From: Candidatus Methanophagaceae archaeon
GTDB taxonomy: Archaea > Halobacteriota > Syntropharchaeia > Alkanophagales > Methanospirareceae
Direction: 5' to 3'
Assembly: GCA_003194425.1 (NCBI GenBank)
Contig: PQXB01000001.1
Location: 1,030,444 to 1,062,443, forward strand
DNA length: 32,000 nucleotides
In this document: positions 1-32,000 of the stretch, piece after piece
Position numbering within the stretch: position 1 is the stretch's first letter
How the letters are laid out: the number at the start of each line of letters is the position of its first letter
Notes under the pieces: generated by a model
The model's input: only the letters and a program-made list of their open reading frames with translations
What the model was told of the DNA's origin: nothing
Databases searched by the model: none
Position numbers and translations under genes: made by a program

Positions 1-349
1 AACTCGCCTCGCTCAGCACAGGAAAGCCGTAGTCTGAGTCGGAGGAGGAAAAGAAGAGCGAGAACTCTGCTTCGTCCAAATTCCCTAACGCGGACTTCAC
101 AAACAAAACGGCGTCGCTTGTTACGTTCGCCGCCAACTTGCTCGTTTCCCGCACGTTAGAAAGCGTTCTTGATCCCTCGTACAGCCGCGCAAAATAGCGG
201 TTGCTTTCCGAAATTACGCCGACCGGGGCAGCGTTCGGCTTGCCCGACGCAGACCGCGTGGTAACAATTACTTCCGAGACGCCCTCGCCAATTCCCGCCT
301 CGCTCAGGTCAGCAGGCTCAGCCGAGCAGCGTTCAACTCTTCTCGCCAC
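1..349 (-). CDS. Partial CDS (first 116 codons; continues past window start); tentatively FMN-binding split-barrel / DUF447-like protein
   Basis: Hand translation of the minus strand from GTG at 349 gives VARRVERCSAEPADLSEAGIGEGVSEVIVTTRSASGKPNAAPVGVISESNRYFARLYEGSRT..., with no stop up to the window edge. It is absent from the ORF track because it has no in-window stop. The IVTT...G.PNAAP.G motif is recalled from DUF447 proteins. The start codon is uncertain. Confidence 0.4.
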   Translation of the reverse strand, partial: MARRVERCSAEPADLSEAGIGEGVSEVIVTTRSASGKPNAAPVGVISESNRYFARLYEGSRTLSNVRETSKLAANVTSDAVLFVKSALGNLDEAEFSLFFSSSDSDYGFPVLSEAS

Positions 350-356
350 TGTTAAA

Positions 357-429
357 TGGGCTCGATGCGATTCGAACGCATGACCTCCGCCTCGTCAAGG
401 CGACGTCATTCCAACTAGACCACGAGCCC
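357..429 (-). tRNA. tRNA-Val (anticodon GAC), 73 nt, CCA not encoded
   Basis: The reverse complement is GGGCTCGTGGTCTAGTTGGAATGACGTCGCCTTGACGAGGCGGAGGTCATGCGTTCGAATCGCATCGAGCCCA. It has a perfect 7-bp acceptor stem, a D loop with GG, and a 5-bp anticodon stem with loop TTGACGA (anticodon GAC). The T arm is ATGCG/TTCGAAT/CGCAT and the discriminator is A. Confidence 0.9.
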
Positions 430-440
430 TTCCCTTACTA

Positions 441-458
441 CTACAATTTTATAATAAA
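441..458 (-). promoter_or_regulatory. TATA-like box for the tRNA-Val gene
   Basis: The minus strand reads ATTTTATTATAAAATTG, centred about 23 nt upstream of the tRNA 5' end. This matches the spacing of archaeal TATA boxes. Confidence 0.45.
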
Positions 459-459
459 A

Positions 460-1107
460 TTAAAATCCAAAAAATCTCGGTCCTCTCGGTCCTGGTCCTC
501 CTGGTCCTAGTCCTGGAAATATTCCCCCTGGCTCTGTCGCGATAAACGCAGCAAACAACGCTACGAGGACGACCGCGGGAATGACAACTGCAAGGACCAC
601 TGCGAGAACCGCTCTTCCCGTGGACAACTCGTGAAGTTGCCTCACGCCGACAGCCTCCACGACAAGCGTCCAAATCGCTGCAACGACGCCCAAAACAGGA
701 ATCCACCCCAACAAGAGGCTCGGTGTCTCTCCGTAAATTACCGCTTTCAGCGTCTGCTCCACGCCATTTCTACCGCCGACGAGGAAGACCCAGAGGTGGA
801 GCCAGAGCCCGCTGATGAAGACGCTGAATGTCCATACAACGAGCGTGCAGACGAAAAAGACGACTGCGAGCAAAGGACCCGCCACTGCTGTTCCAAAAGC
901 CATCCTAGGGGCTCCGAGCATTCCAAACATCCCCGCGTACAGCGAGAACGCAACTGCAACCAAAACCGCAAGAATCGCCGCAAAGACCGCCAGAATGACG
1001 ACGAAATACTTGAACGCGTCCCCGAGCGTGTCCTCTTTAGAGCGGTCGAAAGTCTCCGACGGACTGAACAAGAACCCCTTCACCCTCTCCCCTACGCTTA
1101 ACACCAT
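460..1107 (-). CDS. Yip1-domain integral membrane protein
   Basis: 215-aa ORF with an ATG start. The N-terminus is GFLFSPSETF...DTLGDAFKYFVVILAVFAAILAVL, followed by about 5 hydrophobic helices, which is typical of the YIP1 family. The G/P-rich C-terminal tail (PGGIFPGLGPGGPGPRGP) is encoded by GGTCCT-type hexamer repeats. Confidence 0.65.
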   Translation of the reverse strand: MVLSVGERVKGFLFSPSETFDRSKEDTLGDAFKYFVVILAVFAAILAVLVAVAFSLYAGMFGMLGAPRMAFGTAVAGPLLAVVFFVCTLVVWTFSVFISGLWLHLWVFLVGGRNGVEQTLKAVIYGETPSLLLGWIPVLGVVAAIWTLVVEAVGVRQLHELSTGRAVLAVVLAVVIPAVVLVALFAAFIATEPGGIFPGLGPGGPGPRGPRFFGF

Positions 1108-1156
1108 TTTTCCCTCTCTCCAAACCTACTAAAATATTTCCTCTTTAAAATCTTTT

Positions 1157-1194
1157 ATTTTTTTCACTGCGTCTCATTTTTTTCACTGCGTCTC
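1157..1194. repeat. Perfect 19-bp x2 tandem duplication straddling the stop codon of the 1164-2180 gene
   Basis: ATTTTTTTCACTGCGTCTC occurs at 1157-1175 and again at 1176-1194. The TCA (the TGA stop on the minus strand) at 1164-1166 lies in one copy. Confidence 0.9.
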
Positions 1195-2180
1195 TTTTTC
1201 TTGCTCTCGCCCCCACAATTTGGACAGAACCTGGCTAAAATCGGTCGCAACTCGCCGCACTCCGAGCACTCCTCGAGCAACTGCCGCCCGCAGTTCTGAC
1301 AAAAAAGGGCAGCCACCCCCCCTGCCCCGCTTCGCAGAGGGAAGCCGCACCACGGGCACTTCCCCTCCCTCAAGCGAGAGCGGGAGACGCGCTCGAAGCT
1401 GAAGAGTTGCTTCTTGAGGTAAGCGAGCGTGACAGCACACGCCACTGCTCCGAGAATTGAAATTCCGAGCACGTGCACGAACTTCCACACATTCTCAACA
1501 ATCATAAAAATCAGCAAGAGCGAGGCAAAAGCCAAAAACGCGTTCGCGTGCAGCAGGTACTTGCTCCTCGCCTTTTTCGCCCGCAGGAAGACGAAAATCG
1601 CGACCGCCAAGAGTGGAAGCACAAAAGCCAACCGCACTGCCAAGACCTTCAGTCTGTATTTTTGGTAAGCCCTGTCGTACTCCTCCCGCGCCAACTCACG
1701 AGCCTTGTGCAGCTCTCCCTGCTTTTCGTCCAGCCGCCCCCGAACCTCGTCGTAAACGGCTTGTGCTGCCTCCAGTCTCTCCTGCGACTCGTTGTACCTC
1801 GCCCTCGCCTCTTCCCACTCCCGCTCTTTTACCGCGTCCTCCCCGCCTTTGTCGAGAATTACGCGGTACTCCTCCCTCTTGAACAAATACTTCTCTTTGG
1901 CACTGGAAAATTCCTTCTCCACGTCTGTGAGGGTTTCGCGGGCTGTTCTGAGTTCCGCGGAAATGTTGTCTTTCTCTGCCTTCAACCTGTAGACGCCGTG
2001 TTTTTGGTAGTAAAGGTCGTTTTGGGGTTGGCTGGGGATTTCTTTTAGCTCGTTGAGAATTTGCACGCCGCCGATTAAAAGGAAGACGACCATCGCGGAG
2101 GCGAGTATTTTTTCGCCCCTCGTCGTCTCTGTCCTCTCTTCCTCCCCTTCGCTCGCGTCCTCGCCCTCGTATTTTGGCAT
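1164..2180 (-). CDS. Membrane protein with a long coiled-coil loop and a C-terminal double zinc ribbon; function unknown
   Basis: I prefer the start at ATG 2180 (MPKYEGED...), because the longer track ORF would overlap the upstream gene. Domain order is TM1, about 140 aa of heptad-like E/K/R-rich sequence, 3 TM helices flanked by basic residues, then CPWCG...CQNCG...CSECG...CPNCG. Confidence 0.6.
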   Translation of the reverse strand: MPKYEGEDASEGEEERTETTRGEKILASAMVVFLLIGGVQILNELKEIPSQPQNDLYYQKHGVYRLKAEKDNISAELRTARETLTDVEKEFSSAKEKYLFKREEYRVILDKGGEDAVKEREWEEARARYNESQERLEAAQAVYDEVRGRLDEKQGELHKARELAREEYDRAYQKYRLKVLAVRLAFVLPLLAVAIFVFLRAKKARSKYLLHANAFLAFASLLLIFMIVENVWKFVHVLGISILGAVACAVTLAYLKKQLFSFERVSRSRLREGKCPWCGFPLRSGAGGVAALFCQNCGRQLLEECSECGELRPILARFCPNCGGESKKKRRSEKNETQ

Positions 2181-2211
2181 AATAAAAAAAATAAAAAGCC
2201 GGGGTAAAAAA

Positions 2212-4275
2212 CTAACCCGGCAGTCCAACCTTTCCAATCTCCTCTTTTATCTCGCTCGCGATGCTCTTCGGCGTTTTCTTTGTTTCCGCTCCTGCGTTTT
2301 TGGGTCTAATCGGCTTGTAGCACCAGTAGGTAGTGTCAAAACAAATTATCTCGTTCGTCCCCGGGTCCAACAGTGCGACGCCCCACAACGCACCGAAACT
2401 CTGCTCGCCCCAGTAGCCCACGTAGATTGGGTACGAGAACGTTTGGCTGTAGTCTGCTGGCAAAGTCATTGGCATCGTCGCCATCGTTGTCATAAAATCG
2501 AAGCCCGGAATCGTCAGCCACCACTTGTAAACTACCCACTGCGTAGCGTTCGTCGGGTTTGCAAACTCGATTTCAACGCTCATTGTGTCAAATGTCTTGT
2601 AGTCAGTCTTGTCGGTTGTGACTGAAATGGTCGGCGTTGTTGTTGGCGGCGGTGGTGGCAGCGGAACTGGTCCTGCTGCAGTTTCTACTGTCAGGTCGTA
2701 GAGAGTTGGCGACTTCTCTGTTTCTCCTGAAACAATTTGTAGCGTTGTCTGGACTTGCAGGTAGCGCGCGTTTGGTGTTGAGCTCAGTAGAACGCCGTTT
2801 GTCGCGGTCTCCCACGCGGACCAAGTGGCGTTAGCAGCGGTCTCGTTTGAACTTCTCACTCTGACGGTAAGAGAAGTTCCCGCAGGCTCGTCGCTGTTCC
2901 AAGAGACTTTTCCCCACGCCGTCTCTTCTGCTCCGCTGTCGAAGGTCACTGTCCAGGTGCCTGTTTTCGTTGTTACTGACCTTACCAGGATTCCTGTCAT
3001 ATCGCTGTAGCTGTAGTGCCCGCCGCTGCCAAGAACCTGCTTGGAGAGGTCAATTTCGTCCGTGGCAGGGTCGATTCGGTGAACAAACTCGTCGTCCAGG
3101 TTGCAGACCCAGACCTTGCCGTCTGCGTCCACTGCTACTCCTGTTGGACAGTCTCCGACTGAAATCGTGGCTGAAAGGTTTCCGTCGTTGTCGTGTCGTG
3201 TTACCGTGTCAGACTCGGAGTTTGCTACCCAGACGTTGTTGTCGCTCGTGACTGCTACTCCTCGTGAATTATGTCCGTCAGGAGCGGTTAGCGTCTTTGT
3301 CCAGTCTCTTGTGGCGGTTGCTGTGCTGATTTTCGAGAGCTTGTAGCTGTCCCACCCAGAGGCAAAGAGGTGTCCGAGGTAGTCAAGACCTAAACCGTAG
3401 ACAAAGTGCCCCAGGTCGACCGTACTGACATTTGGCGGGTCTGTCGAAGGGTCAAGTCTTAGTACGTGGTTCTCGTCGTGGCCAGAAGACCAAAGCACGC
3501 CGTTTTCGTCCATCACCGCGCCGTAGGGTTTGTGCCCGGAAGTCGAGACATTCACGGTCTTAAGAATCTCCCCTGTTTCTCCGTCGAGGTAGTAGAACAA
3601 GTGAGAGCCGAAGCACCCGACCCAGACGTTGTTCGCTGCGTCAACCGCGATTGACCGAGGTCCTGACGTCGCACTGTCTGCGTAAGTTCCGTTGTAGTCG
3701 CCAGGAGTGTAGGTGCCTTCGAGACCAGGAATTAGAACCACCTCAAAGAGCACGCACTCGTCCTTGCCCCACGGAAGCATTTCGGCACCCGAGATGTCGC
3801 CGTCTGCGTTGAGGTCTTGAGAGGTCTCTACAACGCCGTTCCCGTTTCTGTCAACGCACTGCCCGTTCTCGTAGAGCCCAATTTTCACTACCGTTCCCGC
3901 CTGCCTGTTGCCGAGCCAGACGTTGCCTTGAAGGTCGACCGTTGTCCTCGAGGGGTAGCCGTTGACATCTTCGGGGCAGGTTCGGTAGCGACCCAGTTCG
4001 TCTCCTGTCGTGGTGTTAAGTTTGGAAGCCGTGTGTTCTTGGTTAGGAACCCAAATGAACGGCAGGGTCGTTGTGTTTTCAGAGAGTTGCAGGAGGTCGT
4101 CTTCGCACTCTACGCCCGTAAGCGTCCCTTCCTCGAAATCTTCGCAAGTGGTGTAAGTCAGAGACGAAGCGGCTGCTGTCGTTGTTGCTGCTGCTAAAAC
4201 GGTTGTAGCCAAAATCGTAGTGAGCAAAATCGCCGTAATTCCTTTTTCTTCTCTTTTCTTTTTGTTGTTGTCCAT
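2212..4275 (-). CDS. Signal-anchored extracellular six-bladed beta-propeller (NHL/Vgb-like repeats) glycoprotein with C-terminal beta-rich domains
   Basis: 687 aa with N-terminal KKKREEKGITAILLTTILATTVLAAATTTAAA. The blade motif occurs six times: GNVWLGN, NNVWVGC, GVLWSSG, HLFASGW, NNVWVAN, GKVWVCN...IDPATDE. There are many N-x-S/T sequons and a PPPPPTTTPT linker. A GGAGGTGA SD lies 8 nt upstream of the ATG at 4275. Confidence 0.7.
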   Translation of the reverse strand: MDNNKKKREEKGITAILLTTILATTVLAAATTTAAASSLTYTTCEDFEEGTLTGVECEDDLLQLSENTTTLPFIWVPNQEHTASKLNTTTGDELGRYRTCPEDVNGYPSRTTVDLQGNVWLGNRQAGTVVKIGLYENGQCVDRNGNGVVETSQDLNADGDISGAEMLPWGKDECVLFEVVLIPGLEGTYTPGDYNGTYADSATSGPRSIAVDAANNVWVGCFGSHLFYYLDGETGEILKTVNVSTSGHKPYGAVMDENGVLWSSGHDENHVLRLDPSTDPPNVSTVDLGHFVYGLGLDYLGHLFASGWDSYKLSKISTATATRDWTKTLTAPDGHNSRGVAVTSDNNVWVANSESDTVTRHDNDGNLSATISVGDCPTGVAVDADGKVWVCNLDDEFVHRIDPATDEIDLSKQVLGSGGHYSYSDMTGILVRSVTTKTGTWTVTFDSGAEETAWGKVSWNSDEPAGTSLTVRVRSSNETAANATWSAWETATNGVLLSSTPNARYLQVQTTLQIVSGETEKSPTLYDLTVETAAGPVPLPPPPPTTTPTISVTTDKTDYKTFDTMSVEIEFANPTNATQWVVYKWWLTIPGFDFMTTMATMPMTLPADYSQTFSYPIYVGYWGEQSFGALWGVALLDPGTNEIICFDTTYWCYKPIRPKNAGAETKKTPKSIASEIKEEIGKVGLPG

Positions 4276-4330
4276 TTTTTTATTTCACCTCCTAATTTTT
4301 TTTGTGCTCCTCTCGCGCATTGGGCGTTCC

Positions 4331-4362
4331 CTTTTCTCTCCTGTCTCTTTTCTCTCCTGTCT
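4331..4362. repeat. Perfect 16-bp x2 tandem duplication in a divergent intergenic region
   Basis: CTTTTCTCTCCTGTCT occurs at 4331-4346 and again at 4347-4362. Confidence 0.85.
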
Positions 4363-4557
4363 CTTTGCCCGTCTGCCTGCTTGGCTGTGTGCTTGCCCGC
4401 GCAAATTCCTTCCCGCGAATTCCTTCTTCTCGCCGCCGCGCACTCAACCAATTTTCCGCTTCTCCTCTCTCCTTCCATTTTCTCGCTCTCGCCCGTGCGA
4501 ATTTTCATCACACAATCTTAAAATAAGACTTTGACTATACAAAGGTAGGAACAATTT

Positions 4558-5553
4558 ATGCGAAAAGATTACGATTTGGTTGTGGTCGGTGCGGGTCCGG
4601 CGGGGCTGACTGCAGGAATTTACGGCGCACGGAGCGGGCTGGAGACGGTGGTGCTGGAGAAGGGGATTTGCGGTGGGTTGTCGAACGAGGCGCCAGAGAT
4701 TGAGAACTACCCGGGGTTCAAGAAGGTCGCGGGTCTGGAATTGGCAGAGCGGATGAAGGAGCAAGCGGCGGAGTTCGCGGAGCTGAAAGAGTTAGAAGCG
4801 GTTGAAAAAATAGAGCAGGTGCGAGGAGAGGAGGGGAAGAGGAGGAAGAAGGTGCGAGGAGAGGAGGAGAAGAGGAGGAAGAAAGAGGAAATGAAGGTAG
4901 TCACCGAGAAAGGCTCTTACGTTGCAAAAGCGGTAATTTTCTGCACAGGAACGCGGCACCGAAAATTAGGGGCAGCGAGGGAGGACGAGTTTCTCGGGCG
5001 GGGCGTCTCCTACTGCGCCACCTGCGACGGCTTCTTCTTCCGCAACAAGCAAGTAGCAGTGGTCGGCGGCGGGGACTCGGCGGTTAGAGAAGCCCTGCAC
5101 CTCAAGAAGCTCGGCTGTGAAGTAACCCTAATTCACCGCCGAGACAAACTCCGAGCAGAGCCGTTTTTGCAGAAGCGACTGAAAGAGGCGGGCGTTCCTG
5201 TCTTGTGGAACTCGGTGGTGCTGGAAATTAAGGGAGACAGCAGAGTGAGGAGCGTTCTCAGATTTGACAAAGAACGAGAGAGCGAGGAGGTGGTTGAGGT
5301 TGAGGGCGTCTTCGTCTCGGTCGGAGAAGAGCCTGCAAACGAGTTGGCGCTGCAACTCGGCGTTGAACTGAACCAAAGCGGCTACGTGGTCACGGACAAA
5401 AACCAAAGGACGAACCTTGAGCGAGTCTACGCCGCGGGCGACCTAACAGGAGGCGTGAGGCAGGTTGTTGTGGCGTGTGCCGAGGGGGCGGTCGCTGCTA
5501 CTTCCGCTTACAACGACTTGCTGGGGTTGGGCGGCGAGGGCGGCGGAAAATGA
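4558..5553 (+). CDS. trxB: Thioredoxin-disulfide reductase
   Basis: Motifs seen are YDLVVVGAGPAGLTAGIY (FAD), the CATCDG redox CxxC, VVGGGDSAVREA (NADPH) and YAAGD. The protein carries an approximately 30-aa charged insert made by a 33-bp duplication. Confidence 0.85.
   Translation: MRKDYDLVVVGAGPAGLTAGIYGARSGLETVVLEKGICGGLSNEAPEIENYPGFKKVAGLELAERMKEQAAEFAELKELEAVEKIEQVRGEEGKRRKKVRGEEEKRRKKEEMKVVTEKGSYVAKAVIFCTGTRHRKLGAAREDEFLGRGVSYCATCDGFFFRNKQVAVVGGGDSAVREALHLKKLGCEVTLIHRRDKLRAEPFLQKRLKEAGVPVLWNSVVLEIKGDSRVRSVLRFDKERESEEVVEVEGVFVSVGEEPANELALQLGVELNQSGYVVTDKNQRTNLERVYAAGDLTGGVRQVVVACAEGAVAATSAYNDLLGLGGEGGGK
4819..4884 (+). repeat. 33-bp x2 in-frame tandem duplication inside trxB
   Basis: GTGCGAGGAGAGGAGGGGAAGAGGAGGAAGAAG is followed by a second copy with 2 mismatches. 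It encodes VRGEEGKRRKK VRGEEEKRRKK. Confidence 0.9.
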
Positions 5554-6284
5554 GAGCGAGAATGCGGGAAATCGGGGTTGACGAAGCAGGAAAAGGTCCA
5601 GTAATTGGCTCGATGTTTGTCGCGGGGGTCTTGAACTTTGAGGGCTTGGAAGGGCTGGGAGTAAGGGATTCGAAGAAAGTAAGCCCGAAGAGGCGGGAAC
5701 TCCTCGCAGGACAAATTGAGGCTGCGACCGAGGTTCGTGTCGTGGAATTGACCGCGAGCGAGATTGACGAGAGCAGAAAGAAGCAGACCTTAAACGAGAC
5801 GATGGTCGAACTCTTCTCTGCAGTGATTTCCTGTTTTCAGCCTCCGCCTGACCGGGCTTTCGTCGACGCTGCAGACGTCAACCCCGCAAGGTTCGCCGCG
5901 AACATTAGAGCCTGCTGCGAGAGGCGAGGAAGGGAAAGGGCAGAGGCAAGGCAAGGGGGAGAGGCAGGGCAAGGGGGAGAGGCAGAAAGAGGACTGGAAA
6001 TTATTTCCGAGTCCAAAGCAGACGAACGCTACCCCGTAGTCAGCGCAGCGTCAATAATCGCAAAACTCCGCCGAGACAGGTCAATTCGGCTGCTCGAGGC
6101 TGAACTCGGTGCTGAAATCGGGAGCGGCTACCCCGCAGACCCGAAGACCGTTCAATTCCTCCGCGGGCTGCTGAACGGTGCAGGGGCGGAAATTCCTCCG
6201 TACGTGCGACACTCTTGGAAAACCGTCAAAACCCTTTCCTCCACAAATTCTTCTTTCCAGCAGCGTCTGAAGGAGTGGCTCTGA
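5550..6284 (+). CDS. rnhB: Ribonuclease HII
   Basis: Motifs seen are GVDEAGKGPVIGSMFVAG, DSKKVSPKRRE, VDAADV and ADERYPVVSAASIIAKLRRD. The start is chosen at an ATGA overlap with the trxB stop; an alternative ATG lies at 5562. The gene contains an 18-bp x2 duplication at 5950-5985. Confidence 0.8.
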   Translation: MRARMREIGVDEAGKGPVIGSMFVAGVLNFEGLEGLGVRDSKKVSPKRRELLAGQIEAATEVRVVELTASEIDESRKKQTLNETMVELFSAVISCFQPPPDRAFVDAADVNPARFAANIRACCERRGRERAEARQGGEAGQGGEAERGLEIISESKADERYPVVSAASIIAKLRRDRSIRLLEAELGAEIGSGYPADPKTVQFLRGLLNGAGAEIPPYVRHSWKTVKTLSSTNSSFQQRLKEWL

Positions 6285-6304
6285 AGGAGTAGCAAAGAGG
6301 GAGA

Positions 6305-7687
6305 CTAAAAGGGTCCCTCTACCCTTTTTACCCTCTTTCGCCCCCTCTCCCTGTCCTCTTCAATCTGCCGCTCGACCGAGAGTAGAGCGTCCTTCAGCAC
6401 CCCAACAAAATCCCACCGCCTCTTTCCTGCCTTCTGCTCGTTCATTTCTTCCTCCCCCTCTGCTACTGCTTGGGTGTGAGAGTGGCTGCCACCGCCACTG
6501 CCAGTGCCACCTGGCTCGCTCTGAGCGACGTACAACTTGTCAGGCGTCTTCACGTGCGCACTGATTTTATAATATGAAATTCCGCCTTTGTCCCGCTCCT
6601 TCTTTAGCACTATTTTTATCCAGTGCACGCGTTTAGCGATTCTAACAATTTTCCGCACCTCGGTTTCGATAATTTTGTCTGCGAGTTCCTTGTGTTCCTC
6701 GTCGAGAGAGCCTTGAATCTCGATATTTATTTTCGCCTTCTCTTTAAGGTCCCGCAGATATTTCATTATGTCGAGAATTGTAACGACTCCTCTCGGAACC
6801 CCCACTCCTTCTCCTTCTTCCCTCCCCTCGCTAACTTCTCCGCTCACGATTGGCACGCCGCGAATGTCGTGCTCTTGCAACAGGCTCGCTACTTCTGCGA
6901 GGCTTGCGTCAGGGCTGGCGGTTGTTACAGGCGAGCTCATAACGAGAGAGACGGGCTGCTCCATTATTGGAATGTTCTCGCCCTTCACCTCGCCGACGGT
7001 CGTCTTTCGCATCGGTTTGTAAATTTTTAAGATGTCTCCGCTGGTAACGATGCCCCGCAATTTCCCGTCCGCGTCGACGACGAGTAGCCGCCCGATGTTG
7101 TTCTTTCGCATAATGCTTCTCGCTCTGCCGATGCTTTCGGTCTCTTCTACGCAGACAAGGTCGCGGGACATTATTTCTGCAGCCTTGACCTCGCTCAAAA
7201 TGACCGACTCCGCCCCGCGTTTCATAAAGTCGTACTCGGAGACGATTCCCACGAGTTTGCCGTCGCCTGCAGTGACTGGCGCTGCCCGCTGCCCGCTGTC
7301 CACCAGCTCGCAGATTGCGTCAAGGGTCGTCGTGTCTTTGTAGACGCAGTGTGGCTTGAACATTACTCCCTCTACACTGGATTCGGGATTTGAGACAACG
7401 AGCAGGTCTTGCATACAAACGTGGTAAATCTCGCTGCAGGCACCTCCTCTTCCGCCTCTTCCTCCCCCTACTCCTCCTTTTCTTCCACTCCTTCCCCCAC
7501 TGCTACTTCCTCCGCTCCTTCTCCCACTGTTACTTCCTCTGCCGCTGCTGTCTCCGTCGCCAGCAAGCACAACCAGGTTGTGGAAGTTGTTTTTTTCCAT
7601 TATCCCAATCGCCTTCGCTACCGAGGTCTCGGGCGTTATTGTGGTTACCTCTCTCGTGCTTATCTCAATTACAGGCTCGTTAAACAT
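6305..7687 (-). CDS. Four-CBS-domain protein with a C-terminal HPF/RaiA (S30AE)-like domain
   Basis: 460 aa. The four CBS motifs include TITPETSVAKAIGIMEKNNFHNLVV, GIVSEYDF, GRLLVVDADGKLRGIVTSGDIL and IRGVPIV. The C-terminal segment INIEIQG..EEHKELADKIIETEVRKIV...VHWIKIVLKKE...YYKISAHVKTP..LYVAQSE...LKDALLSVERQIEE matches the beta-alpha-beta-beta-beta-alpha pattern and the ERQ(L/I) motif of HPF/YfiA. Confidence 0.6.
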   Translation of the reverse strand: MFNEPVIEISTREVTTITPETSVAKAIGIMEKNNFHNLVVLAGDGDSSGRGSNSGRRSGGSSSGGRSGRKGGVGGGRGGRGGACSEIYHVCMQDLLVVSNPESSVEGVMFKPHCVYKDTTTLDAICELVDSGQRAAPVTAGDGKLVGIVSEYDFMKRGAESVILSEVKAAEIMSRDLVCVEETESIGRARSIMRKNNIGRLLVVDADGKLRGIVTSGDILKIYKPMRKTTVGEVKGENIPIMEQPVSLVMSSPVTTASPDASLAEVASLLQEHDIRGVPIVSGEVSEGREEGEGVGVPRGVVTILDIMKYLRDLKEKAKINIEIQGSLDEEHKELADKIIETEVRKIVRIAKRVHWIKIVLKKERDKGGISYYKISAHVKTPDKLYVAQSEPGGTGSGGGSHSHTQAVAEGEEEMNEQKAGKRRWDFVGVLKDALLSVERQIEEDRERGRKRVKRVEGPF

Positions 7688-7805
7688 TCTCTCTTTCCCT
7701 CTAAACTTTTCTCTAACAAAGAATTCTTTACTAAAGAAATTTTTTCTTAAATAGAAAACTTTTATTAGAAGTTTTTAGTAAAGGTTTTTGCGTGCAAAAA
7801 AGTTT

Positions 7806-8099
7806 ATGATAGGAAAAGAAGAGGTAGGGCATCTTGGTTGGCTGGCGAGGCTGGAGTTGAGCGAGGCGGAGAAGGAGTTGTTTGAGCGGCAGTTGAGCTC
7901 GATTTTGGACTATTTCGCGGTGCTGGACGAATTGGACTTAGACTTGGACTCAGAGACTACGAGCGTAGAACCCACTTACCACGGGAAAAAAGATGTCGTG
8001 CGGGCGGACGAACCGAGAGCGGCGTTGAGTCAGGCAGAAGCACTGCGGAACGCACCCAAGACTGAGAACGGGTATTTCAAAAGCCCGAGGATTTTGTGA
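7806..8099 (+). CDS. gatC: Asp-tRNA(Asn)/Glu-tRNA(Gln) amidotransferase subunit C
   Basis: About 97 aa. The sequence VGHLGWLARLELSEAEKELFERQLSSILDYFAVLDELD is a typical GatC pattern. I prefer the ATG at 7806 over the TTG at 7788. Confidence 0.75.
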   Translation: MIGKEEVGHLGWLARLELSEAEKELFERQLSSILDYFAVLDELDLDLDSETTSVEPTYHGKKDVVRADEPRAALSQAEALRNAPKTENGYFKSPRIL

Positions 8100-8142
8100 T
8101 GCTAATAAAAAAGAGAAGAAAGCAACATGAGGGAAAGAAAAA

Positions 8143-8646
8143 ATGAAAGTGTTGGTGTACCCGCCGAACAGCCTGATTCTCTCGGATTTGGTGGAGAGAA
8201 GCGGGCACAAGGCGGTTGTCTTGATGAAGGAAATTGGCGAGCACGTGCGGGACGCGGAAATTGACGCACCGCCGTTGAATGTCACGGAGAAGGACTTAAA
8301 GCGGGCGTTGAGGTACGTTTCAGTGGAGGAGCCTGCAGGGTTGAAGGGGCGAGTCGGACTGCTTGCACCGTTGTTGGAGCAGGCGGAGGCGGCGGTAATT
8401 CTGAGCGACGCTCCGCCCACTTTTGGCTGCATGGGCTGTGCCGTCGCAGACGAGTTCTTCAAGTTTCTGATTCGGAAGCGAGGGATTCCGACGTTGGAAG
8501 TGCGGTACAAAAACAAATGCGGGGAAGGAGAGGGCGAGCGGTTTGAAGAGTCGGTTGCAGAAATTATGGCGTTCTTGGAGCGGTTGCCGAGGGACGAGAA
8601 AGAAGGCAATGAAAGAGAAGGTAAGGACGAAAAAGGCGAAGAATAA
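8143..8646 (+). CDS. Methanogenesis marker protein 5 (putative)
   Basis: The N-terminus MKVLVYPPNSLILSDLVERSGHK matches my recollection of the Mmp5 (TIGR03271) N-terminus. The gene is immediately followed by an Mmp15-like gene. It has a charged C-terminal tail. Confidence 0.55.
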   Translation: MKVLVYPPNSLILSDLVERSGHKAVVLMKEIGEHVRDAEIDAPPLNVTEKDLKRALRYVSVEEPAGLKGRVGLLAPLLEQAEAAVILSDAPPTFGCMGCAVADEFFKFLIRKRGIPTLEVRYKNKCGEGEGERFEESVAEIMAFLERLPRDEKEGNEREGKDEKGEE

Positions 8647-8648
8647 AA

Positions 8649-9902
8649 ATGGTAAAAGTTGCGCAGATTTCGTGCGGCACTGAGTACAGCGGAATTCAAT
8701 GGTTGTTTAACGAAGTGGCAGCGAGGGTCGGCATCGAGCTGGTTTATCCGGAGATGGAGTTGTCGAAGGTGAAGGAGGCGTGTAGAGAGGTTGGTTTAGA
8801 GGTTGAGAGCCCGTCGCTGAATATGATGATTGCGAGGGCGGTCTCGATGCTGGACGACCCGACGGTAAAGGGCGCTCTTCTCCTCACCTGCTTCAAGTGT
8901 GCGGAGGGCACGATTGTGAAGGACACGGTGCGGCGGTTTCTGCAGGAGCGGACGGACTTGCCAATTATTTCGTACTCAAATGTCGAGAAGCCGAAGGAGA
9001 AAGAGATTTACTCGCGGTTAGAGGCGTTGCAGACGCTGATTTCACGGAAGTCGCTCCTGATGCGGGAGAAGCAGGAGGGGACGACGGTCGGCGTTGACTC
9101 CGGCTCTTCAACGACGAAGGCGGTGGTGATGCGGGACGACGAAATCGTGGGGCGAGGGTGGCTGCCGACGACTGACCCACTAAAAAGTGCGGACGCGGCG
9201 GTGCAGGCAGCGTTGAAAGAAGCAGGGATTTCAGTTTCAAATGCAAAGAGTGAGGTAGAAGCGGTTGGCGTGACCGGGCACGGTCGGGAACTCGTGGGCG
9301 AGCACTTAAACGCGGACTTGAGTCTGGAGGAGGTGAGCGTGGTCTCAAAAGGTGCGGCTCTTCTCTCGGGACGGCACAAGGGCGACGCAACCGTGATCGA
9401 CATCGGCGGAATGAACAACAAACTGATTTTAATGCGGGACGGAATTGCGAACACTTTTAATCTCGGCGGAATCTGCGGCGGCTCGTCTGGCAGGTTCCTG
9501 GAAGTGACTTCGCACAGGCTGGATGTAGACATTTCAGAATTGGGGAAGCTCGCGATGAAGTCAGAGTCGGAGGGGAGGGCGAAAAAAGGAAAAGGCGAAA
9601 AATTTGAGCTGCAGAGCTACTGTATGGTTTTTGGCATTCAGAGCCTCGTCGTTGCTCTTGCCAGCGGCGTGAAGCGTGAAGATGTAGCGGCGGCGGCTTG
9701 CAGGTCGGTTGCCGAGCAGGTCTACGAGAACCAGATTCAAGAGATGGAAATCCGACCTCCTGTTATTTTCGTCGGCGGCGTCTCGCTTGTGGAAGGAGTG
9801 AAGCGGGAGTTTGAGGACCTGCTCGGCGTTGAAATCCTTGTTCCTCCGAATTCGCAGCACGCAGGCGCGGTTGGCATCGCTACGATCGTCTCGGGGGTTT
9901 GA
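8649..9902 (+). CDS. Methanogenesis marker protein 15 (putative; BadF/BcrA/HgdC-type ATPase domain)
   Basis: 417 aa. An N-terminal approximately 140-aa domain (KVAQISCGTEYSGIQ) is followed by an acetate/sugar-kinase-fold ATPase with motifs VGVDSGSSTTKAVVM and IDIGG. Size and architecture fit TIGR03286. Confidence 0.6.
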   Translation: MVKVAQISCGTEYSGIQWLFNEVAARVGIELVYPEMELSKVKEACREVGLEVESPSLNMMIARAVSMLDDPTVKGALLLTCFKCAEGTIVKDTVRRFLQERTDLPIISYSNVEKPKEKEIYSRLEALQTLISRKSLLMREKQEGTTVGVDSGSSTTKAVVMRDDEIVGRGWLPTTDPLKSADAAVQAALKEAGISVSNAKSEVEAVGVTGHGRELVGEHLNADLSLEEVSVVSKGAALLSGRHKGDATVIDIGGMNNKLILMRDGIANTFNLGGICGGSSGRFLEVTSHRLDVDISELGKLAMKSESEGRAKKGKGEKFELQSYCMVFGIQSLVVALASGVKREDVAAAACRSVAEQVYENQIQEMEIRPPVIFVGGVSLVEGVKREFEDLLGVEILVPPNSQHAGAVGIATIVSGV

Positions 9903-10007
9903 GCAGTGTTTTCTGAAATCTCTCCTGGTTGCACCTCCTCCTTCTTTGAAAAGTTTTTCTTACGAGCCGAGAGATTCTTTGCCGCATTGTAGTTTTTTTC
10001 CACTCCT

Positions 10008-10074
10008 ATTTTTTCGTAGGATTTTTTCGTAGGTAGATCAAAAAACTATTTTTTCGTAGGTAGATCAAAAAACT
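10008..10074. repeat. 27-bp x2 tandem repeat plus a 13-bp partial copy in a convergent intergenic region; each unit carries T6 and A6 runs
   Basis: ATTTTTTCGTAGG occurs at 10008-10020. ATTTTTTCGTAGGTAGATCAAAAAACT occurs at 10021-10047 and again at 10048-10074. Confidence 0.9.
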
Positions 10075-10169
10075 GTATACAAGCAGTGCACTCTCGATAA
10101 AGTCAGAAAAGAACCCACTGTTAGAGCAGGAATATTTGGATAAAATAGATGAATTCAGGAGGCAGGGAT

Positions 10170-10925
10170 TTAGGATTTGGAAGAAATCGCAAATCGTAAT
10201 TTTATGATTTTGTAGAACATCGTGAGCCCGTCCTTAAGAGAATTTACTTTTGTCCCTGCTCCTCCTTTGTCCTCCCACCGCACTGGGATTTCTTTTATTT
10301 TGTAGCCTCGCCGTTGCGCACGCACGAGCAGCTCGGTGTCCCAGAACCAGTGGTTGTCTTTTATTTCGTCCAAGAGCGACACCAAAGCGTCTCTTCGGAA
10401 GGACTTGAAACCGCACTGGTGGTCTCGTATTTTGGAGTTCAGGATTCTTCGCACCAGGAAATTGAAGACCCTGGTCATCGCTGCTCGCTTGAACGATCGC
10501 TTTACTTCGCTGTTTTTCAGCATTCTCGAGCCGGTTGCGAAATCGTAGCCTTCCCCGCCCTCCTTTTTTACAGCCCACAGCAGCGGCTTCAAGTGGCTCA
10601 TTTCTGTGGAGAGGTCTGCGTCGAGGTAAGCCAGAACCTCGCCTTTAGCGTGCTTGAAAGCGCGGTTGAGCGCCGTTCCCCGCCCCAGCCGTGCGTCGCT
10701 GTGCAGGTGCGTAACCGCAGGCACGAGGGCAGCAATTCTGCGGGCGGTTTCCGCGGTGCCGTCGGTGCTCCCGTCTTCGGCGATGATTATTTCAAAAGCA
10801 CCCGAACGGAGAAACTCCTCTAAAGCTCTCTTTGTCTCTTTTACCGCTTCTTCAACTCTTCCCGCCTCGTTGTGCGCGGGGAGCACGACCGAAAATTCTA
10901 CTTTCTTCGTCCTTTCTGCGTGCAT
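10170..10925 (-). CDS. Glycosyltransferase family 2 (dolichyl-phosphate hexose synthase-like)
   Basis: 251 aa with motifs FSVVLPAHNEAGRVEEAV, IIIAEDGSTDGT, LDADLS and a GT-A fold pattern. Confidence 0.75.
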   Translation of the reverse strand: MHAERTKKVEFSVVLPAHNEAGRVEEAVKETKRALEEFLRSGAFEIIIAEDGSTDGTAETARRIAALVPAVTHLHSDARLGRGTALNRAFKHAKGEVLAYLDADLSTEMSHLKPLLWAVKKEGGEGYDFATGSRMLKNSEVKRSFKRAAMTRVFNFLVRRILNSKIRDHQCGFKSFRRDALVSLLDEIKDNHWFWDTELLVRAQRRGYKIKEIPVRWEDKGGAGTKVNSLKDGLTMFYKIIKLRFAISSKS

Positions 10926-10974
10926 TTTCGTCTCTCGCCCTCTTTCACTAAAATTCAGTTTTAGGGATAAAAAG

Positions 10975-11012
10975 GGGAAGGGGGGCGAGTTGAGGGAAGG
11001 GGGGCGAGTTGA
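10975..11012. repeat. Perfect 19-bp x2 G-rich tandem duplication upstream of the fqo operon
   Basis: GGGAAGGGGGGCGAGTTGA occurs at 10975-10993 and again at 10994-11012. Confidence 0.9.
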
Positions 11013-11061
11013 GGGGAGGAGAGAAAAGAAAAAGCGAAAAAAGCGTGAAAAAATCGAAACT

Positions 11062-11071
11062 CTTTTTAAGA
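11062..11071 (+). promoter_or_regulatory. TATA-like box upstream of nuoJ
   Basis: CTTTTTAAGA lies about 27 nt upstream of the ATG at 11093, which suggests a short or absent leader. Confidence 0.3.
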
Positions 11072-11092
11072 GGCAGGTAGAAAAGTGGGTTT

Positions 11093-11581
11093 ATGAGTGT
11101 AGAAATGTTGCTCTTGTTGGCGCTGGCGGGGGCTGCTGCTCTCTCAACTTTGGGCGTCCTGCTCAGCAGGGACAACTTTTATTCTGCAGTTTTTATGTCG
11201 CTGACGCTGGTTTCGGTCGCCACGATTTACGCTTTCTTCTCTCTCCTGCCTGTCTTTGTCTTGATTGTGTTCGTTTTTGTCGGCGCGATTGGGATCGTAA
11301 CAGTAGCGTTGGCAGCGACTTACAGGACGACGGCTGCACCCGAATTCCAATTCTCGCTCTTGTGGGCGGTTCCTGTGGTTGCGACCGCTGCGATTTTGGG
11401 CTACTCAATTTATTCTTACGCGACTGCCGTGCCCGCCGTCACGGCGGTCTCAATTCACTCAATTTCGTTCAGCGTTGAGAATTTCGTGACGAGCGAGTAC
11501 ACGCTGCTCTTCTTGTTTCTTACTTCGCTTGTCGTGTTGCTGCTGCTCTCGGTGCTAAATATTTATAAGGAGGAGGGCTAA
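11093..11581 (+). CDS. nuoJ: F420H2 dehydrogenase / NADH-quinone oxidoreductase subunit J
   Basis: 162-aa polytopic membrane protein with a FVFVGAIGIV motif (compare the YxGA motif of NuoJ). Its position directly before nuoK supports the call. Confidence 0.6.
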   Translation: MSVEMLLLLALAGAAALSTLGVLLSRDNFYSAVFMSLTLVSVATIYAFFSLLPVFVLIVFVFVGAIGIVTVALAATYRTTAAPEFQFSLLWAVPVVATAAILGYSIYSYATAVPAVTAVSIHSISFSVENFVTSEYTLLFLFLTSLVVLLLLSVLNIYKEEG

Positions 11582-11592
11582 CAAGAGATAAA

Positions 11593-11925
11593 ATGCCTGC
11601 GATGAACCTGGACCTGACGACCGTGTCAATAATTTACGCAACCGCGCTCGCAATTCTGCTTGCAGGCTACTTCACTGCGATTTCGTGTAAAGACCTGATC
11701 AGGCTGCTAATTGCGTTAGAACTGATGTTTGGGGGGGTTTTTATGGCGTTGATTCCGCTCTTCTCGGTCGCAGCGCTCGCCAGTCCCGCCTTCGCGGCCG
11801 CGATAATTACGATCTTCACGAGTGGCGGCGAACTCTTAATTCTCATCGCCGCGATCGTGATTCAAGACCGCAGGAAGAAGAACATCTTCGTAAGCGGGAT
11901 TAAAGCCGGAGGTGAGAGGTTGTAA
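11593..11925 (+). CDS. nuoK: F420H2 dehydrogenase / NADH-quinone oxidoreductase subunit K
   Basis: 110 aa with 3 TM helices. The motifs LLIALELMFGGVF and TSGGELLILIAAIV resemble NuoK. Confidence 0.7.
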   Translation: MPAMNLDLTTVSIIYATALAILLAGYFTAISCKDLIRLLIALELMFGGVFMALIPLFSVAALASPAFAAAIITIFTSGGELLILIAAIVIQDRRKKNIFVSGIKAGGERL

Positions 11926-11926
11926 A

Positions 11927-13441
11927 ATGGACACGCTCTCGAATCTGCTCTTTCTCTGCCTGCTCTTGCCGTTAGTCGTGGCGTTTGTAGCGCCGCTTTT
12001 CTCGCCCAAGCGAGCCACCTACCTCTCTTTTCTCGCTTTTATTCTGCCGTTCTTCGCGATAATTTACAGCGTCTTCAAGGTCGCGCCGTTTGAAATCCCA
12101 TTAACGACCTTCTCACCGCCAATTGGCGAATTTTATCTTCATTTTGACTTTATTTCTTACGCGTTTGGGCTCACGATTTGCATTGTCTCTGCGATGATCG
12201 CGCTCTTCGCACTGCCTTATATGAAGCACAGGTTTGAAGAAATGGGTCGAGAGGTGGAGAGCGAGTTCAGGAAATACATATTTTTATACGACCTCTACGC
12301 GGCGTCGATGCTGTGGCTCGTCTTCAGCGGGAACTTCGTGCTGCTTTATGTTTTCCTTGAAATCACGCTAATTACCGCGTTCCTACTTATTTACACCTAC
12401 GGCTACGGAAACAGAAAGTGGGTGGGAATGCTCTACTTAATTTGGTGCGCAGTTGCAGGCGTTCTGACTTTGGCGGGGATTGTTCTGGTCGCGTTTGAGA
12501 ACGACACACTTGCCCTAAATGTTTTAATGGCGGGCGGAAAGGTGAGCACGCTCGCGTGGGCGTTTATTTTTGCGGGGATGATAATTGAGCTTCCTGTTCT
12601 GGGTCCTCATATTTGGTTGCCGTGGGCGCACGCCGAAGCGCCGACGCCCGTGAGTGCGTTGCTAAGCCCGCTGACTGTGGGGTTGGCGGGCTACGTGCTG
12701 CTGCGGACTGCACTCATTGACTACTCTTTCATCGAGACTTACCGAATTCCAATTCTCGCCTACGCGATATTTTCAAGCATTTACGGCGGTTTCTCGGTCT
12801 TCAAGCAGACCGACTTCAAGCGACTGCTCGCCTACTCAACGGTCTCGCAAATGGGCTACATTTTGGTCGCACTCTGCCTCGGTCCCTTCGGTCTCATTGG
12901 GCTGGTAATCCAATATATGTCGCACGCGTTCGGCAAGTCAATTTTGTTTTCGAGTGCGGGCGGAATAATCGCAGTTCACCACGGCTTGCGGGACATCAAC
13001 AAAATGGGCGGGCTGCACGACTCTATTCCTGCGATTTCGAACGCCGCGGTGCTCGGTTTCCTGAACCTCGGTGGAATGCTGACGGTCGGAATGCTCGGCG
13101 AATTTTTCATTCTGCGTGGCGTCGTTGAGACTTTTGGTGTTACAAAAAGCAGTTTAGGAATTATTTTGGCGGTGATTTTTATGTTTATTCTTTCGGTTTG
13201 GTACGGGTTTTACACGATTCGGAAGGTCTTTTACGGCAAGCCGAGAAGCACGAAGCGGCTGGAAATCAGCAGGTACCTTTACGTGCCACTCTACATAATC
13301 GGGATTGTCTCGGTGCTGTTGCTCTTCCCTCCGCTGTCAACGGTGCTAATTCAAGGACTTAATTTGATTTCGGGCTTGGGTTTAGGCGGTTTAGGAGTTG
13401 GAGGGGTAGGAGTTGGAGGGGTAGGAGGTGTGGTGCCGTGA
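11927..13441 (+). CDS. nuoM: F420H2 dehydrogenase / NADH-quinone oxidoreductase subunit M (antiporter-like)
   Basis: The motifs HIWLPWAHAEAPTPVSALLSPLTVGLAGY and LLAYSTVSQMGY are seen. A GGAGGTGA SD lies upstream of the ATG at 11927. Confidence 0.75.
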   Translation: MDTLSNLLFLCLLLPLVVAFVAPLFSPKRATYLSFLAFILPFFAIIYSVFKVAPFEIPLTTFSPPIGEFYLHFDFISYAFGLTICIVSAMIALFALPYMKHRFEEMGREVESEFRKYIFLYDLYAASMLWLVFSGNFVLLYVFLEITLITAFLLIYTYGYGNRKWVGMLYLIWCAVAGVLTLAGIVLVAFENDTLALNVLMAGGKVSTLAWAFIFAGMIIELPVLGPHIWLPWAHAEAPTPVSALLSPLTVGLAGYVLLRTALIDYSFIETYRIPILAYAIFSSIYGGFSVFKQTDFKRLLAYSTVSQMGYILVALCLGPFGLIGLVIQYMSHAFGKSILFSSAGGIIAVHHGLRDINKMGGLHDSIPAISNAAVLGFLNLGGMLTVGMLGEFFILRGVVETFGVTKSSLGIILAVIFMFILSVWYGFYTIRKVFYGKPRSTKRLEISRYLYVPLYIIGIVSVLLLFPPLSTVLIQGLNLISGLGLGGLGVGGVGVGGVGGVVP

Positions 13442-15411
13442 TTGAGATTGACGCGTGGGTTGTTTTTTTACTGCTTTTCCTGACGCCGGTTGTCAGTAGC
13501 GTTCCGATTGCGTTGGCGTACAAGAGCAAGGGTTGGACAGAGAAGCTGCCGGTTCTTTCGGTGCTCGGCATCGGCGTCTCGGTCTTGGCGAGCCTTTACA
13601 TCTTTTTCACCTTCCCGCAAGAGTTGCCAGAATGCCAATTTTCATACAATTGGATTCCCGACCTCGGCATAAACATCGTCCTAATAACCGACTACTTGTC
13701 GCGGTTTATGGGCGTCGTGACCGCGGTCATCGCGTTTTTCATTGCGATTTACGGCTTGGATTATATGAAAGGCGACTACCGTCCCTCGTGGTACTGGTTC
13801 TTCTTCAACCTCTTCACCGCCTCGATGCTGCTCGTCGTTTACAGCGACAACCTGTTCCTGCTCTTCGTGGGCTGGGAGGGGCTCGGAGCGGCGTCGTGGG
13901 GTTTAATTGGACACTGGTTCCGGGACGACGACGACATTGCGTACGTGGGCAAGGCGGGGCGGAAGGTAGGACCGTTGGAGCTGAGTTGGCCGCCGAGCTT
14001 TGGCGGGTGGCGTGCAATCTCGACGATTCGGTTCGGTGATGTCCCGATGTTCTTCGCAATCGCTGCGATTTGGGTGCTGGCAGGCGGGAATCTCAACATC
14101 TCGCAGATTGACTGGGAATCGCTGTTCTTGGGAATTGGCACAGCAGGAACGATAATTTTGATGCTCTGTCTCTTGATGGGACTGTTCACGAAGTCGGCGC
14201 AGGTTCCGTTCTCCGAGTGGCTGATGACCGCGATGACAGGTCCCACGACTGTTAGTGCACTCCTGCACTCGGCAACGATGGTAGCCGCGGGTGCTTTTGT
14301 CTTCATCAAACTCACCTGGTACATTGAACCCTGGCACTTGCGTGGCGTTCCTGGGCTTGAGGGGGTTGAATATGTTTATCTTTTTGTCCTCTTCGTCGGT
14401 TTGATTTCAGGCTTGTACGGGGCGCTGGTAGGGTCAGGAATGCTTGAGCGCAAGGTTCTGCTTGCAGCCTCCACGATGTCGAGCATTGGCTTGATGTTCG
14501 CTGCTGCGGCTGCTTCTTTATGGGTCGGGCATTTCGCCGTGCTCGTCGCGTTCTGGTATATGGCAGTGCACGCGTTTGCGAAGGCGAGCCTTTTCCTCGT
14601 GGCAGGGCATTTGATTCACGCAACGCACAGCCGTTTCTCGTGTGGCGGTCTCGAGTTTGCGAAGCGGATGAAACCTGCTCTCGTCGTTACCGTCGTCGCT
14701 ACGACCTTCCTTGTAGGAATGCCGCCGCTCACTGCTTACTGGGTAAAGTCAGGAATGGACGAAGTGATGGAGCACCTGCTTCACGACTACCACATGGTTT
14801 TGCCACTTCTCCTTCTAATTCTAACTTCGCTGGTCTATTCTGCGGTTATGGCGAGGTTCCTCAGCCTGAACTTCATAAAAGGCGAGAAGCCGGAACACGA
14901 GCATTTAGAGGGCGGCGGGCTGATGAAACTCGGCTACTCTCTGATGGTTTCAGTTCTCCTTGTTCTTCTCTTCCTTATTTTCACGAGCAAGGAGACTGCA
15001 GAATTTGTCGAGGCTGGACTCGCTCCTGTCTCGTTTGTAGTGGGTTTAGGGGCGCTTGGTGCTTATTTGGTGGCGGCGAAAGTGCCGAGACTAAAAGCCC
15101 TTTCCAAAGTCCCCGGGACATTCTTCAGCGACCGAATGTACCTGCCGTTCCTGAACGACTACATTCTGCCGAAGATCGGCTTCTTCGCGGCTCACTTCGT
15201 TCAGAACTACGGAAACCGCGGCATCGACGGGTTCTTCAACACGAAGGTTGTGCCGGGGCTGTTTAGAGGGATTTCGAAGGGAATTCGGGCAGTACAAACA
15301 GGCTACCTTAAAACTTATGTTAAGATTGTGCTGGGCTTCGTGATGCTGTTCTTAATATTTGCTTCGTTAGGTTTAGGTGTGGGATTAGGATTAGGAGGTG
15401 CGGGACTGTGA
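13438..15411 (+). CDS. nuoL: F420H2 dehydrogenase / NADH-quinone oxidoreductase subunit L (antiporter-like)
   Basis: 657 aa with motifs LFLLFVGWEGLGAASWGLIGHW and PFSEWLMTAMTGPTTVSALLHSATMVAAG. A GTGA overlap joins it to the nuoM stop. Confidence 0.8.
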   Translation: MIEIDAWVVFLLLFLTPVVSSVPIALAYKSKGWTEKLPVLSVLGIGVSVLASLYIFFTFPQELPECQFSYNWIPDLGINIVLITDYLSRFMGVVTAVIAFFIAIYGLDYMKGDYRPSWYWFFFNLFTASMLLVVYSDNLFLLFVGWEGLGAASWGLIGHWFRDDDDIAYVGKAGRKVGPLELSWPPSFGGWRAISTIRFGDVPMFFAIAAIWVLAGGNLNISQIDWESLFLGIGTAGTIILMLCLLMGLFTKSAQVPFSEWLMTAMTGPTTVSALLHSATMVAAGAFVFIKLTWYIEPWHLRGVPGLEGVEYVYLFVLFVGLISGLYGALVGSGMLERKVLLAASTMSSIGLMFAAAAASLWVGHFAVLVAFWYMAVHAFAKASLFLVAGHLIHATHSRFSCGGLEFAKRMKPALVVTVVATTFLVGMPPLTAYWVKSGMDEVMEHLLHDYHMVLPLLLLILTSLVYSAVMARFLSLNFIKGEKPEHEHLEGGGLMKLGYSLMVSVLLVLLFLIFTSKETAEFVEAGLAPVSFVVGLGALGAYLVAAKVPRLKALSKVPGTFFSDRMYLPFLNDYILPKIGFFAAHFVQNYGNRGIDGFFNTKVVPGLFRGISKGIRAVQTGYLKTYVKIVLGFVMLFLIFASLGLGVGLGLGGAGL

Positions 15412-16799
15412 CAGATTTAACGATGTTTACAGTGGCTTTGGTGGTTTTAACGCTCGGAGCGGTCTTCTCTTTCAAGTTCCGTCCGCTTGGACTTGTAGGT
15501 GCGGTAGTCGCTCTTCTGCTTGGGCTTTATGCTTGTAGCTCGTTCCACTACGGCGTCTTCATCTTCGCAATCGGTCTCGTCAACCTGCTCTCACTCGGTG
15601 CGTTGGACAGCAGAATTAAGGGCGTGGACTACGGCTTGGTGGGTTTGATGGCTCTCGTGACAATGTATATTTTTAACACCTCCGATTTTGCTTTGGTTCT
15701 CGCAGCACTCGTGCTCGTCTCGGTTCCCACTTACATTTTGGTTATGCTTCGGGACGTCGAGGGAAACGGCGAGGGAAAGGGTGAAGGAGTGAGAAAGGGT
15801 GAAGGAGTGAGAAAGGGTGAAGGAGTGCGAGGGGAGGGAGGAGCAAACGTGGAAGTGGGCATTAAATACATCACTTTTATGGTCCTCGCGACCGTTCTCT
15901 TCTTAATCGGCGCGGTCATCTTGGCATACACGAAGAGCGCATTTGACGGATTCCTTTACGTGCTTGGCTACGTGCTGCTTGTTTTGGGCTTGTGCATTGA
16001 AGTGGGCGTCGCGCCAATGCACGAGTGGGTGCCGGATGTTTTCGCAGCCGCAGACCCGATTCCAATCTCAATTATCGCCTCGCTTGCCAAAATCGTTCCT
16101 TTCGTCGCTGCGTTGTTTATTCTAATTTACACTGCCTGCCCGCTGACCGCGTCGGTAAGCATCTTCACTGCAGTGCTTGCGGCTGTCTCGATGTTCACGG
16201 GCAACATCGGAGCGTTGACCTCAAAAGAGCCTGCGAGAGTTCTTGGTTACTCCACTGTTGCGAATATGGGCTATGTTTTGGCGTGTCTCGTCGTGGCGGC
16301 AAAACCCGAGTTCTTCTACTTCGCACTGACCGGCGGGTTAATTCTGTTGTTTGCGAACGCCGCGGGTAAAATCGGGTTCTTCAATGCGATAAAAGGAGGC
16401 GGGGCTTACTCTCCGCTTGTTTATTTGCTCGCCTTCTCGTTCATCGGCGTTCCGCCGTTGATGGGCTTCTGGGGCAAACTATTTATTCTCTTGTCGCTTG
16501 CGGAAATGCAGTACTACTGGCTAATCGGCGTTCTTGTCGTGAATTCCGCAATCTCGATTCCTTATTACATCAGGCTCGCAGGCGAACTCGGCTCGGCGAC
16601 AGGCTGGGAAACCAACCTCACTAACATCGTTTGCGTTGCGGTGGTCGTTTTGACTTTTGTTACAGTCTTTTTTGTGCCTGTAGAGTGGTTCTTTGCGAAT
16701 ATGCAGGCTGTTGCAGAGACGATTGGAATCGGCGCAGGAGTTGTAGGAGTAGGTGTGGGAGTAAGTGAAGGAGTAGTTGTGGGAGGAGGGGGAATTTAA
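15408..16799 (+). CDS. nuoN: F420H2 dehydrogenase / NADH-quinone oxidoreductase subunit N (antiporter-like)
   Basis: 463 aa with motifs VGVAPMHEWVPDVFAAADPIPISII and VLGYSTVANMGY. A GTGA overlap joins it to the nuoL stop. Confidence 0.75.
   Translation: MTDLTMFTVALVVLTLGAVFSFKFRPLGLVGAVVALLLGLYACSSFHYGVFIFAIGLVNLLSLGALDSRIKGVDYGLVGLMALVTMYIFNTSDFALVLAALVLVSVPTYILVMLRDVEGNGEGKGEGVRKGEGVRKGEGVRGEGGANVEVGIKYITFMVLATVLFLIGAVILAYTKSAFDGFLYVLGYVLLVLGLCIEVGVAPMHEWVPDVFAAADPIPISIIASLAKIVPFVAALFILIYTACPLTASVSIFTAVLAAVSMFTGNIGALTSKEPARVLGYSTVANMGYVLACLVVAAKPEFFYFALTGGLILLFANAAGKIGFFNAIKGGGAYSPLVYLLAFSFIGVPPLMGFWGKLFILLSLAEMQYYWLIGVLVVNSAISIPYYIRLAGELGSATGWETNLTNIVCVAVVVLTFVTVFFVPVEWFFANMQAVAETIGIGAGVVGVGVGVSEGVVVGGGGI
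15779..15832 (+). repeat. 18-bp x3 in-frame tandem repeat inside nuoN
   Basis: GGGTGAAGGAGTGAGAAA occurs twice perfectly (15779-15814) and is followed by a diverged third copy. It encodes GEGVRKGEGVRKGEGVRG. Confidence 0.9.
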
Positions 16800-16800
16800 A

Positions 16801-17205
16801 ATGATAGAAAACGCAGTAGTGGTGGGTTTGGTGCTCGGGTTTTGCGTAATTATGGATCTAGCGATTCTTGTGCTCAGCAAAATCCTGCCGATTTATTTCC
16901 CGTCGGCGGTGAAGCAGTCGCGGTGGGAGGCGGGGAACCTGCCGATAGAACGCCCGAAATACACGCTTCCGATGCAGTATTTTGGATTTATGTTTATGTT
17001 TATGGCTGCGGAGCCGATTCTCGTTGTCCTGCTCCTGCTCTCCGCTTACCCGACTACAGATTTCATTCTCCTTCTGCTGCTCGCTCTGCTGCTCCTCGTT
17101 CCTGCGATTTGGGTGGGCTACAAGGCGGCTCTTGAAATGGCGGCTGGTGGCTCAAAACATAGTGGCTCAAAACAAAAACAATTCAAAAATAAAAATAAAA
17201 GTTGA
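16801..17205 (+). CDS. nuoA: F420H2 dehydrogenase / NADH-quinone oxidoreductase subunit A
   Basis: About 134 aa with 3 TM helices. The motif WEAGNLPIERPKYTLPMQYFGFMFMFMAAEP resembles the NuoA loop (ECG..P...F...Y). The ATG lies 2 nt after the nuoN stop. Confidence 0.7.
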   Translation: MIENAVVVGLVLGFCVIMDLAILVLSKILPIYFPSAVKQSRWEAGNLPIERPKYTLPMQYFGFMFMFMAAEPILVVLLLLSAYPTTDFILLLLLALLLLVPAIWVGYKAALEMAAGGSKHSGSKQKQFKNKNKS

Positions 17206-17222
17206 AAAGAAAAAAGAAAAAG

Positions 17223-19709
17223 ATGGAAAAAGACGAGAAAGACAGGAATATTCGCATTCTCCGTTCTGGCGTTCTGGCGCCGCTGAAGAGGTGGGGCACG
17301 AAGTGGAGCCTCTGGCCGTGTCATTTCGTCACCTCGTGCTGCGGCGTTGAACTGGCGCACGCTTTTGGGTCAGGGTTTGACGGCGAGAGGTTGGGCACTC
17401 TAAATATGGGCATCTCAAGGCAGGCGAATTTCATCATCGTTGAAGGCACGATTACGCGGAAGATGGCACGAGCGCTGCGAATCGTCTGGGAGCAGATGCC
17501 CGACCCGAAGTTTGTGAATGTCATCGGAGCGTGCGGGCAGCGGGGCGGAATTTTCTGGAACAGCTACAACATTACTCGCCCTTCGGAAATCGTTCCTGTG
17601 GATTTCTTCATTCCCGGCTGCCCCGTAACGCCAGAAAGTCTTTTACGAGGCGTTCGAGCGGTTCAAGACAAAATCGTCGGCAAAGACGAGACAACGATAA
17701 AATTTAAGCACGTGGAATTACCCTCTGAGAGCAGTAAGAAAGGCAGGGAGAGCCTGGTGCCGACGACGCCGAAAATATTTGCACCCACTCCGCTGGTTCG
17801 TGTGGATTTTCCGAGAGCGAGCGAGGGCGGGGTTGAGTGGGAGTTTGGGAAGGGGCTGGTGAAGAATCTAAAGGCTCAACTGTCGGGGCTTTGTGATTCT
17901 GTTACCGTCACCGACAAGAACCGAATCGCGATTAAAACGACGCCCGAGAACTTTGTGGAGGTTGCGAGGCGGCTGAGTGAGGGCGGCGGCAACGGCAGAG
18001 GGAGCGGCAGCAGTGGGAGCGGCAGCAGTGGGAGCGGCAGCAGTGGGAGCGGCAGCAGCGGCAAGATTGGGATTGACCATGTGAAGAGCGTGAATGTTGT
18101 GGATGTGCCGCACGAGAAGAAATACATAATTGAATATTTGGTCTCGAGTTACGGGGACAGCAACGGCAACGGCAGAGAACTTATGCCTGTCCTCATAAAT
18201 ATTTTCACTAAAATAAGAAGAGAGGCAAGAAGAGAGGCAGGAGCAAAAGTAAAAAAAGTAAAATCAGAAGCAGAACCGAGTTTCCCCAGCCTCACGCCTA
18301 TTTGGGAGAGTGCGGATTATTCGGAGCGGGAAATGCACGACTTCTTCGGAGTTCGGTTTGAGGGGAACGAAGGAATGAATGCGAAGTTCATTCTCGCTCC
18401 CGAGACCGAGACACCGCTGAGAAAGGATTTCAAGATTGGGGAGGAGCAGTATGTTTTTGAAGAGGGTGCTCCGCTTGACCTCCCGATTGAGCTGACCTCG
18501 GACCTCAAAATGCCCGCGCCTGAAGAACTTTATGAGGAGGCGGAGGAGAATGAGGAGGTGGTTGCTCTCGTGGGTCCGCACCACCCCGGCAGCGGACACC
18601 TGCGGTGGATAATGCGTTTAAAAGGGGATGTTATTGTGGATGTTACGCCAGACCCAGGCTACGTCCACCGGTCGATGGAGAAGCTCGCTGAAAACCGTCT
18701 CTACATTCAGAACGTTCCGCTCTTCGAGCGGGCGAACATAAGCGACCCGTTTAATATGAATCTTGGCTACGTCCGTGCGATCGAGAACGCGCTCGGAATT
18801 GAAGTTCCAGAAAAAGCGAAGTACATCAGAACGATGCTGGCGGAGCTTTCGCGAATCGGCGCCTTCTTCTACGACTCTGGGATATTCTCGCTCTTCCTCG
18901 GGCATTCAACCGGGTTTATGTATGTCTGGGCGATTCGTGAGATGATTCTTGAGGCGGTGGTAAGAATGACTGGCTCGCGGTGCACACCCTCATTCATCAT
19001 TCCCGGCGGCGTTAGGCGAGACATTCCGAGGGCGGTGCTTGACATAACGAGCAACTTCACCTCTGCGATTCACAAACGGCTGAAGAAGTTCGAGGACATT
19101 TTTATTTACAACCCCGTCTTCGTTGCGAGGACGAAGGGCGTTGGCGTGCTGACACGGGAGGAGGCGATAAAATGCGGGATCGTTGGTCCTTTCTTGCGGG
19201 CTTCGGGCGTTGAATACGACATCAGGAAAGTAGAGCCTTACGAGGCTTACGACAAACTCAACTGGGAAGCGACGAGAGGCGACGGCGACGCCGCTGACTG
19301 CCTCGGCAGGTATATGGGCAGGTACGAAGAGATAAAGCAGAGTTTGAGCATTCTGAAGCAGGCGGTGGACGCAGTGAAGCGGATGCCGAGAGGCGATGTC
19401 ATTAGCGAGGAAATCCTCGGCGACTACAAAGAGGCGTCAAAAGACATTAAGGGACACCTCTACCACGTTTACGGCAACCTCGTCCTCCCAAAAGGCGAGT
19501 GGACTTCTGTTACCGAGTCTGCTCGAGGCACGCTCCTCTACTCAATCCTGAGCGACGGCGACTCAAATGTGCCCTACCGCGTCAGAATTGTAACCCCGTG
19601 CTGGATGAATCTGCGGGGAATTATTGAGGCTTCAAAAGGAGAGCGGGTAGCCGACTTCTGGTCAATCTACGGCAGCTTCGGCTACTTCCCGCCAGAAGCG
19701 GACAGGTGA
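17223..19709 (+). CDS. nuoBCD: Fused subunits B, C and D of F420H2 dehydrogenase / NADH-quinone oxidoreductase
   Basis: The B part has SCCGVELAH, IVEGTITRKMA, GACGQRGG and IPGCPVTPE. The C part has SLTPIWESADYSEREMHDFFGVRFEG...PLRKDF. The D part has GPHHPGSGHLRWIMRLKGDVIV...GYVHRSMEKLAE...PYRVRIVTPCWMNL...PPEADR. It is a single uninterrupted ORF. I prefer the ATG at 17223 over the TTG at 17202. Confidence 0.85.
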   Translation: MEKDEKDRNIRILRSGVLAPLKRWGTKWSLWPCHFVTSCCGVELAHAFGSGFDGERLGTLNMGISRQANFIIVEGTITRKMARALRIVWEQMPDPKFVNVIGACGQRGGIFWNSYNITRPSEIVPVDFFIPGCPVTPESLLRGVRAVQDKIVGKDETTIKFKHVELPSESSKKGRESLVPTTPKIFAPTPLVRVDFPRASEGGVEWEFGKGLVKNLKAQLSGLCDSVTVTDKNRIAIKTTPENFVEVARRLSEGGGNGRGSGSSGSGSSGSGSSGSGSSGKIGIDHVKSVNVVDVPHEKKYIIEYLVSSYGDSNGNGRELMPVLINIFTKIRREARREAGAKVKKVKSEAEPSFPSLTPIWESADYSEREMHDFFGVRFEGNEGMNAKFILAPETETPLRKDFKIGEEQYVFEEGAPLDLPIELTSDLKMPAPEELYEEAEENEEVVALVGPHHPGSGHLRWIMRLKGDVIVDVTPDPGYVHRSMEKLAENRLYIQNVPLFERANISDPFNMNLGYVRAIENALGIEVPEKAKYIRTMLAELSRIGAFFYDSGIFSLFLGHSTGFMYVWAIREMILEAVVRMTGSRCTPSFIIPGGVRRDIPRAVLDITSNFTSAIHKRLKKFEDIFIYNPVFVARTKGVGVLTREEAIKCGIVGPFLRASGVEYDIRKVEPYEAYDKLNWEATRGDGDAADCLGRYMGRYEEIKQSLSILKQAVDAVKRMPRGDVISEEILGDYKEASKDIKGHLYHVYGNLVLPKGEWTSVTESARGTLLYSILSDGDSNVPYRVRIVTPCWMNLRGIIEASKGERVADFWSIYGSFGYFPPEADR
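18000..18059 (+). repeat. 15-bp x4 in-frame tandem repeat in the NuoC part of nuoBCD
   Basis: GGGAGCGGCAGCAGT occurs 4 times (the last base of copy 4 differs) and encodes GSGSS x4. A separate perfect 12-bp x2 repeat (AGAAGAGAGGCA) lies at 18216-18239. Confidence 0.9.
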
Positions 19710-19712
19710 GAA

Positions 19713-19784
19713 GAAAGGAGAGGTAAAAGGAGAAGTAAAAGGAGTGGTGAAAGGAGTGGTGAAAGGAGTGGTGAAGAAGGAGAG
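19713..19784 (+). repeat. Degenerate 12-bp x6 purine-rich repeat (GAAAGGAGTGGT family) filling the nuoBCD-nuoH spacer
   Basis: The units read GAAAGGAGAGGT, AAAAGGAGAAGT, AAAAGGAGTGGT, GAAAGGAGTGGT, GAAAGGAGTGGT, GAAGAAGGAGAG. Every unit contains an SD-like GGAG. Confidence 0.85.
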
Positions 19785-19791
19785 CTAAAAA

Positions 19792-20931
19792 ATGCAAATA
19801 CAAATACAGGAAGCAGTAAATCAAATAATGAGTGCAGTAGCGAGCAATCAGGTGAATGTGCCACTTTTACAGCCGATTCTCGACTTGGTGGCACAAATTC
19901 CAATGGCAGGTTTCCTGGTCTCGTTCGTTCTTTGGAAGCCGTTTTTCGCAGCCCTGATTTGCCCGGGGCTTTCTACACTCGGGATTTTGCTGCTCGTCTT
20001 CCCGTGGGTTGAGAGAAAGCTCTGCGGTAGGATTCAGTGGCGGGTCGGGCCGCACGAGATTGTGTGGTGGCTGGGCGGGCTACCGCAAATAATGGCAGAC
20101 TCAGTCAAGTTCCTCTTCCAAGAAGTGATTGTGCACAAGGACGCAGACCGACCTTACTACCTGCAGTTCCCGTTCCTCTCGTTCATCGCCGCCCTCCTCC
20201 CGCTGCTCTTCATCAGTGCAGGAAATATTATCGCAATAGAAACGCCCTACGCGATACAGTTAATGCTGGCGTTGATCTGTCTCTTCCCTCTCTTTATTCT
20301 CGGTCTCGGCTGGGCGTCTAACAACAGATTCTCGTTCATCGGGACCGTGCGGGAGGCGTTTATGTCTTTCGCCTACGAGATTCCGTTCATCATTGCGGTT
20401 CTCGCGATGATCGTTCTGTACGGCACTTCTAATCCGCTGCAGATGTCAAGCACAGGCGGACTGTTGGAGTGGGGACTTTTCCGTAATCCTGTTGCAGCAT
20501 TCACATTTTTTGTCGCTGCTGCGATGGCGACTTCGCGGCTGCCCTTTGAAATCGCGGAGGCGGAGCAGGAGTTAGCTGCGGGACCGCATGTTGAGTATTC
20601 TGGGATTTCGTTCGGGCTCATTTATGTAATGTGCTACGAGAAGGCGTATATTTTGAGCGGCTTGATGACGATTTTATTTCTTGGCGGGGGCAGCGGTCCT
20701 GCAATTTCGGGGCTTGGCGACCTCTCGGGTGCGGTGTGGTTCTTGGCGAAGACGGTGGTTGTGATGACGACTTTGTTTGCTCTTCGGACGATTTACCCGC
20801 GGTACAGGCTTGACCAGGGTTTGAAAATCGGCTGGGGTGCGATGATTTCGTTGTCGCTGGTCGCACTTGCGTTGTCGGTTGTGATTGTGTTGGTGCAGGG
20901 AGGAATTGGTGGTGTAGAGGGAGTGGTGTAG
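19792..20931 (+). CDS. nuoH: F420H2 dehydrogenase / NADH-quinone oxidoreductase subunit H
   Basis: 379 aa and polytopic, with motifs VERKLCGRIQWRVGPHE and PFEIAEAEQELAAGPHVEYSG (the NuoH PFD..E.E.EL..G...EYS motif). Confidence 0.85.
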   Translation: MQIQIQEAVNQIMSAVASNQVNVPLLQPILDLVAQIPMAGFLVSFVLWKPFFAALICPGLSTLGILLLVFPWVERKLCGRIQWRVGPHEIVWWLGGLPQIMADSVKFLFQEVIVHKDADRPYYLQFPFLSFIAALLPLLFISAGNIIAIETPYAIQLMLALICLFPLFILGLGWASNNRFSFIGTVREAFMSFAYEIPFIIAVLAMIVLYGTSNPLQMSSTGGLLEWGLFRNPVAAFTFFVAAAMATSRLPFEIAEAEQELAAGPHVEYSGISFGLIYVMCYEKAYILSGLMTILFLGGGSGPAISGLGDLSGAVWFLAKTVVVMTTLFALRTIYPRYRLDQGLKIGWGAMISLSLVALALSVVIVLVQGGIGGVEGVV

Positions 20932-20980
20932 AGGGAGTGGTGTAGAGGGAGTAGTGTAGAGGGAGTAGTGTAGGTAGAGT
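20911..20980 (+). repeat. 14-bp x5 tandem repeat containing the nuoH stop codon
   Basis: GGTGTAGAGGGAGT occurs at 20911, 20925 and 20939 (perfect), at 20953 (1 mismatch) and at 20967 (3 mismatches). The nuoH TAG at 20929-20931 lies inside unit 2. Confidence 0.9.
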
Positions 20981-20999
20981 AAGGAAGAGAGGTGTAAAT

Positions 21000-21758
21000 A
21001 TGAAAAAGGTTTCAGTTTCGGAACAGGGCTTGGTAGAGAAGGCAAAGAGGCACGCAGCCGCCGTAGGAGTGGCGATGAAGGAATCGGTAACGCCGCTGAC
21101 TGCGACGGTGTTTTATCCGAGAGAGAGGAAGAAGATGCCGGACAATTTCCGTGGCTACCTCTTGTTCGACCCTGAGAAGTGCATAAACTGTTGGGAGTGT
21201 GCTTTTATTTGCCCTGCAAACGCGATTCAAATGAAAAAGGCACCGGCACCGAACAACCGCTTTTACCCGACGGTAGACTACGGTAAGTGCATTTTCTGCC
21301 ACTTTTGCATCGATTCCTGCTCTGGCGGTGCGTTGAGGACGACGAAGATTCACGATGTCGCCTACAGGGAAATGGGGGAGATGCTGACGCTTACCGAGGA
21401 GATGATTGAGCCGCCGGAGATAATTCGCGAGGACAAGAAGTCGGTGGAGTATGAAATTGAGAAGGACGATTTGCACTTGAAGAGGACGCGAGAGGTAGAC
21501 GGTCTTTTCGTCGAACCGACGCCGCCGGTGGAGATTCCTATGGTGAGTCAGTGCGTCGACAGGGCGAGCTGTCTCGGCTGTCGGGTCTGCGAAGAGGTCT
21601 GCGAGAGCGGTGCGATTTCGTCTTCTTCGGCAGAGGGGGTGTTGGAAGCAGAAGGGGTGTTGAGAATGAAAATAGATATTGAGAAGTGCACGGGCTGCGG
21701 GTTGTGCGTTAAGGAGTGTTCGATGCAGATTTTACGGCTTGTTAGAAGAGGGAAGTGA
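21000..21758 (+). CDS. nuoI: F420H2 dehydrogenase / NADH-quinone oxidoreductase subunit I with an additional C-terminal 2x[4Fe-4S] ferredoxin domain
   Basis: The NuoI core has FRGYLLFDPEKCINCWECAFICP and CIFCHFCIDSC. An approximately 110-aa extension carries CLGCRVCEEVCESG and CTGCGLCVKECS. Confidence 0.8.
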   Translation: MKKVSVSEQGLVEKAKRHAAAVGVAMKESVTPLTATVFYPRERKKMPDNFRGYLLFDPEKCINCWECAFICPANAIQMKKAPAPNNRFYPTVDYGKCIFCHFCIDSCSGGALRTTKIHDVAYREMGEMLTLTEEMIEPPEIIREDKKSVEYEIEKDDLHLKRTREVDGLFVEPTPPVEIPMVSQCVDRASCLGCRVCEEVCESGAISSSSAEGVLEAEGVLRMKIDIEKCTGCGLCVKECSMQILRLVRRGK

Positions 21759-21777
21759 GAAGGAGGTGAAAAAGAGA

Positions 21778-22857
21778 ATGGCAGCAGTAGCAGCAGAGAC
21801 AACAACAGGGCAGTCGGAATGGGAAGTGGCGGTTCCCGAGAAACCGCTGAAGGAGAAGGTGTATTTTGAGAATCTGAAGGCGCAGGTGATTGACACGGAG
21901 TTGTGCAGTCGGTGTTTGACCTGCGCGGCTGTCTGCCCTGCCCTGCCTGAGGGGATAACTTTAACGGCAGACGACAAAGTGGGTTTCCCGGACTACGAGG
22001 AGAAGTGTCTTGACTGCGGTGCGTGTGTGCGTGTCTGCCCGCGGTTTGAGTACGAGCCGAAGAGCGGGCTGGGAGAGTACACAGACTTCATCGCAGGGCA
22101 GTCAAAACGGTTCAAAGGGCAGGACGGAGCAATGGTAACCGAACTCATCGTCTCTGCGATTGAAATGGGGCTGATTGACCGTGGCTTGTTTGTGGGCAGG
22201 GACAACAGGTGGGCGACCAACATCTTCCACGTGCGCGACCCCGAGCAACTCGCGATTACAACGCTCGGCGGGACGAAATACACTTTTGCAAGCGTGCTTC
22301 CGGAGTTGAAGCGAGCGGTGCTGCTGACGAAGAGCGGTGTGGGTGTCGTCGGGACGCCGTGCATCGTCTCGGGCGTCAGAAAGCTGCAGCAGGAATTCCC
22401 GATTTTCCGCGAGAAGGTGAAACTCGTTGTCGGGCTGTTCTGCACCGAGAATTTTCACCACACCGAGATTTCTGACTACCTGCAGAAGAAGGGCGTAGAT
22501 TTCTCGAAACTCGTAAAGACCGACATAACGATGGGTAAGTTCATCGCCACGATGACTAACAAGACGGTGAAGTTCAAGGTGAAGGCACTTGAGAAGATTC
22601 TTCCAAGCGGCTGCAATGTTTGTACTGATTTTACCGCGGTCGAAGCCGACGCGAGCGTGGGCAGCGTGGGCAGCGCAGCGGGATTCTCGACCGTAGCGGT
22701 GCGCAACGAAAACGCACGCAGAGTTGTAGAGTTCATTAAAAAGCGGGGCTACGCGGATTTTGGCGAGGGAAAGCCGGAAGAGCTGGCGTTCCTTGTCGGG
22801 CATAAGAAGAAGCGGGCGGAGAACATTCCGGGATTCCAGGACCAGGAAGATAAATGA
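21778..22857 (+). CDS. fpoF: F420H2 dehydrogenase subunit F (FrhB/FpoF/FqoF family, F420-binding input module)
   Basis: The N-terminus has CSRCLTCAAVCP and CLDCGACVRVCP. The FrhB-type core has GGTKYTFASV, VVGTPCIVSGVRKL and VGLFCTENFHH. An AGGAGGTGA SD lies upstream of the ATG at 21778. Confidence 0.8.
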   Translation: MAAVAAETTTGQSEWEVAVPEKPLKEKVYFENLKAQVIDTELCSRCLTCAAVCPALPEGITLTADDKVGFPDYEEKCLDCGACVRVCPRFEYEPKSGLGEYTDFIAGQSKRFKGQDGAMVTELIVSAIEMGLIDRGLFVGRDNRWATNIFHVRDPEQLAITTLGGTKYTFASVLPELKRAVLLTKSGVGVVGTPCIVSGVRKLQQEFPIFREKVKLVVGLFCTENFHHTEISDYLQKKGVDFSKLVKTDITMGKFIATMTNKTVKFKVKALEKILPSGCNVCTDFTAVEADASVGSVGSAAGFSTVAVRNENARRVVEFIKKRGYADFGEGKPEELAFLVGHKKKRAENIPGFQDQEDK

Positions 22858-22860
22858 AAA

Positions 22861-22893
22861 GTGTGTAGTGTAAGTCTGAGTGTAGTGTAGTCT
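22861..22893. repeat. Imperfect 16-17 bp x2 repeat just after the fpoF stop
   Basis: GTGTGTAGTGTAAGTCT is followed by GAGTGTAGTGTAGTCT. Confidence 0.5.
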
Positions 22894-22920
22894 CGGCAAG
22901 TTTTGTTTCTGTCGTTGAGA

Positions 22921-22937
22921 GTTTTTTATTTTTTATC
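22921..22937 (+). terminator. Oligo-T tract, candidate archaeal terminator of the fqo operon (overlaps the tfe promoter region)
   Basis: GTTTTTTATTTTTTATC lies 64 nt after the fpoF stop. An additional GTTTTGTTT occurs at 22900. Confidence 0.4.
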
Positions 22938-22971
22938 TAAATTATATTTAATAGTGGTGAGAGAGTTAGAG

Positions 22972-23484
22972 ATGTTAGAGCCAGAGAACCTCGTAGTGCG
23001 GGAGTATTTCAGCAAGCTGCTCGGGAAAGAAGGGCTGAGAATACTGGAGACTGTTCCCGACGACGAAGAGATAACGGACGAAGAAATAGCACGGCTGAGC
23101 GAGACAAAACTAACTACTGTGCGACGGATGCTTTACACCTTGTACGAGAACCGAATAGCCGAGTACAGGACGGAACGAGACGACGAGAGCGGTTGGATAA
23201 CTTATTTGTGGCGGTTCAACCGCGAGAATATTAAAAAATTAATGCGGGCGGAGGCGGAGGAGCTGCTGAAGGATTTGGAGAGCCAGCTTGAAGAAGAACG
23301 CGAGGGCGTGTTTTACCAGTGTAACTGCCAGCGTGTCTTGTTTGAAGAGGCGGCGGCGAGGGAGTTTTGGTGCGACGAGTGTGGCTCGGATTTTGAGTTC
23401 GTTGAGAATTCTGGTGTGATAAAAGAGTTAAAAGAGGAAGTGGAAGAGATTGAGAAGTGGATGCAGGAGATAAAAAGAAAATAA
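22972..23484 (+). CDS. tfe: Transcription factor E (TFE-alpha, TFIIE-alpha homologue)
   Basis: The winged-helix part is ITDEEIARLSETKLTTVRRMLYTLYENRIAEYRTERDDESGWITYLW. The zinc ribbon is CNCQ...CDECG. The ATG at 22972 is preceded by an AT-rich TATA-like stretch AAATTATATTTAAT. Confidence 0.8.
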   Translation: MLEPENLVVREYFSKLLGKEGLRILETVPDDEEITDEEIARLSETKLTTVRRMLYTLYENRIAEYRTERDDESGWITYLWRFNRENIKKLMRAEAEELLKDLESQLEEEREGVFYQCNCQRVLFEEAAAREFWCDECGSDFEFVENSGVIKELKEEVEEIEKWMQEIKRK

Positions 23485-23972
23485 GGCGTGAGTGCGTGGC
23501 GTTACTGCGAGCGGCGGGGTGCGACGAGGCGGTTGTAAAACACTGCGTCGCGGTTGCTGAACTTGCTCTTGAGGTTGCTCGGCGTCACAACAGAGGAGTG
23601 GACAAGAGATTGGTTTTTGAGGGTGCGTTGCTGCACGACTTGGGCAGGGCTCGGTCGCACGGGGTTGAGCACGGGTTCGTGGGTGGCGAAATGGCGAAGG
23701 AGTTGGGGCTGGAGGAGAGAGTAGTAAGAATAATTCAGAGGCACGTGGGTGCGGGGCTAACCGCGGCGGAGGCAGAGCGGGCGGGGCTGCCGGCTGAGGA
23801 TTTTATGCCTGAGACGACGGAGGAGAAAATAGTAGCAGACGCGGACAACTTGATCGACGGAGTGCGGAGAACGAGCGTAGAAGAGGCGGTCGAGGAGTTT
23901 AAGAGGAAATTGGGCGCGGGACACCCGACCGTAAAAAGGGTGGTAAAACTGCACGAGGAAGTGCAGGGGTAA
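23457..23972 (+). CDS. HD-domain metal-dependent phosphohydrolase (TIGR00295-like)
   Basis: Motifs seen are HCVAVAELALEVA, GALLHDLGR and RIIQRHVGAG. The start is uncertain; the GTG at 23457 overlaps the tfe end by 28 nt. Confidence 0.65.
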   Translation: MDAGDKKKIRRECVALLRAAGCDEAVVKHCVAVAELALEVARRHNRGVDKRLVFEGALLHDLGRARSHGVEHGFVGGEMAKELGLEERVVRIIQRHVGAGLTAAEAERAGLPAEDFMPETTEEKIVADADNLIDGVRRTSVEEAVEEFKRKLGAGHPTVKRVVKLHEEVQG

Positions 23973-23978
23973 CGGAGC

Positions 23979-24041
23979 CGGGAAAGAGCGGGAAAGAGTG
24001 GGAAAGGGCGGGGAAGGGTGCTGGGGGGGTGAGGGGGGTGG
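23979..24041 (+). repeat. G-rich tract in a convergent intergenic region: four approximately 10-bp units followed by G7 and G6 runs
   Basis: The sequence reads CGGGAAAGAG CGGGAAAGAG TGGGAAAGGG CGGGGAAGGG TGCTGGGGGGGTGAGGGGGGTGG. It has eight runs of 3 or more G within 62 nt, between the HD stop (23972) and the rpl24 stop (24042). Confidence 0.85.
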
Positions 24042-24401
24042 TCACTCCCTCGTCAACGCCCTTTCCCTCAGTTTGTCCTTCAAGTCCAATTTCGTTAGCA
24101 CGACATTCGAGGGGTGCAGGTGTCGCGGCACCTCCGACAAGTCCGACCTCGCCACAACAACGCCCTCCACTGTTATTTTTCCCCGCTTCAAGTCGACGGA
24201 CCTCACTTTCCCCTCTTTTCCCTTCTCGTCGCCCCGCACTACCCTCACCGTGTCCCCCTTCTTCACAGGGAGACTTCTCCGCTCGTATTTCTCCCGCAGC
24301 CCCTCTGAAAGAGGCGCACCCAAAAACTTGTGTCTTAAATGCAGCGGTGCGTTAAACCGCGCTTTCCTCTGCTTTCTCGGTTGTTTTGATTTCATTTTCA
24401 T
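24042..24401 (-). CDS. rpl24: 50S ribosomal protein uL24 (L24P/L26e)
   Basis: The sequence is [60 protein letters not shown] (KOW motif) ...[12 protein letters not shown]. The true start may be the ATG at 24395, because GAGGAG abuts the first ATG. Confidence 0.85.
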
Positions 24402-24512
24402 CTCCTCAAACTACCCCAACCCTCGCCTTCACTCTGCCGAAGGTCGTTTTCATTTCAATTATCCTTATCTTCGTCCTCTTCGCTTTCATTTCCGTTTCTT
24501 CTGTTCTTTTTC

Positions 24513-24522
24513 AAATATAAAA
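24513..24522 (+). promoter_or_regulatory. TATA-like box upstream of the geranylgeranyl reductase gene
   Basis: AAATATAAAA is centred about 33 nt upstream of the ATG at 24551. No SD is present between them. Confidence 0.4.
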
Positions 24523-24550
24523 GGATTAGGGGTTTGTAAGGTTTTTTAGA

Positions 24551-25900
24551 ATGCTTAAGCTTAAGTACGATGTCGTCGTCGTAGGCGGCGGTCCGGCAGG
24601 CTGCATTGCAGCGAAATACGCAGCGAAGTCCGGGGCTTCTACACTGCTCCTCGAGGAGCATTCTGAAATCGGCGAGCCTGTTCAGTGCGCAGGACTTCTA
24701 AGCCGGAGGGCTGTGGAAGAGAGCGAACTGCGAGAGACTAAAGCCTTCGTGAACTGCGAGTTAAAGGGCGCGGTTCTTTACCCTCCCTCACACGCCCTCA
24801 CTCACGCCCTCGCCCCTGCCCCCTCCTCTGCCCCCTCCTCTGCCCCCTCCTCTGCTCACGCCTCTGCTCACGAACTGAGAATTGAGTCTCCTCCGTCGTC
24901 AGGGAAAAGGGCGTTCGCAGTGAGCAGGAGTGCGTTTGACAAGGAACTGGCGAGAGCGGCGCAGAAAGCGGGAGCGGAAATAATTCTAAAGACCAAAGTC
25001 AAGGCGGTGAAGAAGAAGGCAGGGGAGGCGGGGAAGGCGGGGCTAACGGTAAGCACGGCGGGAGAAGGGGAAATCGGGGCACGAGTCGTCGTCGGTGCGG
25101 ACGGCGTGAGGAGTGTTGTCGCAAAGACCGCGGGGGCGGGGCGGGAGGTCACAAAAAACTTTTTGACCTGCGTGCAAATTGAAGGAAAATACGAGGTAGA
25201 CGAGCCTTTTGCAGAGATTTTCGTGGGCAGAACCGTCGCACCGGGCTTCTTTGCCTGGGCAATTCCGCTCGGAGAAAGTTCTGGCACTGCCCGAATCGGG
25301 CTCTGCATTGACAGAAGGTTCTCACCCAGTCCCAGCCCTCTGCCGTTTTTAAAGAAACTTTTGTCAAACCACCCTGTCGTCGCCAAGAAATTCAACGGCA
25401 CCCGACTGAACCTTACCCGACTAAACCTTACGGCGGGGAGAATTCCCCTCGCTCTCCCTCGACCACAAACGACGGTAAAGACGGTAAAAGACGGCGGAGC
25501 AGGGGTGCTGCTGGTCGGGGACGCGGCAGCGCAAGTCAAGCCAGTTACAGGCGGAGGCGTCTACTACGGTCTGAAGTGCGGAAAAATTGCGGGGCAGACG
25601 GCGGCAAAGGCGTGCTTGAGCGGGGACGCGGAAGTGCTGCGGGAGTACGAAGAGCGGTGGCAGAAGGAAATCGGGCAGGAAATCGCGTTCGGGCTGAAAA
25701 TTCACAGGCTGAGGTGCGTGCTCAGCGACAGGGACTTTAACGCACTCTGCAAAGCAGTCTCAAAATACGACCTGACGCGGCTTTTAACAGACTACGGGGA
25801 CATTGACTACCCCTCGCTCGCGTTTCGTGAAGTCTTGAAAAATCCCGGAATCATCAAATTAATGGCGAAAAATGTCATAAAATATTTATATGCAAAATAA
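24551..25900 (+). CDS. Geranylgeranyl reductase family flavoprotein (digeranylgeranylglycerophospholipid reductase-like)
   Basis: Motifs seen are YDVVVVGGGPAGCIAAKYAAKSGASTLLLEE, PVQCAGLLS, VVGADGVRSVVA and LVGDAAAQVKPVTGGGVYYG. Two repeat-derived inserts are present. Confidence 0.8.
   Translation: MLKLKYDVVVVGGGPAGCIAAKYAAKSGASTLLLEEHSEIGEPVQCAGLLSRRAVEESELRETKAFVNCELKGAVLYPPSHALTHALAPAPSSAPSSAPSSAHASAHELRIESPPSSGKRAFAVSRSAFDKELARAAQKAGAEIILKTKVKAVKKKAGEAGKAGLTVSTAGEGEIGARVVVGADGVRSVVAKTAGAGREVTKNFLTCVQIEGKYEVDEPFAEIFVGRTVAPGFFAWAIPLGESSGTARIGLCIDRRFSPSPSPLPFLKKLLSNHPVVAKKFNGTRLNLTRLNLTAGRIPLALPRPQTTVKTVKDGGAGVLLVGDAAAQVKPVTGGGVYYGLKCGKIAGQTAAKACLSGDAEVLREYEERWQKEIGQEIAFGLKIHRLRCVLSDRDFNALCKAVSKYDLTRLLTDYGDIDYPSLAFREVLKNPGIIKLMAKNVIKYLYAK
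24791..24877 (+). repeat. Chain of 12-bp in-frame duplications inside the reductase gene
   Basis: CACGCCCTCACT and CACGCCCTCGCC occupy 24791-24814. GCCCCCTCCTCT occurs 3 times at 24818-24853. GCTCACGCCTCT and GCTCACGAACTG occupy 24854-24877. Together they encode HALTHALAPAPSSAPSSAPSSAHASAHE. A second locus at 25400-25429 is ACCCGACTGAACCTT x2 with 1 mismatch (TRLNLTRLNL). Confidence 0.9.
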
Positions 25901-25957
25901 AAATTGACTTGCAAAGAAAGGCAAATAAGATAAAAAAATAGAGGAGAAGGCTTGAAA

Positions 25958-26506
25958 ATGGCGAGGATGTACGCGAGGAGAAGGGGGAAATCAGGTTCTA
26001 ACCGCCCGTTTAACTTTAGCCAGAGGGCTGCGGCTCAAGTGGCACCTGAGTGGGCGGGCTTGGGCTTGACAGCGGAGGAAGTGGAGACGAGAGTGGTTGA
26101 CCTGTACAACCAAGGACGTTCGACGAGCGAAATCGGAATTACGCTGCGGGACAGCCACGGCGTGCCGAGCGTTGTAGTGCGGACAGGGAAGAAAATAACG
26201 AAGATTTTGAAGGAGCGGGGAGTTGTGCCTGGGTCTGCTGGGACTGGGACTGGGTCTGGGACTGGGTCTGGGTCTGGGACTGGGTCTGGGTCAGAACTAC
26301 CCGAGGACCTTCAGAATTTGATGCGAAAAGCGTTGAAAATACGGAGGCACCTTGAAGAGAACAGGAAAGATCTGCACAACAAAAGGGCGTTGCAGTTGGT
26401 GGAATCCAAGATTAGACGGCTTACGAAGTACTACACGAGGAAGAAAGTCATACCTGCAGAGTGGCGGTACAAACCGGGGGCTGCAGAATTTGTGATGATG
26501 CGGTGA
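25958..26506 (+). CDS. rps15: 30S ribosomal protein uS15 (S15P/S13e)
   Basis: The sequence is MARMYARRRGKSGSNRP...EEVETRVVDLYNQGRSTSEIGITLRDSHGVPSV...LPEDLQNLMRKALKIRRHLEENRKDLHNKRALQLVESKIRRLTKYY. A GAGGAG SD lies upstream. Confidence 0.85.
   Translation: MARMYARRRGKSGSNRPFNFSQRAAAQVAPEWAGLGLTAEEVETRVVDLYNQGRSTSEIGITLRDSHGVPSVVVRTGKKITKILKERGVVPGSAGTGTGSGTGSGSGTGSGSELPEDLQNLMRKALKIRRHLEENRKDLHNKRALQLVESKIRRLTKYYTRKKVIPAEWRYKPGAAEFVMMR
26231..26293 (+). repeat. GGGTCT/GGGACT hexamer run in-frame inside rps15
   Basis: It encodes GSAGTGTGSGTGSGSGTGSGS, inserted just before the conserved LPEDL motif. Confidence 0.85.
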
Positions 26507-26593
26507 AACGGGAAAAGGGAAACAGGAAAGGGGAAAGAGAGAAGAAAAGATGAACTTGGAAAATGAAGGCAGGAAAGAAGGAGGATTTTAACG

Positions 26594-26947
26594 GTGGGCA
26601 CGGTTAAACCGAGGTACATAAAAAGATTGGGACAGCAGTTGCTGAGGGACGTGCAGGCGTTCACGGACGACTTCGAGCTGAACAAGAAGTTAGTGACTGA
26701 GAACACGAACATTGAGAGCAAGGGCATAAGAAACCGAGTGGCGGGCTACATTACTCACAAGAAGAAGAGGACGCAGGAGGAAGCCGAAGAAGTTGAAGAA
26801 TTAGTAGTAGAGGCAGCAGCGGAAGTTGAAGAAACGAAAGAAGCCGAAGAAGTTGAGGTAGCAGCGGAAGTTGAAGAAACGAAGGAAGTAGAAGAAACGA
26901 AGGAAGTAGAAGAAGTTGAGGAGGAGGGGAAAGGAGGGGGGAGTTAA
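26594..26947 (+). CDS. rps17e: 30S ribosomal protein eS17 with a long acidic repeat tail
   Basis: GTG start. MGTVKPRYIKRLGQQLLRDVQAFTDDFELNKKLVTENTNIESKGIRNRVAGYITHKKKR is the conserved eS17 core. About 58 extra residues of E/V/A/K/T follow, built from 45-bp x2 (26816 and 26861) and 18-bp x2 (26874-26909) repeats. Confidence 0.8.
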   Translation: MGTVKPRYIKRLGQQLLRDVQAFTDDFELNKKLVTENTNIESKGIRNRVAGYITHKKKRTQEEAEEVEELVVEAAAEVEETKEAEEVEVAAEVEETKEVEETKEVEEVEEEGKGGGS

Positions 26948-26948
26948 A

Positions 26949-27860
26949 ATGTTAAAATTAGAATTAGAAGGTGTGTATCCGGCGCTGATAACACCGTTTA
27001 CGAGGGACGACGAGGTGGACGAGGAAGGTCTGAGGCGGCTCGTAGAGTTCGTGGTTGAAGGAGGTGTCGCAGGAATCGTCCCGTGTGGCACGACCGGGGA
27101 GTCCGCGACGCTTTCGCAGGAGGAGCACGAGCGTGTGATTGATGTTGTGGTGGACTGTTCGAGGGTACCGGTGATCGCAGGCACGGGCTCGAACAACACG
27201 AAGGAGGCGGTAGAGTTCTCGAAGTACGCGGAGGACGCGGGTGCTGACGCGTGCCTCTTGATTACGCCGTACTACAACAAGCCAAATGTGCGGGGATTGA
27301 AGGAGCATTTCAAGAGGATTGGGGACGCGGTGGAGCTGCCGTTAATTTTGTACAACATTCCCTCGAGGACGGGTCAAAATGTGAGTGCAGGGACGATGCT
27401 GGAGCTTGCGGCTGAGGTGGAGGGAATAAAGGGCGTGAAGGAGGCGTCTGGGGATTTGAAGCAGGTGGGTGCGATTTTAAGCGAGGTCGCGGAGCAGGGT
27501 TTGGATTTTACGGTTCTCGCAGGCGACGATTTTCTTACGCTTCCGATAATGAGTCTTGGCGGTAAGGGCGTGATTTCGGTGGCTGCGAATGTCGTGCCGC
27601 GGGAGATGTGCGAGATGGTGGACGCGGTGTTGAGCGGGGCGGCGGAGAAGGCGAGGGAGATTAATGTTAGGCTGTTCTCGTTGTTTGAGGCGATGTTTCT
27701 GGAGACGAATCCGATACCGGTGAAGAAGGCGGCGGAGATGCTGGGTTTGGTGGCGGCAGGGGCTGTTAGGCTTCCGTTGGGTAAGTTGAGTGAGGGGAAC
27801 AGGGCGAAGTTGAGGGAGGTGCTGGAGGGGTTGGGGAAGATGAGGGGTTGGGGAAGATAA
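26949..27860 (+). CDS. dapA: 4-hydroxy-tetrahydrodipicolinate synthase
   Basis: Motifs seen are GVYPALITPFTRDDEVDEEGL, IVPCGTTGESATLSQEEH, ITPYYNKP, ILYNIPSRTG and GVKEASGD. Confidence 0.85.
   Translation: MLKLELEGVYPALITPFTRDDEVDEEGLRRLVEFVVEGGVAGIVPCGTTGESATLSQEEHERVIDVVVDCSRVPVIAGTGSNNTKEAVEFSKYAEDAGADACLLITPYYNKPNVRGLKEHFKRIGDAVELPLILYNIPSRTGQNVSAGTMLELAAEVEGIKGVKEASGDLKQVGAILSEVAEQGLDFTVLAGDDFLTLPIMSLGGKGVISVAANVVPREMCEMVDAVLSGAAEKAREINVRLFSLFEAMFLETNPIPVKKAAEMLGLVAAGAVRLPLGKLSEGNRAKLREVLEGLGKMRGWGR
27825..27858 (+). repeat. Perfect 17-bp x2 tandem duplication forming the dapA 3' end and stop codon
   Basis: GAGGGGTTGGGGAAGAT occurs at 27825-27841 and again at 27842-27858. Copy 1 reads EGLGK, copy 2 is read frame-shifted as RGWGR, and the TAA at 27858-27860 starts in the last base of copy 2. 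Confidence 0.9.
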
Positions 27861-28109
27861 GGGGGATATAAAATTTTTGGTAGTGCTTAAGCGACTTGGA
27901 TTCTGCGAGTGTTGCCGGCATTGTCGCACCGGTCGCACCGGCGAAGGACGGTGTGTCTTCTCGGTGATTTATAAAACGCATTTAGGTCTTCCTAGCCTGA
28001 AGGGCAGGGGCAAAAATTCCTTGCGAGAAAAAGAGCGTTCGTTACTTTTAACTGATAAAATATTTTAGATTTTTGCTGCGGAGGGTAGGGTAGAAGCGGG
28101 AAGAAGGGG

Positions 28110-29009
28110 ATGAGAAAGAGTCCTTATCACAAATACGCTTTGCTGGACAACCCGTTTAGGTTTGAGGCAGGAGGGTTTGAGGCAGGACAGAGGGAGGGGC
28201 TAAATCTGCTGAATGTTAAGCAAGAGGAGGACTACGAGTTAGAGGACGCTTTTTTTGACACTTTAGAGAAGAATCGTAAGACGATTTTACAGATTCTGGG
28301 ACAGGAGGGAGCGGGAAAGACAGAGCGGTTGCTTTTGCTGGTCGAGAGGGCGAAGGAAGAGGCGGCGAGCTGCTGCTACCTAAACGCGGGAGGGAAAGGG
28401 GGTTTTGTTCTTGTCGCTGAAATCTTGGACGCACTGTCAAAGCCAAAGTTCAGGTCTAAGAGAAAGCGTTTTGGAATATTCACGCCGGGTTGGCTGCGGG
28501 AATTGAGAGGCGTGAGACGGTGGTTTTTAGCCGACGGCGAGGACGAGAAGAAGATAGGAGAGGGCAGGGTAAGTGCGGCGATTGCGGGTGCGTTGAACGA
28601 GTCTTCGCCGAGTTTTCTGCTGCTCGACGATTTTGAGGCGGGCATTGATCTTCGCGTAGTGCGGTTGCTGCAGGCGGTCTTTGAGAAGGTGGTTAGAGGC
28701 GTACTGATCGCAATCGCGGCAGAGAGCGGGCACGGGCAGAGCTGGATTGCGAAGAAGGTAGAGCTCAGGGGGTTTAACGAGAGGGAGGCGGAGTTGTGTG
28801 TTGCGAAGCGGCTCTTGGCTGAACGAACGGTCTCAGAAAAACTTGACCCGCTCTACCCTTTCACTCCAGCGGCGGTTCGCAAGGTGAACGAGTCGGTGAG
28901 AGGGAATCCAAAGCGGCTTCTTGAGGCGTTGGCGGTGATTCTTGACGCCGGCGTTGCGAGGCGAGCAGAAATTATCGACGAGGAGTTCGTGCTTCGTACA
29001 AACTTTTGA
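28110..29009 (+). CDS. P-loop AAA+ ATPase (AAA_22 / ExeA / Orc1-Cdc6-like core without a winged-helix domain); function unknown
   Basis: The N-terminus is YALLDNPF. Walker A is GQEGAGKT and Walker B is FLLLDDFE. The sensor-2-like region is RGNPKRLLEALAVILDAG. The protein is 299 aa with no recognisable DNA-binding C-terminus. A 15-bp x2 duplication at 28161-28190 encodes FEAGGFEAGQ. Confidence 0.55.
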   Translation: MRKSPYHKYALLDNPFRFEAGGFEAGQREGLNLLNVKQEEDYELEDAFFDTLEKNRKTILQILGQEGAGKTERLLLLVERAKEEAASCCYLNAGGKGGFVLVAEILDALSKPKFRSKRKRFGIFTPGWLRELRGVRRWFLADGEDEKKIGEGRVSAAIAGALNESSPSFLLLDDFEAGIDLRVVRLLQAVFEKVVRGVLIAIAAESGHGQSWIAKKVELRGFNEREAELCVAKRLLAERTVSEKLDPLYPFTPAAVRKVNESVRGNPKRLLEALAVILDAGVARRAEIIDEEFVLRTNF

Positions 29010-29146
29010 GAAAAGTTTGACCAAAAAGGCTTCGCAGAAACTATCCTTTGTAATCTCTGCGTCTTTCGTTCCAAAGCCTCTGCCTTTAACCGAGTTCAAT
29101 AATTCCTCTTCATTAAACTTAAATACGCACAAGCCGTTGTAAAAAT

Positions 29147-30436
29147 ATGACCTCCGCAACGATAAAATGGCTGAAGGGAAGGGAGATTTTGGACTCGCGT
29201 GGAAATCCGACCGTTGAGGTAGAGGTGCGAACAGAGAGCGGTTTTGGCAGGGCGAGCGTGCCTTCTGGTGCGTCCACGGGAAGCAAAGAGGCGTGGGAGA
29301 AGCGAGACGGCGAGAAAAATCGGTTCGGCGGCAAAGGAGTTCTTAAAGCCGTTGAAATCGTGAACACGGTGGTAAGAGAAGAATTGTTGGGGCGGAACGC
29401 TCTCGAGCAGCGGGAAATCGACGACATTTTAATCGCACTCGACGGGACCGAGAACAAGGAGCGGTTGGGGGCGAACGCTCTTCTCGGGACTTCGATGGCG
29501 GTCTGCAAGGCGGCTGCGGACTCGCTAAAAAAACCGCTCTTTAAATATCTTCGCGAGGAGGTTGTCAAAATGAAATCACAATTTGAACTCCCGACGCCGA
29601 TGATGAATGTGATAAACGGCGGTAAGCACGCTGGCAACGAGCTGAGCATTCAGGAGTTTCTTATTCTGCCCCTAGGTTTTGAGCGGTTCAGCGAGAAGTT
29701 GAGGTTCAGCGAGAAGTTGAGAGCAGGCGTCGAGACCTACCACGCTCTTAAAAAGGTCTTGGAGCGGAAGCCGAGGTACGGGAAGGCAGCCACGAATGTC
29801 GGGGACGAGGGTGGCTACGCACCGCAAATGCGTGAGACGACGGAGGCACTCGAGGCGGTTGTAGAGGCAGTAAGCGAGGCAGGTTACTCGGAAACCGAAA
29901 TACGGCTCGGCGTTGACGCTGCGGCTTCGAGCTTCTTTGACCTCGAGACGCGGAAATACAAAATTGACGGCGTCGAGAAGGACGGCTCTGAACTGATTGA
30001 TTTTTACGAGGGGCTTGTGGAAAAATACCCGTTAGAACTGCTGGAGGACCCGTTTGAGGAGGACTCGTTCGGGCTGTTCGCGGAACTGACGGCTAAAACC
30101 AAGATGCAGCGGAAAATAATCGTCGGCGACGACCTCTTCGTCACAAATGTCAAGCGACTTCGGGAGGGCGTAAAAAAGAAGGCGGCGAACGCGGTTCTCC
30201 TGAAGTTGAACCAAATTGGCACTGTCTCGGAGACGCTGGAGACTGTTAGGTTGGCGGGAGAGAGCGGGTACAAGAAGGTCGTCAGCCACAGGTCTGGCGA
30301 GACCGAAGACACTTTCATCGCGGATTTCGCGGTCGCGATAAACGCGGAGATAATAAAAACCGGCGCCCCTGCAAGAAGCGAGCGAACCTGCAAATACAAC
30401 CAACTGCTGCGGATTGAGGAGGCGTTGACTGAGTAG
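29147..30436 (+). CDS. eno: Enolase (phosphopyruvate hydratase)
   Basis: Motifs seen are GREILDSRGNPTVEVEV, ASVPSGASTGSKEA, NVINGGKHAGN, GDEGGYAP, IVGDDLFVTN, LLKLNQIGTVSE and SHRSGETED. Confidence 0.9.
   Translation: MTSATIKWLKGREILDSRGNPTVEVEVRTESGFGRASVPSGASTGSKEAWEKRDGEKNRFGGKGVLKAVEIVNTVVREELLGRNALEQREIDDILIALDGTENKERLGANALLGTSMAVCKAAADSLKKPLFKYLREEVVKMKSQFELPTPMMNVINGGKHAGNELSIQEFLILPLGFERFSEKLRFSEKLRAGVETYHALKKVLERKPRYGKAATNVGDEGGYAPQMRETTEALEAVVEAVSEAGYSETEIRLGVDAAASSFFDLETRKYKIDGVEKDGSELIDFYEGLVEKYPLELLEDPFEEDSFGLFAELTAKTKMQRKIIVGDDLFVTNVKRLREGVKKKAANAVLLKLNQIGTVSETLETVRLAGESGYKKVVSHRSGETEDTFIADFAVAINAEIIKTGAPARSERTCKYNQLLRIEEALTE
29685..29720 (+). repeat. Perfect 18-bp x2 in-frame duplication inside eno
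   Basis: GGTTCAGCGAGAAGTTGA occurs at 29685-29702 and again at 29703-29720. It encodes (R)FSEKL(R)FSEKL. Confidence 0.9.
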
Positions 30437-30492
30437 AGACAGAGAAGTTGAGACAGAGAAGTTGAGACAGAGAAGTTGAGACAGAGAAGTTG
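30437..30492 (+). repeat. Perfect 14-bp x4 tandem repeat starting at the base after the eno stop codon
   Basis: AGACAGAGAAGTTG occurs at 30437, 30451, 30465 and 30479. The eno TAG is at 30434-30436. Confidence 0.95.
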
Positions 30493-30518
30493 ATGGAGTA
30501 GAAACAGGGACAAGGAGA

Positions 30519-31550
30519 ATGCCCGCGTCCGCGTCCGTGTCAGTCGTAATTTGCACGCACCGAAGCGAGAGGTTTGGGGATTTTTTAGAGGCGGTAGAGA
30601 GCCTGAAAGCCCAATCTTTCACCACTTGCGGCGACTACGTGAACCTTGACCTTGAAATCGTCGTGGTCGTGGACGGGAACAGGGAGTTGTTTGAGCGGAT
30701 TTTAAAAGCTGGAGTTGTGGGACAGGAGCAGGGGGTAAAAACGATTTTGAACGAGCAGAATTTGGGTCTTTCAGAAAGCAGGAACAGGGGCATAAAAGAG
30801 GCGAAAGGAGATGTAATTGCGTTCTTCGACGACGACGCGGTTGCGGACAAGAAATGGCTGCGGGAGTTGCTGAGGGCGTACAGTGAGGGGGAAGAAGAGG
30901 TGGGAAGAGTAGCGAAGTTGAGCGGTGCGATCGCGGCAGGTGGAAAAATCCTGCCGATGTGGATTTCAAACTCAAATACAAAGACAAAGTCAGGGAGGCC
31001 GAAATTTCTGCCAGAGGAGTTTTACTGGCTGCTCGGGGTGACGCACAAGGGGTTTGCCGAGAGCGAAGGTTCCGGGGGGCTGGTAGAGGTGCGGAACACC
31101 TTCGGGTCGAACCTCAGTTTCAAAGCAGAGGTCTTGAGGGCGTTGGGCGGGTTCAGGACGGAAATGGGCGTGAAAGGGCGGAGAGGGCTTTTGCAGGGCG
31201 AGGAGACAGAGCTGTGCGAGCGAATGCGGGAACGGTTCGGACAGGGCGTCGTTTACAACCCTGCGGCAGTTGTTTACCACAAAATCTACCCAGAGCGGTT
31301 GAAACTGCGGTTTCTCTTGCGGCGAGCTTTCTGGCAGGGCTACTCAAAACGAATGATGAAAGAGGCGGGCTCTTCGGTGAGCGAGGAGGAGAAGTTTGTG
31401 CGGGTTTTGTTTGGTGGCGTCGTTGAGAGGCTAAAAGCGAAGTCGTTGGTCGCGTTCGGGCAGTTGGCGGTTCTGCTGCTTCTTACTTCTGCTGTGGGCT
31501 TGGGGTATTTTTTTAAATTTTTTAAAGGCAAAAAAATCATAAAAAAGTAA
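30519..31550 (+). CDS. Glycosyltransferase family 2 with a C-terminal membrane anchor
   Basis: Motifs seen are VSVVICTHRSERFGDFLEAVESL, VVVDGN, LGLSESRNRGIKEAKGDVIAFFDDDAVAD and a C-terminal hydrophobic helix LAVLLLLTSAVGLGYFF. Confidence 0.75.
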   Translation: MPASASVSVVICTHRSERFGDFLEAVESLKAQSFTTCGDYVNLDLEIVVVVDGNRELFERILKAGVVGQEQGVKTILNEQNLGLSESRNRGIKEAKGDVIAFFDDDAVADKKWLRELLRAYSEGEEEVGRVAKLSGAIAAGGKILPMWISNSNTKTKSGRPKFLPEEFYWLLGVTHKGFAESEGSGGLVEVRNTFGSNLSFKAEVLRALGGFRTEMGVKGRRGLLQGEETELCERMRERFGQGVVYNPAAVVYHKIYPERLKLRFLLRRAFWQGYSKRMMKEAGSSVSEEEKFVRVLFGGVVERLKAKSLVAFGQLAVLLLLTSAVGLGYFFKFFKGKKIIKK

Positions 31551-31563
31551 AAAAGCATAAAAA

Positions 31564-32000
31564 ATGCGTCGCAGAATAATCTGGGTAAGACCTCGTAAAG
31601 AGAAAAATATCAGCATTGACCGAGGCAGAATTGCAGAGAAATTAGAGGAAAGGGGAAAATTAGAGGAAAGGGGAAACTATGAAGTTGTGGTTAAAACTGG
31701 AATTGATTTTGGTCTGCTAAAACTACTTCTCTTTGGCAGGTACGATTGTTTGGTTGGCACGACGAGAATTGGTGCAGTTGCTGGACTGCTTGCCAAGATG
31801 CGGGCTAAAAAAGTCTTTATTGACCACGTTGACCCGATCGAGCAGTTTAGAGTAACCGACGGTAGGTTTAAGGCAAGGGTGGTAGAAGGTGTCGAGAATT
31901 TAGCTTTTCGTTTTTCTGACGCTGTCTTTCTTACGAATGAGGAAGATAAGCTAAGAGTAAGCAAAAGAGCGAAAAAAATGATAGTATCAAGATTAGGAAT
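31564..32000 (+). CDS. Partial CDS (N-terminus; runs off window end), GT-B (GT4/group 1-like) glycosyltransferase
   Basis: Hand translation from the ATG at 31564 gives MRRRIIWVRPRKEKNISIDRGRIAEKLEERGKLEERGNYEVVVKTGIDFGLLKLLLFGRYDCLVGTTRIGAVAGLLAKMRAKKVFIDHVDPIEQF..., which stays open to the window end. It is not in the track because it has no stop. A perfect 18-bp x2 duplication lies at 31639-31674. Confidence 0.5.
   Translation, partial: MRRRIIWVRPRKEKNISIDRGRIAEKLEERGKLEERGNYEVVVKTGIDFGLLKLLLFGRYDCLVGTTRIGAVAGLLAKMRAKKVFIDHVDPIEQFRVTDGRFKARVVEGVENLAFRFSDAVFLTNEEDKLRVSKRAKKMIVSRLG

Follow-up and report, generated by a model that had tools for sequence, protein, structure and literature searches.

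A Guaymas Basin Methanophagaceae (ANME-1) lineage resembling 'ex4572_4' carries perfect short tandem duplications, within core genes (ribosomal, respiratory and glycolytic ones among them) and in the spacers between them, at a density far above chance, and probably forms new short tandem duplications, with units of ~6-45 bp, at a strongly raised rate. Duplications are copied from local sequence at any place in the DNA, regardless of reading frame, and they are commoner where the sequence is purine-rich and poor in structure. Once formed, arrays gain or lose copies and slowly decay via point mutation. Frameshifting events are missing from genes, and any unit length accumulates in spacers and across stop codons.

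Dense tandem duplications in one ANME-1 lineage

The preliminary description of the window, that is, the whole 32,000-nt stretch of archaeal DNA analysed here, had reported dense short tandem duplications throughout its length. An independent scan bore this out: 25 perfect tandem duplication loci (unit ≥9 bp, ≥2 copies) were found against a chance expectation of ~0.3 (0.25-0.4) and a maximum of 2 in Markov order 1, 3 and 5 simulations and local shuffles. Loci with units of at least 12, 15 and 18 bp numbered 18, 14 and 10, respectively, versus 0 in the simulations. TRF (period ≥6, score ≥50) returned 26 arrays that covered 4.3% of the window bases. All 13 in-ORF examples of the preliminary description were recovered where it had placed them and, as it had claimed, most genes are affected: ~19-20 of roughly 30 genes, whose identities were confirmed by Pfam, contain at least one repeat. 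Its assertion that the copies are mostly 100% identical was somewhat overstated. Perfect copies occur in rnhB, eno and GT4 (18/18 each), in the FpoBCD 12-mer (12/12), in nuoN (FpoN; 18/18, then 15/18) and in the FpoBCD 15-bp ×4 array (15/15, 15/15, 14/15); trxB (31/33), nuoI (15/18), the geranylgeranyl reductase (GGR) 15-mer (14/15), the eS17 45-mer (37/45) and the AAA protein (13/15) have imperfect ones. The repeats inside genes are the following.

475..508 (-), two neighbouring perfect 9-bp ×2 repeats; C-terminal tail of a Yip1-family membrane protein (PGPGGPGPRGPR)
4817..4883 (+), TrxB, 33-bp ×2 (31/33); VRGEEGKRRKK twice, within residues additional to the solved TrxR 5mh4
5926..5985 (+), RNase HII (rnhB), 18-bp array; perfect ×2 (18/18) at 5950-5985 inside 3.4 imperfect copies
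7480..7539 (-), 27-bp ×2.2, 87% identity; G/S/R-rich insert of a 4xCBS protein; older, decaying array
13392..13427 (+), FpoM-type subunit, perfect 15-bp ×2.4; forms a G/V/L-rich C-terminal tail; strain L092 has another 15-bp duplication there
15775..15827 (+), FpoN, perfect 18-bp ×2.9; GEGVRK repeats ahead of the Proton_antipo_M match; one copy fewer in L092
16742..16789 (+), FpoN, degenerate 12-bp ×4, 72% identity; C-terminal tail; older array
18000..18058 (+), FpoBCD, perfect 15-bp ×3.9; GSGSS ×4 separating the B module of the fusion from the C module; L092 lacks one copy
18215..18263 (+), FpoBCD, perfect 12-bp ×2.1 and 9-bp ×2.1; inside the 30-kDa domain match; 12-mer single-copy in L092
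21630..21665 (+), FpoI, 18-bp ×2 (15/18); AEGVLE/AEGVLR
22654..22675 (+), FrhB/FpoF-like protein, perfect 9-bp ×2.4
24785..24877 (+), GGR, chain of 12-bp repeats; 26-aa A/P/S-rich insert, polymorphic across strains
25400..25431 (+), GGR, 15-bp ×2.1 (14/15); TRLNL twice; relatives have a single copy's worth
25471..25488 (+), GGR, perfect 9-bp ×2
26238..26292 (+), uS15, 6/12/18-bp array; GS/GT linker insert that separates the two uS15 domains, predicted disordered
26806..26919 (+), eS17, 45-bp ×2 (37/45) and perfect 18-bp ×2.3; acidic ~50-aa C-terminal tail; 1-3 18-mers by strain
28159..28190 (+), AAA_22-like protein, 15-bp ×2 (13/15; TRF 15 ×1.9); near the N-terminus
29685..29721 (+), enolase, perfect 18-bp ×2 (18/18); RFSEKL twice
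31509..31526 (+), GT2 glycosyltransferase, perfect 9-bp ×2; FFKFFK, C-terminal tail
31639..31676 (+), GT4 glycosyltransferase, perfect 18-bp ×2.1 (18/18); near the N-terminus; gene truncated by the window end

The density of the window, 0.78/kb, compares with 0.056/kb across 1.33 Mb from 80 unrelated prokaryotic loci. Eleven contigs of close strains, 98-99% identical, from other samples and separately assembled, gave 0.48-0.89/kb; the lineage reaches 14-50 times the control, or normal prokaryotic, density. The idea that such a density might be ordinary for the clade fails, since other ANME-1 lineages (about 550 kb) have only 0-0.1/kb, a value that drops to about 0 when units of ≥12 bp are counted. 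The TFE-to-DapA syntenic block holds 7 loci in the window lineage; the entire 6.3-kb ANME-1-THS contig L161 holds 0 and the 17.5-kb Methanospirareceae locus L162 holds 2. In these comparisons the raised density is confined to one species-level ANME-1 lineage. Its genome-wide extent, which the preliminary description had put forward, is an extrapolation from the about 50 kb over which the claim stands.

Among the genes of the window are those for uS15, eS17, uL24, TFE, the Fpo complex, enolase and tRNA-Val. Synteny links the window to ANME-1 MAG contigs, and the enolase clusters with those of Methanophagales. Judged by this sequence context, the repeats lie on the cellular chromosome, in core genes, and not on a giant linear extrachromosomal element.

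Reading frame and position of the repeats

By position, 18 repeats are genic, 4 lie at gene edges and 8 are intergenic, with a density of about 3.7/kb in non-coding versus 0.63/kb in coding DNA (~6-fold). Repeats between genes and at gene edges are listed below.

1157..1194 (-), perfect 19-bp ×2; spans the stop and last codons of a zinc-ribbon protein; unit not divisible by 3
4331..4366 (.), perfect 16-bp ×2.25; intergenic, with divergent genes on either side
10008..10074 (.), nested 13-bp ×2 and 27-bp ×2, perfect; convergent intergenic spacer
10975..11015 (.), perfect 19-bp ×2.2; intergenic, upstream of the first fpo membrane-subunit gene; additional 6-bp repeat in L092
19714..19790 (.), 12-bp ×6.2 array, 83% identity; fills the FpoBCD-FpoH spacer; perfect ×3.2 at 19738-19775; copy number differs in L011
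20909..20989 (+), 14-bp array; spans the FpoH stop codon; about 1-6 copies by strain; FpoH of 379 or 367 aa
23979..24020 (.), 10-bp array, perfect ×2, 3.8 copies at 85% identity; intergenic, past the HD-domain gene; L009 and L011 have other copy numbers
27825..27858 (+), perfect 17-bp ×2; spans the last DapA codons; 1 or 2 copies by strain; DapA of 301-303 aa
27923..27941 (.), perfect 9-bp ×2.1; intergenic; variant in L007
30436..30493 (.), perfect 14-bp ×4.1; begins at the enolase stop codon; 2-4 copies by strain

Unit length was divisible by 3 in 18/18 in-ORF repeats versus 3/12 repeats that are non-coding or straddle a stop codon (one-sided hypergeometric p ~1.5e-5, calculated from these counts). 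Because the divisible-by-3 rule holds in ORFs only, it argues for a frame-blind mutational process followed by selective filtering.

The repeats of TrxB, RNase HII, uS15, GGR, eS17 and enolase are inserts with respect to solved homologues or orthologues. That of RNase HII is within a ~22-aa insert relative to the T. kodakarensis enzyme, the 26-aa insert of GGR is absent from ANME-1-THS, Methanospirareceae and PDB 3oz2, and eS17, with 117 aa in the window versus 64-68 aa in relatives, has nearly doubled. In AlphaFold models the inserts corresponded to low-confidence loop or disordered regions. The enolase fold was confident despite the insert (pTM 0.88), the RFSEKL duplication being modelled as a loop before helix 187-207; the uS15 model was poor overall (pTM 0.37). 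As far as alignments and models allow comparison, in-ORF repeats occupy loops, linkers or tails that orthologues lack, in line with the location in loops and termini that had been anticipated.

A different reading of these peptides comes from Borgs, giant extrachromosomal elements of Methanoperedens with pervasive perfect tandem repeats (Schoelmerich et al. 2023, PMC9879509). As proposed for Borgs, in-ORF repeats could be useful by giving proteins additional disordered regions or tails and so changing their interactions; part of this reading is that intergenic repeats are regulatory, for example through duplicated ribosome-binding-site-like GGAGG motifs in the fpo operon. The in-frame rule and the perfect copies do match Borg repeats, where they were read as strong selection (PMC9879509), repeats return in four consecutive Fpo membrane subunits, each time at the C-terminal tail, and no strain lacks the uS15 and eS17 inserts, though their length varies. 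However, loss of frameshifting events explains the in-frame rule equally well, and the denser non-coding repeats show no frame preference. Repeat-positive and repeat-negative alleles coexist in near-identical strains, the hosts are unrelated housekeeping enzymes that share no peptide type, and the orthologues of other thermophilic ANME-1 manage without inserts. We regard usefulness as quite improbable; the in-ORF peptides would mostly be tolerated by-products rather than designed features.

Turnover among near-identical strains

Repeat-type changes accounted for 15/22 and 11/12 of the indel blocks in two comparisons between strains that are 98-99% identical. Over 13.4 kb, 11 repeat indels were counted beside 111 SNPs, a ratio of about one to 10. 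Strains also carry non-matching duplications at shared spots, at 10008-10074 and at 13387; the first of these can be called a hot spot, since strain L092 has a different 20-bp duplication at the identical position. The enolase duplication is limited to the window and to the Logan assembly of SRR6664617, the window's own sample, and is absent from 10 close strains and from all orthologues. uS15 has at least 9 length alleles within the lineage (170-182 aa), all other orthologues in the alignment having 152-157 aa and no insert.

A sequencing, amplification or assembly artefact might be suspected, since short-read assemblers can miscount repeat units and a stretch of N interrupts scaffold L009 at one repeat locus. 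Against this, the same loci, often with equal copy number, were recovered in 11 contigs that stem from a variety of samples and assemblers (MEGAHIT, SPAdes, JGI, Logan), and the enolase duplication was reproduced in the independent Logan assembly. The arrays, shorter than 100 bp, should fit within typical Illumina reads, control contigs from the same pipelines are 14-50 times poorer in repeats, and an artefact cannot generate the divisible-by-3 frame rule. This explanation is effectively refuted.

The equal density in the 11 contigs, the predominance of copy-number changes and new duplications among the indels and the sample-private enolase duplication together indicate that the repeats are genuine, of recent origin and still changing. 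The original suspicion, that duplication is an active process and the inserts are not ancient and fixed, is supported by these differences in presence and copy number; more distant ANME-1 orthologues lack the segments, and 98-99% identical strains differ in them. The word burst, also used at first, is inapt: array identity spans 100% to 72% (TRF), and this gradation implies a long-running process of birth and decay.

Properties of the units and mechanism of duplication

Every unit ≥12 bp is unique to its own locus, with no second occurrence in the window on either strand, which indicates a local origin of the duplications. Purines make up 68% of units versus 56% (p<0.0005, coding strand), with A at 31.5% versus 24.6% and G at 36.9% versus 31.4%; the bias of genic units could partly mirror tolerated peptides rather than a mutational preference. 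The hairpin potential of units is below that of random sequence, and G-quadruplex motifs do not drive the repeats in general. Microhomology at the two-copy loci (n=20) was 0 nt in 9, 1 nt in 6 and ≥3 nt in 4, that is, usually 0-2 nt and near chance. The birth step is in this respect unlike classical slippage between short direct repeats, a point against the explanation given below, and slippage, named as one possible source in the preliminary description, is not established as the birth mechanism because most new duplications have no microhomology.

Mismatch-repair deficiency causes indels mainly by slippage of 1-4 bp units in homopolymers and microsatellites. The repeats do not bear this signature: 1-bp homopolymer changes represented only 2/34 inter-strain indel blocks, and most blocks involved units of 6-45 bp. 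Yeast rad27/FEN1 deficiency produces short tandem duplications (~5-100 bp) flanked by direct repeats of 3-12 bp. The ANME-1 lineage resembles it in the excess of duplications of comparable length, in the range of tens of bp (6-45 bp here), made from local sequence and presumably during DNA synthesis, but differs in having mostly 0-2 nt of microhomology in place of such flanking repeats.

Duplication without microhomology could also result from break repair, if nicks in opposite strands, separated by 6-45 bp, or a staggered cut made by a nuclease, integrase or transposase, left 5' overhangs that were filled before the ends were rejoined; the lineage would then have acquired an end-joining or nicking activity, possibly through a mobile element. 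Microhomology does not exceed 1 nt in most two-copy duplications (0-1 nt), units derive from local sequence and the boundaries of hot-spot duplications differ between strains, as expected from this model. Unit lengths, however, form a continuum of 6-45 bp, whereas one transposase or integrase makes target-site duplications of fixed length, and staggered breaks should yield many deletions, yet non-repeat indels are few. End-joining systems are rare in archaea, and no nuclease, integrase or end-joining genes were seen in the window or its flanks. Although a non-slippage, integrase-like alternative was also raised for Borgs (PMC9879509), we consider break repair unlikely here.

Under the explanation that we favour, a raised rate of de novo duplication, births would occur when DNA synthesis, in replication or in repair patches, copies a short stretch twice, via re-use of the template or a displaced flap that is not removed. 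The underlying cause would be an alteration, particular to this lineage, of its replication or repair machinery, and subsequent copy-number changes may arise by ordinary slipped-strand mispairing. More tentatively, and with considerable doubt on our part, a cell-encoded activity might write Borg-like repeats into everything replicated in the lineage, through a variant or lost replication or repair-synthesis component that is not element-encoded. If so, comparison of the lineage with its repeat-free sisters would pinpoint the enzyme of microhomology-independent short tandem duplication, and would bear on whether Borg repeats come from host-type or element-type machinery.

Discussion

Low-complexity inserts in conserved housekeeping proteins are known from Plasmodium falciparum, an extremely AT-rich eukaryote in which they are mostly codon-level homopolymers and many are old. 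Both cases involve a lineage-wide mutational bias that leads to repetitive, biased and strain-polymorphic peptides in loops of conserved enzymes, although the ANME-1 units are of 9-45 bp and mixed sequence, in an archaeon with 53% GC. Bacterial contingency loci are few per genome, affect surface or virulence genes or promoters and often switch by frameshift. The present repeats share with such VNTR loci the copy-number shifts between close strains at fixed positions; they differ in being everywhere, always in frame within genes, and in housekeeping targets.

The closest parallel is offered by Borgs, and the view that archaea provide no precedent must be modified accordingly: a close one exists in archaeal extrachromosomal elements (PMC9879509). 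In both systems, perfect locus-unique repeats occur in genes and spacers far above chance and may begin inside the end of an ORF. All Borg in-ORF units are divisible by 3, against 14-38% of intergenic ones (PMC9879509), and here likewise all in-ORF units are divisible and most intergenic units are not. Shared features are also copy number that varies within populations and between close relatives, enrichment of one base class in units, low-complexity, disordered peptides encoded by in-ORF repeats, and related genomes that are virtually repeat-free. Borg arrays (≥3 units, ≥50 nt) occur at about 0.06/kb and make up 0.6% of the genome, with adenine-enriched units (PMC9879509). By the same criterion the window has 2 arrays (0.06/kb, 0.37%) and 142 kb of sister strains has none. 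Unlike in Borgs, the repeats affect an ANME-1 cellular chromosome and core genes (ribosomal proteins, the Fpo complex, enolase, RNase HII), most loci have 2-3 copies only, the bias is to purines (A+G) rather than to A alone, and extracellular proteins are not enriched.

Such repeats have so far been described only for Borg elements, of another methane-oxidising archaeon, and pervasive perfect tandem repeats are regarded as a Borg hallmark that the cellular genomes of archaea virtually lack. In a survey of 117,861 genomes, archaea were lowest in short-tandem-repeat density and showed no enrichment over simulated genomes (PMC12699852). The chromosome described here is far above this archaeal norm in repeat density, being Borg-like by the Borg criterion in the window only. 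Gene lengths and C-termini in such MAGs should be read with caution, as they vary biologically, and repeat loci are usable as strain markers for thermophilic Guaymas ANME-1. The inserts also provide a measure of how much in-frame insertion core proteins absorb, from the near doubling of eS17 to the length alleles of uS15. Since sister lineages rich in repeats and free of them have syntenic genes in common, they form a natural contrast for finding the cause of a repeat-making process that is not bound to extrachromosomal elements.

Perfect tandem repeats are dense across the window

The preliminary description had claimed that short head-to-tail duplications are dense across the window and inserted in frame into housekeeping genes. 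Tandem Repeats Finder (TRF) returned 100 rows over the window, and an exact search for stretches satisfying s[i] = s[i+p], in which a locus is a unit of at least 9 bp present in at least 2 copies, identified 25 separate perfect tandem-repeat loci. The expectation from simulated sequences (Markov orders 1, 3 and 5, plus 60-bp local shuffles) was 0.25-0.4 loci, with a maximum of 2, which confirmed the claimed density. Units of at least 12, 15 and 18 bp were found at 18, 14 and 10 loci, respectively, versus 0 in the simulations. The coordinates of all 13 in-ORF examples were correct. Their copies had been called mostly 100% identical, and this was true of many repeats but not of those in trxB (31/33), fpoI (15/18; nuoI in that description), the AAA gene (13/15) and the eS17 45-mer (37/45). 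The genes that surround the repeats, assigned with Pfam unless indicated, are the following.

Left half: Yip1, zinc-ribbon protein, NHL/SGL propeller, TrxB, RNase HII, 4xCBS, DUF2112, BcrAD/BadFG ATPase, GT2
Fpo genes: K, M, L, N and H subunits, FpoBCD fusion, FpoI, FrhB-like protein
Right half: TFE, HD, uL24, geranylgeranyl reductase (GGR), uS15, eS17, DapA, AAA_22-like, enolase, GT2, GT4
357-429, minus strand: tRNA-Val (GAC), the sole RNA gene detected by Rfam and ARAGORN

FpoB, FpoC and FpoD are joined in one protein (Oxidored_q6, Complex1_30kDa and Complex1_49kDa; 17202-19709), an 835-aa ORF in the window that is called as 816-819 aa in sister strains and that contains two repeat-built linkers between or inside modules. 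An FrhB/FpoF-like gene comes after fpoI. In the fpo operon, nearly all gene junctions (11563, 13392-13427, 15367-15396, 16742-16789, 19714-19790 and 20909-20989) hold a G/A/T-rich repeat that doubles as the G/V/L-rich C-terminal tail of the preceding membrane subunit. Several of these units hold Shine-Dalgarno-like GGAGG/GGTG motifs, so that copy number may alter translational coupling.

Repeats inside genes preserve the reading frame

We classed each of 30 distinct perfect repeats by its position relative to the genes. The unit length was divisible by 3 in 18 of the 18 repeats lying wholly within ORFs, in 0 of the 4 that run across a stop codon or the final codons (19, 14, 17 and 14 bp) and in 3 of the 8 intergenic ones (18/18 versus 3/12, one-sided hypergeometric p ~1.5e-5). 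Non-coding DNA makes up ~10% of the window, yet it harbours 12 of the 30 repeats, at a density of ~3.7/kb compared to 0.63/kb in coding DNA. This is the pattern expected of a frame-blind mutational input combined with the purging of frameshifts and of about half of the in-frame events.

The peptides encoded by the repeats were placed on orthologues and structures, a check that the preliminary description had proposed in the expectation of loops and termini; in enolase, uS15 and eS17 the extra residues indeed fell in a loop, a linker and a tail, respectively. Enolase has 6 extra residues relative to 2pa6, and in its AlphaFold model the duplicated RFSEKL is part of the loop ahead of helix 187-207; pLDDT drops below 50 nowhere but here, at residues 180-182, and the fold is otherwise confident (pTM 0.88). 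In uS15, ~20 extra residues lie exactly between the S13_N and S15 domains relative to 9o17, and residues 93-111 of the insert are predicted to be disordered. This insert was present in no other ANME-1, Syntrophoarchaeales or Methanosarcinales sequence examined (all 152-157 aa in the alignment), and longer uS15 entries found elsewhere (162-192 aa) proved to be N-terminal gene-call extensions rather than repeats. The eS17 protein reaches 117 aa, compared to 64-68 aa in relatives, because of an acidic repeat-built tail. The TrxB repeat corresponds to extra residues in the aligned region ~70-108 relative to 5mh4, and in RNase HII ~22 residues are added relative to 2dfh, between aligned positions 120 and 150. 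GGR has ~24 extra residues relative to 3oz2, and its orthologue alignment shows that TRLNL is duplicated and that an A/P/S-rich stretch of 26 aa is inserted.

A second lineage-specific insertion in uS15, non-repetitive (AAQ... and GL) and predicted with low confidence, is located near the N-terminus at residues 23-34 (26021-26062) and may be a fully decayed older repeat.

Repeat loci turn over among close strains

The best matches of the window enolase were 98% identical proteins of 423 aa, versus 429 aa in the window, from 'ANME-1 cluster archaeon ex4572_4', which NCBI taxonomy assigns to Candidatus Methanophagaceae and which originates from Guaymas Basin hydrothermal sediment (PMC5569505). 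The following matches, from other Methanophagales, fell to 79%. The exact 429-aa enolase with its duplication was found only in the Logan assembly of SRR6664617, which also contains the TrxB-RNase HII-CBS segment of the window; exact-protein look-ups of window proteins returned only short Logan contigs of this run or no match. Close strains were represented by 10 contigs encoding the 423-aa enolase and 1 reached via the BcrAD protein, obtained from MEGAHIT and SPAdes assemblies in ENA, two metagenomes from JGI, one MAG from NCBI, and Logan, and 97.8-99.7% identical to the window. The lineage has ~53% GC and a strongly purine-loaded coding strand, and the nearest BcrAD relatives (80-84% identity) have 41-45% GC. 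Since identity falls from 98% straight to 79-84% (63% for uS15), the branch that leads to the lineage is long and unsampled.

A multiple alignment of window positions 19.1-32 kb with the close-strain contigs revealed 22 indel blocks, 15 of which were copy-number or presence/absence differences at tandem-repeat loci and just 2 of which were 1-bp homopolymer changes. The enolase 18-mer was duplicated in the window alone. The following loci were polymorphic in this alignment.

12-mer at 19726: polymorphic
14-mer at 20919: ~1-6 copies
10-mer at 23989: polymorphic
GGR 12-mers: polymorphic
uS15 hexamer/18-mer: polymorphic
eS17 18-mer: 1-3 copies
DapA 17-mer: 1 or 2 copies
14-mer downstream of enolase: 2-4 copies

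As a consequence of repeat copy-number differences, the called proteins vary in length among strains: uS15 170-186 aa, eS17 105-117 aa, GGR 439-449 aa, DapA 301-303 aa and FpoH 367/379 aa. When the window was compared with the close-strain contig L092, 11 of the 12 indel blocks were of the repeat type, alongside 111 SNPs in 13.4 kb, and L092 carried duplications of its own, such as one of 20 bp at the fpoJ-fpoK junction that is absent from the window. Two hot spots were found: at 10008-10074 the window has 13 + 27 bp duplications and L092 one of 20 bp with different boundaries, and at ~13387 (13387-13427) the window and L092 have two different 15-mers. The hot-spot duplications arose independently in two strains differing by only 0.8% SNPs. 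The repeats are genuine and young, and they are turning over; the inter-strain indels bear out an active duplication process as opposed to ancient fixed inserts. The term 'burst' does not hold, as TRF arrays in the window span from perfect to 72-89% identity (16742, 19714, 7480 and 26806), so that this is a standing process of birth, expansion and decay and not a single event.

Other structural differences were observed. In the NCBI MAG scaffold, the GTGTA/12-mer repeat that follows the FrhB-like gene coincides exactly with an N run (aligned at ~22869); such repeats break short-read scaffolding or confuse it. Between uL24 and GGR (window ~24497-24512), another contig (L011, ~4866-5372) carries 464 + 82 bp of inserted AT-rich sequence, with a 168-aa minus-strand ORF showing no Pfam match. 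In a third (L010:1-5460; ERZ1742239 NODE_581), a 5.4-kb segment of 39.7% GC, versus 54% in the remainder of the contig, substitutes for the synteny upstream of GGR and encodes Vps4-like AAA, Snf7/PspA-like and tubulin-family proteins. This segment, in which no perfect tandem repeats were found, is either a chimeric join or an island acquired recently; in the latter case, the lack of repeats would fit their accumulation with residence time.

The repeat excess is specific to one ANME-1 lineage

The preliminary description had proposed a comparison of repeat density with related genomes, and this comparison set the window clearly apart. We analysed 65 metagenome loci fetched via BcrAD (50-99% identity), those below 90% identity giving the density classes of other ANME-1 and 52 loci at 63% or more, plus L158 and L159 (478 kb), giving their TRF figure. 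The background control comprised at least 80 enolase loci of unrelated bacteria and archaea (1.33 Mb) from an enolase-alignment profile search of genome contigs, in which no ANME-1 genome was among the matches listed.

Density of tandem repeats per kb (perfect loci, unit at least 9 bp; perfect loci, unit at least 12 bp; TRF arrays of period at least 6 and score at least 50)
Window: 0.78; 0.56; 0.81 (4.3% of bases)
Sister strains (98-99%): 0.48-0.89; 0.32-0.56 (contigs of at least 12 kb); 0.75
Other ANME-1: ~0-0.1; essentially 0; 0.048
Unrelated prokaryotic enolase loci (80, 1.33 Mb, matches listed): 0.056; 0.011; 0.097

The 8.5 kb downstream of the window showed 0.24-0.59 loci/kb in the strains, strain-specific repeats included. 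In the metagenome loci synteny was not kept beyond the DUF2112-BcrAD pair, and they therefore allow a comparison of density and not of Fpo orthologues. The block TFE-HD-uL24-GGR-uS15-eS17-DapA is syntenic in an ANME-1-THS contig (L161, 52% GC) and in a Methanospirareceae MAG (L162, 55% GC); it contains 7 perfect loci in 5 kb of the window, compared to 0 in 6.3 kb of L161 and 2 in 17.5 kb of L162. Because repeats are nearly absent from these two genomes, thermophily or high GC is not enough to account for the excess, which is specific to one species-level ANME-1 lineage. A 76-aa ORF lies between uS15 and eS17 in both (L161:3838-4068, L162:10491-10721); the corresponding spacer in the window (26506-26594) is just 88 bp, so this ORF is gone or relocated.

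Births of repeats are poor in microhomology

Every unit of at least 12 bp is unique to its own locus, indicating that local sequence is copied and that no dispersed element is involved. Units are purine-rich on the coding strand (68% versus 56% in random windows, p<0.0005), with A and G increased and C and T decreased, and the bias tracks gene orientation, units in or beside minus-strand genes being pyrimidine-rich on the plus strand. Homopurine tracts of at least 12 nt overlap 6 of the 25 loci versus 2.3 expected (p = 0.03), a weak effect. Hairpin-driven slippage was rejected, as single-copy units with their flanks gave -0.049 kcal/mol per nt versus -0.074 +/- 0.0095 for random sequence. G-quadruplex motifs, near just 4 of the 25 loci, were rejected as a general driver; they sit within repeat arrays and are probably a product of them. 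The rarity of one-base homopolymer indels excludes a signature of mismatch-repair loss.

Microhomology, taken as the bases beyond whole copies, was 0 nt at 9, 1 nt at 6 and at least 3 nt at 4 of 20 two-copy loci. These values lie near the chance expectation, longer matches being slightly over-represented; the birth step is microhomology-poor. Repeats are probably born when 6-45 bp are re-copied during DNA synthesis, largely without microhomology, candidate routes being template re-use or a displaced flap that is kept while Okazaki fragments mature or long-patch repair proceeds. A rival explanation is that births occur by fill-in of staggered breaks. Following birth by re-copying, the copy number of existing arrays would change via slipped-strand mispairing. 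A tie between purine richness and heat-driven depurination with repair-patch synthesis is speculation.

Resemblance to the tandem repeats of Borgs

The nearest counterpart described so far is found in Borgs, giant extrachromosomal elements of Methanoperedens. Their tandem repeats are perfect, locus-unique and A-enriched and differ in copy number within populations; the unit is a multiple of 3 in every ORF case and in 14-38% of intergenic ones (PMC9879509). Counted from 3 units and 50 nt upwards, they amount to ~0.06 regions/kb and 0.62% of the genome, and in the host Methanoperedens they are 'virtually absent' (PMC9879509). The window shares the qualitative features, in-frame rule included; its base bias is towards A+G and that of Borgs towards A. 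In contrast to Borgs, the carrier here is a chromosome, the targets are core genes and most loci have only two or three copies; the Borg criterion retains 2 loci in the window and 0 in 142 kb of sister strains.

Across 117,861 surveyed genomes, archaea were lowest in short-tandem-repeat density and showed no enrichment over simulation (PMC12699852), and a 2026 study of variable hotspots in ANME-1 kept only variants longer than 50 bp. Literature searches, full-text ones included, found no report of such repeats for ANME-1 chromosomes. Taken together, these results support the initial reading and refine it: the duplication process is ongoing, belongs to one lineage, follows the in-frame rule of Borgs and proceeds through microhomology-poor births.

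Follow-up and report, generated by a model that had tools for sequence, protein, structure and literature searches.

A CBS-HPF fusion protein of the HibA/AHA family in an ANME-1 archaeon, with lineage-specific low-complexity inserts

The window studied here, a stretch of 32,000 nucleotides of archaeal DNA, contains a reading frame that a first-pass annotation had interpreted as four CBS domains fused to an HPF/RaiA-like ribosome-hibernation fold and interrupted by a segment resembling eukaryotic RGG boxes. The locus raises the questions of what this protein is, whether such a fusion is new, and what the insert means for its function. Our reading is that this gene of an ANME-1 (Methanophagales-related) archaeon very probably encodes a ribosome hibernation factor of the HibA/AHA type, in which the inserts are most likely tolerated. 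The window gene is a previously undescribed member with lineage-specific low-complexity decorations, and the family itself has already been published: HibA from Pyrococcus abyssi was characterised as a hibernation factor by cryo-EM and genetics (Madru et al., Nat Commun 2026, PMC13324472), and an independent study reported a member from Haloferax volcanii under the name AHA (Souza et al., bioRxiv 2026, PMC12934967).

The reading frame is intact and identical in sequence to the one quoted in the first-pass annotation. Its main parts are the following.

6305..7687, minus strand: hibA/AHA-family gene, with an ATG start, 460 amino acids, and a stop codon (ORF listing).
6734..7687, minus strand: CBS module of four CBS domains arranged as a disc, residues 1-318 (Pfam, model, and Foldseek); approximate domain limits are residues 5-97 (CBS1), 105-160 (CBS2), 170-223 (CBS3), and 246-312 (CBS4).
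6308..6733, minus strand: HPF/RaiA-like domain of β-α-β-β-β-α order, residues 319-460 (models, Foldseek, and alignment with HibA).

The N-terminus of the window protein, MFNEPVIEIST, aligns with MFDEPVIEIST in its homologs. When PDB sequences were searched with phmmer, one clear top match was obtained, chain 9sr9_H of P. abyssi HibA (E = 4.6e-21), with query residues 91-391 aligned to chain residues 50-349; the aligned region starts at the end of CBS1, spans CBS2-4, and reaches into the C-terminal domain. A second, weak piece (query 423-448, chain 349-374) added the last helix. Entry 9SR9 represents HibA-ATP (PMC13324472); its chain H, of 392 amino acids, carries the deposition name 'Dehydrogenase'. 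Overall identity between the window protein and P. abyssi HibA is low. A profile built from 79 homologs of the window protein nevertheless matched P. abyssi HibA with E = 1.2e-37 and 133 bits, collinearly over chain residues 5-353. The runners-up in this search of PDB sequences were CBS-only proteins scoring at most 93 bits (SriC/D, MJ1225, SriA, and Dri), and HibA outscored every one of them by at least 40 bits.

Within the N-terminal module, Pfam PF00571 matched four stretches (E = 3.1e-46), as expected from the four CBS domains originally proposed and from the PF00571 check suggested with them, and no other Pfam match to the protein was significant. The full-length AlphaFold2 model, computed from a 79-sequence alignment, had a mean pLDDT of 74.7, with values of 84-94 in the CBS disc outside its loops. 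Foldseek placed the module with SriA/B, MJ1225, AMPK-γ, and Dri (E = 1e-18 to 1e-13), and these CBS tetrads gave target-normalised TM-scores of 0.6-0.8. Among the 79 homologs, the G-h-h-T/S-x-x-D motifs of CBS2, CBS3, and CBS4 were invariant or nearly so, the ribose-phosphate motif residues being G212, T215, and D218 in CBS3 and G300, T303, and D306 in CBS4. This conservation fits adenine-nucleotide binding at CBS3/CBS4, where HibA and AHA bind nucleotides, and by analogy this interface is probably an adenine-nucleotide site that would bind AMP most tightly.

The CBS module also carries the element by which HibA reaches the large-subunit active site.

6953..7024, minus strand: extended loop after CBS3, IYKPMRKTTVGEVKGENIPIMEQP, residues 222-245, equivalent to the 'PTC loop' of HibA and 'loop 3' of AHA.

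This loop (YKPMRKTTVGEVKGENIP, residues 222-245) aligned with P. abyssi residues 183-207 (IKPRFKAQYGELAGEKIPPF / KPRFKAQYGELAGEKIP). Both proteins share the motif KPxxKxxxGExxGExxP, which is kept in the 79 homologs, and P225, T230, G232, and G236 are invariant among them. In P. abyssi HibA, loop residues 190-207 touch nucleotides of the peptidyl-transferase centre, and the loop wraps A2834, a universally conserved nucleotide of that centre (PMC13324472).

For the C-terminal part, the β-α-β-β-β-α topology was found in both AlphaFold models, that of the full-length protein and that of residues 316-460 alone; DSSP assigned β1 to residues 321-325, α1 to 330-351, β2 to 356-365, β3 to 371-380, β4 to 385-390, and α2 to 427-456. 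Because Foldseek retrieved only CBS tetrads when the PDB fold library was searched with the full-length model, the C-terminal domain was modelled apart (residues 316-460, pLDDT 72.6) and searched alone. The library, which ends at 8 April 2026, holds no HibA entries. The best 14 matches to the isolated domain were all HPF, RaiA, or pY chains of bacterial or plastid origin and one RafH chain, taken from hibernating ribosomes or solved alone. They comprised plastid pY of spinach (5mmj_y, E = 6e-4), Psychrobacter RaiA (8rd8_D, target-normalised TM-score 0.78, rmsd 2.5 Å), Listeria HPF (8uu7_w, 0.78, rmsd 2.4 Å), E. coli HPF (2rql, 0.72), and Vibrio HPF (4hei), with mycobacterial HPF and RafH also represented, and from rank 15 onward the matches were unrelated folds with a probability of at most 0.33. 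Comparison with the S30AE fold, named beforehand as a possible refutation of the fusion, thus gave agreement at the structural level, and the HPF/YfiA strand and helix order read from the letters is the one seen in the two models and in the top 14 matches. The proposed ERQ(L/I) helix is likewise present: α2 of the window protein contains VERQI (context LLSVERQIEE), where E. coli RaiA has LERQL (INKLERQLNK) and P. abyssi HibA has IERQL (RAIERQLLQK), so that ERQ is common to these three, and E. coli HPF has LARQL (IDKLARQLTK). The domain aligned to P. abyssi HibA through β4 in the family profile and through α2 in phmmer. The HPF domain of the family has archaea-specific insertions in two places, β1-α1 (three residues) and β2-β3; at the low identity of this alignment, the β2-β3 hairpin ERDKGGISY was paired with EKFRGVHL of P. 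abyssi, the segment (324-330) that was deleted there.

Sequence profiles of the domain gave a different result from the structural search. The suggested comparison with PF02482 (S30AE) yielded no match for the window protein, and among 17 relatives only two matched, at E values of at least 0.023. With hhalign, the domain profile did not align significantly to E. coli HPF or RaiA (probability at most 1.4%), although the non-significant RaiA alignment was in the correct β2-β3-TP-β4 register. A search of PDB sequences with the domain profile recovered neither 9sr9_H nor any HPF; HibA was missed because the profile, with a Neff of 2, is too shallow for so divergent a domain. Matches of this profile to RecA were discarded as spurious, arising from concatenated-repeat chains at about 7 bits per domain. 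Using deeper profiles, both published studies obtained significant PSI-BLAST or HHpred links to HPF (PMC13324472, PMC12934967). In its domain architecture, its fold, and its homology, the window protein is a member of the HibA/AHA family, and the CBS-HPF fusion stands on the fold comparison together with the collinear homology to P. abyssi HibA.

The window protein departs from the P. abyssi chain in a disordered loop within the HPF-like domain and in three low-complexity inserts of 42, 13, and 7 amino acids, which were found only here and in a 94% identical relative (protein P0002). The elements concerned are listed below.

6416..6517, minus strand: disordered loop between β4 and α2, residues 391-424, ending in a conserved KRRW, with pLDDT below 50 in both models.
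6800..6838, minus strand: acidic insert EVSEGREEGEGVG, residues 284-296, 13 amino acids, in the β2-β3 hairpin of CBS4.
7436..7561, minus strand: Gly/Ser/Arg-rich insert, residues 43-84, 42 amino acids, interrupting the β2-β3 hairpin of CBS1.
7480..7539, no strand assigned: 27-nt tandem repeat, 2.2 copies with 87% match (Tandem Repeats Finder), forming the core of the RGG-like insert.

The β4-α2 loop is 24 amino acids long in every Methanophagales and Methanococcales homolog; the window protein has 31-34, the extra segment GSGGGSH (7 amino acids) being specific to the window lineage. P. abyssi HibA lacks the loop altogether, its residue 349 aligning to both query 391 and query 423. The acidic CBS4 insert has a net charge of -4, is lineage-specific and missing in other homologs, and is 18 amino acids longer in P0002; the corresponding 54-nt indel separates the window from contig L001, which encodes P0002, and represents a length polymorphism between contigs 98-99% identical. 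The equivalent site in P. abyssi, residues 246-251, makes no ribosome contacts.

The insert in CBS1 lies exactly where the first-pass annotation had placed it, and its likeness to an RGG box is partial. RGG/RG RNA-binding motifs are defined by clustered RGG repeats in a tri-RGG or di-RGG pattern. Of the 45 residues from 42 to 86, 19 are Gly, 10 are Ser, and 7 are Arg. The insert has a net charge of +6, one di-RGG (RGGRGG), and several RG/GR dipeptides; a motif count over the insert found no tri-RGG or tri-RG. The 27-nt repeat is in phase with the codons and encodes SNSGRRSGG / SSSGGRSGR, and the segment is predicted to be disordered (pLDDT below 50 in the AlphaFold2 model). The di-RGG is there, but conservation among orthologs is not: 13 of the 14 homologs in the alignment lack the insert, as does every other homolog retrieved except P0002, and in all 150 cluster representatives (150/150) the alignments resume at query residue 85 or later. 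An additional contig (L047) was considered as a carrier and rejected, the extra match length being a masked run of N. The same insert does occur in an independent ENA assembly (contig L001, 98-99% identical DNA), so it is genuine, and an assembly artefact was rejected as its origin. Compared with the eukaryotic motifs of FUS, hnRNP U, and the nucleolin GAR domain, the insert is similarly Gly/Arg-rich, disordered, and positive, with an RGGRGG unit; unlike them, it has a single di-RGG, is rich in Ser, is not conserved among orthologs, and is repeat-derived.

We considered whether this arm could be an adaptive gain, a flexible positive segment that would add rRNA contacts near 23S H69/H71 or cluster hibernating ribosomes. 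Its charge, its di-RGG, and its RG/GR dipeptides would suit such a role, as would its location: when the insert positions were mapped on the published ribosome contact tables of P. abyssi HibA, the insertion point fell at D42-N44, three residues before Lys47, a residue that contacts the A2168 phosphate of 23S rRNA (H69/H71 junction) in the PTC-bound state. The hairpin tip itself, however, is free of contacts in every P. abyssi state. The insert has been kept in frame in two independent assemblies, and its Gly/Ser/Arg composition is retained through four substitutions; these four changes in 42 residues (9.5%) are all nonsynonymous, compared with five in the remaining 418 residues (1.2%), a rate of change roughly 8 times higher in the insert than in the folded parts (Fisher p = 0.005). 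Four of the five substitutions outside it adjoin other disordered segments. Across more than 120 close homologs and 150 cluster representatives it appears in a single shallow lineage, and the same protein bears the oppositely charged, length-polymorphic acidic insert.

The rest of the window also bears on this question: at least seven other proteins in it contain comparable low-complexity segments. Relative to solved homologs, thioredoxin reductase has about 18 extra residues at a 33-nt repeat and RNase HII about 22 at an 18-nt repeat; in uS15 a GTGSGS repeat separates the two conserved domains, and further segments were found in a NuoN-like subunit, in the linker of a fused NuoBCD, and in an FAD oxidoreductase. 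A Lys/Arg-rich low-complexity segment in ORF 10654..11478 (plus strand) was set aside because that ORF is spurious, the real gene being a GT2 glycosyltransferase at 10170..10925 (minus strand). A literature search on low-complexity insertions in ANME-1 found nothing. As unrelated enzymes and uS15 carry similar repeat-derived segments, we read the inserts as a mutational habit of this genome. The three inserts of the window protein (RGG-like in CBS1, acidic in CBS4, and GSGGGSH between β4 and α2) would be surface-loop expansions produced by in-frame tandem-repeat slippage, a process that would affect many genes of the genome and whose products are most likely tolerated rather than functional.

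The RGG-like insert is thus most likely an expanded loop that a surface hairpin tolerates. The data do not support a dedicated role in RNA binding, because the insert arose from a repeat, evolves fast, is confined to its lineage, and has counterparts in unrelated proteins of this genome, and we consider an adaptive arm unlikely. A modest electrostatic contribution to rRNA binding appears similarly improbable. Were the arm adaptive, a very slow-growing lineage would have gained a hibernation factor that is stronger or under different regulation. There is likewise only a small chance that it is a recent functional innovation that would tether the factor more tightly to rRNA or make hibernating ribosomes cluster; it would then be one visible product of a genome-wide repeat expansion making disordered regions in core proteins, uS15 included.

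In a second alternative, the protein would be a CBS tetrad of the HhpR/CM-3 or MJ1225 kind that regulates metabolism or transcription, acts off the ribosome, and has a C-terminal domain with a superficial likeness to HPF. This reading could draw on the unmatched Pfam S30AE family and on NCBIfam, where the whole protein gave sub-threshold matches only, all through the CBS region and including HhpR, but it is very improbable and already largely refuted, as ribosome-bound HibA is the top PDB match by a wide margin with an alignment that extends across the PTC loop and on into the C-terminal domain, the fold search with that domain is topped almost wholly by HPF, RaiA, and pY, the ERQ motif and the β3-TP-β4 register are in common with RaiA, and proteins of the HhpR type, though CBS tetrads, have no HPF domain.

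Assignment to the HibA/AHA family suggests how the window protein would act. Ribosome binding, translation inhibition, and 70S preservation are known only from the family members of P. abyssi, T. barophilus, and H. volcanii; by homology to these published members, the window protein would bind ribosomes and adenine nucleotides and serve the same physiological role. [quoted passage not shown] With the HPF domain on the 30S and the CBS disc on the 50S, a single polypeptide would bridge both subunits, block mRNA and tRNA binding, and keep the idle 70S intact, the fusion shielding functional rRNA. A point against this reading is the 42-residue insert in CBS1, which, being three residues away from a position in contact with 23S rRNA, might disturb or impede the PTC-bound state.

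The first-pass annotation had further proposed that energy charge gates this silencing. Its nucleotide-sensing part agrees with published work, since the HibA CBS module binds AMP, ADP, and ATP with Kd values of 12, 65, and 113 μM (PMC13324472) and AHA holds two AMP molecules at its CBS3/CBS4 junction (PMC12934967). The gating part goes further than the results for HibA, whose ribosome-bound states were unaltered at equilibrium by saturating AMP or ATP (PMC13324472). Release triggered by ATP has been reported for the separate, two-protein ARC system.

Among characterised systems, the closest is HibA of P. abyssi (UniProt Q9UYR4; 9SR9-9SRF, 9T7H), which like the window protein combines four CBS domains and a C-terminal β-α-β-β-β-α domain in one chain and shares with it the CBS3 PTC loop motif, the α2 ERQ motif, and collinearity over chain residues 5-353 plus α2; the disordered β4-α2 loop and the three low-complexity inserts set the window protein apart. 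AHA of H. volcanii (HVO_2384) has the family and architecture of HibA and is likened to the window protein through its published description, in which the HPF domain covers the A/P sites of the 30S subunit while the CBS tetrad lies on the 50S with loop 3 in the PTC (PMC12934967); it comes from a halophile, and an RGG-like insertion is not reported for it. Bacterial and plastid HPF, RaiA (YfiA), and pY (PF02482) have the fold, the topology, and the α2 ERQ(L/I) in common with the window domain, which by homology to HibA would occupy the same 30S site as bacterial HPF/RaiA. Unlike bacterial HPF, the window domain contains additional loops, and its fusion partner is a CBS tetrad instead of the dimerisation domain of long HPF. 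The crenarchaeal CBS hibernation factor mentioned in the first-pass annotation does exist: it is Dri of Pyrobaculum calidifontis (9E6Q/9E7F), a protein of eight CBS domains that lacks an HPF domain. Dri and SriA-D / ARC of Methanosarcina and Methanolobus (9ZNF-9ZNI) are CBS-tetrad hibernation factors with a loop that reaches the PTC; having no HPF/RaiA domain, they obstruct the small subunit by means of CBS loops or of separate subunits. The window protein, having an HPF-like domain, is not of this CBS-only type, and in published surveys Dri/Sri/ARC and HibA/AHA are largely mutually exclusive across genomes.

The closest relatives apart from P0002 are proteins of 396-400 amino acids from ANME-1/Methanophagales metagenome-assembled genomes, at most 64% identical, followed by those of Syntrophoarchaeum, Methanoliparum, and Methanococcales. 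The phyletic survey of the fusion suggested earlier was carried out as an exhaustive HMMER scan of 1.84 billion cluster representatives, which returned 637 proteins at E ≤ 1e-10, and the HibA-type representatives among them, of about 360-420 amino acids, aligned into the HPF domain. Published surveys, whose genome set includes ANME-1, find the family in 47% of archaeal genomes, or elsewhere as 3,160 homologs in 2,723 species (PMC13324472, PMC12934967). In the window, the gene is surrounded by genes for RNase HII, thioredoxin reductase, GatC, a DUF2112 protein, and a BcrAD-family ATPase; a conserved neighbourhood was found nowhere outside the near-identical contig L001.

The view of HPF as a bacterial and plastid factor, from which the first-pass annotation started, is outdated, because the fusion is a published archaeal family (PMC13324472, PMC12934967). 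The novelty of a CBS-HPF fusion is pre-empted by publication, and the insert-bearing gene is an ordinary HibA/AHA member. A fusion that cryo-EM groups published only in 2025-26 was, even so, deduced from raw sequence, which supports such reading. The more unusual point is genomic: disordered Gly/Ser/Arg/Glu-rich loops have been put into many conserved proteins by what appears to be in-frame repeat expansion. For biology the gain is small, namely that a deep-branching ANME-1 lineage carries a standard HibA/AHA protein with an unusually decorated surface. These archaea are very slow-growing, uncultured methane oxidisers, in which the preservation of ribosomes is plausibly important.

Alignment A1, which joins the window protein (the HibA/AHA-family hibernation factor) with its homologs, revealed a predicted-disordered β4-α2 loop of at least 24 residues in the HPF-like domain, common to the Methanophagales and Methanococcales HibA homologs and terminating in a conserved KRRW motif. 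This loop, encoded at 6416-6517 on the minus strand in the window protein, is absent from the characterized HibA of P. abyssi. ANME-1-type HibA proteins with 56-62% identity to the window protein were encoded on three contigs labeled otherwise, which are probably mis-binned ANME-1 contigs:
DATKXZ010000005.1 (L027), labeled Desulfobacteria bacterium
DYFG01000011.1 (L047), labeled Nitrosotalea sp.
DATKWH010000081.1 (L020), labeled Bathyarchaeia
The first of these labels fits the sulfate-reducing partner in ANME consortia. The CBS region of the window protein was also matched (E = 1.5e-20) by 9l96_a, a 406-aa "CBS domain-containing protein" chain found in four PDB entries (9l96, 9l98, 9l9c, and 9l9v); this chain is possibly a further ribosome-bound CBS factor.

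The RNase HII ORF as called mechanically (5475-6284, plus strand) begins at a GTG at 5475 and shares 79 nt with the 3' end of the gene for thioredoxin reductase (4558-5553, plus strand). The RNase HII gene call in L001, a contig of an independent ENA assembly, is 244 aa long; together with an alignment against solved structures of the enzyme, this call suggests the ATG at ~5550 as the real start.

A long operon for an Fpo/Nuo-type respiratory complex also holds NuoH and a NuoI-like ferredoxin, and the linker of its fused NuoB-NuoC-NuoD protein is a GSGSS repeat. Its features, all on the plus strand, were as follows:
11093-22857, whole operon
11912-16799, three antiporter-like subunits
17202-19709, single fused NuoB-NuoC-NuoD protein (835 aa)
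21679-22857, FpoF/FrhB-like F420 subunit

Intergenic tandem repeats were located between the Nuo/Fpo operon genes and near the enolase gene:
10008-10074, 27 nt, 2 copies
19714-19790, 12 nt, 6.2 copies
20909-20989, 14 nt, 5 copies
30432-30493, 14 nt, 4.4 copies
31639-31676, 18 nt, 2 copies
The GT2 glycosyltransferase gene (10170-10925, minus strand) and the first Nuo/Mrp-like gene diverge from an intergenic region that carries a 19-nt tandem duplication at 10975-11019; this duplication is missing at ~1771 of the 98% identical L001, and a small membrane-protein gene contains a 21-nt indel (window ~11423 versus L001 1320).

Many proteins of the window that are otherwise conserved contain low-complexity stretches rich in Gly, Ser, Arg, and Glu, which arise from in-frame tandem repeats whose periods (12-45 nt) are all multiples of 3:
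4817-4883, thioredoxin reductase
5926-5985, RNase HII
15775-15827, NuoN-like subunit
17995-18058, fused NuoBCD
24806-24872, FAD oxidoreductase
26238-26292, uS15
26806-26919, small acidic protein
In uS15 (25952-26506, plus strand), a GTGSGS-repeat segment of ~30 aa (residues 89-118) separates the two conserved domains, Ribosomal_S13_N and S15, an unusual feature in a protein of the ribosomal core set. We found no account of this pattern for ANME-1 in the literature; judging from the in-frame repeats in the window genes, repeat expansion looks like a genome-wide habit.
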